Virus record (IMG/VR): IMGVR_UViG_3300028888_001628
Span: 64,001 to 128,000 of that record
Origin: a virus
Lineage: Duplodnaviria > Caudoviricetes
Length of the DNA: 64,000 bases
Reading direction: 5' to 3' (one strand)
In this document: one piece after another, positions 1 through 64,000 of the stretch
Position numbering within the stretch: position 1 is the stretch's first letter
Layout of the letters: the number at the start of each line of letters is the position of its first letter
Notes under the pieces: model-generated
The model's input: the letters and a program-made list of their open reading frames with translations, nothing else
Told to the model about the DNA's origin: nothing
Database searches by the model: none
Position numbers and translations under genes: made by a program

Positions 1-1
1 G

Positions 2-166
2 ACAGCTTTGTTAAATAGAGTATCAAACGATGAGGACATTATTGATGCGTTGAATATTCATAAACTAAAACCAACTGATAACGGTAGCGGAAGTGAAAGT
101 GAAGATACTTCATCTGAAGAAGAGGATTCTGGAGGCGGTGAGGAAGATTTTGATTTTAATATGTAG
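2..166 (+). CDS. 3' end of a gene truncated by the window edge; acidic, Gly/Ser-rich C-terminal tail (possibly portal protein, unproven)
   Basis: Frame 2 is open from base 2 to TAG at 164-166 (...SGSESEDTSSEEEDSGGGEEDFDFNM*) and is followed by a hairpin. Confidence 0.6.
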   Translation, partial: TALLNRVSNDEDIIDALNIHKLKPTDNGSGSESEDTSSEEEDSGGGEEDFDFNM

Positions 167-178
167 TTAATAAACTAT

Positions 179-212
179 AACCCATTGGAAATAATTTCCA
201 ATGGGTTTATTT
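179..212 (+). terminator. Intrinsic terminator-like hairpin
   Basis: aacccattggaaa / tttccaatgggtt inverted repeat followed by tattt. Confidence 0.65.
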
Positions 213-271
213 GTGTGATAGTGTGCCATATCAAATATATCTGTATACCAAATATGATTATAGGTGAACTT

Positions 272-1135
272 ATGCGACCATCAGATATAATAAATAGATC
301 AGACAATAGATCAAAAGAAAGGGCACTAAAACAGCCTATTGCTGCTAAACTGTATAAAGTAGAAGACAATAAGATCTTATATACAGTAAATTCAAGTGAA
401 GGTGATAAACAGTACATAGTAACTATACAGTTACTTAATCTAACTGGTAACAAGTTAAGATCACTAAAGTCAGCTTTATCAGGCGACATACGAATAAGTT
501 GTACTTGCCCTGGCTTTCTTTACAGAGGCTATAAGTATATTCTATATAAGCATCAAGCTGGGATTAATAAAGAGACTCGTGCACCTGTAAAGAACAACCC
601 TTCACAAGAAGGCATGGCTTGTAAACACATTCTAGTTGCTCTAGAAAAAATGAAATCAGACTATAACGAAATATATAATCTGTTTAAAGCACAGTCTCCT
701 AAAGGTAAAGATAAGCCTCAACCAACTGATATAGCAGATAATAACAAAAGTGATAGTCCAACTGAATTAGACATTAAGTTAGTTACAGATTTTAAAACAG
801 CTTGTGATAAACTGTATAAAGACTATACTATGTACAAGAGTCAGACGCCTACAAGAGATGCTTTGTTTGTAGATAGTAAGTACTACGATAAAGTAGATCC
901 TAGTAAGATATTATTAAATCTTTCAAAACCTGTTGTGAAATCACTTAGTACTAAGTTCATTGGAAAACTAAAATCTTTAGAAGACATTCTTAAGATGATA
1001 GATCAAAAAGGTAATGGTTTTAATGTATTATTAGATTCAGATGTAAAGTCTCTAATAAAGAAATTAAATGAGACTGTACATTCTGCAAATGAATCACTAA
1101 TAAATGACATTATATTAACACTTATATATTCGTAG
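272..1135 (+). CDS. SWIM-type zinc finger protein
   Basis: CxC...CKH motif (SCTCPGFLY...ACKHIL); start moved from 185 to ATG 272 because AGGTG RBS lies at 262 and 185 is inside the terminator. Confidence 0.7.
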   Translation: MRPSDIINRSDNRSKERALKQPIAAKLYKVEDNKILYTVNSSEGDKQYIVTIQLLNLTGNKLRSLKSALSGDIRISCTCPGFLYRGYKYILYKHQAGINKETRAPVKNNPSQEGMACKHILVALEKMKSDYNEIYNLFKAQSPKGKDKPQPTDIADNNKSDSPTELDIKLVTDFKTACDKLYKDYTMYKSQTPTRDALFVDSKYYDKVDPSKILLNLSKPVVKSLSTKFIGKLKSLEDILKMIDQKGNGFNVLLDSDVKSLIKKLNETVHSANESLINDIILTLIYS

Positions 1136-1143
1136 GATCTATC

Positions 1144-1929
1144 ATGTTTTATGCATCTAAGTTAGGTAATGTACGATACTTTGACTTTGTGTTATACAAT
1201 TCACAAAGATGTGAGCCTTCTTTATTATTTATTCTAGGTTTAGAATCTATACTTAATCCTGATAATCAGTTTAATAGAAACATTGTATTATATAGAAATC
1301 AAATCCAAGATATATTCGATGGTGTCTATACATACTTATACGGAACGCTGCCTGATCCAAGTCTACTTATAACTTCAATAGAGTTTGATTCATTTGGTCT
1401 TAAAAGTTTTATCAACAATTTAACAGGGAATGAAATTGATAAAGTTATTCCTCTTATTTATCACGATAGCTATAATGATGTTCCTATATATGAAAGTAAA
1501 GTAGATGATATATTAAATATCTTTAACTTTGCAGGGTATTCTAAAACAGATGATGAGATTCATTATATAGGTACATTTGGTGTAACAGATCAATCTGTAA
1601 TAGACTATATTATTGGTTATAATGAATCATTAAAGAATGATCACGAAAAGAAAAAGAAATATAGCCAAATATATAAGTTAATAGACTACCGTGCTGTACA
1701 CCAATATGCGCTAGGTGTTTTATACGGATGCACTCAATTAGGATATGAGCCATCTCTAGTATTCAGTAAAGATACGACGTGGTATGATGGTCAGTATAAC
1801 AATTTAATATTAACTGCTTCAGCTGCATTTAATTTTAACACTAAACAAATACCTAAGATAGACATTGATCCAGATTTAGTAAATAAATATAAAGGGATCA
1901 ATCAAAACAGAATTTGGAATTATAATTAG
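1144..1929 (+). CDS. Hypothetical protein, paralogue of the N-terminal domain of the next gene
   Basis: 261-aa ORF; collinear similarity to the first ~320 aa of 1942..4824. Confidence 0.7.
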   Translation: MFYASKLGNVRYFDFVLYNSQRCEPSLLFILGLESILNPDNQFNRNIVLYRNQIQDIFDGVYTYLYGTLPDPSLLITSIEFDSFGLKSFINNLTGNEIDKVIPLIYHDSYNDVPIYESKVDDILNIFNFAGYSKTDDEIHYIGTFGVTDQSVIDYIIGYNESLKNDHEKKKKYSQIYKLIDYRAVHQYALGVLYGCTQLGYEPSLVFSKDTTWYDGQYNNLILTASAAFNFNTKQIPKIDIDPDLVNKYKGINQNRIWNYN

Positions 1930-1941
1930 AGGTAAACAGTC

Positions 1942-4824
1942 ATGCTATATTCTAGTCGTAACGGTTGCTTATTCTACTATGATTCTGTATTATATGGTTG
2001 GAAGATAGCAGACCCCACTACTCTTTTCCTATTAGGATTAGAGGCGGTAACTTCATTTAGTAAATCTGTATCTGATATTATCACTATTTCAAAATACGTG
2101 TATTATAAAGACCAAGACTATTTAACTCATCTTAACTATATGGATGAGCTATATGATGAGATATATTCATTTCTATCTAAACGTGGAAGTGTGAACGATT
2201 ATGAACAGTATCTTACATATAACTGTTACGGTCTAAAGCTGTTATTAAATTCAATGACAGGCACTGATAATGATAGAACTATTCCAATAATATTTAAATC
2301 AGATACAAATAAGTCAAGAATTGATTTATCAAAAGTTTCATTACGTGTACCTAGTTCTGTGTCTAGTACAATGACATACTTTGATAATCAGGCTAATTGG
2401 ATTAAGTATATATTCGAAGACGCAGGTTACGATATCTTAAATCCGTTACCTAACGGGTATTTAGGCATAACAGATGAGGACTCAATAGATAATATTTTAC
2501 CAAGTTGGTCAGACGATAGTACAAGCAGGGATTTAGTATTATATAGAGCTAAATTACTTAGAGATATTTCCGCATATAATACTACTTTACTTCCATTATA
2601 TAATGAGCAAGTTAGTAATAGTGGAATTTATTCACTGCTTGACTTTAAATCAATGTATTCTTATTCATTAGGTGTACTATTCGGGTGCGCTTGTTTAGGA
2701 TACAATAATAAATATATATGGCGTTACAATCCTACATATTGGTATAATGGTGACTATAAGAATCTTGTTTTAACTGCGTGGTATACATTTCACTTTCATT
2801 GGACAAATAATAAAGGTATCTTTAAAGAAAGTAGCGATGTAAATTATAATCAGTTTAGAGATATACAGTCAAATGTAATTTGGAATTTCGATAATAGTAG
2901 TGAATTGTTTGAAGACTCACCTACATTAGCAGACGATGAGATTAAATGTATCGCGTTAAGAGTGAAAGATGATGAAAATTATTCTACGCGAATTATTTAT
3001 TCTCAGGATACAGTTTCATCTGAAGCACAGATTAATAAAGGTTCTTATATTAAGAGAAAAGATGATAACTCACTAGTATGGGATAGCATTGACAATAAGA
3101 TAAATAATACAGATGATTCTTACGGTATAATATTAGAGAATGAGCAACCTATTATAAGATACTTCGGTAATGACAAATTAGTTCTGTACAAAGCTCATTC
3201 ATGGAAAGATTCAGATAATACAATTCATTATCTTGCACCTAATCAATGTAATTATTATATTTATAGTCCTGTAATTGGTTGGGTTAATTACGATGGAACA
3301 CTTGTACAACCAGAGCTTACGTCCAATATTAAATGTAATAAATATTTCCCATCACTGTATCCAATAAGTATATTAAATGATCCACGATTTGGTTTTTATG
3401 TAAATGATGATGTAATAGTCAATGATGTATCATTAAAACAACCTAGCACTATGTACAGATACAATTCTAATGAAAAAATAGAATTATGTATGTGTTATGA
3501 GTGTTTTCTTAAAAACGATTCTAGAGCTACAGATAGTAGTGAGTATTTAGCCGATCTTTATGGTATTTGGGAAACTGAAGAACAGTATACATCAGCTACT
3601 AATCTAAAATCTAACTTTGATAGAATTATTACAGGTGATCAGTTTTCTGAAGAGGGTTGGAATAAGATTCCGCGGGGCTACCATATTAGTACAGATTACT
3701 TCGATTTAGACGTAAGAAAGACATTAGTTGTAAGAGATGATACTGATGACAGCATAATAAAAACTTATGTGTATAACCCTGATTTAGAAGAAAAGTTAAC
3801 AAGTTGGTACGGGTACTCTAAAACACCAGCAGAACAGATTTACATATATGCAGTACGTGACGAAAACAGCCATACACCTACTGAATATATATTTAGAAGA
3901 ATTCCTTGGGGTACAAATTACGCATATTGGTGTAATAATTGGTACTCAGTTGTAAGGGGTGGGTCTGTAGAAGATCACATCTACATAAATGATAGTGAAG
4001 AAGACTTTTTATATCAGCCTGATTTTTATTGGGTAGACGTTAATTTCTTAATACAGTCACAACCTGATCCTGGTCCTTGCATAAAACGTAATACTAAACT
4101 GTCTCTTTACTTAGCTGATGAGATAATACCTGCTTACAATAATATTGACGTTTATGGTGCACTAAAGTCAGACAGCTCTATAGCTGGGAATATGATTTAT
4201 ATAAATATTCACGATTTAAGTGAATCAGAGCCAGATAAATATTTATTCGCAGACTTAGACGTAAATGCAGAGCGATGGCAAGATAACCTAATATATAGAC
4301 ATGGTGTTACTACATATCCATGCGAAGTAATATACAGAGATGATCAGAATAAGCCAGTAGTATGGTATGATTCAAACATGAATCTGTATTGGAATGGCTT
4401 ACATGGAATAAATACATGGCAGTCTACACGACCTGTTATTACGAATATTCAAATGTACGATGCTTCACCTTCAATTACAGACAGAATTAAATGGGTGTTT
4501 GAAGATAGTACTCTTGGTATGATTACTATTGATGGTACAGATTATCCATATAGTACATTCTATGCAAACCCATATTACGGATTAATAAAAGAGACTTTAT
4601 CTGTATTTAAACCAGACGCAGATCCGTATGAAGGTGTGATTGAATGCTATCACGATACAAACTCTACATACGACAGATATATAATCCCATCACATCCATC
4701 AATGCAGTGGGTTAGTAGAAGTGATATTTCAAATATGGGTTATAGATTTGTAGATGGTACAGAGACACTTTATAACGGTAGTACTCCAGAACAAATAGTT
4801 ATTGACGATGATAGCACTGACTAA
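1942..4824 (+). CDS. Large Tyr/Asp-rich hypothetical protein, probably virion-associated
   Basis: 960-aa ORF with GAGGT RBS; shares repeats with 4895..6499. Confidence 0.6.
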   Translation: MLYSSRNGCLFYYDSVLYGWKIADPTTLFLLGLEAVTSFSKSVSDIITISKYVYYKDQDYLTHLNYMDELYDEIYSFLSKRGSVNDYEQYLTYNCYGLKLLLNSMTGTDNDRTIPIIFKSDTNKSRIDLSKVSLRVPSSVSSTMTYFDNQANWIKYIFEDAGYDILNPLPNGYLGITDEDSIDNILPSWSDDSTSRDLVLYRAKLLRDISAYNTTLLPLYNEQVSNSGIYSLLDFKSMYSYSLGVLFGCACLGYNNKYIWRYNPTYWYNGDYKNLVLTAWYTFHFHWTNNKGIFKESSDVNYNQFRDIQSNVIWNFDNSSELFEDSPTLADDEIKCIALRVKDDENYSTRIIYSQDTVSSEAQINKGSYIKRKDDNSLVWDSIDNKINNTDDSYGIILENEQPIIRYFGNDKLVLYKAHSWKDSDNTIHYLAPNQCNYYIYSPVIGWVNYDGTLVQPELTSNIKCNKYFPSLYPISILNDPRFGFYVNDDVIVNDVSLKQPSTMYRYNSNEKIELCMCYECFLKNDSRATDSSEYLADLYGIWETEEQYTSATNLKSNFDRIITGDQFSEEGWNKIPRGYHISTDYFDLDVRKTLVVRDDTDDSIIKTYVYNPDLEEKLTSWYGYSKTPAEQIYIYAVRDENSHTPTEYIFRRIPWGTNYAYWCNNWYSVVRGGSVEDHIYINDSEEDFLYQPDFYWVDVNFLIQSQPDPGPCIKRNTKLSLYLADEIIPAYNNIDVYGALKSDSSIAGNMIYINIHDLSESEPDKYLFADLDVNAERWQDNLIYRHGVTTYPCEVIYRDDQNKPVVWYDSNMNLYWNGLHGINTWQSTRPVITNIQMYDASPSITDRIKWVFEDSTLGMITIDGTDYPYSTFYANPYYGLIKETLSVFKPDADPYEGVIECYHDTNSTYDRYIIPSHPSMQWVSRSDISNMGYRFVDGTETLYNGSTPEQIVIDDDSTD

Positions 4825-4844
4825 ATAATAAAACACATATCAAT

Positions 4845-4893
4845 AAAGATGAGATGTAGTTAACATACTAATTATATCTCATCTTTTATTTTT
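4845..4893 (+). terminator. Intrinsic terminator-like hairpin
   Basis: aaagatgagat / atctcatcttt stem extended by G-U pairs, followed by a T-rich tract. Confidence 0.6.
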
Positions 4894-4894
4894 A

Positions 4895-6499
4895 ATGGTG
4901 GCATATATGAGTGAAAGACTTTATTATATACCAGAAGCAATTACACAAAACAAATGGGTTACTTATAACGAAGCACATAATTATGGTTACACTAGAAATG
5001 CGACTTATAATATTATGTGCTACACTTCTAATGTAGAAGGCGTTGAGCTTAGATACGATAATCAAGCTAACAAACTATTTGACTTTAGATTATCTTTGCC
5101 TCATTCTTGGGTAACAGATATAGATGAATTAGATCTGTATATCCAAATTGGAATGACTTCATTATATCATGGTGAATCAGCAACAGATCTTCCAGGATGG
5201 TCATCTTCATTATATTCTGAAGAAATAACACACGCTACTGTAAATTCTCATATATACTCATTTGAAGAACTATATGATTTAGGATATACACAGTATCCGT
5301 GTAGCAACTATTATATGTTAGACGGAATTCCGTTAGTATGGTATGACTCCACTGAAGGTAAGTATTATGATAACCGTGATGGTAAGAAAGAGTGGGTAGA
5401 TGAACCACCTGTGATATCGAATTTCACACCACAAGATATATGGATTCAAACTAATGATACACTTTTAAATCCTGTACCTCAATGGGAAGACGATTTATCA
5501 CAGATTCCGCTTAAATATAGAGTCAGCTCATTCGATGAACAAGATTCATACTTTTCTACACAGATTAATCAACTTTCTGGTTATAATAATGTAGATCATG
5601 TATTATACCAATCATCGATAGTGCAATTATACCAAGACGTTACAAGAACAAGCACTTCATTATATGTACTACCTGAAGAAGGTGTATATGATTACAGCGG
5701 TACGTTTCATCCACAGGGTGATTCATTCATAGGTGATTATAAAGTAGTATATATTGACTCTGATTCAGACGTGATTTTTTATAACGGATCTACACCTTAT
5801 ACATTTGGGCAAACACATGATGATCTGAATCCAGTTATATATTATAATACAGTTGATAAGAAATATTATACTCTATCAGGGTTATTATTAGAAGGCTATA
5901 CACAAACGCCATCTACAGAATTATTAGTATCTGATACAAATGATGAACAGCATATTTATAGCAGTAATATTCATAGTGCTTTGTATAATTCTATTAACGG
6001 ATATTATATAAATAATAATTGGTATGACTCTATTCGCAGTCTTAATGCTGCTGGTTATTATTTAGTAGAAAAAGATTCTATGACTATAAATAGGGATAAA
6101 TCAGCCGGCGGTTCTCCATATGATTATAACATAACTAATCAGTCAAGTTCTTTTAATACATCATATAAGAAAGCATATTATTTAGATGCTGATAATAGAG
6201 AACCGTTTAAATGGGATGGTAATTATTGGTTTGTAGACGTTGAGCTTTCACCTACATTGAAAGACATATCGCTATATAAAACTAACTTATCAGATATGCC
6301 ATCAACGACAACATCTAATCCCAATTATTGGAAATTCTTATTAGTTCTTATAACTGCTTCTGGAGACCCAATAACACAGTTCTCATCTAGAGAATTGGGC
6401 ACGCAGATATATCTGTACACAGCGACTAATTATTACTCAAGCTTATCAGATACTGATAAATATAAGTCAATAGTTATTTCAAGATACAAATTGGTATAG
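4895..6499 (+). CDS. Tyr-rich hypothetical protein, probably virion-associated
   Basis: 534-aa ORF (ATG 4907 is an alternative start); YPC...P[LV]VWYDS repeat shared with the upstream gene. Confidence 0.6.
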   Translation: MVAYMSERLYYIPEAITQNKWVTYNEAHNYGYTRNATYNIMCYTSNVEGVELRYDNQANKLFDFRLSLPHSWVTDIDELDLYIQIGMTSLYHGESATDLPGWSSSLYSEEITHATVNSHIYSFEELYDLGYTQYPCSNYYMLDGIPLVWYDSTEGKYYDNRDGKKEWVDEPPVISNFTPQDIWIQTNDTLLNPVPQWEDDLSQIPLKYRVSSFDEQDSYFSTQINQLSGYNNVDHVLYQSSIVQLYQDVTRTSTSLYVLPEEGVYDYSGTFHPQGDSFIGDYKVVYIDSDSDVIFYNGSTPYTFGQTHDDLNPVIYYNTVDKKYYTLSGLLLEGYTQTPSTELLVSDTNDEQHIYSSNIHSALYNSINGYYINNNWYDSIRSLNAAGYYLVEKDSMTINRDKSAGGSPYDYNITNQSSSFNTSYKKAYYLDADNREPFKWDGNYWFVDVELSPTLKDISLYKTNLSDMPSTTTSNPNYWKFLLVLITASGDPITQFSSRELGTQIYLYTATNYYSSLSDTDKYKSIVISRYKLV

Positions 6500-6504
6500 G
6501 CATT

Positions 6505-7017
6505 ATGAAAGTACCACATACATTATATAGAGTACCTAGTTTTTATGGTGACTCTAATTGGCATACATCGAATCTAGAATCAACTTCACCACTATCGATT
6601 GTAAATCCAATACATTATGTAGAAGCTTATTTAAATGGTCAATGGGGAATCTCACAGGGTGATTCAATACCTTCACCAGGTGAAGGTTACACAGTTCTTA
6701 GAAGTGAAAGTAATTATCACATAGCAAGTCAAAGTGCTGTAATGTATGTGAAGTTTAAACCTGAGTTTTCAGGTAGTATGACTTTTAAAATTCTTAATAG
6801 TGCAGAAAGCGGTTACGATTATCCGATAGTGACGCTAGAAGACGGTACTACATTATACAGTGATCGATATAGCACAGGCACTTTTAACTCGTTTACAGTT
6901 ACATTAACAGGCGAGCATACAATGACTGTTACATTCAGAAAAGATGGTAGCGGTGATTCAAATTTAGATAGAGCTTTCTTAGCAGTACCATTAGAAGTCT
7001 CAATTATAGATTCATAA
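6505..7017 (+). CDS. Beta-sandwich, putative carbohydrate-binding virion accessory protein
   Basis: SAESGYDY...GEHTMTVTFRKDGSGDSNLD pattern seen in surface and fibre-associated beta-sandwich domains. Confidence 0.5.
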   Translation: MKVPHTLYRVPSFYGDSNWHTSNLESTSPLSIVNPIHYVEAYLNGQWGISQGDSIPSPGEGYTVLRSESNYHIASQSAVMYVKFKPEFSGSMTFKILNSAESGYDYPIVTLEDGTTLYSDRYSTGTFNSFTVTLTGEHTMTVTFRKDGSGDSNLDRAFLAVPLEVSIIDS

Positions 7018-7031
7018 TACAGGTAAATATT

Positions 7032-8543
7032 ATGTCAGAATATAAAGGTTTTAGAATTTGGAATTTAGAATTTCAAGCTATGCAAGTAGGTCAAACTAAT
7101 GTGCAGCGAGAAATGGATACGTCAACTGGTGGAGGTGCAGAGGGTGGTGGAGCAGATAGTGGCGGTGGAGGCGCTACTTCATCTTATACAGGTAGACTAA
7201 TTAACACATCCACTAATGCAAGATATTGGGAATGCACAGACAGCGGTTTAAAGTCACATTTGTATGACTTTTTAGAGCCTATGGTAGAACTTTCGTCTAA
7301 TGGTGTTGGTTGGCAATTAGACACAGATACATATAGTCGATTATATAATATAGTAACTTCTAGAAACCCTTCTTATGCAGAATTCATAAATCGCAATATG
7401 AATATCTATGATGCGACTAATAATCCTACTGGTGATAAGACAATAAAGTTAGTCCCATCAGAATATGTTAGAGTTATGTGTTTTAAACATAGTTCTGGTT
7501 ATAAAGCTATGATTGGTTTGAGTTTATATGCAATGGATGGTGATGATACACTAACATCTTTTGTGTATAATACTTCATACAGTAGAGCAATAGATCCAGG
7601 GTTCTTACACGATCATATATTAAATCACAAAATGAATGGTTATAGTAGTGATGACAGTTTATCAGTTACAGGTGGTTTATTTATTTCAATGATTCCGCCT
7701 AAAGAATCAGGCGAAGTACAAGACGATTGGAATCTCGAATATAGTATGCAAGATTCAAATTTTTATGCACCTACTATGACTCCTATAGTTCCATTTATGC
7801 ACTCTTTTATAGAGAGTTATAATTCAAGTTATCATAGTAATTATAGAGCGTCTTCTTGGTTAAGAGTTGGTACTTCTACAAATTATGATGCAGGTAATAA
7901 TTCAGGTGTTTTAGCTGGTACGAATATGAAATTAAGTCTATTATTGGACACTAAAGGTAACATTGGAATTTCATATAAATATACAGCTAGCACAAACACG
8001 ACTTCTTTAAATCCCATTATTATAATGGGCCCATTATACAAGAAAAAACTTTTTGCAAATGATTCTTTATGTACATCTAAATTAGGTGTTATTCAGTTTG
8101 GTAAAAGAGATTTAGATGTAAGCACTGGTAATTCTAGTTATTACAATGCAGCATGGGTTGCTTGTTATAATAACTATTATTATAATTATTTTACAGGTGA
8201 TTCACCTTATGGTTGGGATTATTTAAGCTCGTTTTCATCAGACGCGTCTTCATTTAATAATTATTATATCTATACTGCATATCCAGCTGTTGATTCATCT
8301 GTTCATCTCAATTATAGAAATGCGAAAGCTGGTTATACAGCAGTAGGTTTGATTGATGAAGAAGTAATTAGATGGAATGCTTCAGACGGTTTAGTCAAAG
8401 GTCAAACATATAATAATGGCGAATGGATTTATATGGGTAATGAGTACTCCGCTTATGCACAAGACGGTATTACAACAAGTAGGTTATTATATCCATCAAT
8501 TAAATGGGATATCCAATACAATGATACAAGTACATTCGCGTAA
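7032..8543 (+). CDS. Putative tail/fibre-associated protein
   Basis: 503 aa, Ser/Tyr/Asn-rich with a Gly linker; C-terminus resembles that of 50155..51249. Confidence 0.5.
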   Translation: MSEYKGFRIWNLEFQAMQVGQTNVQREMDTSTGGGAEGGGADSGGGGATSSYTGRLINTSTNARYWECTDSGLKSHLYDFLEPMVELSSNGVGWQLDTDTYSRLYNIVTSRNPSYAEFINRNMNIYDATNNPTGDKTIKLVPSEYVRVMCFKHSSGYKAMIGLSLYAMDGDDTLTSFVYNTSYSRAIDPGFLHDHILNHKMNGYSSDDSLSVTGGLFISMIPPKESGEVQDDWNLEYSMQDSNFYAPTMTPIVPFMHSFIESYNSSYHSNYRASSWLRVGTSTNYDAGNNSGVLAGTNMKLSLLLDTKGNIGISYKYTASTNTTSLNPIIIMGPLYKKKLFANDSLCTSKLGVIQFGKRDLDVSTGNSSYYNAAWVACYNNYYYNYFTGDSPYGWDYLSSFSSDASSFNNYYIYTAYPAVDSSVHLNYRNAKAGYTAVGLIDEEVIRWNASDGLVKGQTYNNGEWIYMGNEYSAYAQDGITTSRLLYPSIKWDIQYNDTSTFA

Positions 8544-8545
8544 CT

Positions 8546-8564
8546 ATATCTATAATAATATCTA
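8546..8564 (+). promoter_or_regulatory. Tandem ATATCTA motif (putative late promoter)
   Basis: ATATCTA at 8546 and 8558; recurs upstream of several structural operons. Confidence 0.4.
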
Positions 8565-8622
8565 CTATAATGTAGTTGTTTGTATAAATTATTATTAACT
8601 AACTTTTATAAGGAAGGTAAAT

Positions 8623-9264
8623 ATGCTTAAACTAGTTTTAAACGTAGAAGATGCTATCCGTGGTGATATGGTAAAAGACGGTGTGGTAGATTGGACTATG
8701 GGTACTGATGTATCAGCTAAAGGTACATTTAAATTATTTGATGCAGGTGTTGGTGTTAATGCAGCACTCACTCTTGAGACTGAAGTTACTGAAGATAAAA
8801 ACATTGTAGTTAATGATGCTACAGCTACAGCTAATTTAGCTAAGCTTACAGGCACTGTAGTTCATCGCGTTACTTTTAATGCTGGCAAGGATGTGCAAGT
8901 AGATACAAAGATCCCAACTAGCTCAGGTAAAACTGAAGATTCAGGTACTGATGGTATTGCACTTGATACAACTGGTCCTACTTTGGTTTTAACTCGTACA
9001 GGTACATTTACTACTCCAGCTACTATTGACGTTGAGATTGTAAAATACCCAGTAGCAACTGGCTATCTTGTTGATCGTAATATTAATAGTGGTGCTGCAG
9101 CACCAAAAGTACTTAAAGTTCTCGGTGTTGGTAATCTTCATATTGACGCTCTTTGTCAGTGGCGTAGACATGAAGGTCTTAAACCTAATGAGACACATTT
9201 CAATATGCGTGCAGATGATCCCCATACAAAAGTTCTTGCACTTGGTGAAGTAACTACAGCCTGA
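8623..9264 (+). CDS. Highly expressed structural protein, possibly head decoration
   Basis: AAGGAAGG RBS; Thr/Val/Gly-rich; GGT/ACT/CTT codon bias like the capsid gene; immediately upstream of protease and capsid genes. Confidence 0.5.
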   Translation: MLKLVLNVEDAIRGDMVKDGVVDWTMGTDVSAKGTFKLFDAGVGVNAALTLETEVTEDKNIVVNDATATANLAKLTGTVVHRVTFNAGKDVQVDTKIPTSSGKTEDSGTDGIALDTTGPTLVLTRTGTFTTPATIDVEIVKYPVATGYLVDRNINSGAAAPKVLKVLGVGNLHIDALCQWRRHEGLKPNETHFNMRADDPHTKVLALGEVTTA

Positions 9265-9286
9265 TAGTTATTAGTGCTTAAATAAT

Positions 9287-9332
9287 AAAGCATAGTATTA
9301 GAATTAAGTTTCTATACTATGCTTTTATTTTA
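9287..9332 (+). terminator. Intrinsic terminator
   Basis: aaagcatagtat / atactatgcttt followed by tatttt. Confidence 0.7.
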
Positions 9333-9352
9333 TCAAATAAATAATAGTATTT

Positions 9353-9359
9353 ATATCTA
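9353..9359 (+). promoter_or_regulatory. ATATCTA motif (putative late promoter) before the protease-capsid operon
   Basis: Recurrent intergenic heptamer. Confidence 0.4.
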
Positions 9360-9422
9360 ATAATTTATTAGATAGCATATTATAATAAGTAAATTATCTA
9401 TATAATTATTTGGAGGCTCATT

Positions 9423-10406
9423 ATGAAAGTTTTTACTGAGTCTATTATATCAGAGATGAAACCTACTAAGGATTCAAATAAATCTGCAGGTACTTTATGT
9501 GTAATGACAGGTCCTTGTATGCAATTCGGTCAGGTCAATCGCAATAATCGTATCTATTCAAGAAAGCTTGTAGAAGATAGAATTCTTAATAACCCAACAG
9601 TACAAGAGACATTAAAGAATAGATCTATGTTGGGTGAAGGTGGTCATCCTGAAAACAGAGTAGACATTAGTTACCCAGAAGTAGCGCTTGCTGTAGAAAA
9701 ACTTTGGATTCCAGAAGGTAATGGTGATATGTTATGGGGACAGTTCGCAATCCTCGATACACCTACTGGAAGAATTCTAAATACACTAGTACAGTACGGA
9801 ACTAAATTAGGTATTTCTGCTAGAGCTGTCGCTGATTCATATCAAAAAGACGGTCATGAGATTATAGTTGAAAGTTCTTATGAGTTAATTACATTTGATG
9901 CAGTCCCCGAGCCTGGGTTTAAATGTGCTCGTCTAGAACAAGTAGATTCTGTATCAAAACCTGTAGATAAGATGTCAACAAAAGAATTGAAAGAATCCTC
10001 TGCAGCACTCAAATCATTTAAGAATCCTGTATTTGAATCAAGAATTCGTACATTAGATAAAGAGATCTGTAAACGTGAGCATAAAGCAGATATCCATTCT
10101 ATATTAGAATCAATGAATAAATTAGCAGAATCTCTAGATGGTTCATTCAATAAATTACAAAATATCAAATACGAAAAGAAATTAGCGTCTCTTATTACTG
10201 AAGCTAAATCTCTTATAAAAGATATTAAAACTACAACCACTAAAAATAATTCAATATCTAATATTTGTAGCGAAGATATTAGTATCAATAAATTTAGAGA
10301 TGATACTAAATTCAACGAATCAATAAATACAGATAATCTATTTAGTAATAAAGATATTTCTACATTAGAAAGAATGTGTTCAAATTTTAGGAGGAACTAT
10401 GAATAA
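9423..10406 (+). CDS. Prohead (capsid maturation) protease, T4 gp21-like, with a C-terminal coiled-coil extension
   Basis: NRNNRIY, LGEGGHP, ILDTPTGRIL, GISARA and LITFDAVPEPG motifs; directly precedes the major capsid gene. Confidence 0.9.
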   Translation: MKVFTESIISEMKPTKDSNKSAGTLCVMTGPCMQFGQVNRNNRIYSRKLVEDRILNNPTVQETLKNRSMLGEGGHPENRVDISYPEVALAVEKLWIPEGNGDMLWGQFAILDTPTGRILNTLVQYGTKLGISARAVADSYQKDGHEIIVESSYELITFDAVPEPGFKCARLEQVDSVSKPVDKMSTKELKESSAALKSFKNPVFESRIRTLDKEICKREHKADIHSILESMNKLAESLDGSFNKLQNIKYEKKLASLITEAKSLIKDIKTTTTKNNSISNICSEDISINKFRDDTKFNESINTDNLFSNKDISTLERMCSNFRRNYE

Positions 10407-11874
10407 AGTTATGTTAGAAGCTTACAAAGATAAGATTAGCGTAGTTGAAAGTGTCCGTGGTGGTATGTCAGATGACGCCAAAAAGACACTTGCTCGCGTA
10501 TTAAATAATACAGATAATGCTCTCAATGATCTTCGTGCCATTAGTGGTATGAAGAATGAAAGCGTTTGCCGTGACACACCATCCTCACAGTACAGTGGTA
10601 TCGATTGGTTCCCTGAACACTCAATCGACATGGTCAGTGCTATCTATGCTTCACAGATTATCGATGACATCGTTTCAGTTCAGTCAATTGATTCACCTCT
10701 CGGTGTTATTCGTTTTCTACAGTACGTTTATGGTCAGGATCGTGGCGCTGCTAAACGTAATGGCGTTGCTATTGATCAGTGGGGTGCAATGCAAGGTGCC
10801 GCTCAGGGTAACTTTGTAGCTCGTGAGCGTATCGACGGTGAGCAGGTTAACGAAGCCACACAGAACACAACTGCACATACATGGACACTTAAAGGCTTTT
10901 GCCAGCATCTTCCACTTAAGCTCAACCCTGATAGTCCATTCATTTTGACAAATGAAGCCAATCAGAGGATGTACTACGTTCGCGCTTGTAAAGGTGGTTG
11001 GAAAGTTTCAGCCATCGATACAGATGGCACTGAAGAAGAGCTTGCTAACGCTACAGTATCGCTTCTTTCACCAGCTTCTGGTGAATTTGACATTGTGTTA
11101 CCAACAGATGAAGGTACTGCAACTGATACATGGTCAGTTTCATACTTCCAGGATCTAAGCGAAGTTCCTACAGATTCTATGAACCTTGAACTTCGTCTTC
11201 GTACTGAAATGATTAAAGCTGTTCCTCACAAAATCCGTGCTAACTTCTCATTTGATGCTTCCTATGCACTTTCTAAAGCTCACGGTATTAACGTTGAGGA
11301 ATCACTCGTTAATGCTTGCACCGCAGAAATTCGTCAGGAACGTGATAATGAAGTCATTGGCATTCTAATGCGTCAGGCTGGTAATCGCCGTGAATGGGAT
11401 CGTACAGTTACTTCCTACATTTCACAGCACGATCACGATATGAGTTTCCTTAATGAGATCTTTGCTTGTGCATCACTCATTAACTTCGAAACAAAACGTG
11501 GTTTTGGTAACTGGGTAGTTGTTGGTCGTCAGGGTCTCAACATTATTAGATCAGCTGGTTCTGATCACTTCAAAGCCGCAGGCGCTACACTTCCTAACAA
11601 TGGTGCATTCGTTGTTGGTGAACTCGAAAGTCAGATCAAGGTTATTTACTCACCATACGTTCCACAGGATTCATACCTCGTTGGTTACAAAGGTTCCGAT
11701 ATGGATGCTGGCTTCGTAGTTGCAGACTTCCTCCCAATTACAAAGACAGATCTAGTAATGCTTGATGATTTCGTTGGACGTCAGGGTCTCGTTTCCTATT
11801 ACGGAACTAAGATGTTAAATCCAAAAATGTATGTGGTAGGGAAGATTGTTGGTGGTGATCCTAATCTTCGTTAA
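10399..11874 (+). CDS. Major capsid protein, T4 gp23-like
   Basis: DIVSVQSIDSPLGVIRFL, KIRANFS...LSKAHGINVEESL..EI..E.DNEVI, RGFGNWVV and LVGYKG...DAG motifs; strong codon bias. Confidence 0.93.
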   Translation: MNKVMLEAYKDKISVVESVRGGMSDDAKKTLARVLNNTDNALNDLRAISGMKNESVCRDTPSSQYSGIDWFPEHSIDMVSAIYASQIIDDIVSVQSIDSPLGVIRFLQYVYGQDRGAAKRNGVAIDQWGAMQGAAQGNFVARERIDGEQVNEATQNTTAHTWTLKGFCQHLPLKLNPDSPFILTNEANQRMYYVRACKGGWKVSAIDTDGTEEELANATVSLLSPASGEFDIVLPTDEGTATDTWSVSYFQDLSEVPTDSMNLELRLRTEMIKAVPHKIRANFSFDASYALSKAHGINVEESLVNACTAEIRQERDNEVIGILMRQAGNRREWDRTVTSYISQHDHDMSFLNEIFACASLINFETKRGFGNWVVVGRQGLNIIRSAGSDHFKAAGATLPNNGAFVVGELESQIKVIYSPYVPQDSYLVGYKGSDMDAGFVVADFLPITKTDLVMLDDFVGRQGLVSYYGTKMLNPKMYVVGKIVGGDPNLR

Positions 11875-11895
11875 TATTAACGAATAAATAAAATT

Positions 11896-11928
11896 ATACC
11901 CTCTAGTTTTTAACTAGAGGGTATTTTT
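11896..11928 (+). terminator. Intrinsic terminator after the capsid gene
   Basis: ataccctctagtt / aactagagggtat followed by tttt. Confidence 0.8.
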
Positions 11929-11974
11929 GTATATAAATTAAAATAGTGTTTATTTAACAATTATATTACTAACT

Positions 11975-12320
11975 ATGAAAAAGAAAGATATTAATGAACT
12001 TAAAGAATTGTATTTAAATAAATCATATAATAAACTAACTATTACAGACATTTATTATAATTCTGATAAGAAAACATGGTGTGCGGTATGCAAGTGTGAG
12101 TGTGGTTCGCAATGCAGTAAGTCATTAAATAAAGTAATATCTGGTCATACTAAAACATGTGGTGGCAGAGTTCAAGAATAGAGAGCCGTCAAAACATAAA
12201 TATGTAATGGAAGCCATTCATAATGGTGATTGTATTTCAGTTTATAACCCAGGTTCGTTTACTAATATATTCGTAAGAACCGGTTATCACTTAGATGGAA
12301 TGAAGGTTGTAGAAGATTAA
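11975..12320 (+). pseudogene. Remnant of a free-standing homing endonuclease gene (HNH/AP2-associated Cys-rich N-terminus)
   Basis: YNKLT...CKCECG...L..VISGHTKTCG then a stop at 12181; the +1 frame is open from 12138 to TAA 12320. Confidence 0.6.
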
Positions 12321-12337
12321 ATAAAATACTGTATTTT

Positions 12338-12348
12338 TTGTATATCTA
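12338..12348 (+). promoter_or_regulatory. Overlapping TTGTATAT and ATATCTA motifs (TTGTATATCTA)
   Basis: Identical 11-mer also at 55460. Confidence 0.45.
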
Positions 12349-12391
12349 TAGTTATAGTATATCAAAATAACCTATATGTGAGATCAGTATT

Positions 12392-13321
12392 ATGGCATCT
12401 ATAGATTGGAAAAAAGTTTGGGAATCAGCTCTAGCTAATAAAGAGATATTCCCTGTTAAGTTTATTAACAAAGATACAATCTCAGTCTCATGCCCTACAC
12501 GCTTTTCTAAATCAGGTGAATTATCAATAGAAATTACGCCTTTTTTTAACGAGGCTTCTATAGTTTTAGAACTACTTGTATTTAACGAAAATTTACTTCT
12601 TGATGAATTACCTTCTGAGAAAGAAGTTGATTCTGAGAAATCATCTACAGATGATTTTAACAGGTTAGTTGCAAGATTAGTTAAATACGAATTAGACAAT
12701 CGCATAATGGAAAGATTCAAGATTAAATCAAGTGGTTTTAAATCAGAGACTGAGGCAGAAAATACATTAGTCGATTATATAAATAGTAAAGCAACGGAGA
12801 GTGGGAGAATGTTTGACGATAAATTAGATGAGCTGAATGATTCTATTACAGCTAAAAAAGAAGAGAACTATTATCACATTCTAGAGTCTATTCGTAAAAA
12901 TAGATCATTTATTCTTAAGAAAGTAGAATCAATATTATTCAATAATTACAAATGGCACACTTCAAAGAATGAAGCTTACGATGATTCTACTGCATCTTTT
13001 TATGACGTGAATGGAAACTTATCAGCAGTCGTTTCATTAGTTGATAATTTTATTATAGTCGATCTTGCAAAAGGCGTTACAGCAAAAGTAAGTGCTATTC
13101 AATCTGACGAAGATATTGAAAAAGAACTTATTGATGATGTTGATGCTGCAAAAGAAGTAATGGCAAATAATGAAGTTAATCAGCTACGACAAGTTGTAGC
13201 TGATAATGAGCCTGAACCTGCAGATCCGCTTGATGATGAAGAAGACTATTTTGAATCTTTGTCACGTAGAATTACAAAACTAGAGAATCTATTTATCCGT
13301 CGTAAATTACGTAGACTATAA
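12392..13321 (+). CDS. Putative prohead core/scaffold-type protein
   Basis: Acidic; multiple xxE-S/A sites; C-terminal LSRRITKLE followed by basic RRKLRRL; located in the head cluster. Confidence 0.5.
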   Translation: MASIDWKKVWESALANKEIFPVKFINKDTISVSCPTRFSKSGELSIEITPFFNEASIVLELLVFNENLLLDELPSEKEVDSEKSSTDDFNRLVARLVKYELDNRIMERFKIKSSGFKSETEAENTLVDYINSKATESGRMFDDKLDELNDSITAKKEENYYHILESIRKNRSFILKKVESILFNNYKWHTSKNEAYDDSTASFYDVNGNLSAVVSLVDNFIIVDLAKGVTAKVSAIQSDEDIEKELIDDVDAAKEVMANNEVNQLRQVVADNEPEPADPLDDEEDYFESLSRRITKLENLFIRRKLRRL

Positions 13322-13336
13322 TTATTAGAGGTTAAT

Positions 13337-13777
13337 ATGTCAAAAATTTCATTTACTTTAAATGCATATAGTCATGTAAGAGTACATGATTTAAATAATA
13401 AATCATATAAATTAAAACGAGGCGTAAATCATTTAGAGTTAGAATATAAAGATTATGAATCACTAATGAAAGCTTTGGGCTGTACGCCACTACCTGATCC
13501 TGATTTAGTAAAAGAATCAAAGCCTGAAGAACCCGTTACTGAAGAACAGGCTGAACCTGTTGTTGAGCAGATTAAATCAGAAGAGCCTGTTGTTGAAGAA
13601 CCGGTTGAATCAAAGCCTGAAGAACCACCTGTTGAAGAACAGACTGCATCTGAAGATAAATATTCAGAAATGTCATACAGTCAGTTAAAGGCAGAATATA
13701 AACGTATTACTGGAAAATCTTGTAAGTTAAAGAAAGAAGAAGTAATCGAATTCTTACGGGAACACGAAAATGTTTAA
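13337..13777 (+). CDS. Protein with a Pro/Glu-rich linker and C-terminal HeH/Rho-N-like helical domain
   Basis: YSEMSYSQLKAEYKRITG...KKEEVIEFL; 20-nt direct repeat at 13514 and 13607. Confidence 0.55.
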   Translation: MSKISFTLNAYSHVRVHDLNNKSYKLKRGVNHLELEYKDYESLMKALGCTPLPDPDLVKESKPEEPVTEEQAEPVVEQIKSEEPVVEEPVESKPEEPPVEEQTASEDKYSEMSYSQLKAEYKRITGKSCKLKKEEVIEFLREHENV

Positions 13778-14420
13778 TAGATCACAGATCTTAGACGCGG
13801 TTAAAACTCGTTTAGGATATCCAGTTATTGATTTAGCAATAACTGATGAAATGATATTAAAACAAATAGATTGTGCAGTTAATAAAGTTATTCCATATCT
13901 AAATAATGTAGAGCTTTTTACAGTATATAATAAAACTGTTGATTTTAATCACAAGAAAGTATATACAGTATTAAGAGTAACTTCATCTAATGATACTGAA
14001 ACAATAAATTTAGACAAAGCTGTTAACTACGGTTTTTACATTACAAACAATGCAAGATCTATAGTTGATTGCGCTGTTTGGAATTATTATTGTAATTCAG
14101 TACAAGATGATTTAAATCCCATTGGTTTTAGATTAGTTGGTGATACTTTATACATAGATGGCGGTAACGCACCTTGGACTATTGAAGCTGTAACAGAGCA
14201 TTCAATAAATACAATGACAGAAGATTATGTCAACTGGATTACTGATTATTCTGTTGCATTGACTAAATGCGTAGAAGGTGAGATTCGTTCTAAAGTAAAG
14301 ATCACTGGATCACCTGTCGAAACGAATGGGTCAGAGTTAAAACAAGAGGGTATTACAGAAAAGACCGCTCTTGAAGAAAAACTCGGTACACAGCTTGGTT
14401 TATTTTATGCAACTCGCTAA
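13770..14420 (+). CDS. Neck / head-completion protein (T4 gp13-like)
   Basis: RLGYPVIDLAITDE, WITDYSVALTK...GEIRSK and NGSELKQEG..EK..LEE motifs. Confidence 0.8.
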   Translation: MFNRSQILDAVKTRLGYPVIDLAITDEMILKQIDCAVNKVIPYLNNVELFTVYNKTVDFNHKKVYTVLRVTSSNDTETINLDKAVNYGFYITNNARSIVDCAVWNYYCNSVQDDLNPIGFRLVGDTLYIDGGNAPWTIEAVTEHSINTMTEDYVNWITDYSVALTKCVEGEIRSKVKITGSPVETNGSELKQEGITEKTALEEKLGTQLGLFYATR

Positions 14421-14458
14421 ATAATATATAAACTTATTTTATAATAGAGGTGTTAATT

Positions 14459-14890
14459 ATGATGAGTCGTACTGATGAAATTAAAAACATTATGCGTCAA
14501 CTTCGTGAAAGCAAATCAGTTGAAGCTAAGAATGAATCACTAAAGAAAGTTAATGAAGAATCTGAAGCTGCTGACACAGAAAATGATACTTCTGAATCCG
14601 ATTTAATTCTTGCTCGCCTTGAAGATATTCTTGCTCGTTTTGAAAAAGTAATCGCGGCTGCAGATGGTGAAGAACCTACTGAAGACGAAGAAATGCCTGC
14701 CGAAGATGAAGAAGCACCTGCCGAAGATGAAGGTGGTGAAGACGAGGAAACATCTGCTGAAGAAGAGGGTGGTGAAGAGGAAGCCGCTGAAGAATCATTT
14801 GAACGATCTATTGAAAATCGTCTTGCTGCATTAGAACGTCGTTTTACAGAATCACGCCGTCGTCATCTCTGCCGTCGTTTTACTCGTTAA
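14459..14890 (+). CDS. Putative prohead scaffold/core protein
   Basis: Very acidic coiled-coil protein with many E-S sites (KNES, EES, FTES) and an Arg-rich C-terminus; capsid-like codon bias; GAGG RBS. Confidence 0.6.
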   Translation: MMSRTDEIKNIMRQLRESKSVEAKNESLKKVNEESEAADTENDTSESDLILARLEDILARFEKVIAAADGEEPTEDEEMPAEDEEAPAEDEGGEDEETSAEEEGGEEEAAEESFERSIENRLAALERRFTESRRRHLCRRFTR

Positions 14891-14914
14891 TATATAATAT
14901 TTTATAAAACATAA

Positions 14915-14956
14915 TAAAGGTACCATTTAATATCTAACCATTAAATGGTACCTTTA
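14915..14956 (+). terminator. 16-17 bp hairpin (terminator or regulatory), ATATCTA in the loop
   Basis: taaaggtaccatttaa / ttaaatggtaccttta; followed by CTGTATAT. Confidence 0.6.
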
Positions 14957-14978
14957 ACTGTATATAGTTAATAGAATT

Positions 14979-15347
14979 ATGAAGTCTATATTATTACATT
15001 ATAATGATGACGAGTTTAAACAGTTTATTCTAGAGTACACTAGATCTTTTGCGCTACGTAAATGTACTACTTACTTCAAAGATGAAGAGATAAAAGAGTT
15101 TTTACTTGATGAAGAAGATGGTAATGCTGCTAAATATACTATTTCAGACATAGTGAAAACAATAGATATAGTAAATAATTCAATAAGATATACTAATCAA
15201 CAGCTTGTTAATCATTTAGTTTACGATTTAGGTTATCGTGTATGGTATGATATATTTAACTATGTAAATAATGCACTACCAACTATATATCTCAAATATA
15301 ACGGTATTAAACAGCTGAATTTAGTAAGAGAGGATCCACGAAAATGA
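14979..15347 (+). CDS. Hypothetical protein
   Basis: 122-aa ORF overlapping the next gene (ATGA). Confidence 0.65.
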   Translation: MKSILLHYNDDEFKQFILEYTRSFALRKCTTYFKDEEIKEFLLDEEDGNAAKYTISDIVKTIDIVNNSIRYTNQQLVNHLVYDLGYRVWYDIFNYVNNALPTIYLKYNGIKQLNLVREDPRK

Positions 15348-15817
15348 CAAGTCTATTATTCAGTGATAAAGAATTGTGTCTTACTAGAAATTTTATAGAC
15401 GAAGCATATCGCTTGTTTGGAATAGACTGTGTAGTTTTTGATGTTACCTCTATGAATATGTATGGTGATGATAGACATTTATCATCAGGTACACCTTATA
15501 AGATTCTATTATCAGAATATGTAGACACAAGATTATTATCAAATTTAAAATGGTCTACATTAGATGCTAATAGAGAAGCTATCACCGCGCTAGCACCGAT
15601 CCAATATAACGGAATTAAATTTAATCTTAGAGAGTTTAATGTTATTAGACTAAATAATGGCGATACATATCAGATACGAGAAGTTAATTCTACATATTTA
15701 CTATCAACACATTACGCTATAAAACTAATAACATACAGAGATGAAAAAGACCGCCCAAGAGAAGATAAGCAAATGAAAACAAATTATCTTAAAACTACTA
15801 GGGAGGAATTTGAATGA
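15344..15817 (+). CDS. Neck / head-closure protein (T4 gp14-like)
   Basis: FIDEAYRLFGIDC N-terminus; located between neck and tail terminator genes. Confidence 0.6.
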   Translation: MTSLLFSDKELCLTRNFIDEAYRLFGIDCVVFDVTSMNMYGDDRHLSSGTPYKILLSEYVDTRLLSNLKWSTLDANREAITALAPIQYNGIKFNLREFNVIRLNNGDTYQIREVNSTYLLSTHYAIKLITYRDEKDRPREDKQMKTNYLKTTREEFE

Positions 15818-16545
15818 TAGACATTCGCGATTATGACATGGCTGTTGTAGAAAGAATTAAATCCTATTTCAATAATACGCATTGGATTAATCGTCAAACT
15901 ATACCAATTAAAGATATTCGTGATAGAAAAGTTCTTAATGGTTGTGATATAGAGTTTCCATTAGTTACAGTTAGAAGAGTTAACTGTCCAATGTTTTCAA
16001 AAGAATATAATTCTTGGTCTAGAGCTAACACTGGTCAAGCTTACCTAACTGCTGATAGTAGATACAAATCAAATGATTTACGTGATTATGATTTAGATCT
16101 TGCTAAACAGATAATTGAATCAGGGCATCACGATGCCGTATCACTTGTAAACTCTACATTTGATTTAACGTATTATATAGATGTTATTTCTTTAGAGCGA
16201 GATAACTTTGATACTATTTTAGTAGAATTACAAGAGAATCTGTTTAGAGTTCCATATCTTCAATTCGATAATCTTAAACGTAACGGTGAGCAGGATAAAT
16301 TAGTTAAGGGTCAAGCTTGCCATTTTATAGTAGAAGAAATAGAAGATACATCTGATCTTGAGAATTTTGATTCAGGTAATTCATTATATAGAGCTACTAT
16401 AACAGCTAAAGTAAATGCTTATATTTATCGTAAATATAGAAGTAAGACTTTAGAGAAGATTGGAATGAAGTTTGTTGACGGTACTGATGCTACAGATCGT
16501 ACTGTATTAGAATATACTATCCCAGAAGAGAATAACGATGGCTGA
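15814..16545 (+). CDS. Tail terminator / sheath stabiliser (gp15-like)
   Basis: YDMAV...FPLVTVRR...FDLTYYID...YRATITAKV pattern; precedes sheath and tube genes. Confidence 0.6.
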   Translation: MIDIRDYDMAVVERIKSYFNNTHWINRQTIPIKDIRDRKVLNGCDIEFPLVTVRRVNCPMFSKEYNSWSRANTGQAYLTADSRYKSNDLRDYDLDLAKQIIESGHHDAVSLVNSTFDLTYYIDVISLERDNFDTILVELQENLFRVPYLQFDNLKRNGEQDKLVKGQACHFIVEEIEDTSDLENFDSGNSLYRATITAKVNAYIYRKYRSKTLEKIGMKFVDGTDATDRTVLEYTIPEENNDG

Positions 16546-18244
16546 TATTACACTTGTAAGAAGATCTTTACTAGATGAATCCACTATAGGTGCAATAGTA
16601 TGTCATACACCAAAGACATTTAAAGATAGTAAGTGTAAACTAATAAAGACGAACGATGAGCTAATTCAATATTTCGGAGATCCGTATATAGATCCTTATA
16701 TGTATTCTGATCTACTTATCGCAAGCAAATTACTTACTAATGGAATTCCATTATATATTTCATCTGTAAACGATACACCTGTTAATAATGATGGTTTTAC
16801 AATATGCGATTATAATGGTTATACAGAGTTTGTTTTTGATTCTATTAAAACTAAAAATGACTTGGGTGAAGAAGTTGTACTTGCACCGTGTCTTACATAC
16901 GAACTAAAATCAGATATTAAATTCTGTCAGCCTTTAATAAATAGAATTGAAGTTTCAAATGAAAAGCATAGAATTCATTTGTATGTAGGTCTCTATTATA
17001 TAGACATTTATAAATCTAAAACACTAGAAGAAATAAAAAGTCTAGATTCTAATCGACTATATAGAACATTTCATTTTGTGTTTGATTTAGATGCATCTAA
17101 AACTACAAACAAAGTAATTGTAGATGATTTTAGACTTAACGGTCTAGAGTTACATTTAAATAATACAAACTTTGTTGATTATTTCACCAATCTATTTAAA
17201 TTTAAAGATGGCGTATCTTCTGACTATGCAATCGATATATTGCTAAAATCACCTACAGATGATGAAGAATTAAATTACGATGTAGAGACTAATTATTATA
17301 GGTATAATATTCATACAAGTGATTATAAATATGACTTTGATAGCTCTAAAGATAACGAAGACCGTAATATACTATTAGAATATTATAATTCTATAGACTA
17401 TCTTGTGGAGATGAAACCTGAGCCACTTATGATGTGCCTAGGTAAGTTAATTAGTATATCGCATACAGAGTCAGAAGTCTACTCACATACAGTTAGAGAT
17501 TTAGGTCATGAATATCACGTATCAGTTTGTAATCATTTGATGGAATCATTTGATGAGAATAGTAACACTTATTTATTTATAAATACACCAGATCTATCTG
17601 TATCTTCTGTAATAGATCTATTAAATTGTGAAAAGCAATATACTTATTCACCTGAGCTACTAACAAATTATAATTGTGATTTATTCTTTGGTTACGCTAC
17701 AGATCTTGTTAGTAATTCATTATCACGCAGTTATATACAGAAAGCAAATTATTCAGCAGCTATATTATCGTTCTATAATCTTATGCGAAATAATGTTGCT
17801 TATATTACAAATAACTTTGTATCGCTTAATATCGCGAACAGATGTGTTAAACTTGTAATCTCTGAAAAATCAGCTTCTAAATTAAAAGAAGCTCACTGTA
17901 ATTCTATTGTATTATTTGACATAGGGAGTCCATCTTCTTATGGTGATAGATCACTATCTAGATCACCAAACTTACAATATAGTCACATATCAAGAAGTGT
18001 TGTCTTTATAAGAAGACTAATTAACGAATATATAGAGACTAGAAAGTTTACTCATAATACAGTATTTAATACAGACATTAGCGTTAATTATATTAAGAAG
18101 TCTATCTTAGATACTTTTGTATCTATCGGGACTTTACAATATTACAATGTCACTTATACTATAAGTGGTAAAACAGTTAATATGCAGATAGATTTATTAT
18201 TCTCACAAATAGCAGAAAATATTATTTTGAATTTTACTATATAA
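16538..18244 (+). CDS. Divergent tail sheath-like protein (sheath paralogue 1)
   Basis: LIQYFGDP N-terminal motif and SYGDRSL...YSHISRSVVFIRRLI...FTHN C-terminal sheath motif; adjacent to tube. Confidence 0.65.
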   Translation: MADITLVRRSLLDESTIGAIVCHTPKTFKDSKCKLIKTNDELIQYFGDPYIDPYMYSDLLIASKLLTNGIPLYISSVNDTPVNNDGFTICDYNGYTEFVFDSIKTKNDLGEEVVLAPCLTYELKSDIKFCQPLINRIEVSNEKHRIHLYVGLYYIDIYKSKTLEEIKSLDSNRLYRTFHFVFDLDASKTTNKVIVDDFRLNGLELHLNNTNFVDYFTNLFKFKDGVSSDYAIDILLKSPTDDEELNYDVETNYYRYNIHTSDYKYDFDSSKDNEDRNILLEYYNSIDYLVEMKPEPLMMCLGKLISISHTESEVYSHTVRDLGHEYHVSVCNHLMESFDENSNTYLFINTPDLSVSSVIDLLNCEKQYTYSPELLTNYNCDLFFGYATDLVSNSLSRSYIQKANYSAAILSFYNLMRNNVAYITNNFVSLNIANRCVKLVISEKSASKLKEAHCNSIVLFDIGSPSSYGDRSLSRSPNLQYSHISRSVVFIRRLINEYIETRKFTHNTVFNTDISVNYIKKSILDTFVSIGTLQYYNVTYTISGKTVNMQIDLLFSQIAENIILNFTI

Positions 18245-18259
18245 TATATGGAGGTCATT

Positions 18260-18814
18260 ATGCCAGATACAGCCGCTCAGTATTTAGCAGCGTCACATTT
18301 TGCGAATGATGCAAATTTTGAAGTTCAACGCACTAATCACTTTGAGATCTTACTCGATCTAACCCCTGTCTTTAAAGATGGTAGTGCTGGGTTTAACGTT
18401 GCTAATCATATTAGATTGTCAACAAAATCAGTTACTGCACCTAAAGTTACATCTGAAGCTATTACATTAAAACATGGTAATGATACAGTTAAAGTTGCAG
18501 CCGCACCAACTTACGACGATTTAACTATTACAGTTTACGATACAATCGGTAAAGACCAGGTAAATACACTACAGTCATGGTATAATAAAGTATTTGATTA
18601 TAATACCAAACTAATGGGTTTAGTTAGTGCTTATAAAGCAAGCGGTACTTTATATATGTACTCACCTGATTGCAGTGCAATTCGTAAATGGGTATTAGAA
18701 GGTGTATGGCCTAGATCATTTGGTATGGGGACAGAGTTCTCATTTGATTCAGCTGAAGCTATGACAGTCACACTTGAACTATCAGTTGACCGCTATCACG
18801 AAGAATCAGTCTAA
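18260..18814 (+). CDS. Tail tube protein (T4 gp19-like)
   Basis: FEVQRTNHF, DLTITVYD, YKASGTLYMYSPD...KWVLEGVWP, LSVD; GGAGGT RBS before ATG 18260. Confidence 0.88.
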   Translation: MPDTAAQYLAASHFANDANFEVQRTNHFEILLDLTPVFKDGSAGFNVANHIRLSTKSVTAPKVTSEAITLKHGNDTVKVAAAPTYDDLTITVYDTIGKDQVNTLQSWYNKVFDYNTKLMGLVSAYKASGTLYMYSPDCSAIRKWVLEGVWPRSFGMGTEFSFDSAEAMTVTLELSVDRYHEESV

Positions 18815-18842
18815 TTACATAAAGATACATTAAATAATATAG

Positions 18843-18880
18843 ACGGGTATAGAGATTTGATCTATACCCGTTTTATTTTT
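18843..18880 (+). terminator. Intrinsic terminator
   Basis: acgggtataga / tctatacccgt followed by tttattttt. Confidence 0.8.
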
Positions 18881-18890
18881 CTTTAAATGT

Positions 18891-18898
18891 TTGTATAT
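18891..18898 (+). promoter_or_regulatory. TTGTATAT motif (putative early/middle promoter)
   Basis: Recurs in about a dozen intergenic regions, mostly before replication or metabolic genes. Confidence 0.45.
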
Positions 18899-18939
18899 AC
18901 TATAAATCAAATTCCACTCTACTATTGTGAGCGAGCGTT

Positions 18940-19617
18940 ATGAAAATTATAGCTGTATCTGATTTACACGGTAATCTTATTAAGATAAAAGATGAATGTG
19001 ATGTGTTTGTTATAGCAGGTGATTGGTCACCTTTGCAAATACAGAGCATTAATAGTTTGATGACTAATTGGGTAACTGATGAGTTCATTCCATGGATGAT
19101 GGAATTGAATGCAAAGCACGTTATTCTTATCCCTGGTAATCACGACTTTATTTGTACGACAAAGAAATTTAGATCAGATTTTTTATACAGTATTACAAAG
19201 ATGGGATTACATAAAAAGATTCATTATCTATGTAATGAATCAGTAGTAATTGACGATAAGAAATTTTATGGTATGCCAAATAATGAATCGCCTAATGGAT
19301 GGGCCTTTTCAAAGACGAATGGGCAGTCTTATGATTTTGAAGCTGATACAGATATTCTAATTACGCATCAACCACCGATGATAGGCGATGTTGGTTTTGT
19401 TAGTAAATATAATAAAGATCTAGGTTCTAGAGAATTGCGTAACAAGTTACTTGATTCAGTAGTATCTTTAAATATTTGTGGTCATATACACACAGGATCT
19501 CATCTAGAGCACATTATTAGAGGTAAGAAAGGTAATTTAATTAGTGTCTTTAACGTGTCAATCTTAGATGAAGATTACGATATAGCATACAACCCAACTA
19601 TAATTGAAATTAAGTAG
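18940..19617 (+). CDS. Calcineurin-like metallophosphoesterase
   Basis: SDLHG, AGD, GNHD, THQPP and GHIH motifs. Confidence 0.92.
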   Translation: MKIIAVSDLHGNLIKIKDECDVFVIAGDWSPLQIQSINSLMTNWVTDEFIPWMMELNAKHVILIPGNHDFICTTKKFRSDFLYSITKMGLHKKIHYLCNESVVIDDKKFYGMPNNESPNGWAFSKTNGQSYDFEADTDILITHQPPMIGDVGFVSKYNKDLGSRELRNKLLDSVVSLNICGHIHTGSHLEHIIRGKKGNLISVFNVSILDEDYDIAYNPTIIEIK

Positions 19618-19623
19618 GTGATT

Positions 19624-20460
19624 ATGATAAATTATCTTATCGATGTATCATGGCTTTTATATCGTGGCTTTTACGCTATGTCTCATGTGTATTCAGAATT
19701 TGCAGAACTTCACTATATAACAAAGAAATTAGAAAGTCTTCTTAGTAGAAAGGACGCAATTATTCATCTGTGTCTCGATGGGCGAGCTCCTAAAGGCAGA
19801 CGCTTGTTAGGTGAAAATTACAAAGCTGGTCGTCATCAAGAAGGTTCATATAGTGTATATAGTGGTTTAGCCACATTTATTCACTTACTACATAATGATA
19901 GAATAAATATCTATTATAATAATTATTATGAGTCTGACGAAATAATCTACACATTATCAAAGACTTTAGATGGAAGAAAGAAAATCTTATCAGGTGATAA
20001 AGATTTATTACAGTCACTTGATAAAGACACAGTAATAGAATCATTTAAAGGTCTTGTTACTACAGAAGAATCATATAAATATGAATATGCAGATCAGTTC
20101 TTTGGTATAGAACCTTGCAGGTTACCTATTTATAGAGCACTTACAGGTGATGCAAGTGATACTTTATATCCACCTGTAAAACGATTCCCTCATAAATTGG
20201 CCGCTAAGATCGCATCTGAAATACTATATAGTGGCAAATGCCCATCTGTAGAAGATCTTGATTCTATAAAAAAATCATTAAGTAAAACAGAACAGAAATG
20301 GGTAGACAGACTTATTGAGTCATACGATAAGTTTAGTACAAATTTCGACATAATGAAATTAAACATAATAACAGACTCACTTAATAACGATTATATCTAT
20401 ACAGATATTAAGTTAGATGACTTTCTTAAGTCAAAGATAGAGCGATTAAATACATTATAA
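19624..20460 (+). CDS. 5'-3' exonuclease / flap endonuclease (Pol I N-terminal / T4 RNase H type)
   Basis: LID.S.LLYRGFYA, YKAGR, ESDEII, SGDKDLLQ and ALTGDASD motifs. Confidence 0.9.
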   Translation: MINYLIDVSWLLYRGFYAMSHVYSEFAELHYITKKLESLLSRKDAIIHLCLDGRAPKGRRLLGENYKAGRHQEGSYSVYSGLATFIHLLHNDRINIYYNNYYESDEIIYTLSKTLDGRKKILSGDKDLLQSLDKDTVIESFKGLVTTEESYKYEYADQFFGIEPCRLPIYRALTGDASDTLYPPVKRFPHKLAAKIASEILYSGKCPSVEDLDSIKKSLSKTEQKWVDRLIESYDKFSTNFDIMKLNIITDSLNNDYIYTDIKLDDFLKSKIERLNTL

Positions 20461-20475
20461 ATTTGGAGGTATACA

Positions 20476-20739
20476 ATGGATAAGAAATTAGAAGCTCGAA
20501 TTGCTAAATTAGAAAGAATGATGAATCGTAAATCTGTTAAGAATGAGCGCCATGGATATGACACTATAAATAAGATTGATGCGGCAGCCGGTGAAGTTAA
20601 GAAGGCTACTCTTAAATTATATCGCCTTTTAGAAAATTTTGATGATGATGGTTTAATGGATATATTTTATAAACTTTCAGTAGCTGCTGATGAAATGCTT
20701 ACTGCTACTGGTGAAATTTTACACGAATACGATGATTAA
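20476..20739 (+). CDS. Small protein with LExRIxxLE leader (putative head-packaged internal protein)
   Basis: MDKKLEARIAKLERMMNRKSVKNE followed by an acidic helical body; GGAGGT RBS. Confidence 0.7.
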   Translation: MDKKLEARIAKLERMMNRKSVKNERHGYDTINKIDAAAGEVKKATLKLYRLLENFDDDGLMDIFYKLSVAADEMLTATGEILHEYDD

Positions 20740-20805
20740 TAAAGTTTATAAAGTACTATTTGAATTAGAGCCTAATTTTATTTTGAGTATATAAAGAGTA
20801 GTGAC

Positions 20806-21084
20806 ATGGATAAAAAATTAGAAGCTCGAATTGCTAAATTAGAAATAGTATTTAAAAGAAAGAATGAATCAACAGAAGATGAAGTAGCACATTCTATATA
20901 TGAAGCGTCTGATAAAATTAGACAGATTGTAAATGATCTATGTAAGACATTGGCATACAGTGATACATTTAATTATAAAGATGCAGATATGGCTCTTCAA
21001 ATTTGTGAGGATTCTTTTTCACAAGACGCGTATCGTAGATTGAGTTCCATTCTAAACGGTAGAATGAATGGTAAAAACTTTTAA
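20806..21084 (+). CDS. Small protein with LExRIxxLE leader (putative head-packaged internal protein)
   Basis: MDKKLEARIAKLEIVFKRKNES; first 39 nt differ from the upstream gene at one position. Confidence 0.7.
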   Translation: MDKKLEARIAKLEIVFKRKNESTEDEVAHSIYEASDKIRQIVNDLCKTLAYSDTFNYKDADMALQICEDSFSQDAYRRLSSILNGRMNGKNF

Positions 21085-21109
21085 TTATAATTATAATTGA
21101 TTAACGAAT

Positions 21110-21141
21110 AACCCATAGTGGATATATATCCACTATGGGTT
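21110..21141. repeat. Perfect 32-bp palindrome (probable terminator)
   Basis: aacccatagtggatatatatccactatgggtt followed by tattt. Confidence 0.8.
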
Positions 21142-21163
21142 TATTTATAATATAGGAAAATAT

Positions 21164-22690
21164 ATGTCAGATAATTATACTTTAACAGATCTCCAGAAAG
21201 AGTCAGTTAAAAGATTACTTTCTATGAAGTCAGCTGTTCTTGCCCTTAGCCCAGGTTGTGGCAAAACGATAACTATACTTCACACTATACAAGAAATAAT
21301 GAAATATACAAATGATAAGTGTCTTTTATTTATTCCGAAGTCAGCACGAGCTGCTTTCATAAAAGAATTGAAAACGAAACTGTGTTTATCAGAGAAAGAC
21401 TATATTTTAATAAAAGCTGGAAAGATAGTTCCATATAGCGAGTTTTCAAAGTATAAATTTATATTAATAGAAAACACTCTTGTAAATAAATATGTAGAAG
21501 ATTTAGTAACATTGGCAAATAATAATGTTTGTCATCTCATAATAGATGAAGCTCACTCTCTTCAGAATCCTGATTCTGTATTCTCAAAAGCTGCATGGGA
21601 AGTTCGCTGTTATTGTAAGCGCATTTACGCAATGACAGCAACACCGCTTATGAACTCTATAGATGGTCTATTTAATTTATATCATTTTGTATTTCCAAGT
21701 GTATTTGTTTCGTGGTATAGATTTAGATCTAGATACTGTATTACAAAAGAAAACATTATTAGAATGAAAGGACGTAATGGAAAAGCAATACAACGAAAAG
21801 TTATAGAAATAGTTGGTTACCAAAACTTAAATGAATTAGTAGAAACTTTAAACAAGTTAACTATAAAGGGATGTGTTCACTATAATGTAAACTTTGAGTT
21901 TTTAGAATGTACTTTAGATGAGCAGAGCGAAAAGCCATATAGATTTGCAGCGTCTGGCTTATTTGATGTATTATATCATCCAGAAAAAGCAAAAGCACGC
22001 GCAAAGATTAGAAAGGCAAACGGTGATAATTCAGGTGAAGATGCTAAAGATTTTGGAAGTCGACTACACGATATACAGCGATGTGTAGATGGGTGCGATA
22101 CAGGTGACACAGATCCTAATTTCATTTCTAATAAAATGAATCTTCTTATAAATAAACTTACTGACATTATGAATAATAATGAATCAACTCTTATATACTT
22201 TGAGTATAAAGATTCATTGGAAATGGCTGAACGTATATTATTAGAAAAGCAAACTGAAATTGGTTTTAAAAAGATATACAGATTAACTGGTGAAGAAAAA
22301 GAAGAGACTCGTGCAAAGATAGAATCTGAATTAGGTCTTAAAGAAATTATATTGTGTAGTCAAGCAGCGTCTCAATCACGTAATTTAGACAGAGCGAATC
22401 ATCTTATAATATTTAACTGTCCGTTCAGTCTAGGTCGCCTTATACAAGTAACGGGTAGAATCTGTAGAGTAAGCAGTACATACGATCATCAAGACATTTG
22501 CATTCTTTCAGTGAAAGACACTATAGATGAATACAAAGTCACTCTATTTAAAGACCATCTTTCACTAATATCGAAATTATTAGGCGATGAAGGTACTGGT
22601 GTTTTGTCAGATTGTGAATATCTAGACATAGATAGGTCTAATTTAAAAGAACTCAAGAATAATTTATTATGGCGTAGAAATAAGAGGTAG
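21164..22690 (+). CDS. SNF2-family (SF2) helicase
   Basis: PGCGKT, IIDEAH, MTATPLMN and Q..GRICR motifs. Confidence 0.9.
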   Translation: MSDNYTLTDLQKESVKRLLSMKSAVLALSPGCGKTITILHTIQEIMKYTNDKCLLFIPKSARAAFIKELKTKLCLSEKDYILIKAGKIVPYSEFSKYKFILIENTLVNKYVEDLVTLANNNVCHLIIDEAHSLQNPDSVFSKAAWEVRCYCKRIYAMTATPLMNSIDGLFNLYHFVFPSVFVSWYRFRSRYCITKENIIRMKGRNGKAIQRKVIEIVGYQNLNELVETLNKLTIKGCVHYNVNFEFLECTLDEQSEKPYRFAASGLFDVLYHPEKAKARAKIRKANGDNSGEDAKDFGSRLHDIQRCVDGCDTGDTDPNFISNKMNLLINKLTDIMNNNESTLIYFEYKDSLEMAERILLEKQTEIGFKKIYRLTGEEKEETRAKIESELGLKEIILCSQAASQSRNLDRANHLIIFNCPFSLGRLIQVTGRICRVSSTYDHQDICILSVKDTIDEYKVTLFKDHLSLISKLLGDEGTGVLSDCEYLDIDRSNLKELKNNLLWRRNKR

Positions 22691-22693
22691 CAT

Positions 22694-24088
22694 ATGTCTT
22701 CTTTTAATAAAAGTTTGTATTGGAAAATTTGTTCATGTGAATCTGCTGAAGTGTCAGACCAGCAGATTAATCAGCGTGCTGAAGAGATAAAGAATGCAGT
22801 TATTAGTAAATGGAAAGAGACGTACTCTAAAAAGAACAAAGATTCTGAACCAACAGAGGATGATCTTTATAAAGCTAATGATACTACAGCAGATGAGCTA
22901 TATAGTGAAGCACAAAAGCAAGCTGAGTCTGAGTTAAATGAAAATAAGAATTCTCTTAAATCAGCATGGCTAATTGGACCATCTAAGGCTATTAAAAGTA
23001 AATCAAAGGGTGCTATCATCGAGTTTGTTAGTAATTCAGATAATCAGCAAAGCAATGATTCAGTCAACGCAAGCGATAGTACTAATAATTCTTCTAACAA
23101 AGATAATACAACTAGTTCTGATAACAATAATAGTAGCACTAATAATTCCAATAACAATCAATCACAAAGTGAGTCATATTCTATTTTAGATTCATTCTTA
23201 GGACTTAATTTGCTTTTAGAAGAGAGTGATGATACGCCTACGCAAGTGAATAACAGAGAAGATGATGATAAAACTGAAGTAAATCCTGCTCCACAGAATA
23301 ACTCTAGTAATACATCATCAGATAGTGTTATTGTTAGAGTTGGTATTAAAGATACGGGCTTTACAGATTGGCATATTAAAATACTACAGCACGTTGATAA
23401 AGTAAAAGGGCTAATAAAAAGAGGTTCTTTTAAAGAGGCATATAATTTAGCAAGTAATAAAATAGACGGTGATGGTATTATTATAAGTAAGGCTGAAACT
23501 TATATTATCAAAAAACAAAATGCGAAAGATATTAATAAAGCGTTTCCACCGTTTATCGGTCATTGTAGATATGCTATAGATGCTGGAACTGTTGATGATA
23601 GTAGAGACTCATCAAATGATGCAAATCTAACAATTTCTTTAGCTGTAGCTCCAATAAATGCAGTTACGAAAAAGCCAAAAGACGGTGCAGTATTTAATAT
23701 GTCATATGATGTAGTTGGTGATATTACAGGTGGAAAAGTTGGCTCAGCTATAGCAAGTATTTCTAAAGCTGTCAGAGATTCATCTGATAATAAAAATACA
23801 TTTGTAAATTCTTTGTTTAATTCAGATGATAGGTATAACAGTGACGATAAAGATAGTGAAACATCAAAAGCGGATTATTTAAGTAAATTTCTTCATAAAG
23901 CATTTAGAACACCGGGTGATCACACTATGTATAGCAACTTTATAGCTATAAAGAAATATATAAAGCAATGCTTAGACAAGAAATTATTACAAGAAACCAA
24001 AGATGGTTATACACTTGGCGGTTCACCGATATCTTCCGAAACATCAATTCCGCCACAGTTTAAGAATAATTGGCTTATCTGGTATTAA
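22694..24088 (+). CDS. Hypothetical protein with Asn/Ser/Asp low-complexity linkers
   Basis: 464-aa ORF with GAGGT RBS. Confidence 0.65.
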   Translation: MSSFNKSLYWKICSCESAEVSDQQINQRAEEIKNAVISKWKETYSKKNKDSEPTEDDLYKANDTTADELYSEAQKQAESELNENKNSLKSAWLIGPSKAIKSKSKGAIIEFVSNSDNQQSNDSVNASDSTNNSSNKDNTTSSDNNNSSTNNSNNNQSQSESYSILDSFLGLNLLLEESDDTPTQVNNREDDDKTEVNPAPQNNSSNTSSDSVIVRVGIKDTGFTDWHIKILQHVDKVKGLIKRGSFKEAYNLASNKIDGDGIIISKAETYIIKKQNAKDINKAFPPFIGHCRYAIDAGTVDDSRDSSNDANLTISLAVAPINAVTKKPKDGAVFNMSYDVVGDITGGKVGSAIASISKAVRDSSDNKNTFVNSLFNSDDRYNSDDKDSETSKADYLSKFLHKAFRTPGDHTMYSNFIAIKKYIKQCLDKKLLQETKDGYTLGGSPISSETSIPPQFKNNWLIWY

Positions 24089-24104
24089 ACAAACTTAATA
24101 TAAT

Positions 24105-24146
24105 TTGTATATATGCAATAGAAATAATTCTCTATTGCATATTTTT
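24105..24146 (+). terminator. Hairpin overlapped by a TTGTATAT motif
   Basis: atatgcaataga / tctattgcatat followed by tttt; TTGTATAT at 24105. Confidence 0.55.
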
Positions 24147-24157
24147 GTAGGTGTAAT

Positions 24158-25651
24158 ATGATTCAAATTGTAAAATCACTTCTCGGAAAAAGTGATATAG
24201 AGTTTAGTAGTGAGCTTCAAATTATTCTATCGCCTGATAATAAAAATATTCTATCAAGTGATGAGACAGACGTATTTAAATATTTAGAAAGAGAGTATAA
24301 TAACAATAAACAATTTCCAACTGCAGAAATATTTCTAACTAAATTTCCACAGTATAGATCACAGTTAGAAGAATTAGATGCTTTTTCGATTGCTGATTTA
24401 CGTTATTATAGAAAGCAATTTATTACAAAGCACCAAAACATTTATAAATCAAAGATCTTACATAAGATGGCGAATGAAGCCGCTGTTGATGGTATTTCAC
24501 CAGAGATGGCAGAAGCTATTCGAAAACAGGCTTCATTTGATAACGAAATAGTAGAAGAAAAGATCTCATTTCGTGAAAGATACCAAAAAGCAATGAAGAA
24601 TAATTCTGGTCTTAAAACTTTTGTAGATCAGATTGACGATGAAATTGGTTCTATTCCTAAAGGTGCCATGTGTACACTTGCAGGATTTACAGGTTCTTTC
24701 AAAACAACTTGGGCTACAAATATAGCAGTAAAGAATTCTCTTCTTGGAAAGAAAATCGCATATATTTCATTAGAAGTATCAAAAGAGCAGTTAGAGTATT
24801 CTATTATTAGTTTGTTTTCAACTGATAATAGATTTACAAGAATGGGTTATCATCCAATCGAGTTAAAGAAGATCATACAAAACAAACTTGATGAAGATGA
24901 ACTTAATTTCTTATGTGATGTGTTAGAGCCTGAATTTAGACGAGTGATAGAGCCTAATTTTAAAATTATAGATCGATCTTGTTTTAAATCATATAGTGAA
25001 AGTGAGTTTGTAGATATATTATATAGAATAGACGATGAGATGCCAATAGATGCGATATTTGTAGATCACGTTGGTGAACTTGCATTACGTAGTCCATTAT
25101 ATAATGGTAATAATACAGGTGCTATTATTAACAAATATGTTTCATTCTTTGGAGAATTAACAGTAGATTTTAGAAAGAAAGATAATGAAAAAAGACAGGT
25201 TGCTACAGTTTTAATTGCTCAAACAAATCGTAGTGGTTGGAAAGAAGCAGCATCTTCATTTAGAAAACTTTCATCAGTTGCTAGACCAGGTGATAAGAAT
25301 AAGTCATTAAACACTCAAGTAGAAGGTTACAGATTAACAGCCTTATCAGACTCAAATGAGCTTGAGAGATTCTCATCTATTGTAATGACTGTATTTGCAA
25401 ATGATTTAATGAAAGAAGCAAGACAGGCGTATGTACAATTATTAAAGACAAGATATGGTAATAATGTATTACCAGTTCCAGTTAATATTTCACCTGAGGT
25501 ATATAGTTTTGGTGGCGATGCAGAAGTTGATGAATCTGAATTATCAGCTGATTTAGTTGAATCTTTATCAAGCTGTTCTATCGCACAAAAGTCAGCTGGA
25601 ACATCTATATATGATGATTCAGCTTTATCTGATGACATATTTGGCTTATAA
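24158..25651 (+). CDS. dnaB: Replicative DNA helicase, DnaB-like (SF4)
   Basis: AGFTGSFKTT Walker A variant, YISLE, IFVDH, AQTNR, SDSNELER and LKTRYG motifs. Confidence 0.85.
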   Translation: MIQIVKSLLGKSDIEFSSELQIILSPDNKNILSSDETDVFKYLEREYNNNKQFPTAEIFLTKFPQYRSQLEELDAFSIADLRYYRKQFITKHQNIYKSKILHKMANEAAVDGISPEMAEAIRKQASFDNEIVEEKISFRERYQKAMKNNSGLKTFVDQIDDEIGSIPKGAMCTLAGFTGSFKTTWATNIAVKNSLLGKKIAYISLEVSKEQLEYSIISLFSTDNRFTRMGYHPIELKKIIQNKLDEDELNFLCDVLEPEFRRVIEPNFKIIDRSCFKSYSESEFVDILYRIDDEMPIDAIFVDHVGELALRSPLYNGNNTGAIINKYVSFFGELTVDFRKKDNEKRQVATVLIAQTNRSGWKEAASSFRKLSSVARPGDKNKSLNTQVEGYRLTALSDSNELERFSSIVMTVFANDLMKEARQAYVQLLKTRYGNNVLPVPVNISPEVYSFGGDAEVDESELSADLVESLSSCSIAQKSAGTSIYDDSALSDDIFGL

Positions 25652-25657
25652 ATATTA

Positions 25658-25685
25658 AATCACCAGTCTAATTAGACTGGTGATT
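25658..25685. repeat. Perfect 28-bp palindrome, followed by ATATCTA at 25691
   Basis: aatcaccagtctaattagactggtgatt. Confidence 0.8.
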
Positions 25686-25724
25686 ACTTTATATCTATAA
25701 TTTTATCGAGATATAGTAATTATA

Positions 25725-26159
25725 ATGGAAGAATCAAATATCATTACTACAAAGCTAGAATTAAACGTAATTGATTACTATTGCACATTTGAATATCTAT
25801 TGGGTTATGTTGGTGTAGAATTTCCATCTACTACTATGACTTGCTATTGCCCATTTCACGAAAACACAAATACAAAAGCTGCAAAACTATTTGTTGAGGA
25901 TCACAATGAGCATATCTTTTGTTTTGCAGAAAACAAACAGTTCAGGCCTCATCATTTATTAACGTATGGAATAGTTCCATTTTCTGTGAATCATGTGTTT
26001 TCTTCTATATGGCAGAACTTATCAGATGAAGAAAAGAATATCTTTTCTGAAGATTTGAGACATTATGATGTTGGAATAGATCTTAGCAAGCCATTTAATG
26101 ATTTTAAAAAATGTAAGATTACATATTTTGATTTATTAAACATTCTTAGGAATTCCTAA
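25725..26159 (+). CDS. Stand-alone primase-type (CHC2-like) zinc-binding domain protein
   Basis: CYCPFHENTNT...HIFCFAE; no TOPRIM domain in 144 aa. Confidence 0.65.
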   Translation: MEESNIITTKLELNVIDYYCTFEYLLGYVGVEFPSTTMTCYCPFHENTNTKAAKLFVEDHNEHIFCFAENKQFRPHHLLTYGIVPFSVNHVFSSIWQNLSDEEKNIFSEDLRHYDVGIDLSKPFNDFKKCKITYFDLLNILRNS

Positions 26160-26176
26160 ATAAGGAGATAGATTCT

Positions 26177-28771
26177 ATGATTAGAATAGATGGTCGTGAA
26201 AGCGCGCATTTACGTTCACGTGTAGAAGATCTTAGTCAGGTGCCAAATTTAGTTAGTTATACAGGTTTGTTTGCAGCTGTTACACCTATACAGACCTCTT
26301 CTGTTACAAGACACGGTGAAGGTGAATATTCATATTATGAACCAGTATTAATTAGAGACGTTGATTCTCTAATTAGTATATTTGGTGATCCACGAATCGA
26401 TCCAGAGAAATATATAGATTTATATAGCATTATGCAGATTATTAAATCTGGTGGTACCTGTTACGTCACAAAAGTATATTCTGGTGATACTAATTGTTAT
26501 GACGTTTATGTATCTGAGAAATATGCACATTTCTATGATAGTGATGAAGGCCCAAGTTTACCAATATCAGGTGGTGGCGGTTCACCTATTTATGTTTTAG
26601 TTCGTAATAAAGACACATGGTATTACAACACAACATCTTCTTCAGGTATTCACGTAGACATTAAAAATAAATATAAAATTTTATCAGCTACTGCTACTAT
26701 TACAAAAAATATTGCAACTCTAGGTACAGCATCAAACACTTTAACATTTACACTTAAACCGGGTGTTACTAATATAAAAAATGTTGCGTGTAGTATTAGT
26801 GGTGGTAAAGCTAAATTGAGCTTACAGGATGCAGTTGGCGGAACACCAGCCACGTTTGAATCATTAAACGACACAATTACTTTAGAACAAATACAAAGCG
26901 CTCCAGACTTTGATACTTATGTTAGTGTAAGTGGCACATCTATTACAGTTTCTAGTACAAAAACTGAACCATTTAGTACAAATTCAAGCGATACAGTATT
27001 AACGCCTGATCAGTTCACTTATACGTTTAATCCAGTGTCACACACTGATTATAATCTTTCATTAAAGATTAATGAAGGTGTTTTAGAAGATACGCCTTCA
27101 GCAATGTCAATCGGCTCTACAGTTTTAGATGAAGATTGGAAAGCTACTGCATTACTTAGCAGTGAAGACCCTTTGAGTTTAACTCCTGAGTCTGACACTG
27201 TTTATAAGACAGACAATATTAAACATAAACTTCTTGTACGTGAGATTAAGAACAATAGTGGAAATGTGATTCCATCAAGCAATTATACTGCTGAGACTAT
27301 TGTAGTTGATCCAGACTCTGAAACACCATATAGAATTGTGGTTACATTTAAAACTGCACCAGGAACTAATCCAATAATTACACAGGTTACACTTTCTGAT
27401 GGGGCAGTCATTGAAGCTGAGTCTACCACATCTGATGTTTTAGACATTACAACAAGTATAACAAGATCAAAGCCATACTCAAGTAAAATTTATTATTACA
27501 ACATGGTTGTAAATTTAAATGATGCTCCACTTTGTTCAGCAAAAGTAAAACTTGACGAAGGTTTGGCAAATGGTACTTTCGTTAACAGTTTAAATTCATC
27601 ACTTCGTCCATATTTACAACTTAGATTAGTTGATCAAGACCCTGCATTATCCACTATTGTGGATCAGATGAGGGATTTGTACATACCTATGTTTGAGGAC
27701 GCGTCTCTTACGAAGATAGTATTGCCAGATGCTACAGTACAGGGTAATGCTGCTACAGATAGTTTTTCAGTTACATTCGATTCTTATATTAACGCTATAA
27801 ATCAATATAAAGATCGCAGATACGCTGGTCGAGTAATGGCTGATCTTACTGCGCCTATTACAAACAATGATGGTGATTTAATACATTTACCTGCTGAAGA
27901 ACGTCGTGCTTTACATTATGCTATTAAAGAAGTTGCAAGTGAACGTAAAGATACTATCGCAGTATTATCAACGCCATACTATGATGGTACTTCTATAATG
28001 AGCTTAGATGATGTCTGCAATTGGGTATCATCCAACGGTAAATACTCAGATCTTTGGGAATATGGTACGTCAAATACTACAGAACCAGCTCAACAAAGTT
28101 TTTATCTTGAAATTTACTATTCATGGTTAAATGTGAAATGTGATAAGTTTAAAGATGGCGTTATTAACATTGGTTCACAGACTGTTTTAACTGCACCTGC
28201 TAATATTGTAGTAAATAATATTTTAACTTCATGGCGTGAGCGCGGTGTTCAATATCCAGTTGCTGGTGATCAGTATGGTGTTCTTCCAAGTTATTGCTCG
28301 GTTGTACAGAATCCAAAACTTAAGTCAGATAGAGACCAGTTAGTTCAGTATAGAATTAATCCTATTTATGATACAGGTACAAGAGGCGTTCAGATTTACG
28401 GAAATGAAACATTAAATGCTGGCTATACAGATCTTAACGCTGCACATATCGCAAGAACTCTTGTTTATCTACGAAGTGCTATCGATGAATATACAGAGAC
28501 TCTAAAATTCTCTATTAACAGTCAGTTCTTATGGGATATTTGGAAAAACTATGTGTCACATAATATTCTAGACCCTCTTAAAACTTTAAACGGTATTAGC
28601 GAATATGAAGTTCTAATGGGCCCAGAAACTACTTCACGAGAAGAGATTGCAAATCGCAGAGTCAACGGTGTTGTCCGTGTGATTTTCTATCAGGCTGCTG
28701 AAATATTCAATTTAACGTACACTGTTTATTCATCTTCAACTACGATCGCTGAAGCAACAGCTAATACTTAA
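26177..28771 (+). CDS. Tail sheath protein (paralogue 2) with a large central insertion
   Basis: LISIFGDP, PVAGDQYG, RDQLVQYRINPI, GVQIYGNETL, HIARTLVYL and AAEIFNLTY sheath motifs. Confidence 0.88.
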   Translation: MIRIDGRESAHLRSRVEDLSQVPNLVSYTGLFAAVTPIQTSSVTRHGEGEYSYYEPVLIRDVDSLISIFGDPRIDPEKYIDLYSIMQIIKSGGTCYVTKVYSGDTNCYDVYVSEKYAHFYDSDEGPSLPISGGGGSPIYVLVRNKDTWYYNTTSSSGIHVDIKNKYKILSATATITKNIATLGTASNTLTFTLKPGVTNIKNVACSISGGKAKLSLQDAVGGTPATFESLNDTITLEQIQSAPDFDTYVSVSGTSITVSSTKTEPFSTNSSDTVLTPDQFTYTFNPVSHTDYNLSLKINEGVLEDTPSAMSIGSTVLDEDWKATALLSSEDPLSLTPESDTVYKTDNIKHKLLVREIKNNSGNVIPSSNYTAETIVVDPDSETPYRIVVTFKTAPGTNPIITQVTLSDGAVIEAESTTSDVLDITTSITRSKPYSSKIYYYNMVVNLNDAPLCSAKVKLDEGLANGTFVNSLNSSLRPYLQLRLVDQDPALSTIVDQMRDLYIPMFEDASLTKIVLPDATVQGNAATDSFSVTFDSYINAINQYKDRRYAGRVMADLTAPITNNDGDLIHLPAEERRALHYAIKEVASERKDTIAVLSTPYYDGTSIMSLDDVCNWVSSNGKYSDLWEYGTSNTTEPAQQSFYLEIYYSWLNVKCDKFKDGVINIGSQTVLTAPANIVVNNILTSWRERGVQYPVAGDQYGVLPSYCSVVQNPKLKSDRDQLVQYRINPIYDTGTRGVQIYGNETLNAGYTDLNAAHIARTLVYLRSAIDEYTETLKFSINSQFLWDIWKNYVSHNILDPLKTLNGISEYEVLMGPETTSREEIANRRVNGVVRVIFYQAAEIFNLTYTVYSSSTTIAEATANT

Positions 28772-28793
28772 TAATATAACTAATTAAAATTCT

Positions 28794-28826
28794 AAACCCT
28801 ACTTTTACAAGTAGGGTTTTTATTTT
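28794..28826 (+). terminator. Intrinsic terminator
   Basis: aaaccctactt / aagtagggttt followed by ttatttt. Confidence 0.8.
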
Positions 28827-28906
28827 GCTTTGAAATAATACATTAAGTTGTAAATAGCAGTTCTGTTATTGTATATTACTATTTATTATTTAGGAGGTAA
28901 TTAGAA

Positions 28907-29215
28907 ATGCAACTATCAGATACAATAGAATTCATGGTCTCAAAAGATTGGAAAGAAAGACTAAAGGCTGAATATTGGCAGACGATGATTCGTGCAGCTA
29001 ATCTAGAGAATTACATAAATCAAGATAACAAAACAGATTCATACGCTTCAGGTGTTGACTTGTTACTGTTGACAGTGCAGAGAGATATTATGTATTCTTA
29101 TTTAACATCTCTATATAATAGAATTATTACGCTTGGTTTGAAAGAATATGTTGATGATACTTCAGATATGTGTAGTGTTGAATCAGTGTGCACTTCAGAT
29201 AATACTAGTGAGTAA
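28907..29215 (+). CDS. Small phage protein resembling the crAss001_48-related family
   Basis: M.SKDWKERLKAEYWQ..IR..L and LL..Q...M..YL..L..R pattern; AGGAGGT RBS; TTGTATAT at 28869. Confidence 0.65.
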   Translation: MQLSDTIEFMVSKDWKERLKAEYWQTMIRAANLENYINQDNKTDSYASGVDLLLLTVQRDIMYSYLTSLYNRIITLGLKEYVDDTSDMCSVESVCTSDNTSE

Positions 29216-29220
29216 TTAAA

Positions 29221-29880
29221 ATGTCTTCTAATAATAACATAAACAGAATTGCATTACTATACAAAGACTTATTATCATCATCTATAAAGCCTCTTAGTGA
29301 ATCAGATAAATCTATACTATTAAATATACAACCAATAAATAAAGTAGTCGCAGTGGGTGATATAGATCTTTCTAACTGGAATGCATATGCTCTTACTTAC
29401 CTCTTACACAATAAATTAGTTGCCCCAGTTGTATTAGATGAATCAAAGATTTATCAATCATGGCACGCGATGCGAACACATAATGAGAAAGTGGCTCATC
29501 CACAAACACTTATAAGTCAAAGTGTTGTTATTAGAATAATTGGCCTTGATAATTCTGCAAACATAAATGACTATATAAATTCTTTTATAAATATGTGTAT
29601 AGCGTCAGATGAATGTAAGCTCATATTTGTAGTCGTAGATGGTAATAAGAAATTCTACAAAGATAATATTTATATTAGAAAATCAAACTCTACATTTATA
29701 GAGACTTCTACTGGAAAACCCTATACAGTTGAAAGTACGCCTTTATGTATTTCACCTGATCAGATAGTGTTCTTTAATAGTAATAAGAAATTACAATCAA
29801 AGTCTACAAAGACAAGACAGATATCTATTAAAAATAGTACATCATGCACTTCAATGTTAGACGATAAAGACTTATTCTAA
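29221..29880 (+). CDS. Hypothetical protein
   Basis: 219-aa ORF. Confidence 0.65.
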   Translation: MSSNNNINRIALLYKDLLSSSIKPLSESDKSILLNIQPINKVVAVGDIDLSNWNAYALTYLLHNKLVAPVVLDESKIYQSWHAMRTHNEKVAHPQTLISQSVVIRIIGLDNSANINDYINSFINMCIASDECKLIFVVVDGNKKFYKDNIYIRKSNSTFIETSTGKPYTVESTPLCISPDQIVFFNSNKKLQSKSTKTRQISIKNSTSCTSMLDDKDLF

Positions 29881-30935
29881 TGGGTTTACAGGCTATGAAA
29901 AATTTACATACATTTAAATATAGACGTTTATACACACTCGAAAGACGTATTAAAGAATTAGAAAGTTTACTATTAGAAGGTAAACGAGATCAAGAAATAT
30001 TAAATAATTTTTTAGGCGATGATTACTATAATAAATTTCAAACTATAAAGAATAAAATAAAAGACCCTGAGTACAAAGATATTTATAAAATAATTAAAAA
30101 GGATCCTGATGATGTAAAGAGTTATATTGACACTATACAATCTTCATCTGACAAGAGGCGTGAGGATAAGAAAGGTGCTCAATTACTATATGAAGATGAT
30201 GACTGGAAAGTATATAGAATAACAACTTACCCAGCAGCTCAATTATATGGAAAGAACACAAAGTGGTGTATTACTGGAAGATATCCTGGCGAGGAAGGTA
30301 AAGGTGAAGAATATTTTAATGATTATATAAATGATAACGATTTAGACGGTGGTTATTATTTTTATTTAAATAAAAAAGATCCATTTGAAAAATATTGCGT
30401 TCTTCAAAAAGATAATGGCAAAATACATTCTATCTGGGATGCGAGTGACTCTAAAAGAGGTTCGTTAAATATAAATATAGGCCTTCCAGAGATACCACAA
30501 GTGAATTTTATTAAATCAACATCAGTTGATTTTGGAGGGTATAAGTGGACTAAGATAGGAGAGTTAAATGGTCACTCTCTTTATCTGTGTTATGGAATAG
30601 TAAGAAATATGGCCTTTAATGATTCAAGTGAATCTAATAAATGGAGTGACTCTGACATTTGTAGATGGTTAAACTCTAATTTTTACAGTACTTTACTCCC
30701 TGATGAAAAGTCAAAAATTATTCCTTATAAAGGAGACAAACTATTCTTATTGTCTAAAGAAGAATATAGAAAATTTGAAAACAATATACCTATTATTGAT
30801 AAATCCTGGTGGCTTAGATCATCAAGCAATATGCTCAACTTTGCTGACTATATTAATTATGATGGTAATGTACGAATTTTCGAAGTCGACTCTGGTAGGA
30901 TAAGTGTCCGTCCAGCTGTTTTATTAGATGATTAA
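29880..30935 (+). CDS. Leader-bearing protein: LERRIKELE leader, YGxxTxWCI domain and DUF6273-like C-terminal domain
   Basis: WKVYRITTYPAAQLYGKNTKWCITG; W.DSDICRWLN..FY, LFLLS, WWLRS, VRPA; ATG 29895 is an alternative start. Confidence 0.7.
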   Translation: MGLQAMKNLHTFKYRRLYTLERRIKELESLLLEGKRDQEILNNFLGDDYYNKFQTIKNKIKDPEYKDIYKIIKKDPDDVKSYIDTIQSSSDKRREDKKGAQLLYEDDDWKVYRITTYPAAQLYGKNTKWCITGRYPGEEGKGEEYFNDYINDNDLDGGYYFYLNKKDPFEKYCVLQKDNGKIHSIWDASDSKRGSLNINIGLPEIPQVNFIKSTSVDFGGYKWTKIGELNGHSLYLCYGIVRNMAFNDSSESNKWSDSDICRWLNSNFYSTLLPDEKSKIIPYKGDKLFLLSKEEYRKFENNIPIIDKSWWLRSSSNMLNFADYINYDGNVRIFEVDSGRISVRPAVLLDD

Positions 30936-30965
30936 GATCTGTTTTAGATATAATGAGGTTAAAAT

Positions 30966-31637
30966 ATGAATCATAAATTAGAAAATCGAATAGCTCGTCT
31001 TGAACGTATTATTAAAAATGAAAAACACAGATTTAAATCTAAATATGTTTATGAGGCTGAACAACAGTCTAATAACAGGATTGAATTAGGTGGTTACACA
31101 TGGACAAAAATAGGAAATATGAAAGGCTATCCTATTTATTTGTGTGATGAGTTTGTACAGTTGATGGCTTTTGATGGAAGAGAAGAATCAAATGATTGGG
31201 AAGACTCTGATATTCGTAAATGGTTAAATTCTGGTTTTTACAATACTCTATCTACAGAAGAGAAATCTGAGATTTCTCCTTTTGAAGGTGATAGATTGTT
31301 TTTATTGTCTGAAGATGAATATGAAAAGTTTAAGGGTAATATATCTAAGATGAATAATTGGTGGTGGCTCAGAACGTCACTTCCAGATTCAAGTAGTGCT
31401 GTTGCGTTTGTTCATCGAGATGGTGATATTGATTATACATATGCTAACTACCCAAAAGCTGGTGTTCGCCCTGCTGTTTTATTAAACGTAGTAGATAGGG
31501 AAAAATTAGACCAGCTGTTAGATAAAATTAGGGATGCTTACGCAAACTACAAGTCACTATGCAATGATTTTATTGATGAGGGTGGTGATGAAGATGAAAT
31601 TGATGGTATCATCCATGATATAAATCAAGTTCTATAA
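30966..31637 (+). CDS. Leader-bearing DUF6273-like protein with an acidic helical tail
   Basis: MNHKLENRIARLERIIKNE; WEDSDIRKWLNSGFY, LFLLS, WWWLRT, GVRPA. Confidence 0.72.
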   Translation: MNHKLENRIARLERIIKNEKHRFKSKYVYEAEQQSNNRIELGGYTWTKIGNMKGYPIYLCDEFVQLMAFDGREESNDWEDSDIRKWLNSGFYNTLSTEEKSEISPFEGDRLFLLSEDEYEKFKGNISKMNNWWWLRTSLPDSSSAVAFVHRDGDIDYTYANYPKAGVRPAVLLNVVDREKLDQLLDKIRDAYANYKSLCNDFIDEGGDEDEIDGIIHDINQVL

Positions 31638-31712
31638 TATAAAAATAGAAAAGTATATAAATTTTATAAATATATAATTGTATATTATTTAAATAAAATT
31701 ATGAGGTAAGTT

Positions 31713-32060
31713 ATGATTAAAAGAAAAGCTACTTTAGAACAACGTATTAGTCGTCTTGAACGTGCATTACGAAAGAATGAAGGTTTTGGTTATAGATTAA
31801 AACCAGGTGATGTAGTTGAAGATGTGGACGGGAGAACAGGTGTTGTTGCTGCAGTTGGCCTAGCTGGAAATCTGTTTAAGAAATTTAGATCTAGATTATG
31901 TGATAGCAGTATTGATGAGATTATGGATCTTATGAGTGAAGATCCAAGTTGGGAATCAATTAGCGATTGTGTTGTAGTTTGTTATGATGACACATCTGAT
32001 ATGGATGGTGGTGATTGTGCTTTATGGACTGATCCTGAAAATGGGTTAGATCTTATCTAA
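31713..32060 (+). CDS. Leader-bearing small acidic protein with an SH3/KOW-like start
   Basis: LEQRISRLERALRKNEG, then LKPGDVVEDVDGRTGVV; TTGTATAT at 31678. Confidence 0.65.
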   Translation: MIKRKATLEQRISRLERALRKNEGFGYRLKPGDVVEDVDGRTGVVAAVGLAGNLFKKFRSRLCDSSIDEIMDLMSEDPSWESISDCVVVCYDDTSDMDGGDCALWTDPENGLDLI

Positions 32061-32093
32061 TCTTACTAAAGATAATTAACATAACAAATAAAT

Positions 32094-32133
32094 AAACCCT
32101 GGTAGTTAATTCTATCAGGGTTTTATTGTATAT
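32094..32133 (+). terminator. Intrinsic terminator followed by TTGTATAT
   Basis: aaaccctggtag / ctatcagggttt (one G-U pair); TTGTATAT at 32126. Confidence 0.7.
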
Positions 32134-32189
32134 TATATATTACAATAAATTACTTATTGCCTTTTAGCCAATTAGGAGTTATAAGAAAT

Positions 32190-34472
32190 ATGGCACCGAG
32201 AAAGAAAAAGTCAGAGTCAGATGAAATTAAAACAAGCCGTGGTAATTATGAGCATTATGTTCCAGCTGTACCGATTCTAGAAAATTTTGAAGAGGTATAT
32301 AAATTACAGTATCATCTTATAAAATCTTATGATGAACTCATGAGTTTTTATAATAATGAGTTTAAACCGAATTCATTCTTTGCATGGGATACTGAAACTT
32401 CTTCATTGGATCCTACTCAATCAGTCTCACGTGGTGACATGGTTGAAGGAAGAATTGTTGGTTATTCATTTACGCAGAATGGTCGCGACGGTTATTATGT
32501 ACCTCTTTGTCACCCTGATTATGCATTAGGATATAAAGCTTTAAAAGTTTTATATGCTATGATCAGTAGATCAAAGCTTCATCTGTTATATAACGCAAGA
32601 TTCGATATGCGCTTTCTTGAGTTTATGACACCTGAGAAATATAATTATGAACCTGAGAAAGATGAGAAAGTTTATAAGTTCGATCTTTCAAATACTAAAT
32701 ATTTCGATGTTCAGTGTTCAGTTTGGTTAGCAGACACGAATGTACCAATGCCTTCATTGAAAAAATCTGAAAAACATTTTCTTGGGTGGAACCCTCCTAC
32801 ATTTTCAGATACAGTAGGTGATGAATCTAACTTTGGGTATTTACCTGCTGAACAAGGATATCGTTATGCTTGTATAGACGCATTAGGTACATATCATTTA
32901 TTTCTAAAGACAGAGAAATATTTAGCTGAATCAGGTGCAGCAGGTAAACTTGATAATGAAGTTCTTTATCCTTTAATGAAGTTAGAGAACACTCCTGTTT
33001 ACATAGATCACGATTATCTTGCTTCTATGAAAACTGATATTAAGAATCACTTGCAAGAATTGAAAAATTATCTCTATGAGCAAGTTGGTGGAAATGAATA
33101 TAATATTAGTTCAGGTCGAGAACTTGTAGGTGTATTTCAGCAGCTTGGGATTGATACAGGCGCAAGAACTGCTACTGGTCAGATGAAAACAGATATTAAA
33201 ACAATCGACAACTATTTAATTACGCACGGCGATAATGAGTATCTTCGAAAACTAATTGAGTATAAGAAATTATTCAAGTTCGATAATTCATATCTTGAGA
33301 CACTTTTAAAAATCTCATCACCAAATGAGATTGAAAAGCATCCAATTAGATTTAATTATTTCACGTGCCGTGTTCCTACCGGTCGTTTAGCGTGTGGTAC
33401 AGATGGAAAGAATTCATTTTTCAGTCCTGTGAACTTTCAATCACTTCCTAAACCACATTCACATAATTATCATGTACACAAAGCAACGCCTGAACAGATT
33501 GCAAATAATGAAGATCTATGTGGTTATATCTTTGATGATAATCCTGAGAATAGTTTAGGTTTAACTGAAGGTCAAGACCCACATTTGAATGTTCGTAAGT
33601 CAATTCGCCCACCTACAAATGATTCAGTAATAGTATCTGTCGATATGAAAGCTGAAGAACTTCGTCTTGCTGCCAATGTATTTAATGAACCTACATGGAT
33701 AAATGCATTTAATACAGGGCAAGATGTTCATAAAATGACAGCAATAAAGATTTTCGGTGAAGAGAATTATTGTAAAGAAGCACGTAAAAAAGCAAAGACT
33801 GCAAACTTTGGAATTCTGTATGGGTCTTCTGCATACGGATTTCATAATCAGTTCCCTGATATGACACTTGAAGAGTGTGAAGACTTTATTGATAAATTTA
33901 AATCTGCACTTCCTTCTATTGAAGCTGCTCAACGAAACGCATTTAGATTTGCAAAAAAGAACGGTTATGTAAAGACTTATTTTGGAAGACCTCGTCGAGT
34001 AAAGTTTTATATAAACAGCTCAAATAGATCGATGCAAGGATTTGCAAAAAGAACTTGCAGTAATACGGTTGTTCAAGGGTGCGCTGGTGACGCGTTAAAA
34101 CTAATGTTAATTAGACTATGGAATGATTTATTTACGAAGTATTATGATAAGGGGCTACGTTGGATTGGGACGATCCATGATGAGATCAATTATCTTGTAC
34201 CAAAGAGTTTAATCGATGAAGTAGTTCCTATTATTATGAAGTGTCAAACTATTAAATTACCTGATTGGCCCGTTGTTCTCGAACCAGATCTTTCTATAGG
34301 TAAATCTTTTGGTGAATTAATTCCATTTAACGTTATTTATAATGAAGATGGTACTGTAAAAGAATTTGTCCCACAAATGGAATCAACTAAAGAGAAAGAT
34401 CTTCATCCAAGTGATTCTGCAATCGATAATTATATACCAGAGATTGAAGATGATTACGATTATATGCAGTAA
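32190..34472 (+). CDS. polA: Family A DNA polymerase with 3'-5' exonuclease domain
   Basis: ExoI DTET, NARFD, YACID; TGRL; motif A DMKAEELR, motif B RKKAKTANFGILYG, motif C IHDEI; AGGAG RBS before ATG 32190. Confidence 0.93.
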   Translation: MAPRKKKSESDEIKTSRGNYEHYVPAVPILENFEEVYKLQYHLIKSYDELMSFYNNEFKPNSFFAWDTETSSLDPTQSVSRGDMVEGRIVGYSFTQNGRDGYYVPLCHPDYALGYKALKVLYAMISRSKLHLLYNARFDMRFLEFMTPEKYNYEPEKDEKVYKFDLSNTKYFDVQCSVWLADTNVPMPSLKKSEKHFLGWNPPTFSDTVGDESNFGYLPAEQGYRYACIDALGTYHLFLKTEKYLAESGAAGKLDNEVLYPLMKLENTPVYIDHDYLASMKTDIKNHLQELKNYLYEQVGGNEYNISSGRELVGVFQQLGIDTGARTATGQMKTDIKTIDNYLITHGDNEYLRKLIEYKKLFKFDNSYLETLLKISSPNEIEKHPIRFNYFTCRVPTGRLACGTDGKNSFFSPVNFQSLPKPHSHNYHVHKATPEQIANNEDLCGYIFDDNPENSLGLTEGQDPHLNVRKSIRPPTNDSVIVSVDMKAEELRLAANVFNEPTWINAFNTGQDVHKMTAIKIFGEENYCKEARKKAKTANFGILYGSSAYGFHNQFPDMTLEECEDFIDKFKSALPSIEAAQRNAFRFAKKNGYVKTYFGRPRRVKFYINSSNRSMQGFAKRTCSNTVVQGCAGDALKLMLIRLWNDLFTKYYDKGLRWIGTIHDEINYLVPKSLIDEVVPIIMKCQTIKLPDWPVVLEPDLSIGKSFGELIPFNVIYNEDGTVKEFVPQMESTKEKDLHPSDSAIDNYIPEIEDDYDYMQ

Positions 34473-34492
34473 TTAATAATCCATGTATCTTA

Positions 34493-34535
34493 CACTAATA
34501 TAGTATATCTATTTATAGAAAATACTATATTAGTG
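34493..34535 (+). promoter_or_regulatory. 14-bp hairpin containing ATATCTA; 3' arm abuts the RBS of the next gene
   Basis: cactaatatagtat / atactatattagtg; no T-tract; GAGGTG begins at the last base of the arm. Confidence 0.45.
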
Positions 34536-34546
34536 AGGTGATAATT

Positions 34547-34852
34547 ATGCCACTAAATAACAGAGAGTATATAAAGAATATTAAAGACATTATGCTGTGT
34601 CTTCAGACTATGGTAAAGACTAGATTCGGTAAGAAGACAAAGATTATATTTACAAGTGGAAAGTATAAAAGTGCATACATGAGTTTTTACAAAGCACCTA
34701 GAGTTTGGCAGTTTTACTGTGAAGATCGTGTGAGTAATTATATGCTGTATCTTGTTAAAGATGATAAAGTTATTAGAAGTGAGATGATTAGAAAATCAGA
34801 GTTGATAGAGCATTTTTATACTAAAATATCACACTTGTTCACGTATATGTAA
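34547..34852 (+). CDS. Hypothetical basic protein
   Basis: ORF with GAGGTG RBS. Confidence 0.6.
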   Translation: MPLNNREYIKNIKDIMLCLQTMVKTRFGKKTKIIFTSGKYKSAYMSFYKAPRVWQFYCEDRVSNYMLYLVKDDKVIRSEMIRKSELIEHFYTKISHLFTYM

Positions 34853-34867
34853 TATTGGAGATTTAGT

Positions 34868-35878
34868 ATGGATAATATTGAAGATTTAAAAACTGATGCT
34901 AGTATAGCATATATACTCCAAAAACTTAAAGAAACTAAACCTGTTAAACAGCCTGAGGTTGAAACAGATACTGCTGATAAATCAGACAAAGACAATTCTC
35001 TAATAATCCCAGTAAAAGATATTCCAGTAAATAGTTTTAGTAAGAAAGAGTTTCCAGCAAAAGAGGTACAATTAGAGAAAGAACCAGAGACTCATGAGAA
35101 TTCTTTTGCAGACAATAATATTCTTCCATGGTTTTCAAAAAGTGATAAAGATTTAAAGCTTATTCACTATCTGTCACTAAATGACTCAGGTTATTTAGTG
35201 CATAATAGTATTAAAGTTAGTAGTCCTGCTAATGATATAGCATCTTTAAAGCTTAAGAACAATTATGTCTGTGACGTTGATTATTACAAGTCAAGACATT
35301 ATGTGTTACACGTAGCTCATTTCGAAAGTAATTTCCCATACAGTAAAACATTCACACCTACTGATGAAAGTTTGCAGACAACTAATGAATCAGCAGAAAA
35401 TCCAGAGTTAGTAAAAGTATCACAAGATGATGTTTGTAAAGAAGTTGCACAGAATGAGAAATATTTCCATTATGTAGTATTTACAGATTTGGGTATTGCT
35501 GATTTCATTGTTAGACAAGATTATCTTCCATTTCCATACGGTGAACCTGATTTAAATAAATGGTTTGAAGAATCGTCAAACTATGTTTCAATAGAAATGC
35601 CTAACTTTAAAGCTAACCCACATATTGTGTCTGATAAAGCAAATTCTATTAGAGATATAAAGCATGACATTATAACAATGCACCGCCCTGGTATTATTAC
35701 TTTAGATTCAGTTGATAATAATGATTCGAGTTATAGTATTCATCTTAAATTAAAGGATGAGTTTAATTTTATTCAGTTAAATAGAATTCTTGGTTGCTTA
35801 AAATATTATTCTCAAAATGAATCAAAGTCATTAGATAGTTTTAAGAGATTCATAAATAAATACTTCGATATAGAATAG
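34868..35878 (+). CDS. Hypothetical protein
   Basis: 336-aa ORF with GGAG RBS; two NES sites. Confidence 0.65.
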   Translation: MDNIEDLKTDASIAYILQKLKETKPVKQPEVETDTADKSDKDNSLIIPVKDIPVNSFSKKEFPAKEVQLEKEPETHENSFADNNILPWFSKSDKDLKLIHYLSLNDSGYLVHNSIKVSSPANDIASLKLKNNYVCDVDYYKSRHYVLHVAHFESNFPYSKTFTPTDESLQTTNESAENPELVKVSQDDVCKEVAQNEKYFHYVVFTDLGIADFIVRQDYLPFPYGEPDLNKWFEESSNYVSIEMPNFKANPHIVSDKANSIRDIKHDIITMHRPGIITLDSVDNNDSSYSIHLKLKDEFNFIQLNRILGCLKYYSQNESKSLDSFKRFINKYFDIE

Positions 35879-35902
35879 TTATTCAATTACTCTTATAGTT
35901 TT

Positions 35903-35950
35903 AAACCTAATCTGTATATCAAATTTTTATACAGATTAGGTTTTATTTTA
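35903..35950 (+). terminator. Intrinsic terminator (16-bp stem)
   Basis: aaacctaatctgtata / tatacagattaggttt followed by tatttt. Confidence 0.75.
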
Positions 35951-35966
35951 TTATAAGAGGTTAACT

Positions 35967-38900
35967 ATGGCAGCCTATTTTGGTGATAGCTCACAAGCTA
36001 GTAGCAAAACATCTATAGAATCAGTATCACAGAAAGTGTGGAGCGATTTTTCATCACACATGAGAAATGCTAGTGCTGAAGAAAAGAAAACTTTTGATAA
36101 GCTTACAACTATAGTACAAAGAAATGCAAACTCAGAGGTAGTTAGATCTGAGAATGCTAGACGTGATTCACGTGCAGCGGCAGCAGCGGTACATGATAAA
36201 GTGGATAAAGGTATTAGTGCTATTGATAAACTTCGTGACGCATTAAAGGGTGCATTAGATAAACTATATGATATGCTTAAGTCATCGTTAAAAGAATCAC
36301 TTAAAAAATATGATGACTTTGCAAGATCTCTTAGGGAGAAGAATATTTCTAGTGCTGATAAGAAAGCGGCTCAAGCGGCAGCAACAAGAGCTAAAAATGT
36401 AGATGACGGTTTGTATGTAGCGCAAGAAAGCATCAATAGTTTACTTACAAACATGGCTGATGAAAATAATGCATATTTTAGAAAATTAACTACAGTTACA
36501 GAAAATGCTGCTGCAAACGCAGCAAATGATAAACGTATAAATATGTTAGCTTCTCTTGTAGAGAAGCAAGGTATGTCTACTCAAGATGCTATCAAATTGT
36601 CGCAAAGTGTGTCAGATAAAGATTTAGACAAGTTAGAGTATTTTGTATTACAGTCTTCAGAGGGACTAGGCGGTAAACAGGTGCTTGATAGTGCCGTAAA
36701 AATGCTAAACTCCGCAGAAGGCCAATTAATGCTTCAATCAGGTAATGCGATAGATGCTCTTAATTCAATGGGAGACTCTGCTAGAAAACTAGCAGCTATC
36801 GGTGGTAATTTTACAAGTCAGACATCCACTGCTCTAACAGAGCTTGGGATGCAGATGAAGACTGGTGTTTTAGAGAATATTAATACACAGAACTTAGTTG
36901 CAGCATTAGGCATTACTGGTGGTAAAATTAATAGTCCTGAAGAAATAATTGATTCTATTAATAACAAACTATTTGAAATACAGTCATTACAACAATCTGG
37001 TAATGAAGAGGGCGCTGAGAGACTAGCAAAGCAATTAGAAAATGGTTTAAGGCCGTTATTTGGTGAAAACGAACAAGTCATGGCTGAGATGATGAGTTCA
37101 ATTGGTGCTGCTAAGAAAGGTAATCTTGCTTTTGAAAACGTTAAAGTTGGTGAAGAGCTTTTAAAACAGGCGAAGCAAACTAATGAAGAAAACAGAAAAA
37201 ATGGAAAGCTATCTGATTTAACTGATAGTTTTCTTGCAGGTGTTAATAACATCACTGCTGATATGTTTGGTATAGAAGGTGGTCTACTAGGCAATCTTGC
37301 TGTAAATTTAGATGAGATGTTTGGCGGTAGTCTTCCTATGAACGATGTAGTTAGTAATGGTTTTGCTTTAGTTGTTAGTTTGTTAGAGGGTATTAGATTA
37401 GGCCAAATAACTCAATCTATCGGTAGTTTCTTTGGCGGTTCTGGCATAGGTGGTATGTTCACTGGTGTTCTTGGAAAAGCTGGTGGTTTATTTGGAAAAT
37501 TAGGTAATGTTTTTAGTAAACTTGGTCCAGTATTTACAAATATAGCGACAAAAGGATTACCTATAGCATTTGTGGCAGGTGCTGCTTTACTTGCGTATAA
37601 AGCGATTAAAGGTGAGATTGATCGTGGCGATGAAGTAGAAGCAGTAAAAGATGAGATTAAAGATAAAGATGCAGAAATAGCACGCAAAGAAGCTGAACTT
37701 CAAGCTGCTAAAGATTTTAATAATCCAAATGCAGGTAGAATTGAACAAGAATTAAATGCACTTAAAAAGTCAAGGGAAGGTCTTGATAAGAAGCTTGATG
37801 AAGCTGTTGGTAATGCTAGAACTAATAATGAAAAAACTTATGATGACTATGTAGCGTCGAACAGATTAAAGAGAGTTTCACTTGAGCAAGAAATAGATAT
37901 GTTTGCTAAAAATGCAGAAAGATATCTTGCAATGGGTGATGCTGAAAATGCAGCTAAACAAAAATCAATGGCTGATGCAGCAGATAAACAATTAAAAGAA
38001 ATAGAAGCTCGCAATGAGGCACTTAAAGATTATAGTCATACAATGTTAGCTGCTATGTTAGAGCCACTAAATCTTGAAGCAGACAGTATGCTAAAATTAA
38101 ATAAGTATAAAGATCTTATTTATTCGATTGTTTTAGGTTTATTTGGCCCTATTGGAAAGATAGGCAATGATATAAGACTTATTACAACTAATTGGGATAA
38201 GATAACTGCTAAGATAGGTTCTACTATAGGTAGTATTTTACCAACAGCCCAAGATTTTAGAGATACAATTAGTAACGGCATAGATAAAGCTAAAGACCTT
38301 AAAGCTACGATTAGTAAAGGCGTTGATAATTTTAAAACTAAGATTTCCAATGTTATTAATCCATTTAAAGACTTTTTTAAACTTGAGTGGCTTCCGCAGA
38401 GTATAAAGAACTTTATCTTTGGCGGTGGCAAAGAAGCAGCTAGTAAGTCGTCGTGGATCGGAAATATTGGTAATGTCATAACTACCACATTTAAAAATAT
38501 TAGATCAGACTTTAAAAACTGGTGGAACGACTTTAAACTTTTTGCAAACGGTGGTGTTGTTGGTTCAGCCACAAAAGCTGTTGTCGGTGAAGCCGGCAAA
38601 GAAGTAATATTCCCATTAACTAAACCTGATCAGATACGAAATGTATTTTCTCAACTATCTAATAATGAAAAGTTCTTACTACTTAAAGAATTACTTAAAT
38701 CAAATCAGTCTTTTTCTATTACAAGCCTCTCTAGTGTATTATATAATATACTGACTAATAAAGATAAACTTTATAAACAAAGTGGAACTTCTAATAGAGA
38801 ACTTGTATCTGGCGATGTTACACAGACGGATCTTACTAGAAAAATTATAGAAGGCGCAGCAGCACAGAAAGGTCATACTTATTCAGAGATGGTATGTAAT

Positions 38901-39692
38901 CAACTAGTTGAAGCTGCTCTTAAATACGCAGGATTCCCATTACCCACTAGAGGTGTTGTAACAAAGCACTTCAATAACGATAAGATGAGATTAGTTTTAA
39001 ATGATCCAATTAAAGGTATTTCACCTACAGATCCAGCACTAGTACCTGGTATGATTATGTTTTCTCATCCATTTACACAAGAAGAAGCAGATCAGTTAAA
39101 CGCTCAGAAGGGCGGTAAACGAAAAGCCGGTGATCCTGGTCACATGGGTATTTATGCTGGTAATGGTTTATGGTGGAACTCAACGTCATCGAAAAGCACC
39201 TATGATTATAGTAGTGGTGAAAAAATTAAATTTACAGAAAGCGGTGTTGCTCTCACTAAACCAATGACAACCGGTACATATAAATTATATGCGGCTGGAT
39301 ACTATGATGGAATGTTTGACAGTTCAGTTACTGGGAAGTTACCGACTGCTAATAAAAAATCAACTGTTTTAGAACGCGCTACTGAGCAAACAAAACAGCT
39401 TCTTAAGAAAGCTGGGTCAGGGCAGCCATCAGTTAAAGGTACGGGTCTTTTATCAACTAATGAAATGATGACTATACTTAATGAAGCTGGTATTAGAAAC
39501 GCACCAATAATGAGTTCATATATAGAACAAGCAAAGAAATTACTTGCAAGTGGCTCTGATAAAGAAAACATTATTGTATTACTTACAGAGATAGCAAGAT
39601 ACCTGAGATCAATGTCAATTAATAAGAACACTGCAGTCCCAGTTTCAAGACCACCAGCTGCAACTTATGGTGTATCTGGTGCAGCTAGATAA
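35967..39692 (+). CDS. Tape measure protein with a C-terminal NlpC/P60-like peptidoglycan hydrolase domain
   Basis: Long Ala/Gly-rich helical protein; FANGGVV...VVGEAGKEVIFPL; MVCNQLV...PGMIMF...GHMGIYAGNG. Confidence 0.85.
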   Translation: MAAYFGDSSQASSKTSIESVSQKVWSDFSSHMRNASAEEKKTFDKLTTIVQRNANSEVVRSENARRDSRAAAAAVHDKVDKGISAIDKLRDALKGALDKLYDMLKSSLKESLKKYDDFARSLREKNISSADKKAAQAAATRAKNVDDGLYVAQESINSLLTNMADENNAYFRKLTTVTENAAANAANDKRINMLASLVEKQGMSTQDAIKLSQSVSDKDLDKLEYFVLQSSEGLGGKQVLDSAVKMLNSAEGQLMLQSGNAIDALNSMGDSARKLAAIGGNFTSQTSTALTELGMQMKTGVLENINTQNLVAALGITGGKINSPEEIIDSINNKLFEIQSLQQSGNEEGAERLAKQLENGLRPLFGENEQVMAEMMSSIGAAKKGNLAFENVKVGEELLKQAKQTNEENRKNGKLSDLTDSFLAGVNNITADMFGIEGGLLGNLAVNLDEMFGGSLPMNDVVSNGFALVVSLLEGIRLGQITQSIGSFFGGSGIGGMFTGVLGKAGGLFGKLGNVFSKLGPVFTNIATKGLPIAFVAGAALLAYKAIKGEIDRGDEVEAVKDEIKDKDAEIARKEAELQAAKDFNNPNAGRIEQELNALKKSREGLDKKLDEAVGNARTNNEKTYDDYVASNRLKRVSLEQEIDMFAKNAERYLAMGDAENAAKQKSMADAADKQLKEIEARNEALKDYSHTMLAAMLEPLNLEADSMLKLNKYKDLIYSIVLGLFGPIGKIGNDIRLITTNWDKITAKIGSTIGSILPTAQDFRDTISNGIDKAKDLKATISKGVDNFKTKISNVINPFKDFFKLEWLPQSIKNFIFGGGKEAASKSSWIGNIGNVITTTFKNIRSDFKNWWNDFKLFANGGVVGSATKAVVGEAGKEVIFPLTKPDQIRNVFSQLSNNEKFLLLKELLKSNQSFSITSLSSVLYNILTNKDKLYKQSGTSNRELVSGDVTQTDLTRKIIEGAAAQKGHTYSEMVCNQLVEAALKYAGFPLPTRGVVTKHFNNDKMRLVLNDPIKGISPTDPALVPGMIMFSHPFTQEEADQLNAQKGGKRKAGDPGHMGIYAGNGLWWNSTSSKSTYDYSSGEKIKFTESGVALTKPMTTGTYKLYAAGYYDGMFDSSVTGKLPTANKKSTVLERATEQTKQLLKKAGSGQPSVKGTGLLSTNEMMTILNEAGIRNAPIMSSYIEQAKKLLASGSDKENIIVLLTEIARYLRSMSINKNTAVPVSRPPAATYGVSGAAR

Positions 39693-39705
39693 TTAACAAT
39701 AAAAC

Positions 39706-39735
39706 ATCGCATATAGATTATAATCTATATGCGAT
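39706..39735. repeat. Perfect 30-bp palindrome without a T-tract
   Basis: atcgcatatagattataatctatatgcgat. Confidence 0.8.
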
Positions 39736-39755
39736 ATAATTATAGGATTTATATT

Positions 39756-41435
39756 ATGCCTTTATTAGATTCAATCACATCAGCTATATCTAATGTAGCT
39801 CCAACTGTAGGTAATACTTTATCACAGGCTATATCTGGAAGATCTAGCGGTGAACCTCTTACATTAGGTGCTAAAAATACAGATGTTACTAATTTTAGAA
39901 ATTTAGTTTATGCTAGTAAAGTTGGTAATAAAGATAATAGTTCACCTCCACCTAGTACACATACAGATGGGACACCTACATCTCTTGCAATAGAATTTGA
40001 TAAACAATTATATGATGCAGCATTAAATTTACCTGAAGCGAAAACAGTTTCATTTGAATACACTAATAAAGATTCAGATCGTCATTATGGTTTATTTAAG
40101 GGTGGGAAGATTTACAAATCTTTAAGTAAGACACCTGAAATTGCAAGTAATAATGCTAAACCTATGAAAGGCTGGTTAACACTAGACGGCAGTGATTTAG
40201 GTTTAGCAGAACTTGTGAATGAAAATACAAAGTACATTATAAATATAGCAGACTTTACACCAGAAAGAATAGTAAAAGATTTCACACCTCTTTATAATAA
40301 ATTAAAGAATGCTAAATACGATAAATACGAGAGTGTTAAAGATGATACAAAAGCGGCCTCGTCAGAAGCTGCTACAAATAATGAATCTACATCTAAAGAC
40401 ATTATAGATGACACATCTTCTACATACGAATTAGAGCAAACACCTTACTATGAAAAAGATAAAGACGGCAATATTAATAACTATAAATATTATGGTCTGT
40501 ATTACCCAGATCAAATTACTATAAAAGATAGACAAGTTACAAATAGTAGTGTATATAATAATGTACAAGCTGTGATATATGACTTACCTAATTGTAATAG
40601 CTTAGATAATGCTTCTAGTTCTATTGAAAACAGTTTTACACAGTTATATTGCTATCAACAGCCTGAGTCAGTTTCATATACAGCGGCTGCACAGTATGAT
40701 TCAGTATCACCTAGAGGATCTCAACAACCATTTCAATTTTATCAAAGTGCTAACACAATGAGTCTTGGTTTTACACTGAAGTGGCATATAGACGAAATAA
40801 GAACTATGTATAATAGGTCAGCTGGATCTAATAAATCATATACTATACAAGAAATAGCTAAAATAGCTGAAGATTTCACACGTCCATGGCAGAATGGTTC
40901 ATCTTTACTTCAAAAAGTATGCAAGGTAATATTACCAGGTGTATCTCATATTGGTTACATTACAGAAGCACAAATAAATTATTCAGGTGATATGTCTGGT
41001 GATTATTCAACCGGCTCAGGCGTATTATCTGGTGGCGGTACAGATGGGTCAGATATTTCTATTAGGGAACCAGAAAATTACTTCTATTCTCAATTAGAAG
41101 TTACTTTTAGTATGATTATAATTAAAGACGTTCAGCTATATCATGTAAATGAAAGTAATGTAGGCGTAAAAACTATTGTTTATAGTAAAGATAATAAATA
41201 CAGTGCGAATACTACGACACAATCATCTGATAGGGAAGCACCTGCATCTGATGATTTAAATAAAGATGAAGCTAATTCAACAGCTAATAATTCTAATGAA
41301 ATGATGTCACCTGTTAGTGAGGAAGACATTCAAGCTTCAATAGATAGACCAGAACCACCACCTTATTCGCCGATAATAAATGCAAGTAATCCATTTAATC
41401 AAATCGCTTCACGGTTTAATTTTATTAACGTATAA
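39756..41435 (+). CDS. Baseplate tube-initiator-like protein (gp48/gp54 or CIS-tube-like domain)
   Basis: PESVSYTAAAQYDSVSPRGSQQPFQFYQS...SLGFTL; position between tape measure and LysM gene. Confidence 0.6.
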   Translation: MPLLDSITSAISNVAPTVGNTLSQAISGRSSGEPLTLGAKNTDVTNFRNLVYASKVGNKDNSSPPPSTHTDGTPTSLAIEFDKQLYDAALNLPEAKTVSFEYTNKDSDRHYGLFKGGKIYKSLSKTPEIASNNAKPMKGWLTLDGSDLGLAELVNENTKYIINIADFTPERIVKDFTPLYNKLKNAKYDKYESVKDDTKAASSEAATNNESTSKDIIDDTSSTYELEQTPYYEKDKDGNINNYKYYGLYYPDQITIKDRQVTNSSVYNNVQAVIYDLPNCNSLDNASSSIENSFTQLYCYQQPESVSYTAAAQYDSVSPRGSQQPFQFYQSANTMSLGFTLKWHIDEIRTMYNRSAGSNKSYTIQEIAKIAEDFTRPWQNGSSLLQKVCKVILPGVSHIGYITEAQINYSGDMSGDYSTGSGVLSGGGTDGSDISIREPENYFYSQLEVTFSMIIIKDVQLYHVNESNVGVKTIVYSKDNKYSANTTTQSSDREAPASDDLNKDEANSTANNSNEMMSPVSEEDIQASIDRPEPPPYSPIINASNPFNQIASRFNFINV

Positions 41436-41450
41436 TTATGAGGTGATCTA

Positions 41451-41705
41451 ATGGCAAGATATGATAGAAATTCTCGTTATTATGACTGTGATACTACTAA
41501 TGATTTGCCACAAGATGAATTATTAAAAAAGTCATATTCATATTATACGATAGTTGTTAAAGCAAGTGAAAGTGGGAGATTAGATTTAGTTTCACAGCGT
41601 GTATATAATACACCTGTGCATTGGTGGATAATAGCAAGATTTAATGCGATCATTAATCCTGAGACTGCAATAGCCGGGACTGTATTGAGAATTCCACAGC
41701 TATAG
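41451..41705 (+). CDS. LysM-like baseplate wedge protein (T4 gp53-like)
   Basis: RLDLVSQRVYNTPVHWWIIARFNAIINP...GTVLRIP. Confidence 0.85.
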   Translation: MARYDRNSRYYDCDTTNDLPQDELLKKSYSYYTIVVKASESGRLDLVSQRVYNTPVHWWIIARFNAIINPETAIAGTVLRIPQL

Positions 41706-41717
41706 GATTTAAATCTT

Positions 41718-44159
41718 ATGAATTATGAATGTATAGACTATACTTATTGTGAAATAGACATTAACGGTTATATAATTACAAATGTACAAAAGGCTGGATT
41801 TCCAGATAATAACTGTGGCGCTCATTTGGAATCTCTAACTATAGAATCACCTGTTGTTGGTAGCACAGAAGTTAATAAAGATAGCATTGGTGCAAATGGC
41901 CGTATAAATGTAATCGATTATAAAGATGCAGTTTTTAAGTCACTTAATGTTCATTTAAAAGAATTCTTAGATACACGTGGTGAGCCTAAAGAAGACGGTA
42001 GCTATAGTGGTAGTTTAGAAAATGCAGAGAAGTATTTATCACGAGTAAAGATAACAATTAAAAGCTTTACTGATACTGTTACGTTTTATGGACAGATAAT
42101 AGATTGGCAATTTAACTTTGTAGGATCTACACCTACGCTTGCGTTAGACTTTAAAGTTATTATACCTAGCTCAGACAAAGAAAACCCACCACCAACGTAT
42201 AAAACATATTCTTCACCAAAAGAATTAGTAAAAGCTCTTCGAGAAGCGTATAGCCCTGATATTCCAATAGTATATTCAAATAACATGGGTTCTAGCTTAG
42301 CTGGGAAAGATCTCGACGATTACATTATTTTCATTAGTAGTGACGGTACTTTTTTATATAACAGTACAAGTTTACCAAAGACTTGTGGTAATTCTTTAAT
42401 AGATGCATACTTTTATTTAATAAAGAACTGTATTACAAAAGACGGTAAATATTTATCAGGTCACTATAATGGTGATACTAATAAGTTTGAGATTTCATAT
42501 AGAAATGTAAATAATAATCAGCCACCTAAAGATTCTGTTACTGATGAACTTGTATTTGTACAAAACGGTTGTTTCAAACCATATCAAAAAAGACCTGAAG
42601 ATGGTAAGATAGTTATCCCAATGACTTCATTTAATTATGAAGTCAATCAGGCTAATCTTACGTTACAGTCTAGAATATTACATAATCCTAATGGAACAAC
42701 TGTAGTGCAGAACGGCGGTGATAATAGCACACGTACAATAGAACCAAATAGTGGTGGAAACCCTGGAAGCGACAATGGTAATGGTGGCCCTAGTACTGTA
42801 AATGTGACATTTGATTGTTGTAACGTAACTGCTTTTAGAACAAACGATTTGAATAATAAAGTTCTATATGAGATATATAATGAGTTAGGTCAGAAGAGCA
42901 TTGTTAGTGGTTATGGTACAGTTCAGAAATGTAGTTACACTTTATCAGGCGGTATGATTAAAGCTAGTGTTACCTGCTGTGAATATTTCAATAATAATGC
43001 TACTAAGGAAACTGGTTCAGGTAGTGCAGATAAAAAATCTAAAGAAGGTGTGTTTGATAAATTAAAGAAGCACGCAGAGAAGATAGCAGGGGCAAAAGCC
43101 GTGAGTAAATATGAAGTACCAAAAACTTATGAAGAATATCTTAGACAAGAAGATGATTTACCAATACCTCTCAGTATCGACAAGACTAGATCATGTTTAA
43201 AAGATGGTACCTTCGGAAAACATGTTGATATGTTCTTAGATCGATACGGTGATCTAAAATCAACCGCACGTAGGCTTGATTATTCTTTCATTAAAACTTT
43301 ATATGATACTGGTGATTTCGGATTATTGTCATTATTGTATGGCCCAGCTCACTATGGAATTAAAGCATCAACTTTTCCTGATTATTGGCCTAAAAATGAC
43401 GATGTAAAATGTCCTCCTAGAGATCCTGTATTACATGATCCAGGTCATAAAAATTCTAAAGAATTCTGTGCAGGAAGTATTGGTAAATTACCGTATCATT
43501 ATAATGTAGGTGGGCTTGGAATTGCTCATTGGGATGCTGGAAACTTAGATGATATTTATACTACTTGCGGATTCGATCCATCTATGACTCAATCAGAACG
43601 AGATCATATCGCTAATCTTATAGTAAAGTCAGGTAAATGTACTGGGTGGCGAGTGGGGTCTTATAAAGGTGTTGAGCGTATATTTCCTATATTCGCAAAA
43701 GATAGTGTGATGAGAGTATTTGATAAAGGTTTAAAACAAGATGAGTTATGGTTAGGGTGGGCAAAGAATATTGTATATTATAATGGAAGTAACGGTAGAA
43801 TATATCAGCATTTTTTATTTGAGCTGTGGATTAGAAAAATGTGGCTTCCTACAATAAGTGAGCTTAATAAAGAAACGTCTTCTAAAGACCACACTATATG
43901 CTTACAAGATGCTATTCGTATTTCTAGAGCTGCTAATAGTAAAACTGCATGGATATATGGTAAGGGGAGTCTTAGAAGAATGTGCGGGACTAACGTTTCT
44001 GAGCAATATGATATTTATACTAGCAACGGAGATAAACCGCATGCTGATAAGCAGAAGGCGTATTGCAAACGCTTATGTAAAATATTAGAGTGGGAATACT
44101 CACATCAAAATAGTAATGTACCTGGTAGTACATCAGGCGGTAGTGGTAGCGCGAGGTAA
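41718..44159 (+). CDS. Putative baseplate hub protein with an extra C-terminal, possibly lytic, domain
   Basis: Position between gp53-like and spike/gp25-like genes; beta-rich N-half, Gly linker, GGLGIAHWD in the C-half. Confidence 0.5.
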   Translation: MNYECIDYTYCEIDINGYIITNVQKAGFPDNNCGAHLESLTIESPVVGSTEVNKDSIGANGRINVIDYKDAVFKSLNVHLKEFLDTRGEPKEDGSYSGSLENAEKYLSRVKITIKSFTDTVTFYGQIIDWQFNFVGSTPTLALDFKVIIPSSDKENPPPTYKTYSSPKELVKALREAYSPDIPIVYSNNMGSSLAGKDLDDYIIFISSDGTFLYNSTSLPKTCGNSLIDAYFYLIKNCITKDGKYLSGHYNGDTNKFEISYRNVNNNQPPKDSVTDELVFVQNGCFKPYQKRPEDGKIVIPMTSFNYEVNQANLTLQSRILHNPNGTTVVQNGGDNSTRTIEPNSGGNPGSDNGNGGPSTVNVTFDCCNVTAFRTNDLNNKVLYEIYNELGQKSIVSGYGTVQKCSYTLSGGMIKASVTCCEYFNNNATKETGSGSADKKSKEGVFDKLKKHAEKIAGAKAVSKYEVPKTYEEYLRQEDDLPIPLSIDKTRSCLKDGTFGKHVDMFLDRYGDLKSTARRLDYSFIKTLYDTGDFGLLSLLYGPAHYGIKASTFPDYWPKNDDVKCPPRDPVLHDPGHKNSKEFCAGSIGKLPYHYNVGGLGIAHWDAGNLDDIYTTCGFDPSMTQSERDHIANLIVKSGKCTGWRVGSYKGVERIFPIFAKDSVMRVFDKGLKQDELWLGWAKNIVYYNGSNGRIYQHFLFELWIRKMWLPTISELNKETSSKDHTICLQDAIRISRAANSKTAWIYGKGSLRRMCGTNVSEQYDIYTSNGDKPHADKQKAYCKRLCKILEWEYSHQNSNVPGSTSGGSGSAR

Positions 44160-44163
44160 TTAT

Positions 44164-44829
44164 ATGTCAGATAGTTTATCTCAATATGAAATACCTAGAA
44201 ATAGTATTTCTTGTTATATTGGAAGAATAAGTGAAACTCCAAGTGAAGATTTTGCTAGTAACGGAATTTTAATCGTCGATATTGGTAATGTTGAAAGTGA
44301 TGATGACGATGGTAATGTAGAGAATGAAGGCCCTGATTATACAGAGAACGGAACTACAAAACTAACCGCAATAGCATCATGGACTTTACGATCAGCATAT
44401 ATAGCATGGTCCACACCACCAAAGATTAAATTCAAGGGAAACGTAAAACTTCATGGAAAAGTCTCAATGAATAATGCACAGTTGAGTAGTATTAATATAT
44501 CAGGTGGACCACCTATGCAAGGTACTATTACTTCGCCATCTGGACCAGGAACATCAACTACGCCAGTATCTATATCTTCAGCTTCAGGCACAGCAAAAAT
44601 TGAGCAGTCTTCAGATGCAGAAATAGAAATGGAAACTGGAGATGATTTAACTATAGAGTTAACTTCACAGTTAGGTGCACAGCTTCCATGGTGTGTAAAT
44701 CCAACTAAAGCTCAAGAAGGTGATGATATTGATGATGGTCTTCCATTTATAAAGAAAGGTGACAAAGCTCTATGCCTTGCATTTGGTAATTCTCTATCAA
44801 ATTTATTTGTAGTGGATATATTTAGATAG
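44164..44829 (+). CDS. Putative baseplate spike (gp5/gpV OB-fold-like)
   Basis: Position; LPFIKKGDKALCLAFG C-terminal motif; GAGGT RBS before ATG 44164. Confidence 0.5.
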   Translation: MSDSLSQYEIPRNSISCYIGRISETPSEDFASNGILIVDIGNVESDDDDGNVENEGPDYTENGTTKLTAIASWTLRSAYIAWSTPPKIKFKGNVKLHGKVSMNNAQLSSINISGGPPMQGTITSPSGPGTSTTPVSISSASGTAKIEQSSDAEIEMETGDDLTIELTSQLGAQLPWCVNPTKAQEGDDIDDGLPFIKKGDKALCLAFGNSLSNLFVVDIFR

Positions 44830-44838
44830 GATTATGAA

Positions 44839-45189
44839 ATGAAAACTTTTACAGGTAAATATGTTAATGGAAGTTTCGTTTATTCTGAAGATGTAGATGC
44901 AATTAAGTCTCAGTTAGTGTCTATATTAAATACACCTGCTGGATCAAGATTTTATATGCCTTCGTATGGATCACATTTAAATGAATATAGGTTCAGCGTC
45001 TTAAATTACTTTACGATTAATATGATTGGTCAAGAAGTAAAAGAGGCTATTAACATGATGTCAGGCGTTACTTTATCAGAGATATCATATACTGTTAATG
45101 ATAATAGTATAATATTTAATATAGACTTAATGCAGAATTCAGATACAATTAGATTTAGTTTAGCTATAACAGATGGTGTAGCATATTAA
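44839..45189 (+). CDS. Baseplate wedge / sheath initiator (T4 gp25-like)
   Basis: IKSQLVSILNTPAGSRFYMPSYGSHL. Confidence 0.9.
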   Translation: MKTFTGKYVNGSFVYSEDVDAIKSQLVSILNTPAGSRFYMPSYGSHLNEYRFSVLNYFTINMIGQEVKEAINMMSGVTLSEISYTVNDNSIIFNIDLMQNSDTIRFSLAITDGVAY

Positions 45190-45206
45190 TATATTATGGG
45201 GTTACT

Positions 45207-47603
45207 ATGGCATCAAGAATAACGGGTCGCGATTATACCACGCTGCGCCAAGAAATAATAGATCTTCTTAGACAAAAACTACCAGTTGACTGGGATTATC
45301 AAAACCTAGCTGATCCTGTAGTTATATTTGCAGAATGTCTAGCTAGAGTCGGTGATCAATTACATTTTACAATAGATGAGCTTAGACGCGAATGCGATAT
45401 GGCTACAGCTAATAGAGCATCGTCTATATATTCTTACGCTATGCGAGAAGGTTATAAGATGATGCTACCGAAAGCGTCATTTGGTACTCTATCTTTAAAT
45501 TATAAAGTTAATTTAGGTAGTGATGGGAAAGACGCTGATGCTAATAAATGGCGCATTAATCTAAATAAGTTTGATGAGATAAAAGCAATTCCATTCGGTG
45601 AATCTCTTTACGTTGTAAATGATAGTATATCTGCAACATTATATCCTCCTTTAGATTCTGAATATAGTAAAAAGTTAAGTGACTATTATAATGATGACGA
45701 TGAAATAGACAAGGGTAAGTTAAGTATTTATAATGCGTATATGCAAGACGAGTATAATAAAACTGTTCGCATAAACGTAGTATTAGGTACTAAATCAGAG
45801 TTCTCATTTACATACAGTAATATAAATAATGATTCTACTGTAGAATTACCTGATTCATTTATCGATAGAGATCTAGTCAGACTTACATATAACAATAATG
45901 ATGAAAGAAATGTTGAAATTACCTACGTAGATGATGTTATTAGCTCTGGTTTTAATAGTAAGTCATTTACTTTAACACCAAAGTTTATAGGTGGCGCTAT
46001 TCATTTGTATATAGAATTTCCAACTAACTATCGCGATATATTTAAAGATCATACTACATCATTTAAATTTGAGTATATTAGAATAAAAGATTCTAAGATA
46101 GAGTCTTTAATGAGTTACCAAACTGGTAAAGACACATTTAATTTCGGTAACGCTTTAGACCATGATGGTGAATTAAGTGAAGGTAGTGACATTATTGTTT
46201 CGATAGGTAACGGCATCAAAGGCTATGAAGAATATGAAAATGCAAATGTTACACGTGAACACTATAAGCAATTTGTGCAAAGCTATTCTTCTTTATTAAC
46301 TAAGAGTGATTATGAAAGCTATATAAAAGCTACTTCCGCGGCTCATTGTAAAGTATATGATCATGGTGATATGTATGTAAGTCCGCGAGTACTTCCAGAT
46401 AATACAGACTTAATTCCGCGTGTCATATATACTATTACAGATAATAATTATGAATCACGAATGGAATTATGGTATGACTTAAAAGAACGATCTGCACGGT
46501 CAGATTGTATTATTATGATTCCATTTGGAATCGATCCATATACAGTCATAGTTAAAGCTGATTGTTATTTAGTTGGTACTTCAACTGCAGAAATAGCGAC
46601 AAGTGTAAAATCAGCTATTATGAGTTATTATTCAGCATCAACCGGTGAACGTATACCTAAACGATCGGTGATAGATTATCTTGCACATAATGCATCAGAT
46701 AAGATTATTAGATTAGACAATATAATTGTTAGAGATTCAACATACGGAAAAGTTGATTCTACATTCTCGAATGTAAACACTTTAAGTAATGCAAAAATAG
46801 ATCAGTTATTTAAAGCACTATCATCAGGTGATATTACATTTAGTTCTGATTTAGAAACTGATATAACTAGCAGATATTATTTACGTGGTAATATTTACAG
46901 AGACAGTGATAACAACACTTACACTTATGAAGAATTGCAGAAGCTAGAAATAGAAAATGACGGATCAGATCTACCTGAATCACTTACGTTAGAATATTAT
47001 TGTAAATACACAATGGTATTTGAAAAACAATCAGATGAAGATTCAGATAATGGATTAATAAACGAATATAACGATTTCCCAAAAGAATTTCCAAAGATAT
47101 ATTATGTTCACAATGGTTCAGAATCAGTAATAGATGAGTATGATAATCTTGTAGATCACCAAATTACATACGGTGAACTTGATTCAGAAGATTGGGATTT
47201 TGAAGAAAAAGATATATTTAGTTATAACACTGTAACAGATAATACAATGACATCTGTGTCAGATAGTCAGTATTACGGTTGGGTTGTTTATAGTGATGAA
47301 AGTGTAGATTATTATATTAGACGAGACGAGTTAACTCTTGTATCAGAAGGTGAGAATGTAAATACATACGAAAAAGCTGAAGGCGTAGAAAAACTAACTC
47401 TATATAGCAGCCCCATTGATCTATTACATTATGCTACAGATAAAGAAGTTACATACGATCAGAATGGTAGGTTTACAGGATCAGTTTATTGTAAATTAGC
47501 AACTGCGTCTATAAATAATGATTATACAAAACATCATTACATGACACCTGTAATAAACAATGTAATTGTTTTAATAAAGGCTGTAAACACAAACATAAGA
47601 TAA
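45207..47603 (+). CDS. Baseplate wedge protein (T4 gp6-like)
   Basis: TGRDYTTLRQEII...WDY...DP, TANRASSIYSYA...GY, LLTKSDYE. Confidence 0.85.
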   Translation: MASRITGRDYTTLRQEIIDLLRQKLPVDWDYQNLADPVVIFAECLARVGDQLHFTIDELRRECDMATANRASSIYSYAMREGYKMMLPKASFGTLSLNYKVNLGSDGKDADANKWRINLNKFDEIKAIPFGESLYVVNDSISATLYPPLDSEYSKKLSDYYNDDDEIDKGKLSIYNAYMQDEYNKTVRINVVLGTKSEFSFTYSNINNDSTVELPDSFIDRDLVRLTYNNNDERNVEITYVDDVISSGFNSKSFTLTPKFIGGAIHLYIEFPTNYRDIFKDHTTSFKFEYIRIKDSKIESLMSYQTGKDTFNFGNALDHDGELSEGSDIIVSIGNGIKGYEEYENANVTREHYKQFVQSYSSLLTKSDYESYIKATSAAHCKVYDHGDMYVSPRVLPDNTDLIPRVIYTITDNNYESRMELWYDLKERSARSDCIIMIPFGIDPYTVIVKADCYLVGTSTAEIATSVKSAIMSYYSASTGERIPKRSVIDYLAHNASDKIIRLDNIIVRDSTYGKVDSTFSNVNTLSNAKIDQLFKALSSGDITFSSDLETDITSRYYLRGNIYRDSDNNTYTYEELQKLEIENDGSDLPESLTLEYYCKYTMVFEKQSDEDSDNGLINEYNDFPKEFPKIYYVHNGSESVIDEYDNLVDHQITYGELDSEDWDFEEKDIFSYNTVTDNTMTSVSDSQYYGWVVYSDESVDYYIRRDELTLVSEGENVNTYEKAEGVEKLTLYSSPIDLLHYATDKEVTYDQNGRFTGSVYCKLATASINNDYTKHHYMTPVINNVIVLIKAVNTNIR

Positions 47604-47610
47604 AAACTTA

Positions 47611-47649
47611 CCCTCTAGAAACTTTCTCTAGAGGGATTTTTAATATCTA
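47611..47649 (+). terminator. Terminator hairpin followed by ATATCTA
   Basis: ccctctaga / tctagaggg followed by attttt; ATATCTA at 47643. Confidence 0.65.
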
Positions 47650-47690
47650 TAGTTTATTACTATAATAATATATTACTGAAGGCTCATAAC

Positions 47691-50144
47691 ATGAAGATAC
47701 TACCAGATTATATCATACAATACTTACCAGTACTAGAAGAGGTACTAGAAGAACTGCGCTTGTCTGTATTAGATCATGCTTATGAACTACTAAAACGATT
47801 AGACATAGACGAATTATCTTCAGATGAAATAAGACAGAAGCTAGAGTTATATAATATTAAGATCGATAATATGACTAAAGAATGGCTTCCAAATGGAAGA
47901 TTCTATAGATTATATCCATCGATAAAACATCATCGTACACGTCAAAACACTATAAAAGCTATAGCCAAATCTGGTGGTCAGTTTGAGGGTCTTTGGTCTA
48001 ACGATTTTAGCAATAAAACTGAGTATAACTTTAATAAGATACAGATAGCTAGACATTATGAATTTGCATCAGATGCAGATGGCTACTTCTATGTAAGTGG
48101 TGATACTATAACAGATGGAAGAGGCACTGTAATTAGTTCAGCTGCAAAAGCTCTATCTACAGATATTCTAATAAATCAATCTTTACCAGCAGGTTATACA
48201 TATTTATATATTCCATGGCCAAGACCTGTATACCCTGGTGATTCTGGGTTCTTTTATAATGTACATATGCTTATGTATGATAGATTATATTATACAGAAG
48301 ATTGTAACAATAATAGCTACACAATAGCAGATCTATCAACACCTGCTTCTACTCATTATAATTGGCGTGAAGGTATTGGAACACCTTATAAAACACCGTA
48401 CTGGTTTGATTATCATTATATGCATGATTCTAGACACACAGAACCAAATGCATTAAACGATCATGCTGGTACTTGGCCTATAGAAGAATCTGGCTATTAT
48501 TACGATAAAGATGGTATTCCAGTTGCTGATCCTGCTGAAGCTGTATTATATAAACTAGACAATAAATGTAAACAGCTAAGTGATAGTAAGTCAGAATTTC
48601 AAACTAATTGTTATTTGTATTCAAGAAATAAAACTACTGTGCCTAATAGGCTACAAGTATTTACACCTAAAGAACTAATCAGTAGTGAAGAATTTAAATA
48701 TACTATAGATGCAAATAAATACATAGAGTACAAATATGTAAATAATATACCTGATAGCTTGGAATCACCTGGCGCATACAGATGGGATTTAATCACACCA
48801 GGCTACCACTATCACACACGTGAATCTCTTCATCATATAAAAATCTATAAGCCGTTTTGGAATGAATCTTCACCATGGCTAGCGATGGCGCAGTCTACAA
48901 AGAATTCATATAACAATGGTAACTGGGGAACTAACAATCATTCTCTGTATCATTGGATGCATTTAAAACAAGAAGAGAATGTTCCTAATCTAAATAGTGA
49001 TAGTTATTATATTGAAAGTGTAAATAGATTCAATGAACCACCTGTATCTGAAATCACATTTGGTTCGTATGATAGACCTACAGCAGGTAAACTTGATCCA
49101 ATATTCGTAGGATATTTCAATAATACAAATATAGGTAATGATAAAGTTTTAAGTACAGATTCACCGTATAATAATATCTTTTACAGATATGATTTAGAGA
49201 CAGATTCTGCAGTCTTAATTGAGAATGATGTTACTTTATCATATAATATAGTGAGTCTTAATAATGAATCAGACACATTGTATGACAATGTAAATCCAAT
49301 AATAAAGTGCGAGCCTTTCAGTGATTTACTATATGTGGATTTAAGCGTTGTAGATACTTCTGAGACATATAGCTATAGTGATGTGTTATATAAAACTTCA
49401 AAGATTCATAAATTGTATGTAAACAGTGATAAGTCGTCTAAAGAAATGAGCTATCTGTTTAATACACTATATAATACAGCCGGTTCTTCAGAAATATATT
49501 TCTTTGACGAGAATAGCACTGCACATGAATCTCATTCATTGAAATTTACTATAGTTGGCATATATGACAGTGACGGTAATAAACTACAGTACAATGATTC
49601 TGCATATATGTTGTTTACTTATCGTGAGAACCAAGATCAGACACATAGCTATGATGTCACAATAAGTAATATAGCTAATGATAGCAGAATCTCATTAAAT
49701 GTATCTTATATACTGTTTACAGTAGAATTAGTAAATACTCCAACTGAGAAGATAGAGCCTGAGAATGTAACTGCTATAAGCCCTGAAGGTGAATCTATAA
49801 ATGCAGTTAGAATCACAAATGCGAATTTAAGTTTAGACATTATAGATGTTGGTAACGGATATATAACAATAGAGCAGTTTTATGAAGAAGGTTACTCTTT
49901 CGGTGGTATTTCTTCTACTATATTTGACATTGTTACGGGTGAAGAATCAAAGCTATCTGATATAGATATGCCTGTGTCGATGAATGTAGATCAGATAGAG
50001 ATTCCGCACCTAGATACAGAGTTTGAAGTAATTAATCCTTCACAGATTGAAGATTTAGATGTTAGTAATATTCATATTATGAATATTAGTGAAGAATTTA
50101 CGACTATAAATGGTCCTTCAATGGACGAGTTAGATATATCATAG
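47691..50144 (+). CDS. Putative baseplate wedge protein (gp7-like)
   Basis: ILPDYI...LDIDEL...LYPSIKHHRT N-terminal pattern; follows the gp6-like gene. Confidence 0.55.
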   Translation: MKILPDYIIQYLPVLEEVLEELRLSVLDHAYELLKRLDIDELSSDEIRQKLELYNIKIDNMTKEWLPNGRFYRLYPSIKHHRTRQNTIKAIAKSGGQFEGLWSNDFSNKTEYNFNKIQIARHYEFASDADGYFYVSGDTITDGRGTVISSAAKALSTDILINQSLPAGYTYLYIPWPRPVYPGDSGFFYNVHMLMYDRLYYTEDCNNNSYTIADLSTPASTHYNWREGIGTPYKTPYWFDYHYMHDSRHTEPNALNDHAGTWPIEESGYYYDKDGIPVADPAEAVLYKLDNKCKQLSDSKSEFQTNCYLYSRNKTTVPNRLQVFTPKELISSEEFKYTIDANKYIEYKYVNNIPDSLESPGAYRWDLITPGYHYHTRESLHHIKIYKPFWNESSPWLAMAQSTKNSYNNGNWGTNNHSLYHWMHLKQEENVPNLNSDSYYIESVNRFNEPPVSEITFGSYDRPTAGKLDPIFVGYFNNTNIGNDKVLSTDSPYNNIFYRYDLETDSAVLIENDVTLSYNIVSLNNESDTLYDNVNPIIKCEPFSDLLYVDLSVVDTSETYSYSDVLYKTSKIHKLYVNSDKSSKEMSYLFNTLYNTAGSSEIYFFDENSTAHESHSLKFTIVGIYDSDGNKLQYNDSAYMLFTYRENQDQTHSYDVTISNIANDSRISLNVSYILFTVELVNTPTEKIEPENVTAISPEGESINAVRITNANLSLDIIDVGNGYITIEQFYEEGYSFGGISSTIFDIVTGEESKLSDIDMPVSMNVDQIEIPHLDTEFEVINPSQIEDLDVSNIHIMNISEEFTTINGPSMDELDIS

Positions 50145-50154
50145 AGGTAATTAT

Positions 50155-51249
50155 ATGGCACTTGGGATATCTTCATTCGTAATGGATAAAAGTAATAATT
50201 ACAGTAATGGGTTGACATACGGGAAACTACTATTAACTAATTTTGCCAACGCGTTAGTAACAGCAAGTAACAATTATAGTATTGAGAGTGCAGTAGAGAT
50301 AATGGGTAGTCGAATGTCTGAATCAACTAGTTATTGCAGACATACAATACTGTTAAAGAATAATTATACTGGCGAATATTTACGTATTTGGTGCTTTAAT
50401 GGTAGTAGCCCTAGTATTATTAGTTCTACTGGTGATAATACATCTAGTAGTGATTGTAAAATATATAAAGGTAACTACTTATGTCAAGGTGCGAATAGTA
50501 ATAATTACTATACTGCTTCTAGTTTATACTTTGGTGTAAAGGATACTTCCATCGATACAGACCCTGCACATGATTTAGGTTTAAAGATACCTATATTTTC
50601 ACTTGCTGGCGGCTTATACACAAATAGTGGCGTAAGCGTTATAGATTTAGTGGCCAATGGTTATAAATCTAAATATTGTATAACTTCAGACGGTTCTGGC
50701 TTTACGTTCATTTATCATGTGTATGAGTCAAGCAATCCAACTGGCTCTGGGTGTTTAATATATCACCCACAAGCTATATCTACACAATCAGGTGATACTC
50801 ACACTGAGGGTTGCTTATTATTAAGCAGAGATACCACTAGTCCATATATAAGTTATGAAATAGATAGAATGAGAGGTATATGGACAAGCGCAGGCGGAAG
50901 TTTTAGTTATGGGCAATGGCTTGATTCATTAGATCCATTAAATGCTACTGCTGTCACGCCTATGGGTGATAAAGTATCTTGCATCCCATCTATATTATTC
51001 TCAAGCGCGCCTAATTATGCACAAAGTACTTCTTATCTAAATGCAGAAGGTACTGCATCTGCTGGGAGTTTTCCTGACAACAGTATAGGGTTTAAAGGAT
51101 ATACTAATCAGAATTTAGTTCGCAGATGTAGTGCTGACAGGGTTTCCACTATTGGTGCTGTTTACGGTGGGTGGTTATGTATTGGTAAAGGGTGGCTTAT
51201 TCCATGGGCTTCAGGACATGATTCTGATTCACCTTATGTAGAAACTTAA
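50155..51249 (+). CDS. Putative tail/fibre-associated protein
   Basis: Ser/Gly/Tyr-rich; C-terminus similar to 7032..8543. Confidence 0.5.
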   Translation: MALGISSFVMDKSNNYSNGLTYGKLLLTNFANALVTASNNYSIESAVEIMGSRMSESTSYCRHTILLKNNYTGEYLRIWCFNGSSPSIISSTGDNTSSSDCKIYKGNYLCQGANSNNYYTASSLYFGVKDTSIDTDPAHDLGLKIPIFSLAGGLYTNSGVSVIDLVANGYKSKYCITSDGSGFTFIYHVYESSNPTGSGCLIYHPQAISTQSGDTHTEGCLLLSRDTTSPYISYEIDRMRGIWTSAGGSFSYGQWLDSLDPLNATAVTPMGDKVSCIPSILFSSAPNYAQSTSYLNAEGTASAGSFPDNSIGFKGYTNQNLVRRCSADRVSTIGAVYGGWLCIGKGWLIPWASGHDSDSPYVET

Positions 51250-51258
51250 TTTACAAAT

Positions 51259-51302
51259 AAACCTAATCTATATAATAAATTATAGATTAGGTTTTTGTAT
51301 AT
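51259..51302 (+). terminator. Intrinsic terminator followed by TTGTATAT
   Basis: aaacctaatctata / tatagattaggttt followed by tt; TTGTATAT at 51295. Confidence 0.75.
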
Positions 51303-51363
51303 TTATATAGTATCAAATTGTAATAATGTAATAGACAACTAATTAGTCCAGGAGAATTACTTT

Positions 51364-54192
51364 ATGGCAATTAATGTAAACGATGATTATGATAAATTAG
51401 TAAAATTATTCTATCCTTCATTAGAAGCGTCTGGGAATATATATTATGGACAGACAAGAAAACTCACTATGGATGAGATTCTTGGTAAAAATGACATGGG
51501 GTTTGAATCTCATATAGAATCTGAGAAGCAAGATGGTGAATATTGTAAATTCTTTAATTGGAAAATCGGGCCTCTTCATGGGTCTGTTAGAGTAGGCGAC
51601 TTAGAGACATTCCCATTAGCTTATGCAAAGTATAAATTAGTAATTACAAATCGCACAGTAGAGAATCATTTAAATTCAACAAGCTTTCCTACTTATGAGA
51701 ATGAGATAGCTTGTATCTTTGATAGCATTGCATATACTACAGGTAATCCTGTAGACGAATCAGAGTCATGGGATGGTAGACATTTCTATGTAGATGATAG
51801 CGGCACAGATAAGTATCTGTACATTGCATTAGTTGATTACTATTCTAATAAAAAAGAGGATACAGACTATTATAAAAATTTATTACATACGCCATTGTGC
51901 ATCAGTCTAACTAATGGCCCACAATCAAATATAAGCATCTCACTTAACGTTGAAGGTGAGTTACAAGAGGATGAATTAAACGATACACAGTATTGGTTTA
52001 GCTATGATGGCATAACAGTTGCTGATGGTGGTACGTGGGATCCAATTACATTAAACAGTACAGTTATAAATCTATCATATGAGGGTGCTCAACGCGTATA
52101 TATTGTTGGTCATAGAGGGTTTGTACAAAATGAGTCTAAATATATTCACTTTGAATGTATAACAAGCTCTGCTGACACACTTGAGATAAGCGGTAATATA
52201 AATAGCTTATTAGATGAAGGTAATTTTGGTGATGTAGATGTATCAAGAGAGTATGATTTTTCTAATATAGATGATCTAAGTGATCAGTATACGCCAAATG
52301 GTTATTTAATAGGCAGTTATACTTTTTATAAACTGTTTGCCAATTCACTAGACGGTACTAACAATATATATGGTTATGAATTGTTACTGCCAGCCAAAAA
52401 GCTAATAAATAGTTGTTACAGTAATATGTTTTATAAGCAGTTTGCTTTAAGACAAGCACCAGATTTACCTGCTGTAGAATTAGCAGAAAGTTGCTATGAA
52501 AGTATGTTCGCTTATTGTGATATAGCTACATCTCCAAAGCTATATGCTATATCACTGAGAAACTCGTGCTATAAAAATATGTTCACTTGGTGTAGTAGGT
52601 TAGGTAATGTAAAGATATTAGCAAGCGATATTTCAGCTGAGGACTCACTTAGTGGTTGGCTTCAAGATGTATCATCTACAGGCATATTGTACTATAACTC
52701 AAATGCAGATGATGTAAGTGCATTTAATATACCTTCTGGCTGGGATACTAAAGATTTATATGAAGAAATTAAAGACGGTGAGATTGATGAAGAAAAGACG
52801 AGTGTATATAGATCACAGTATATGATTACATCAGGATCTGACTCTGATCAGAATGGTAAAGGTAAGCTAGATGGTAGTGGTGAGTGTGAATCTTCATTCG
52901 ATGAGTATCATTCACATCCAATGGGATCATATAACTCAGACGGATCATATAATCAAGAGATCTGGGGATATAAATCATTTAATAGTCCTGTACAATTTAG
53001 AAATGGTATTTATGGTGACAGTAAAGGATTATACATATCTGGTAACACAGAGCTATCTGGCAATCTAAATATTGTTGGTACTGTTACAGCTGATAGCTTT
53101 GAAACACCTGATATGTCACGTAGATTTGTAACAGTATATAACAAAGATGACACATCTATAGGAGACGATCAAACTATATTAGGCGTAAAAACCTTTGATA
53201 ACGACATTAAGGCTAAATACATTATATCTAGAGAAAGTGATGATATTAAATTTATTCTTGATGGGGTTGTTGATCAGATTATACTATCTGTAAACAGCAA
53301 TGATATATTTAGAGTTGGTAATAACGCAGTGTATGTTGATGGAGCAATGTATACAGATGGAAGTATTAATATTACAGAGCCTATAACGTGCGAAGACCCG
53401 TACACTAATAATCAACCAGCGGCTAATGCATCAATAGGTACTCAAGAAATACCAATGCCAATAATATATTGCACGTCTGAATATGCAACAGATATACACT
53501 GTAGCAGCAGTTTCACAAATTCACTTAGAACTGATTCTTTACAGAGTTATACAAACGCAGCAAATGTTATAGCTCTTAATTCCAACATTGTACCTAAGTA
53601 TGATAACACGTATTCAATAGGCGATGAAGGATATAGGATAAAATCTCTCTATACAAGCGATGCCAGATTTGATACTATACATTCTGCTTCAAACGGTTCT
53701 TCAGTTACTGTGTATAATAATATTATACCTCCAAGAAATAGTAGTGTTAGTCTAGGTACTTATCAAAATTTATTTGACAATATATGGTCTCGTACATACA
53801 AGGTTGGGATTTTAGACGCGCTAGACAGCAGTGAAGATATTGATATTAAATTAAAGAAGACAATATCACCAAATGTAAATTCATCGATTAGTCTAGGTAA
53901 TGATAGTTATAAATTTAGAAACGTGTATGCCAATAATTTTGTTGGTAATATCCCTTATGCTGAATATAATGGTAGTACTCGCAGTATAGATGTACCAATT
54001 GGGTCATTTATATGCGTTGACAGTACTGATAGACATTATAATATATCCGGTAGTATAGTTGATGTGCTTCCTAATACAGTACCGATACTACACCGTGTCG
54101 GTGGTTTAGGGTCTATTTTCATACCTGAAGGTAGGTATGTTGTTATAGCACCAGTATCAACTATAATTGCAATTTTAATGAGAATAGAATAA
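51364..54192 (+). CDS. Tail fibre / receptor-binding protein, mosaic
   Basis: LPAxxLxxSCYxxMF leucine-rich repeats; QEIWGYKSF/QTILGVKTF fibre motifs; C-terminal IxPxxxxxxSLG repeats. Confidence 0.7.
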   Translation: MAINVNDDYDKLVKLFYPSLEASGNIYYGQTRKLTMDEILGKNDMGFESHIESEKQDGEYCKFFNWKIGPLHGSVRVGDLETFPLAYAKYKLVITNRTVENHLNSTSFPTYENEIACIFDSIAYTTGNPVDESESWDGRHFYVDDSGTDKYLYIALVDYYSNKKEDTDYYKNLLHTPLCISLTNGPQSNISISLNVEGELQEDELNDTQYWFSYDGITVADGGTWDPITLNSTVINLSYEGAQRVYIVGHRGFVQNESKYIHFECITSSADTLEISGNINSLLDEGNFGDVDVSREYDFSNIDDLSDQYTPNGYLIGSYTFYKLFANSLDGTNNIYGYELLLPAKKLINSCYSNMFYKQFALRQAPDLPAVELAESCYESMFAYCDIATSPKLYAISLRNSCYKNMFTWCSRLGNVKILASDISAEDSLSGWLQDVSSTGILYYNSNADDVSAFNIPSGWDTKDLYEEIKDGEIDEEKTSVYRSQYMITSGSDSDQNGKGKLDGSGECESSFDEYHSHPMGSYNSDGSYNQEIWGYKSFNSPVQFRNGIYGDSKGLYISGNTELSGNLNIVGTVTADSFETPDMSRRFVTVYNKDDTSIGDDQTILGVKTFDNDIKAKYIISRESDDIKFILDGVVDQIILSVNSNDIFRVGNNAVYVDGAMYTDGSINITEPITCEDPYTNNQPAANASIGTQEIPMPIIYCTSEYATDIHCSSSFTNSLRTDSLQSYTNAANVIALNSNIVPKYDNTYSIGDEGYRIKSLYTSDARFDTIHSASNGSSVTVYNNIIPPRNSSVSLGTYQNLFDNIWSRTYKVGILDALDSSEDIDIKLKKTISPNVNSSISLGNDSYKFRNVYANNFVGNIPYAEYNGSTRSIDVPIGSFICVDSTDRHYNISGSIVDVLPNTVPILHRVGGLGSIFIPEGRYVVIAPVSTIIAILMRIE

Positions 54193-54228
54193 AATAAGTT
54201 GGTTATAATTAACCTAAGGAAATAAATT

Positions 54229-55428
54229 ATGGCAATATATACTCAATACGGAAGATACTTAAAGGCAAAACAATTTAAAGAATTATTAACAGAGACTAAT
54301 GATACTTATATGGTATTTGGGATAGGTAATCCACAATGGGATAATCCTGCTAGTGGTCAAAATATAACTGTAGCACCATATAATACTTCTATACTAAAAG
54401 AAAATGACGTTACTACTAATCAATTTTATGATGATAAAGTATGTCAGTATTTCCAATGTTATAATAAAGGCGGCGGTGGTGGAACACTTTATACCCACAT
54501 TTCTATTGAAGATTCAGATATAAATTATTCAACGCAAAATTCAAATCAAGACTCTAATAATTATTCAGACGAAGGAAGATATGTTTACGCGTGTCAAGAT
54601 GTAAATCCTGTATTTCCAAGTACATGGCATGGCACTGACGAACATGGTGAGGCAATTATTAATAGTGTTACACAAAGTAATTATCACGAATTCTATATAA
54701 CTAAAGATGACGGTACTGGAGATTTTAATCTTTATAAAATAAATAGTAGTGATGATCCTGTTACTGTCACAGTACCTGATGATAATTTAAAACGGCAGTA
54801 CTTTTATGAAATGTATATTCGTGGAAAGTCACTTGAGCGTAACTATTCAATTCAAAATACTTTACCAGGGATTAGAGTTCCAGTTGGGCTACTAGGTGCA
54901 GTTAGATGCAGTGTAAACTTTGTAAAAGATATTGGTGACAACTATACTGGTGATATAGATCAGTTCTGGTATGGTGATCGTTATTGGAAGATAGTTAGAC
55001 CTGATGACGATCCTATTTCAAGTAATGTTTCATTAGATGATAGATTCCCTCATCATTTACTTATTACTGCTACTGTAAATCCTCGCTATCTTTGTAGTGA
55101 AATTTCTGTAGACAATTTATTAGTTCCACGTCAAATTGCAATCTATACTGCTCCTAAAAATGAAAGCCACGAGAGATATTATAGAGCTTACGAAAACATA
55201 TTTAACTTTGGGCAATATAGTAGTGATGATATTAACAATATGACTGAGCATATTATGACTGAACACACAAATTATTATGGTAAGATTCTAAACTTCACTA
55301 TTCCAACTTCAGTTGATACATACGAAACAACTGATGGTGAATTTAAATTAGTACTACATGATTATATTAGAGGACAGATACGAGATGCACATTCTGTAGA
55401 TCGATTCGGTTATGTAATTAGCTTCTAG
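54229..55428 (+). CDS. Putative baseplate wedge protein (T4 gp8-like)
   Basis: YMVFGIGNPQWDNP N-terminus; RQIAIY and R....DRFGYVISF C-terminus. Confidence 0.65.
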   Translation: MAIYTQYGRYLKAKQFKELLTETNDTYMVFGIGNPQWDNPASGQNITVAPYNTSILKENDVTTNQFYDDKVCQYFQCYNKGGGGGTLYTHISIEDSDINYSTQNSNQDSNNYSDEGRYVYACQDVNPVFPSTWHGTDEHGEAIINSVTQSNYHEFYITKDDGTGDFNLYKINSSDDPVTVTVPDDNLKRQYFYEMYIRGKSLERNYSIQNTLPGIRVPVGLLGAVRCSVNFVKDIGDNYTGDIDQFWYGDRYWKIVRPDDDPISSNVSLDDRFPHHLLITATVNPRYLCSEISVDNLLVPRQIAIYTAPKNESHERYYRAYENIFNFGQYSSDDINNMTEHIMTEHTNYYGKILNFTIPTSVDTYETTDGEFKLVLHDYIRGQIRDAHSVDRFGYVISF

Positions 55429-55451
55429 TATCTTGTAGATTAAATTTGTAG

Positions 55452-55484
55452 AGCGGTTATTGTATATCTATTACAATAATCGCT
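55452..55484 (+). promoter_or_regulatory. Hairpin with TTGTATATCTA spanning arm and loop
   Basis: agcggttattgta / tacaataatcgct (one G-U pair); loop tatctat. Confidence 0.5.
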
Positions 55485-55506
55485 TTGTTATATAAGGAGA
55501 CTTAGT

Positions 55507-55863
55507 ATGGAAAGATATAATTCTTGTAATAATATAGAAAAGCACGCATTAGATGTGCTATACAACTATTTAGGTTTTAATGAGATAGTCTCTTTTGAAG
55601 AATATATTAACTTTATGTTCTTGAATGCGAAAGGCTGCATTACATTCGCACACATATTTAATCATTCTATAAAACACATCGTAATGTCCTTCTGGGAATC
55701 TTATCCTGAATATAAGGGAAATTATATTAAAACGTTTTGGATTAAGCCTGAAGAGATCGACAGATATGTAGAAGTGGGTTCTAAAGATGAGTTTGATCCA
55801 AAGGGTGTATTGAGATTCTTTGTTAAGAACAGCTTTAAAAGATTAGTTGCTACAAAGAAATAG
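55507..55863 (+). CDS. Hypothetical protein
   Basis: 118-aa ORF with AAGGAG RBS. Confidence 0.7.
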   Translation: MERYNSCNNIEKHALDVLYNYLGFNEIVSFEEYINFMFLNAKGCITFAHIFNHSIKHIVMSFWESYPEYKGNYIKTFWIKPEEIDRYVEVGSKDEFDPKGVLRFFVKNSFKRLVATKK

Positions 55864-55874
55864 AGGTCACGTGT

Positions 55875-56300
55875 ATGAGTAATCATCAGATAAGTCATGG
55901 TAAGACTATCTTTGACATATTTAATATGATTAATCCAAACTGCTATCAAGCTTTTATTATTCAATGTATTATTGAGAATAAGAAAGAAGAAGCAGTTCAG
56001 TATTGTGATGAGTTATCAACAGCAATAGAATTCTATAAATGGGAATCTAAAACAAGTCAGTCTAGTTACGTTGATAGCTTAATATGTGAATCACAGTTAG
56101 AGAAATGGCAAAAGCTTTCAATAATTCATATTATAGCAAATGAAATTGCAGCTTGTAAGTCTATCTTGGAAGAGAAGATTTTAGAAGAAAAGAAAGATGC
56201 AGAAAAACGAATAAACGAAGCTAAGAACTACAGAGACTATCCTAAAAATTCTATGGAAGATCTATATAAATTATTTGGATTCGGCTCACTTCAATTCTAA
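55875..56300 (+). CDS. Hypothetical protein
   Basis: 141-aa ORF with GAGGT RBS. Confidence 0.7.
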   Translation: MSNHQISHGKTIFDIFNMINPNCYQAFIIQCIIENKKEEAVQYCDELSTAIEFYKWESKTSQSSYVDSLICESQLEKWQKLSIIHIIANEIAACKSILEEKILEEKKDAEKRINEAKNYRDYPKNSMEDLYKLFGFGSLQF

Positions 56301-56316
56301 GATAGGTAAGTGTATT

Positions 56317-56865
56317 ATGGCAAAAGTTATTTATTTCTATGGATGCGTTGGTTGTAGCAAAAGTATGCAGCTTCTGTCTATTGCACATAATTATGAAAGC
56401 TGTAATTGGAATGTGTGTACAATAAAACCTGCAGCTGATACAAGAAGTGAACTTATAGAGACAAGAGCAAAAGTACCACCAAGAAAAGCAAATATAGTTA
56501 TATCAGATGAAGAAAGTTTGTATGATTATAACGATATAATAAATGAAGCAGATGTAATATTAGTAGATGAATGTCAATTCTTATCTGTAAATCAAATAAA
56601 TGAACTTCGTTCTATTTCTAATGATAGAAATATAGATGTGCTTTGCTTTGGTTTACGTACAGACTTTAATGCGAACCTGTTCCCTGCTTCAAAACGATTA
56701 TTTGAGATAGCAGATGAAGTAAATGAAGTCAAAACTATCTGTACAGTATGTGGAAAGCATGCTTCATTTAACAAGAAAGTTTGCTATACAGGTGAAGGTT
56801 TAGTTATACCTAGTTGGGACGCATTCGAAGCAAGATGCTGGAATCACTTTATTAATGATGAGTAA
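56317..56865 (+). CDS. tdk: Thymidine kinase (type II)
   Basis: YGCVGCSKS P-loop variant, KPAADTR, ILVDECQFL, FGLRTDF...LF..S.RL.EIAD, CTVCG...CWNH. Confidence 0.92.
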   Translation: MAKVIYFYGCVGCSKSMQLLSIAHNYESCNWNVCTIKPAADTRSELIETRAKVPPRKANIVISDEESLYDYNDIINEADVILVDECQFLSVNQINELRSISNDRNIDVLCFGLRTDFNANLFPASKRLFEIADEVNEVKTICTVCGKHASFNKKVCYTGEGLVIPSWDAFEARCWNHFINDE

Positions 56866-56870
56866 TTATT

Positions 56871-57089
56871 ATGTATTTCGTAGTAAATCCATTCTTTTAT
56901 TATATAGCTAATCAAGAAAGTATAGATCGATATTTATCTGTAGAATCAAACGGTGAGTTACCGTATCAAATGACATATAGTAAATTAAGATCTATAATAG
57001 AATCTTTTGTGAATAACAATAGTCATGGAGTTGACGCAAATAAGATAGACAGCTATATAGATTATATATGTAAAAAGCTATGCAGCTAA
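56871..57089 (+). CDS. Hypothetical protein
   Basis: 72-aa ORF in operon context. Confidence 0.55.
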   Translation: MYFVVNPFFYYIANQESIDRYLSVESNGELPYQMTYSKLRSIIESFVNNNSHGVDANKIDSYIDYICKKLCS

Positions 57090-57102
57090 TTCCAAGGTTA
57101 TT

Positions 57103-57282
57103 ATGTTCACTAAACATAAAATTTATTATACAGTAGAAGTTAAGACAGATGACTCATTCTTGTTTGTATGTTCATTCGCAACATTCAGTGAAGCTAATGA
57201 AACAGTATCTAAACTTAAAGAACAGACTGGAAATGAGTATAGAATTTTAAAGATAGAAAAAGATATAGAAGAAGTTTCGTAG
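57103..57282 (+). CDS. Small hypothetical protein (59 aa, below the ORF-track cutoff)
   Basis: AAGG RBS; MFTKHKIYYTVEVKTDDSF...EKDIEEVS*; fills the gap between neighbours. Confidence 0.6.
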   Translation: MFTKHKIYYTVEVKTDDSFLFVCSFATFSEANETVSKLKEQTGNEYRILKIEKDIEEVS

Positions 57283-57295
57283 GAGAAATATAAAT

Positions 57296-57886
57296 ATGTT
57301 TTTGAATGATGCTGAAATTACATTACCAGTTACAATAAATGGTGTAACTTATAATTCTAAAATGAAATTATTGAAGGCTTTAGTTGAGACTAATAATTTA
57401 TTTGCAGACATTATTATAAACACTAAAATCATTAGTGCTGGTATTGTATCATTTAATTATAATAGCGGCTATGTTATTGCAAGTGTAGATACACATATTG
57501 CATTAACACAGAATGAACCATTTACTAATGTTCAAGTAGGCATTCACCCTGCAGGTGAAGATAATTTCATTCTTTCTAATACTGATGTAAATAGCACTAT
57601 TCCAAGTAATGATGTTGATGTAGACTTATTCTTTATTGTTGGGAATGTATTTCCATATAATGATCTAAAGAAAGTTGTCCCAGAATCACATTTCATTAGT
57701 ATGGGCACAAAAAATATGCCACAGATTAACTTTGACGATCTTCCATCTGCTGTTGAATCTGGTGGCGGTGAAGAATCAGGTTCTGGTAAAGAAGAGTTAG
57801 GCGGAGGTGGAGGCGGTGGTAAAGAAGAACCGGGTGGAGGCGGTGGTAAAGAAGAACCGGGTGGTGGCGGTACAGGCGGTAAATAA
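57296..57886 (+). CDS. Hypothetical protein with a Gly-rich repetitive C-terminus
   Basis: AGGAG RBS; GGGGGKEEP repeats. Confidence 0.7.
   Translation: MFLNDAEITLPVTINGVTYNSKMKLLKALVETNNLFADIIINTKIISAGIVSFNYNSGYVIASVDTHIALTQNEPFTNVQVGIHPAGEDNFILSNTDVNSTIPSNDVDVDLFFIVGNVFPYNDLKKVVPESHFISMGTKNMPQINFDDLPSAVESGGGEESGSGKEELGGGGGGGKEEPGGGGGKEEPGGGGTGGK
57806..57859 (+). repeat. Two identical 27-nt tandem units (coding)
   Basis: ggtggaggcggtggtaaagaagaaccg x2. Confidence 0.9.
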
Positions 57887-57910
57887 TAATACAAATTGTT
57901 ATAGTTAATT

Positions 57911-57940
57911 AATAGGGCTCGTTTGTGAGCCCTATTTTAT
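57911..57940 (+). terminator. Intrinsic terminator
   Basis: aatagggctc / gagccctatt followed by ttat; TTGTATAT downstream at 57965. Confidence 0.75.
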
Positions 57941-58004
57941 TATGTTACTATAATAAGAATTCTTTTGTATATTAATATACGATCTTATTTGTTAGAGGTT
58001 AGTT

Positions 58005-58304
58005 ATGGCTAAAAAGAAAATAGAAGAAGCTTCTAAGTACAGATTTATGTGCGTGAAGAAAAAGAATGGGAACTATACAAAAGAATTTGAGTCTAAAGAT
58101 GAAGCATTGCAATATGCAAATGAGCTTGACGATAAAGATATAGAGTGGTACGGAATATACGAAGTCAGTCCTTACTCACCGTATCTAAATACTATAGTAT
58201 CTAAAAGGCTTATTCCACATGATCTATGCTATATAGTTCCATCAAATAATAAACCTAGTACAGAAAGTAAAGTAAAGCGATCTAGATCATCTAAAAATAA
58301 ATAA
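58005..58304 (+). CDS. Hypothetical protein
   Basis: 99-aa ORF with GAGGT RBS. Confidence 0.65.
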   Translation: MAKKKIEEASKYRFMCVKKKNGNYTKEFESKDEALQYANELDDKDIEWYGIYEVSPYSPYLNTIVSKRLIPHDLCYIVPSNNKPSTESKVKRSRSSKNK

Positions 58305-58377
58305 AGAGTTATAATAGCAAAGTTTAATGTGGTTTTATTGTGGTTATAATAGTGTGTATATTTTGGAGTCTACATAA

Positions 58378-60414
58378 ATGAACGGTGAAAATGAAAGTCT
58401 AGATCTTTTAAACAATGATTCTATTATTGAGGATGAGTTTGTAAAGAATAAGATAGAATTCATAAACAAATTTAAACAGGCGTCTAATGCTGCGAATGCT
58501 ACCGTAGATGACAATTCAAATGTAGCTAATAAGAATATTGCAATCTTAAATGCAGAGATTCATAAGAGTGACAATATTAAGATCTCTCGTGCCATGGTGA
58601 TGAGTAAATTAAAAGAGCTCTACCCAGAATTTAACTCTAAAAGATACGTTAGAGATCTTGAAGATCACGTTATTTATAAACACGATGAAAGCTCTTTTGC
58701 TGGTGCTATCTCACCTTACTGTGTGTCTGTTACGATGTACCCATTCTTAATGGATGGAATAAAGGGCCTAGGCGGCTTATCAGCTTCACCAAAAAATATT
58801 AAATCATTCTGTGGAATATTCTGCAACATGATCTTTGCAATTAGTTCGCAGTTTGCAGGTGCAGTTGCAGTAAGTGAAGCTCTGTTGTATTTCACGTACT
58901 TCTGCAAAAAAGAGTGGGGCGATGATTTCTATAAAAGACCTGATGAAGTTGTAGAAACTACAAACGATGGAAATACACGAACTATTCTTAAAGAGATTCA
59001 GCAGTATTGGCAACAGATTATTTATACAATCAATCAGCCTGCTGCAGCAAGAGGTTTTCAGTCTGCATTTGTAAATTTCTCTTATTTCGATAAACCGTTC
59101 TTTGATGAGATGTTTGGGAATTTCTATTTCCCTGACGGAACACAGCCTGATTGGGAATCACTTAAATGGATTCAGATGGAATTTATGAAGTGGTTTAATG
59201 CAGAACGTCTTAGAACAATTCTAACATTTCCAGTTGAGACTGTTACACTATTATACAAAGACGGTAAATTCGTAGACGAAGAAATGTTTAAGTTTGTATG
59301 TGAAGAATATTCAAGAGGGCATTCATTCTTTACATATATTTCTGATTCTGTTGATTCGATCGCCAGCTGTTGTCGCTTGAAAAATTCAATACATACAAAG
59401 GAATTTAGCTTTACTAACGGCAACGTTGGAATCGAACTTGGAAGCAAATCTGTAATCACATTTAATCTTAACCGTCTAATTCAGATGTGGTACAGAAAAG
59501 AATGTGAGAAAAAAGATGTTGATTCATTTGAATTTACAGATCAGCATTATTCATCACTAAAGAAATATTTATCAAAACTAACTGATCGCGTATATAAATA
59601 TCATCACGCATACAATGAACTGTTATGGGATATGTATGACGCGAAACTTCTTCCTGCATATACAGCTGGATTCATTGATCTTAATAAGCAATATCTCACA
59701 TTAGGATTAAATGGATTAAATCAAGCTGCAGAATTTCTTGGTATGGAATGTAATGTAAATGACAGATATTCTAAATTCTGTCAAGAAATATTCTCGTTCT
59801 TTAAAGAACAGAATGAATTACATAAAGACAAGACAAGTAAGCATCATTTAGTTTTCAATACAGAACAAGTTCCTGCTGAATCACTCGCTATCAAGAATTA
59901 CAATTTCGACAAAAACGATGGATTCTGGGTACCTGACGATACGAATCTTTATGCGAGTTATGTATTTAAACCAAATGATAATATGGTCTCTATCTTAGAT
60001 AAAATAAAACTACACGGGAAAGATTATATTGGTGATTATTTAGACGGTGGCGCTGCAGCACATTTAAATTTAGACAGTCATCTTTCTAAAGATCAATATG
60101 AGAAACTGTTAGAGTACGCAGCTAAAGAAGGTTGTAATTATCTTACATTCAATGTACCTAATGCAGAATGTAGAGATTGCGGATTTATTGCAAAGCAACC
60201 ATTTGATAAATGCCCACAATGTGGAAGTACTCATGTAGATCTATATGATAGAATCATTGGTTACCTTACGAAGGTTAAAAACTGGAGTGACGGTAGACAG
60301 AAAGAACAGAGTACAAGAATATATAATCATTTGGATGAGAATGACTGTGATGAAAAGACTATTGAATACATTAAATATAAGCAATTTAAAAACACAATAT
60401 CAAATAAACAATAG
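58378..60414 (+). CDS. nrdD: Anaerobic (class III) ribonucleoside-triphosphate reductase, no ATP cone
   Basis: IYKHD, PYCVS, TFPVET, SCCRL, EQVPAESLA, CRDCG...CPQCGS and glycyl-radical RIIGYL motifs. Confidence 0.93.
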   Translation: MNGENESLDLLNNDSIIEDEFVKNKIEFINKFKQASNAANATVDDNSNVANKNIAILNAEIHKSDNIKISRAMVMSKLKELYPEFNSKRYVRDLEDHVIYKHDESSFAGAISPYCVSVTMYPFLMDGIKGLGGLSASPKNIKSFCGIFCNMIFAISSQFAGAVAVSEALLYFTYFCKKEWGDDFYKRPDEVVETTNDGNTRTILKEIQQYWQQIIYTINQPAAARGFQSAFVNFSYFDKPFFDEMFGNFYFPDGTQPDWESLKWIQMEFMKWFNAERLRTILTFPVETVTLLYKDGKFVDEEMFKFVCEEYSRGHSFFTYISDSVDSIASCCRLKNSIHTKEFSFTNGNVGIELGSKSVITFNLNRLIQMWYRKECEKKDVDSFEFTDQHYSSLKKYLSKLTDRVYKYHHAYNELLWDMYDAKLLPAYTAGFIDLNKQYLTLGLNGLNQAAEFLGMECNVNDRYSKFCQEIFSFFKEQNELHKDKTSKHHLVFNTEQVPAESLAIKNYNFDKNDGFWVPDDTNLYASYVFKPNDNMVSILDKIKLHGKDYIGDYLDGGAAAHLNLDSHLSKDQYEKLLEYAAKEGCNYLTFNVPNAECRDCGFIAKQPFDKCPQCGSTHVDLYDRIIGYLTKVKNWSDGRQKEQSTRIYNHLDENDCDEKTIEYIKYKQFKNTISNKQ

Positions 60415-60472
60415 CGCTTGAGTTACTTTTCTGCGGTCATTTAATGCAGTTACTAACATAAACAAACACTTT

Positions 60473-60994
60473 ATGAAGTTGAGATATACTATGAATAGTG
60501 ATCTAGAGTTTAGAGTTTCTAAATTAGAAAGGCTAATCTTACGTAAAATAAAATCTAGTAATCGTATTTTAGAGAAACGTATTGCTAGGCTTGAATCAAT
60601 AAGGTTACCTATTGATTCAAAGTTTGTATATATTATTAATTCAACAATGACTGATAATAATTTCTATTTTATATCTGATGATAAGTCAAAGCTAAAGTCA
60701 TTAATTGACAAAATCACAAAATTATTTTTGGAATCAACCTACTGTGAAGACGATGATGAGCGTGATTTATTGTTTAACAGGATTATTGATTTATGCAAAG
60801 TGAATAATATTCAATACGCTGATGATATAGATGAAAGCCCAATTGTAACATATGCTGAGTATCTTGATTCCATTGGGATTGATCCGTACGAAGATGAATA
60901 TGATAAATCAATAGATCTTGATGAAGAAATTATAGTTGATAATGATAAACCATATACTTTTAAAGTAATTGGTAAACATCACAGTAGATTTTAA
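60473..60994 (+). CDS. Acidic protein with a doubled LExRxxxLE leader
   Basis: LEFRVSKLE and LEKRIARLE in the first 41 aa; ATG 60491 is an alternative start. Confidence 0.65.
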   Translation: MKLRYTMNSDLEFRVSKLERLILRKIKSSNRILEKRIARLESIRLPIDSKFVYIINSTMTDNNFYFISDDKSKLKSLIDKITKLFLESTYCEDDDERDLLFNRIIDLCKVNNIQYADDIDESPIVTYAEYLDSIGIDPYEDEYDKSIDLDEEIIVDNDKPYTFKVIGKHHSRF

Positions 60995-61006
60995 ACTTTG
61001 AAGTAA

Positions 61007-61058
61007 ACCACTGTATGATTCTAATTAAATCTACAGTGGTATTGTTGTATAATATCTA
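61007..61058 (+). promoter_or_regulatory. Hairpin followed by TTGTATAAT and ATATCTA
   Basis: accactgta / tacagtggt; TTGTATAAT at 61045, ATATCTA at 61052. Confidence 0.5.
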
Positions 61059-61103
61059 AACTACTATTATCAATGGGTTTAAATCTTATTAGAGGATTCA
61101 AAT

Positions 61104-62498
61104 ATGAATTATTTAGAAAGAAGATTAAGTATTTTAGAAAGACGGATGATAGAAGCTATTGGTAGTCAGGTAATATCACTAAGCCTTTCAAATATTTCTA
61201 ACTTTTATAAAAGCTATATTAAAGAGAATAAACAAAAAATGATATCCGAGTTAAATAGAATCGGGTATTATGTTTTAAAGAATAAAGTCTCTATTGGAAA
61301 TAGTCCGACTACTACAAAAGATATTCAAATCTGTACTTACTTTGCCAGCATGGATTTTATAGATGAATGTAATGCTGCATTAGCAAATAAGTACAATGTA
61401 AGTGTCGATATTCAGAGTGTAGGTGGATTCTTTGTTCCAGCTACAAATGAATTAGTAGTAATCGTAAAAGTTTATAATGATGATTTAGAAAAATCGTTAA
61501 AAGACGCTGATATCAGATCTACAATAGAGCACGAATTAACTCACGCGTTTGATCACACAAACAAAGATAGAAGATTAGCTGATCAGAATAACGTTCCAGG
61601 TGTAGGTGAGAATTTCTTGTCTATGTGTGCGTATTTAGGTTGCGCTTCAAGATCTGATATTTTCAATCTAATGGGAACTGATATACTGACTAACGGTGCA
61701 GCATCAGAGTGTATTTATTCTATTAGCATTATTTTGTATAAGCTATTTACTATTACAGAATTCAATGCTCACCAGATGTCAGATCTAGACAGTCTTCATA
61801 AAGTAGACATTAATAGATCAGATAGAGTTAGAAAGGCATTACGTAAAGATATCCTAACTGACACGAAATTAACAGAAAGAAATTTAAAGTCAGCTATTAA
61901 AATAACACCTGAAAAATCGCCTGAACTATGGAAGATAGTTGGAAATGTTCTTACATATATGGGCTATAATTTAGACGGTAAATCACCATCTGCAGTTTAT
62001 CAATTCTTTAAACGTGAAAGTAGAAAGCTATTCGATAAATTCATTTCTAGAAAGATGAAGAATCAAGTGAAAGCGATTATTTCTTTACGTGAGAAGAATA
62101 ATTTAAAAGAGAAAATTATTTCTTGTATAAAAAATAATGATATGCAGAGAGGTGTTTCATTTTGGTTTTCTCCATCAGGCGACACAAACTCATATCTGTG
62201 CAGAATTACAGCCTCTACAAGCACTGTAGCACTTACTATTAATCGTGAACGTGTAAAACTATATGGTAATGCAGATGCAATCTATAAACGGGCTGTAGAT
62301 GCAAACAATGATAGAAATAGAGCAGCTTTTGAATTTGCCATAGACAATCTTGTCGATATTATAGTTCAATCTATAGAACGTAACTTTAATGATATTAAAT
62401 ATGATCCTGTTTATGATATTACAATTCCACAGGATGAGTTACAGATTAGTAAATCAAATAAAATCTCTAGTAGATTTGCTGATTTAGACTGGGATTAA
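61104..62498 (+). CDS. Leader-bearing putative zincin metalloprotease
   Basis: MNYLERRLSILERRMIEA; GGFF...STIEHELTHAFD (HExxH at 61530-61544) and a downstream EFNAH. Confidence 0.7.
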   Translation: MNYLERRLSILERRMIEAIGSQVISLSLSNISNFYKSYIKENKQKMISELNRIGYYVLKNKVSIGNSPTTTKDIQICTYFASMDFIDECNAALANKYNVSVDIQSVGGFFVPATNELVVIVKVYNDDLEKSLKDADIRSTIEHELTHAFDHTNKDRRLADQNNVPGVGENFLSMCAYLGCASRSDIFNLMGTDILTNGAASECIYSISIILYKLFTITEFNAHQMSDLDSLHKVDINRSDRVRKALRKDILTDTKLTERNLKSAIKITPEKSPELWKIVGNVLTYMGYNLDGKSPSAVYQFFKRESRKLFDKFISRKMKNQVKAIISLREKNNLKEKIISCIKNNDMQRGVSFWFSPSGDTNSYLCRITASTSTVALTINRERVKLYGNADAIYKRAVDANNDRNRAAFEFAIDNLVDIIVQSIERNFNDIKYDPVYDITIPQDELQISKSNKISSRFADLDWD

Positions 62499-62504
62499 AT
62501 TAGA

Positions 62505-62978
62505 ATGCTTAAATACGTACCTGAAGATACATTAGTATGCTTTTCTGAAATTAAATCAGAGATATCACTTGGGATTAATATCAGTGGTTGTCCGCATAGA
62601 TGCCCAGGATGCCATAGTCAATACTTACAAACAGACATTGGTGAAGAATTAACTACTGATATTATAGACAACCTAATAAATAAAAACCAGGGAATAACGT
62701 GTGTATTATTCCTTGGTGGTGACGGTGATAAGTGTACTTTAATTAATTTAGCAAGATATATAAGAAATAACTATGATTTATTAGTCGGATGGTATAGCGG
62801 TGATTCACATATAGATCTAAATGAGTACGGAAGGTACTTTGATTATATTAAAGTAGGTCCGTATGTAAAAGAATTTGGGCCACTAAACTCACCATCCACT
62901 AATCAGCGATTATACTTTATTAAAAGAAATAATGGCTCAATATCTGTTGAAGATATCACATCTTCTTTTTGGAGGTGA
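62505..62978 (+). CDS. nrdG: Anaerobic ribonucleotide reductase activase (radical SAM)
   Basis: SGCPHRCPGCHS (CxxxCxxC), FLGGD, DYIKVGPY and STNQRLY motifs. Confidence 0.92.
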   Translation: MLKYVPEDTLVCFSEIKSEISLGINISGCPHRCPGCHSQYLQTDIGEELTTDIIDNLINKNQGITCVLFLGGDGDKCTLINLARYIRNNYDLLVGWYSGDSHIDLNEYGRYFDYIKVGPYVKEFGPLNSPSTNQRLYFIKRNNGSISVEDITSSFWR

Positions 62979-62980
62979 TT

Positions 62981-63226
62981 ATGAATAAGAAATTAGAATC
63001 AAGAATTGCAAGATTAGAAAGAATGATGAATCGTAAGTCGGTTAAAAATGAATCTATGCTTACTAATGATCTAAATAAGGTTGTTCGCAGTCTTTCAATG
63101 GCTGATAGAGTACTTGTTGAACTTGTCAATGATTATTATGGTACTGATAATCCAATGAGAGATAGATGGAATTCAATGGCTAATCAGATTGAAGATATGA
63201 TTAGTGAGCTTAGAGGGATGGTCTAA
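62981..63226 (+). CDS. Small protein with LExRIxxLE leader (putative head-packaged internal protein)
   Basis: GGAGGTG RBS; MNKKLESRIARLERMMNRKSVKNES, 21 of 24 leader residues identical to 20476. Confidence 0.72.
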   Translation: MNKKLESRIARLERMMNRKSVKNESMLTNDLNKVVRSLSMADRVLVELVNDYYGTDNPMRDRWNSMANQIEDMISELRGMV

Positions 63227-63249
63227 TAACTAATATTAATATAAATAGT

Positions 63250-63293
63250 AAACCCATAGAGACAATTAAATCTCTATGGGTTTTGTTGTATAT
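63250..63293 (+). terminator. Intrinsic terminator followed by TTGTATAT
   Basis: aaacccatagaga / tctctatgggttt followed by tgtt; TTGTATAT at 63286. Confidence 0.75.
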
Positions 63294-63338
63294 AATCATT
63301 ATTAGTTTTATACAGTATTGCAATTAAAGGAATTGATT

Positions 63339-63617
63339 ATGAGGATTTATGACATTATAAGTAGTGGAGATTTTGAACAGGATTTAAAAAATATGTTTGA
63401 TCTTCTTGTTTACTTTAGAGTTATTACTAGTTCCAAGAAAAACTATTTAGAGCACGTGAAAGAGTGTGGCACTAAGTATGAGGACGAGGAATTGTATGTC
63501 AGTCCTAATTATTCACTTGAAAAGCTGCAAAGTATAATGCAAAAAGAAATTAGTGCTATTGATGAACTAGCAGGAACTATATCTGATCATCTTGATTTGT
63601 TTCACGATTGGGATTAG
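63339..63617 (+). CDS. Hypothetical protein
   Basis: AAGGA RBS before ATG 63339. Confidence 0.6.
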   Translation: MRIYDIISSGDFEQDLKNMFDLLVYFRVITSSKKNYLEHVKECGTKYEDEELYVSPNYSLEKLQSIMQKEISAIDELAGTISDHLDLFHDWD

Positions 63618-63618
63618 T

Positions 63619-63891
63619 ATGAAAGATAACTTTATAGTGCGTGTTTATAGAGATAGCAGTCTTAGAAAAGATGATTACGCATTTGAATGGGAAGGTGAAC
63701 TTAGTTATATTCTTGTAAACAATAGTTATATACGTATCACAGACTGGTCATATTTTGAAGACGCTTTAGACAACTCTAATATAACTGATTATTATCCTGT
63801 TGTATTTTGGAGATACCGCTCTGAAAATGATATGTTTGAAATTGGACAGGCTAGCGTGGTAAATAAAAAGCCATACACTACAATATTATAA
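63619..63891 (+). CDS. Hypothetical protein
   Basis: ATG directly after the upstream stop. Confidence 0.6.
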   Translation: MKDNFIVRVYRDSSLRKDDYAFEWEGELSYILVNNSYIRITDWSYFEDALDNSNITDYYPVVFWRYRSENDMFEIGQASVVNKKPYTTIL

Positions 63892-63903
63892 GGTGTAAAA
63901 TAA

Positions 63904-64000
63904 ATGATAGCACAAGAAGAAATATTAGATTTTATACATAGACGATTCAAACAGGACTGCGATTGGAAAACAGGTAACTGCTATTATTTTGCAGTTATCT
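63904..64000 (+). CDS. 5' end of a gene truncated by the window edge (GNCYYFA motif)
   Basis: AAGGTG RBS; MIAQEEILDFIHRRFKQDCDWKTGNCYYFAVI... Confidence 0.6.
   Translation, partial: MIAQEEILDFIHRRFKQDCDWKTGNCYYFAVI

What the first reader, a model, noticed from the sequence alone, without database searches (positions are those of the whole stretch)
13259..14890. The same motif is at the C-terminus of head core/scaffold-like proteins: the likely docking site
Seen: 12392..13321 ends LSRRITKLENLFIRRKLRRL (motif at 13259-13285) and the acidic scaffold-like 14459..14890 ends IENRLAALERRFTESRRRHLCRRFTR (motif at 14810-14836). The prohead protease extension carries FESRIRTLD (10032-10058) and ends ISTLERMCSNFRRNYE. 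All three lie in the head gene cluster, and each has a motif-plus-Arg-rich segment like the cargo leaders. Inference: cargo leaders mimic the scaffold assembly helix, either forming mixed coiled coils with it or binding the same site on the capsid inner wall. This would give a mechanism for the targeting.
Basis: partly seen in the sequence, partly recalled or inferred. Interest (0 to 1): 0.75.

Follow-up and report, generated by a model that had tools for sequence, protein, structure and literature searches.

The report
Cargo-leader motif ends two head proteins
In an uncultured T4-like giant phage, the short helical tag that begins about 18 unrelated proteins also ends two conserved head-module proteins, one of them probably the abundant acidic scaffold, which suggests (but does not show) how cargo is tethered inside the forming capsid.

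Summary
The 309-aa protein (12392-13321) and the 143-aa acidic protein (14459-14890) each end in the 9-residue motif L-E-x-R-h-x-x-L-E, then a hydrophobic residue and an Arg/Lys-rich tail. The same motif opens 18 of about 196 proteins in this 156-kb genome. A profile built only from the N-terminal leaders ranks these two C-termini first among all non-leader sites. Orthologues in five related contigs and hundreds of metagenome proteins match it better still, with synonymous DNA changes under invariant residues. The protease instances are real and conserved but not statistically distinguishable.

Neither protein has a homologue or fold match of known function, so "scaffold/core" rests on indirect evidence:
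- their position in the head-neck operon;
- conserved copies of the rare KNE tripeptide, the inferred prohead-protease site, also found after the leaders and at residue 54 of the capsid protein;
- for the acidic protein, synonymous codon usage as extreme as the capsid gene's.

The motif fits the published R-hxxhE parallel three-stranded coiled-coil determinant. My best reading (0.42) is tag-to-tag co-assembly in the prohead core. No interaction was tested.

This scan has noted the N-terminal leader on other genomes. I found the C-terminal copies noted only on this stretch. Class: new variant of the T4 capsid-targeting principle.

The parts
12392..13321 (+). A309: 309-aa clade-specific head-module protein. 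It has two small alpha/beta domains, two long helices, an acidic linker and a C-terminal tag.
   Evidence: ORF. No Pfam or PHROG hit. 304 metagenome relatives but only 13 representatives at 50% clustering. AF2 model with pLDDT 77. No significant fold match. Syntenic in 5 relatives.
13259..13318 (+). C-terminal tag of A309: the 9-residue motif (13259-13285), a hydrophobic residue at position 12, and a basic tail (net +7).
   Evidence: 18.0 bits; P = 2e-4; orthologues 12.7-16.5 bits; L290, L297, E298 and I302 invariant; synonymous changes; charge.
13202..13258 (+). Acidic linker before the A309 tag, net -10. Its sequence and length vary among relatives.
12965..12973 (+). KNE at residues 192-194 of A309, a candidate prohead-protease cut site in a loop between the long helix and the second beta domain.
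   Evidence: Nearly invariant in alignment A1. Loop position.
14459..14890 (+). D143: 143-aa acidic protein (pI 4.3, net -25) and candidate major scaffold/core protein. It has an N-terminal helix, a KNE site, a conserved central helix, a disordered acidic tract and a C-terminal tag helix.
   Evidence: 245 relatives, none named. Arg codons CGT/CGC 0.93 against 0.28 genome-wide and 0.92 in the capsid gene. Codon score ranks 2nd of 175.
14810..14887 (+). C-terminal tag of D143: the 9-residue motif (14810-14836), Phe at position 12, and an Arg-rich tail with an invariant Cys.
   Evidence: 20.6 bits; P = 6e-4. Fifteen consecutive residues are invariant in alignment A2. Synonymous changes. Helix 104-142 with pLDDT about 90.
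14663..14794 (+). Poly-acidic, disordered tract of D143 (net -26 over 44 residues), variable in length among relatives.
   Evidence: (pLDDT below 50 for residues 75-105).
14618..14653 (+). Central conserved helix of D143 with a partial copy of the motif; the Arg at position 4 is missing.
   Evidence: PSSM 12.1 bits, rank 29. Invariant block in A2. pLDDT about 96.
14528..14536 (+). KNE at residues 24-26 of D143, a candidate protease site that would remove a 26-residue N-terminal helix.
   Evidence: N25 and E26 invariant in A2, and the site is duplicated in one relative.
9423..10406 (+). Prohead protease (T4 gp21 / S77 type) with a C-terminal extension of about 150 residues.
   Evidence: Pfam PF03420 at 5e-13 and phrog_207 at 1e-39. 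T4 gp21 (5jbl) aligns to residues 28-165 only.
10032..10058 (+). Motif-like segment in the protease extension: F for L at position 1 and D for E at position 9. It is conserved but a weak match.
   Evidence: 6.4 bits, rank 34; P = 0.059.
10356..10403 (+). Conserved C-terminal tail of the protease, resembling a half motif plus basic residues. A conserved x-N-E site at 10311-10319 precedes it.
   Evidence: (5.0 bits, rank 43).
10399..11874 (+). Major capsid protein (gp23 family). The propeptide would end at KNE, residues 52-54 (10552-10560). It contains no copy of the tag motif.
   Evidence: Pfam PF07068 at 7e-35. The site is conserved as [KRT]-N-E in all relatives..
20488..20514 (+). Example N-terminal leader motif, one of nine copies in this window. 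The others are at 20818, 29937, 30978, 31734, 60503, 60569, 61113 and 62993.

Best explanation
The 12-residue amphipathic unit L-E-x-R-h-x-x-L-E-x-x-h with basic flanks is one prohead-core assembly tag, used at either end of a protein.

D143 is most likely the abundant, acidic, expendable scaffold: a functional analogue of T4 gp22, not a homologue. A309 is a second conserved internal head protein. Both carry the tag at the C-terminus. About 18-20 variable cargo proteins carry it at the N-terminus.

Read as heptads, the conserved residues are d-e-g-a-d-e, which is the whole interface of a parallel coiled coil and includes the R-hxxhE three-strand determinant. I infer that tags zip onto each other in mixed parallel bundles. 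Scaffold bodies would then lie at one end of a bundle and cargo bodies at the other. Basic tag flanks may be helped by the acidic tracts of D143 and A309. Cargo would thus be built into the core while the gp23-like shell closes around it.

The S77 protease would then cut after Glu, typically at K-N-E. That frees cargo from its leader, trims the capsid protein, and cuts D143 and A309.

Shown: motif identity, conservation, positional bias, the skewed KNE distribution, and the codon bias of D143. Inferred: packaging, cleavage, the scaffold role, and any tag-to-tag contact.
For: - Same module: the leader-only HMM and PSSM rank the two C-termini first among non-leader sites, far above shuffles. Orthologues match better still.
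- Protein-level constraint: invariant tag residues sit next to variable acidic linkers, with many synonymous codon changes.
- Co-occurrence: three related contigs that have A309 and D143 carry 8-16 leader matches each. Listeria phage LIS04 and Streptococcus phage GXN1 have about 30% capsid identity, no recognisable A309/D143 counterpart near their capsid genes and no tblastn hit, and none of these matches. This is despite a protease extension in LIS04 of about 390 residues that looks like coiled coil.
- Prohead residence: 12 of the genome's 15 KNE tripeptides lie after leaders or in the capsid protein, A309 and D143, leaving 3 elsewhere against about 16 expected. The sites are conserved.
- Abundance: D143 shares the capsid gene's extreme Arg-codon bias and ranks 2nd of 175 genes on a codon score referenced to capsid, presumed sheath and tube.
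- Scaffold-like build: D143 has pI 4.3 and a helix, disordered acidic tract, helix architecture.
- The R(g)-h(a)-x-x-h(d)-E(e) motif specifies parallel three-stranded coiled coils (PMC3653964).
- T4 internal proteins co-purify with gp22, and how proteins reach the T4 core 'remains mysterious' (PMC9026906; PMC9958956).
Against:
- The hydrophobic core of the tag spans only about 12 residues (d-a-d-a). That is short for a stable free-standing coiled coil.
- An amphipathic helix docking into a receptor groove would conserve the same face.
- Neither protein has homology or a fold match to any scaffold or core protein.
- D143 lies 3 kb downstream of the capsid gene, beyond the adaptor-like gene, not in the usual scaffold position.
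- There is no conserved Glu site between the body and the C-terminal tag, so the fate of these tags is unclear.
- The co-occurrence rests on one clade and is not phylogenetically independent.
- D143 is short and rich in Glu, Ala and Arg, so its codon score depends on few amino acids.
Confidence: 0.42

Rival explanations
1. Common-receptor model. Each tag, at either terminus, binds as a single helix to one shared site, and tags do not bind each other. Candidate sites are the inner face or propeptide of the capsid protein, the protease extension, or the portal. [quoted passage not shown]
For: The tag core is only about 12 residues, and its basic flanks resemble the electrostatic coat-binding end of P22 gp8, where R293 and K296 bind D14, E15 and E18 (PMC9965877). 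The protease extension has two weak motif-like conserved segments that could be a partner. The SPN3US protease C-terminal propeptide is proposed to target it to the core (PMC7411985).
Against: The capsid protein has no complementary or similar motif and no marked acidic patch in its propeptide. The conserved Arg(g) and Glu(e) pair is the signature of helix-helix salt bridges in coiled coils. No receptor candidate was identified.
Confidence: 0.25
2. Independent oligomerisation modules. The motif is a generic short trimerising coiled coil that each protein uses for its own homo-oligomer. The resemblance between leaders and the two C-termini would reflect common sequence rules or module shuffling within the genome, not a shared partner or destination.
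For: R-hxxhE motifs occur in many unrelated coiled coils. Internal copies exist in proteins outside the head module, at G000 136791-137420 and 135796-136791. A309 codon bias is unremarkable.
Against: Placement is strongly terminal: within the first 25 residues in 18 proteins and within the last 26 in two. The tag is coupled to the rare KNE tripeptide. Basic flanks are shared. Two large coiled-coil-rich phages have zero matches. The tag sits on unrelated bodies, including ankyrin and DUF6273 proteins (note e1-5747370).
Confidence: 0.2
3. Protease exosite or degron. The motif is the element by which the prohead protease recognises its substrates, so it marks everything destined to be cut and is not a means of localisation.
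For: Every motif carrier examined also has a nearby or conserved x-N-E or x-x-E site. T4 gp21 has very few sequence determinants for cleavage (PMC9026906), so an exosite would be useful.
Against: The capsid protein, the main substrate, has the KNE site but no motif. In A309 the conserved site lies about 95 residues from the tag, and in D143 about 90.
Confidence: 0.08

Closest known systems
Phage T4 capsid-targeting sequence (CTS) on internal proteins IPI-III and Alt, with prohead core proteins gp22/gp67/gp68 and protease gp21
   Same: Both have a gp21-type (S77) protease and a gp23-type capsid protein. Both put short N-terminal leaders on unrelated proteins, each ending at a Glu site. Both have acidic core proteins cut by the protease. 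In both, cargo is thought to bind the core rather than the shell.
   Different: The leader here is a defined coiled-coil unit of about 12 residues on about 18 proteins, not a 10-residue CTS on 3-4. The inferred site is K-N-E rather than L/I-x-E. No gp22, gp67 or gp68 homologue exists here. The same unit recurs at the C-termini of two conserved head proteins, which gives a candidate partner. The two T4 reviews I read name no partner: one calls core localisation 'mysterious', and the other reports only that IPs co-purify with gp22.
Phage P22 scaffolding protein gp8 C-terminal coat-binding domain, and cargo loading by fusion to it
   Same: A basic C-terminal helical element on an otherwise acidic or extended assembly protein mediates incorporation. 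Anything carrying that element is packaged.
   Different: P22 uses a helix-turn-helix that binds the coat N-arm. Here the model shows a single helix with coiled-coil periodicity. There is no sequence similarity. In P22, natural cargo does not share the element.
Herpesvirus and giant-phage proteases whose C-terminal region targets them to the scaffold core (SPN3US gp245)
   Same: The protease has a long C-terminal extension, probably removed at a conserved Glu site, with a conserved tail.
   Different: The resemblance of the protease tail to the tag is weak here (5-6 bits). A shared scaffold/protease C-terminus is not established.
R-hxxhE trimerisation motif of short parallel coiled coils (coronin-1, ccbeta, GCN4-pM3)
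   Same: The Arg(g)-h(a)-x-x-h(d)-Glu(e) pattern is exact, and an additional upstream Glu(e) is present.
   Different: Those are free-standing oligomerisation domains of three or more heptads. Here the unit is under two heptads, sits at protein termini, and is coupled to protease sites. Its oligomeric state is unknown.
Encapsulin cargo-loading peptides
   Same: One short terminal peptide on many unrelated cargos directs them inside an HK97-fold shell.
   Different: Encapsulin peptides bind the shell directly and are not helical zippers. No scaffold, protease or DNA is involved. This comparison rests on my own knowledge and was not tested here.

Membership tests
T4-type CTS / prohead-core targeting system | gp21-family (S77) prohead protease and gp23-family capsid protein | tested here: met
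   PF03420 at 5e-13, PF07068 at 7e-35, phrog_207 and phrog_138. The 5jbl alignment covers residues 28-165.
T4-type CTS / prohead-core targeting system | Short N-terminal leader shared by unrelated proteins and ending at the protease's Glu site | tested here: met
   18 of about 196 genes carry it. KNE occurs 8 times in 810 leader residues against 7 in the remaining ~47,000 residues. Cleavage itself is inferred.
T4-type CTS / prohead-core targeting system | Leader-dependent packaging into the capsid, with removal by the protease | not testable with these tools
   The phage is uncultured and no proteome exists.
T4-type CTS / prohead-core targeting system | Homologues of the T4 core proteins gp22, gp67 and gp68 | tested here: not met
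   Nine of the ten ORFs scanned between 4895 and 15347 gave no Pfam or PHROG match to a scaffold or core family. The tenth, the protease, matched S77, whose Pfam name is 'Prohead core protein serine protease'. The two small ORFs at 11975-12320 were not scanned. D143 has no longer fused relatives.
P22-type scaffolding protein | C-terminal helix-turn-helix coat-binding domain with essential basic residues | tested here: inconclusive
   A basic C-terminal helix is present, but it is modelled as one continuous helix, 104-142. Binding was not tested.
P22-type scaffolding protein | Gene immediately upstream of the capsid gene; acidic, elongated, helical protein | tested here: inconclusive
   Composition and architecture fit. 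The position does not: D143 is 3 kb downstream, after the adaptor-like gene.
R-hxxhE parallel trimeric coiled coil | Arg(g)-h(a)-x-x-h(d)-Glu(e) sequence pattern | tested here: met
   Present in both C-terminal tags and all 18 leaders. Definition from PMC3653964.
R-hxxhE parallel trimeric coiled coil | Three-stranded parallel assembly | not testable with these tools
   Only single-chain prediction was available. The core is only about 12 residues.
Shared protease/scaffold C-terminal docking tail (herpesvirus-like arrangement) | Protease and scaffold end in the same peptide | tested here: inconclusive
   The protease tail scores 5.0 bits and the internal segment 6.4 bits against the leader PSSM. 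Shuffle P is 0.059 for the best one and 0.005 for both.

The most novel reading that the evidence does not exclude
The prohead core of this T4-related lineage is wired by one interchangeable zipper of about 12 residues. C-terminal copies on an abundant acidic scaffold (D143) and on A309 form mixed parallel three-stranded bundles with N-terminal copies on any cargo, assisted by acidic-tract and basic-flank electrostatics. This would be the first explicit address-and-dock pair for a T4-type head, and a simple rule for programming what a phage capsid carries. A further possibility is that A309's two chaperone-like alpha/beta domains act as an adaptor for cargo. That rests only on weak matches: Z of 6.9 or less and TM about 0.5.
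Probability: 0.3. Interest if true: 0.8.

Novelty: new variant of a known kind. Interest (0 to 1): 0.55.

Why it matters
A 2023 T4 review states that how proteins are localised to the scaffolding core "remains mysterious" (PMC9958956). The T4 CTS has been known since 1996, and neither T4 review I read names its binding partner.

Here the cargo tag is a recognisable coiled-coil unit. The same unit ends two conserved head proteins, one with the hallmarks of an abundant scaffold. That turns the question into a concrete two-component hypothesis, testable with peptides and co-expressed proteins from sequence alone.

If it holds, it explains how this common gut/rumen phage lineage loads a large, variable set of proteins. 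It would also offer a compact tag-and-dock pair for loading proteins into phage-derived capsids. If it fails, the conserved C-terminal tags still define the functional ends of two otherwise unannotated head proteins.

Tried and rejected
- Homology for A309 and D143. Pfam and PHROGs gave nothing. The GenBank phage collection gave no match. An exhaustive representative search for A309 found only its own narrow clade. A search for longer fused forms of D143 found nothing.
- Fold of A309. Foldseek against PDB and BFVD gave no hit at E <= 0.001. VIA-align wide gave a best Z of 6.9, within the tool's stated noise range. The Atlas gave TM about 0.5 to YbjN/CesT-like clusters for residues 2-150. I treat this as a lead only.
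- Cultured relatives as a test of co-variation. LIS04 shows no recognisable counterpart of A309 or D143 beside its capsid gene, and GXN1 is too sparsely annotated there to tell. Neither gives a tblastn hit for either protein or any leader match. They therefore serve only as negative controls, not as a test of co-variation.
- A Glu cleavage site between the body and the C-terminal tag. The candidate Glu is replaced by Ala or Gln in relatives, so I rejected it as a conserved site.
- DNA-level constraint, such as a promoter or hairpin, as the cause of conservation. Rejected because tag codons vary synonymously.
- A copy of the motif in the capsid-protein propeptide as the dock. None was found.
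- Promoter scan. It gave fewer sites than shuffles and is not informative.
Full report
**Context.** The window is bases 64001-128000 of a single 155,974-bp contig of an uncultured phage with about 32% GC, which CheckV estimates as 68% complete. The head-neck-tail block is on the + strand:
- an S77/gp21-type prohead protease, 9423-10406, 327 aa;
- a gp23-family capsid protein, 10399-11874;
- two small ORFs;
- A309, 12392-13321;
- a 146-aa protein, 13337-13777;
- an adaptor-like protein, 13770-14420;
- D143, 14459-14890;
- then further genes, a 568-aa ORF at 16538-18244 and the tail tube.

The tube has PHROG support. I take the 568-aa ORF to be the sheath only from its size and its position next to the tube; PHROGs gave no hit for it. 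The T4-type portal lies 9 kb upstream of the protease. The nearest deposited phages share only about 30% capsid identity: Listeria LIS04, Bacillus HSE3 and SP-15, and Streptococcus GXN1.

**Observation.** All quoted peptides are at the stated coordinates. Genome-wide, the pattern L-E-x-R-[ILV]-x-x-L-E lies within the first 25 residues of 18 of about 196 genes.

I built an HMM from those 18 leaders only. After the training sites, the five best hits in the proteome are a second tandem copy, the D143 C-terminus (8.2 bits), one more N-terminal leader, the A309 C-terminus (7.1 bits) and one internal site. Shuffled proteomes give 0.025 hits of 7 bits or more, and 0.005 near a C-terminus.

A 12-position PSSM ranks the D143 and A309 ends 21st and 22nd of 45,625 windows. 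Per-protein shuffles give P = 6e-4 and 2e-4.

The protease segments are conserved: the internal segment is invariant in six of seven relatives, with one T-to-I change in the seventh. They are weak matches, at 6.4 and 5.0 bits. Shuffle P is 0.059 for the better one and 0.005 for the pair. I count them as suggestive only.

**Conservation.** Five IMG/VR contigs with 69-82% capsid identity keep the gene order capsid, A309, 146-aa protein, adaptor-like protein, D143.
- Their A309 ends are more canonical than the window's and score 12.7-16.5 bits on this genome's leader HMM. That is within the range of the true leaders, 14.8-27.9 bits. Their D143 ends score 8.4-10 bits.
- A309 has 304 relatives in the 5.8-billion-protein set but only 13 representatives at 50% clustering. 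Every representative that keeps its C-terminus (nine of the 13, six of them full length) ends in the tag. L290, L297, E298 and I302 are invariant.
- D143 has 245 relatives. In the 15-sequence alignment, fifteen consecutive tag residues are invariant while the acidic tract changes in length and sequence.
- Tag codons differ synonymously among relatives, so the constraint acts on the protein.

**Are they prohead proteins?** Direct identification failed. There was no Pfam, PHROG, GenBank-phage or structural match of use. Three indirect lines support the idea.

1. *KNE distribution.* The tripeptide KNE occurs 15 times, close to the 16.6 expected from composition. However, 8 follow leaders and 1 ends a 9-residue N-terminal leader. 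One each lies at capsid residue 52-54, A309 residue 192-194 and D143 residue 24-26. Only 3 lie anywhere else. Similar tripeptides show no such skew. The capsid site is kept as [KRT]-N-E in all relatives, and the A309 and D143 sites are nearly invariant or invariant. T4 gp21 cuts after Glu. I therefore infer that K-N-E is this protease's preferred site and that A309 and D143 are substrates.
2. *Codon usage.* D143 uses CGT/CGC for 93% of its Arg codons, the capsid gene 92%, and the genome 28%. On a synonymous-codon score referenced to the capsid, presumed sheath and tube genes, D143 ranks 2nd of 175, and A309 ranks 29th. This points to very high expression of D143.
3. *Build.* D143 has pI 4.3. 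It has two N-terminal helices, a disordered tract of net charge -26, and a confident C-terminal helix that contains the tag (net +6). This is how scaffolds that are expelled on DNA entry usually look.

A309 is modelled as two small alpha/beta domains joined by a 68-residue helix. A second helix, an acidic linker (-10) and the tag helix (+7) follow.

**What the motif is.** Read as heptads, the conserved residues are L(d), E(e), R(g), I/L/V(a), L(d), E(e) and then a hydrophobic a position. The b, c and f positions vary. This includes the exact R(g)-h(a)-x-x-h(d)-E(e) motif reported to specify parallel three-stranded coiled coils through inter-helix Arg-Glu salt bridges (PMC3653964).

In a parallel bundle, N-terminal tags and C-terminal tags place their protein bodies at opposite ends. 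That geometry suits a scaffold-cargo junction, but this is inference. Against it, the hydrophobic core is under two heptads long.

**System-level co-occurrence.** I ran a profile of eight window leaders over whole records. It finds 14, 8 and 16 sites in the three related contigs, including their A309 and D143 ends. It finds none in LIS04 or GXN1, although the LIS04 protease has an extension of about 390 residues that looks like coiled coil. LIS04 shows no recognisable A309 or D143 counterpart next to its capsid gene, and neither phage gives a tblastn hit for either protein. This fits coupling between leaders and C-terminal tags, but it is a single clade.

**Comparison with known systems.**
- *T4.* Leader-directed loading into a T4-type core is known (the CTS). 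Internal proteins co-purify with gp22, and the way proteins are localised to the core is called mysterious.
- *SPN3US.* Long N-terminal propeptides and the protease's C-terminal propeptide are proposed to target proteins to the core.
- *P22.* The basic C-terminal helix-turn-helix of the scaffold binds the coat N-arm.

What is new here is one defined coiled-coil unit used N-terminally on many cargos and C-terminally on two conserved head proteins. I class it as a new variant of a known kind.

My probabilities:
- tag-to-tag co-assembly with D143 as scaffold, 0.42;
- a common receptor, 0.25;
- independent oligomerisation modules, 0.20;
- a protease exosite, 0.08.

Other first-stage notes of this scan describe the same N-terminal leader type on this genome and on other genomes. 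One note on another genome lists the KNE|S code, which I had derived independently before I saw it. I used these as leads only.

Noticed in passing
genome-wide; in the window at 10552-10560, 12965-12973, 14528-14536 and after the leaders (for example 20539-20547): The tripeptide KNE is almost confined to leader ends and three head proteins: 12 of 15 copies, with 3 elsewhere against about 16 expected. This suggests a K-N-E cleavage code for the S77 protease and avoidance of the site in other proteins.
   Followed up: partly
14459-14890 versus 10399-11874: D143 and the capsid gene share an extreme preference for CGT/CGC Arg codons: 0.93 and 0.92 against 0.28 genome-wide. No other gene with at least 8 Arg codons exceeds 0.71.
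   Followed up: partly
14915-14956 and 11896-11924: An 18-bp-stem hairpin lies directly after D143, and a 13-bp-stem terminator-like hairpin lies after the capsid gene. They probably mark the ends of transcription units.
   Followed up: no
11975-12320: Two short overlapping ORFs (68 and 53 aa, the first Cys-rich) lie between the capsid gene and A309. The relative L002 has a 2.2-kb gap between its capsid and A309 genes at this position, against about 0.5 kb here. This may be a mobile or homing element slot.
   Followed up: no
13337-13777: A 146-aa protein with a Pro/Glu-rich middle and a small C-terminal helical domain. A protein of similar build follows the capsid gene in Listeria phage LIS04, so unlike A309 and D143 it may predate this clade.
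   Followed up: no
12392-13321 (residues 2-150 and 164-270): Both alpha/beta domains of A309 give weak matches to type III secretion chaperone, YbjN and FP-domain folds (Z of 6.9 or less, TM about 0.5). This is at noise level, but the two search routes agree.
   Followed up: partly
10356-10403, 10059-10079 and 14870-14872: Conserved Cys residues sit inside or just after the motif-like segments of the protease (two) and in the basic tail of D143 (invariant C138). Their role is unknown.
   Followed up: no
G000:C1:136791-137420 and 135796-136791 (beyond the window end): Two proteins carry internal, non-terminal copies of the motif (17.5 and 14.3 bits). They do not fit the terminal-tag pattern.
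   Followed up: no
upstream of the window start to 9264: The T4-type portal gene ends near window base 166. About 9 kb of genes with weak tail-protein matches separate it from the protease, unlike the compact T4 order 20-67-68-21-22-23.
   Followed up: no
protein P0253: A distant relative (E = 6e-4) of the second half of A309 keeps the beta domain and the acidic linker. It replaces the C-terminal tag with an unrelated domain.
   Followed up: no

Follow-up and report, generated by a model that had tools for sequence, protein, structure and literature searches.

The window analyzed here is a 64-kb stretch of DNA from the 156-kb genome of a large, uncultured phage, recorded only in metagenomes from the gut of sheep and goats. 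It holds T4-type head genes and, downstream of these, eight genes whose products begin with the same short leader (Table 1). The leader carries the motif LExR[IVL]xxLE. The original prediction, made from the letters alone, placed eight such genes and nine motif copies on the plus strand, and the coordinates in the window bear this out. A six-frame search of the window with the strict pattern gave no match beyond the nine known copies.

Table 1. Head-module genes and leader-bearing genes, with positions in the window; an arrow marks a predicted cut
Gene	Coordinates	Strand	Product	Leader, motif, and predicted site
g089	9423..10406	+	Prohead protease, S77/gp21 family	Tag-like F-E-S-R-I-R-T-L-D, residues 204-212 (10032-10058)
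g090	10399..11874	+	Major capsid protein, Gp23 family	Predicted propeptide site KNE↓S, residues 52-54 (10552-10560)
g092	12392..13321	+	Clade-specific head-module protein, 309 aa	Near-invariant KNE, residues 192-194; C-terminal tag-like motif (13259-13285) and basic tail
g095	14459..14890	+	Very acidic scaffold-like protein, 143 aa, pI 4.3	KNE↓S, residues 24-26; invariant C-terminal tag-like motif (14810-14836) and basic tail
g103	20476..20739	+	87 aa; predicted body 63 aa, acidic	Leader residues 1-24 (20476-20547), ends KNE
g104	20806..21084	+	92 aa	Leader residues 1-21, ends KNE
g112	29880..30935	+	351 aa; C-terminal DUF6273	Motif from residue 20; leader ends LLE before GKRDQ
g113	30966..31637	+	223 aa; DUF6273 body, C-type-lectin-like fold	Leader residues 1-19, ends KNE
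g114	31713..32060	+	115 aa; body without recognized family	Leader residues 1-23, ends KNE
g137	60473..60994	+		Two tandem motif copies; likely start 60491 (better family fit)
g138	61104..62498	+	464 aa; body with HExxH	Leader residues 1-17, ends MIE before AIG
g140	62981..63226	+	81 aa	Leader residues 1-24 (62981-63052), ends KNE

Genome-wide, the strict motif occurs 18 times, where the composition predicts 0.01 occurrences. In 2000 per-protein shuffles across the genome, the mean was 0.01 and the maximum was 1. The motif starts between residues 4 and 27 of the protein in 16 of the 18 matches. Once slightly relaxed copies are counted, 19 of approximately 194 proteins, about one in ten, begin with the leader. 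It is helical and 17–25 residues long; the exceptions are g112 (33 residues from the annotated start) and g137, where the double tag is uncertain. The pI is 8–11.5 in 16 of the 19 leaders. All 19, together with the C-termini of g092 and g095, fit R(g)-h(a)-x-x-h(d)-E(e), in which h(a) is I, L, V, or M and h(d) is L, I, or V. The literature confirms that R-h-x-x-h-E is, as originally proposed, a published trimerization motif of short coiled coils.

Could the conserved element be a nucleic acid, either a translation initiation region or a recombination cassette, with the peptide as a by-product? Arginine across the motif in the 19 genes is encoded by AGA (9), CGT (5), CGA (4), and AGG (1), leucine is encoded by TTA, CTT, and CTA, and no shared DNA was found upstream. 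With AGR and CGN codons both in use for Arg, variable Leu codons, and no shared upstream DNA, selection acts on the peptide. The RNA- or DNA-level element was rejected on these grounds, and we consider it hardly credible. What speaks for it is confined to g103 and g104. The first 39–40 nt of g104 are nearly identical to those of g103, and strains swap bodies at this leader of approximately 40 nt; the leader DNA thus does serve as a recombination site.

The T4 late-promoter box TATAAAT(A) is not enriched upstream of the tagged genes. A TTGTATAT box precedes genes of every class, and for this reason the timing of expression is not readable from the promoters. Contigs from sheep-gut RNA libraries cover the head genes, g103/g104, g112, and g113–g114; genes cannot be ranked by the depth of these contigs, DNA carry-over is possible in such libraries, and the contigs are no evidence of co-expression.

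Head genes and the predicted cleavage site

The assignment of g090 as the major capsid protein rests on a match to Pfam Gp23 of 121.5 bits. Residue 78 of g090 aligns to residue 33 of mature T4 gp23, and the predicted cut site lies 24 residues before the aligned stretch. The sequence [K/R/T]NE before S or A is conserved at residues 52–54 in eight genomes, and the capsid propeptide is predicted to be cleaved at xNE↓S/A. The protease g089 matches Peptidase_S77 (49.4 bits; cut-off 27), PHROG 207 (E 1e-39), and T4 gp21 (5jbl; E 3e-4), with the catalytic His and Ser aligned. The C-terminal part of g089 contains a conserved xNE↓S/N site. No other protease was found among the proteins scanned.

Two further proteins of the head module, g092 and g095, match no Pfam or PHROG family. 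The g092 family has 13 representatives among 1.8 billion proteins and is confined to the clade; its AlphaFold model (pLDDT 76) has no Foldseek match at E ≤ 0.001. The g095 protein has one to three KNE sites. For neither protein was a recognizable fold identified, and the putative scaffold or core role of both is read from where the genes lie, from composition, and from the KNE sites. A leader profile matched only g158 and the C-termini of g092 and g095 outside its training set. A relaxed pattern adds g089, at 0.8 matches expected proteome-wide; in the g089 copy, Asp replaces the Glu of R-h-x-x-h-E. The tag-like segments are the most conserved parts of g089, g092, and g095 across five to seven relatives. 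The presence of the same module on the protease and on two head-module proteins suggests a defined docking partner for the leader.

The proteases of T4, phiKZ, and SPN3US all cleave after Glu (PMC5694885). In the window, the sites originally listed at the leader ends (KNE in five genes, and LLE↓G, MIE↓A, and RLE↓S) are correct. Within the 14 residues downstream of a leader, KNE is present in 8 of 19 cases (P 3e-15), and 10 of 19 leaders are followed by NE (P 2e-8); the spacing takes five different values. These P values overstate independence, because several leaders are paralogous. The 11 leaders without KNE mostly end in hydrophobic-x-E, which is a loose pattern. At the level of sequence, leaders are followed by KNE or hydrophobic-x-E, matching the predicted capsid propeptide site. 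The proteome contains 15 KNE tripeptides, of which 12 follow leaders, belong to g090, g092, or g095, or occupy residues 7–9 of g043. That only 3 of 15 lie elsewhere in this genome suggested that KNE is avoided away from tags and head proteins; this idea was dropped, as two relatives (G001 and G003) show no such depletion.

The leader is modular, and its boundary is sharp. Among metagenome proteins, one and the same leader of 24 residues stands in front of four or more unrelated bodies, with similarity ending at KNE. In paralogs and orthologs with leaders of unequal length, similarity resumes directly past the Glu, at [A/S]KQVG, GK[R/H]DQ, or AI[G/S]SQ. In one sheep-gut DNA contig, bodies are exchanged exactly at the KNE codon.

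A shared N-terminal peptide followed by a cut site is also, as a general point, how many sorting and processing signals are built, although nothing more specific was found in favor of such a role. The leader might then address its proteins to another intracellular assembly, to a host or phage protease for timed proteolysis, or to a modifying enzyme. We hold such a destination outside the capsid to be very improbable: the leader has no hydrophobic or secretion-type segment, the prohead protease is the sole protease among the scanned proteins, and the leader site matches that of the capsid propeptide.

Bodies behind the leader

The bodies of the 19 tagged proteins fall into 14 families that are unrelated to each other by BLASTP, and the eight proteins of the window represent seven of these. 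DUF6273 (PF19789) was recognized, in agreement with the original prediction, in g112 (36.2 bits) and g113 (51.7 bits; Pfam cut-off 23.5), and structure comparison gives this body a C-type-lectin-like fold. The proposed HExxH protease, g138, does contain HExxH, but its peptidase matches in Pfam (Tox-MPTase2, M76, and M13; E 0.01–0.06) are below the cut-off; in Atlas there is only an LPD23 lead (0.87). The SH3-like body proposed for g114 was not supported, with nothing in Pfam, PHROGs, or Atlas. The small bodies are acidic, as had been claimed, with a predicted mature pI of 4.1–4.7, and five tagged proteins have acidic helical bodies of 46–71 residues. Ankyrin-repeat proteins are also among the tagged bodies. 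Annotation searches gave no replication, nucleotide-metabolism, or tail annotation on any tagged protein. We infer that the cargo may have effector or anti-defense roles.

The tagged genes evolve fast. A match in the nearest relative exists for 42% of them versus 66% of the rest, at a mean identity of 44% versus 60%. Close homologs of the DUF6273 proteins lack the tag, and bacterial DUF6273 proteins bear other N-termini. In the AlphaFold single-chain model, a leader helix (residues 2–31, pLDDT 47–68) is followed by a low-confidence stretch and then by a confident body.

Lectin-like and ankyrin binding domains would also suit the outside of the virion. The leader could be a docking adaptor that fixes interchangeable binders to the head, neck, or whiskers by pairing with the motif copies at the C-termini of g092 and g095, comparable to the N-terminal anchors of exchangeable tailspikes. 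The PHROG family 'Hoc-like head decoration' weakly matches the DUF6273 region (E 8e-7), and the partner-like motifs lie within the head and neck gene module. However, the five small acidic helical bodies are unlike fibers, and g095, with its KNE sites, resembles a disposable acidic scaffold and not a surface protein. The protease, an internal core enzyme, bears the motif, and a Glu site past the leader would be pointless on an exterior adaptor. We judge this arrangement to be improbable.

Relatives and motif copies away from the N-terminus

The leader is conserved across the lineage. In four related uncultured phage contigs, the DNA pattern matched 15, 6, 14, and 4 times (reversed control, 0–1). 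The nearest cultured relatives are Listeria LIS04, Streptococcus GXN1, and Bacillus HSE3 and SP-15, at approximately 30% capsid identity. Three of these, LIS04, GXN1, and HSE3, were scanned and lack the leader motif; the DNA pattern matched 1, 0, and 1 times in three cultured phages at this capsid identity, and in both matches Phe or Ser occupies motif positions. A tblastn search with a 24-residue leader against 50,697 deposited phage records gave no match, and a literature search on the motif strings returned only c-Jun and coiled-coil papers.

A profile scan had been expected to find the leader at the N-termini of variable genes and the C-termini of core proteins only. Both locations were seen, but the restriction did not hold. 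In g158 and in proteins of two relatives, the motif is internal, behind a minimal nucleotidyltransferase-like domain of approximately 115 residues, and in relatives it is found at the C-terminus of several non-head proteins. As the motif is not strictly N-terminal, a general oligomerization or docking module is possible.

Such a module could be an uncleaved trimerization element, placed N-terminally, C-terminally, or between domains, that makes its carriers trimeric, so that their binding domains (ankyrin, lectin-like, and others) gain avidity, and that loads nothing into the capsid. R-h-x-x-h-E is a published determinant of parallel trimers, and the nearest PDB sequence to a leader is a GCN4 variant with the same nine-residue pattern, although this match is not significant (E 0.29). 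Trimeric binding proteins that never undergo cleavage are likewise built from a coiled coil and a binding domain of the lectin-like or ankyrin kind; for the C-type-lectin-like DUF6273 body, weak and non-significant Foldseek rows include collectin neck-plus-lectin trimers. This explanation does not account for the capsid-propeptide site KNE downstream of leaders at variable spacing, or for a similarity break that always falls at the leader Glu. It also leaves unexplained why close homologs of the same body lack the module and why the protease and two proteins of the head module have it. As a stand-alone structural neck, two heptads would be short. We regard uncleaved trimerization as unlikely.

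A candidate capsid-targeting leader and known systems

We favor, with a probability of roughly 0.55, a T4-type capsid-targeting propeptide built on a different sequence, namely a basic two-heptad amphipathic helix with the R-h-x-x-h-E trimer motif. The coiled-coil capsid address tag first proposed for this locus is partly supported, being consistent with the T4-type head genes, the xNE site, the modular leader, and the motif on the protease and two head-module C-termini; the motif itself is not strictly N-terminal.

During assembly of the prohead core, the leaders of the approximately 19 accessory proteins would form mixed short coiled coils with the same module elsewhere. The leaders would dock on the copies in the protease g089 and at the C-terminal ends of g092 and of the very acidic, scaffold-like g095. 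After closure of the shell, the S77 protease would cut after the leader-terminal Glu (xNE or hydrophobic-x-E), and the capsid-protein propeptide would be removed by the same kind of cut. The freed bodies (ankyrin-repeat, C-type-lectin-like DUF6273, HExxH, and small acidic) would stay in the head and leave with the DNA.

A stronger form of the proposal, which we put forward tentatively and at somewhat less than even odds, is a programmable packaging code. The protease, two core or scaffold proteins, and approximately 20 exchangeable cargoes would all carry one two-heptad coiled-coil peptide of the trimer type; the cargoes would be zipped to the core in mixed coiled coils and freed inside the head by an xNE cut. 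Proteins delivered together with the DNA would then account for about a tenth of the genes. Such a code would also provide a docking partner for the T4 capsid-targeting sequence (CTS), for which, to our knowledge, none has ever been defined.

If capsid targeting is correct, the leader would be a second, sequence-unrelated solution to this problem in T4-type heads, with explicit coiled-coil docking on scaffold and protease. It would also provide a catalogue of approximately 14 families of probably injected rumen-phage proteins, including ankyrin and lectin-like binders, as candidates for early host takeover or anti-defense. A phage could then spend approximately 10% of its genes on packaged cargo, and a very short, well-understood peptide would be usable for loading foreign proteins into phage heads. 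If it is incorrect, one trimerization module across a tenth of a proteome is still unusual.

The closest counterpart is the T4 CTS, which is carried by IPI–III and Alt and is removed by gp21. There, too, a gp23-type capsid protein and a gp21-family protease are present, a short N-terminal leader is common to unrelated, fast-evolving accessory proteins, the leader terminates at Glu as gp21-type proteases require, and leader-flanked genes are exchanged between strains. T4 CTSs are 10–20 residues long and mark four or five proteins, whereas the leader described here, known from sequence alone, marks approximately 19. It differs in its canonical R-h-x-x-h-E coiled-coil motif, in its preferred site xNE, and in the presence of the module on the protease and two head-module proteins. 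We know of no sequence likeness between the two leaders.

In phiKZ, 201phi2-1, and SPN3US, a protease related to that of T4 processes many proteins of the head interior, cutting after Glu. It also cleaves its own C-terminal part, and conserved N-termini of paralogs are thought to be CTS-like. The propeptides of these phages are mostly longer than 100 residues and have no common motif, in contrast to the one short common tag observed here. The long N-termini of g158-like proteins, with a nucleotidyltransferase-like domain plus tag, may be the nearer parallel to giant-phage propeptides.

Coronin and engineered GCN4 and cortexillin variants show the same R-h-x-x-h-E pattern as all leaders here, with I, V, or L and then L. 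There, the motif belongs to a longer structural coiled coil, whereas here it forms a putative two-heptad detachable tag, for which a trimer is predicted from the motif. Encapsulin cargo-loading peptides are likewise short terminal peptides that send diverse cargo inside an HK97-fold shell. They attach directly to the shell protein, usually occupy the C-terminus, and remain uncleaved. In this general comparison, the leader differs in that its partner would be the scaffold/protease core and the tag is probably removed.

The motif and its coding sequence

The window spans bases 64001-128000 of a single phage contig of 155,974 bp (G+C 31.7%); the phage is found in gut metagenomes of sheep and goats. 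The eight genes said to begin with L-E-x-R-[IVL]-x-x-L-E are clean + strand ORFs that start with this motif, and a six-frame scan of the window found nine strict copies, all inside these genes and none outside them. The whole genome holds 18 strict copies against 0.01 predicted from composition, and 2000 per-protein shuffles gave a mean of 0.01, never more than one per shuffle. With conservative changes at single motif positions admitted, the motif lies in the first ~30 residues of 19 of the approximately 194 gene products. Stripped of this N-terminal leader, the bodies form 14 families that BLASTP does not connect.

The leader is conserved at the protein level and not at the DNA level. For the invariant Arg the codons are AGA (9), CGT (5), CGA (4) and AGG (1), for the second Leu they are TTA, CTT and CTA, and no common sequence was found when the regions upstream of the tagged genes were compared. 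Near-identical leader DNA (~40 nt) occurs only in the adjacent tagged genes g103 and g104, which points to recent copying. A DNA contig from an independent sheep-gut sample matches the g103 leader up to and including the final base of the KNE codon, beyond which its body is of g104 type. An RNA-library contig also 'goes back' between the two leaders. Strains recombine at the leader DNA of this pair.

Every copy matches Arg(g)-h(a)-x-x-h(d)-Glu(e), the pattern published as specifying parallel three-stranded assembly in short coiled coils (PMC3653964). Within the PDB, the sequence that comes closest to a leader belongs to a GCN4 variant sharing the nine-residue pattern, at a non-significant E of 0.29.

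Glu sites and the head protease

Judged by its capsid protein and protease, the head machinery of the phage is of T4 type. In the alignment of the protease to T4 gp21 (5jbl), the catalytic His and Ser positions are occupied. The proteases of T4, phiKZ, 201phi2-1 and SPN3US all cleave C-terminal to Glu, and T4 recruits its internal proteins and Alt to the core through a 10-20-residue N-terminal capsid-targeting sequence (CTS) that gp21 later cuts off (PMC5694885, PMC3012670). The N-terminal region of the capsid protein has [K/R/T]-N-E, followed by S or A, at residues 52-54 in 8/8 genomes. This site lies 24 residues ahead of the segment aligned with residue 33 of mature T4 gp23 and is thus where the propeptide cut is expected. 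Two small ORFs in this region (see table) could be what is left of mobile nuclease genes.

Coordinates of the features discussed
Feature	Position	Remarks
Prohead protease, Peptidase_S77	window 9423-10406	49 bits vs cut-off 27; PHROG 'head maturation protease' E 1e-39
Major capsid protein, Gp23 family	window 10399-11874	121 bits
68-aa Cys-rich ORF	window 11975-12181	between capsid gene and g092
146-aa ORF	window 13337-13777	inside head module; weak endonuclease VII-like PHROG matches, E 0.002
Contigs from three sheep-gut RNA libraries	window 13000-32900	over head and tail genes, g103/g104, g112, g113-g114
g103/g104 leader pair	window 20476-20909	
g113, DUF6273 body	window 30966-31637	
TTGTATAT(A/C/T) box, examples	upstream of window 8623, 12392, 24158, 32190, 51364, 61104	
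g043, 402 aa	genome 32122-33330	ahead of window
g158, nucleotidyltransferase-like domain + tag + body	genome 136791-137420 (window 72791-73420)	past window end; NTP_transf_2
Same fusion in relatives	G003:C1:7480-8928; G001:C1:193983-194864	

KNE occurs within 14 residues past the motif in 8/19 leaders (background 0.4% per scanned window, P 3e-15) and NE in 10/19 (P 2e-8). These come at five different spacings, so they are not simply one inherited block. The remaining leaders mostly end in hydrophobic-x-E, and in relatives 13 of 18 N-terminal tags, as counted from their listing, are followed by NE. The whole proteome has 15 KNE tripeptides; besides the eight after leaders, there is one each in the capsid propeptide, in the head-module proteins g092 and g095, and at residues 7-9 of g043. 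The last adjoins tagged ankyrin genes and lacks the coil motif; its first nine residues, ending in KNE, may be a short propeptide in the style of T4. Predicted leaders mostly span 17-25 residues and are basic in 16/19 cases (pI 8-11.5), and most predicted bodies are acidic.

The Glu is also where similarity between proteins changes. An identical 24-residue leader fronts at least four unrelated bodies in metagenome proteins, and similarity stops at KNE. In the paralogs g044 and g065 with their ortholog, and in the g112 and g138 families, leader lengths differ and similarity restarts directly after the Glu. DUF6273 homologs 45-50% identical to g113 have no tag, and bacterial homologs have other N-termini. 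The AlphaFold model of g113 has a leader helix (pLDDT 47-68), a low-confidence joint and a body with pLDDT >90.

Copies beyond the N-termini

The most economical reading, to which we give somewhat better than even odds (about 0.55), is a T4-like capsid-targeting leader whose peptide is not that of T4. Coiled-coil pairing with copies of itself, on the protease and on core proteins, would dock the leader, and a cut at xNE or hydrophobic-x-E would remove it.

The original prediction expected copies only at N-termini of variable genes and at C-termini of core proteins. Outside its training set, the leader profile matched just three proteins: g092 and g095, both at the C-terminus, and g158, where the motif follows another domain. 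In g095 the motif and basic tail are invariant in six genomes; the remainder is variable, extremely acidic (pI 4.3) and of low complexity, and contains between one and three KNE|S sites. In g092 a near-invariant KNE (residues 192-194) accompanies the motif at the C-terminal end. A relaxed pattern, for which 0.8 matches per proteome are expected by chance, adds protease residues 204-212. This copy is invariant in seven genomes. The C-terminal part that comes after it is helical and has a conserved xNE|S/N, which would agree with descriptions of related proteases cleaving themselves near the C-terminus.

The chief reservation about this reading is that the motif also occurs away from N-termini. 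In g158 and proteins of two relatives, a minimal nucleotidyltransferase-like domain (~115 residues; 23.7 bits to Pfam NTP_transf_2) is joined in frame to the motif and then a body, which is g112-like with ankyrin, g155-like or a short hydrophobic tail. Sandwiched in this way, the tag also serves as an inter-domain joint. Several proteins of relatives carry the motif at their C-terminal end. A general trimerisation or docking module would suit these copies equally well, and lectin-like and ankyrin bodies are kinds of domain that profit from trimerisation. The nucleotidyltransferase-tag N-termini and C-terminal motifs are also compatible with long propeptides such as those of phiKZ-like phages.

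Proposed cargo, lineage and known systems

The tagged proteins include four with ankyrin repeats (five with g041, counted as a paralog of g040 and itself not scanned), two DUF6273 proteins, whose fold is C-type-lectin-like, and five small acidic bodies of 46-71 residues; the last two kinds had been foreseen. The proposed protease does have HExxH, in one tagged protein, but its peptidase matches are all sub-threshold. No family was found for the remaining bodies, and replication, nucleotide-metabolism and tail annotations are absent from all tagged proteins. An anti-defence role of the cargo is conjecture. In Foldseek, the g113 body is matched best by one domain of the Thomasclavelia ramosa IgA peptidase (E 7e-7); the C-terminal domain of Legionella Lcl comes next.

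Seven IMG/VR contigs encode capsid proteins 63-83% identical to the phage's own. A back-translated DNA pattern gave 15, 6, 14 and 4 matches in the four larger ones (reversed control, 0-1). As in this phage, they fall at the start of varied proteins, at the end of the g092 and g095 homologs and within the protease. The closest cultured phages (~30% capsid identity) are Listeria LIS04, Streptococcus GXN1, Bacillus HSE3 and Bacillus SP-15; the three scanned, LIS04, GXN1 and HSE3, gave 1, 0 and 1 matches, both with Phe or Ser at motif positions. The 24-residue leader had no match in deposited phages. Hence the tag characterises a single uncultured clade. Variability is higher among tagged genes than among other genes: 42% have a match in the closest relative vs 66% of the remainder, with mean identities of 44% and 60%.

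RNA contigs from the three sheep-gut libraries indicate that the phage is present in those sheep and possibly active there. The TTGTATAT(A/C/T) box recurs in many + strand intergenic regions, often just past a terminator-like hairpin, ahead of genes of every class, be they head, tail, replication or tagged genes, and is probably the main non-early promoter element.

The principle is already known from T-even phages, where internal proteins that are diverse and evolve fast share a conserved CTS. New here are the tag and its coiled-coil logic, how many genes carry it, the candidate partners for docking and the kinds of cargo.
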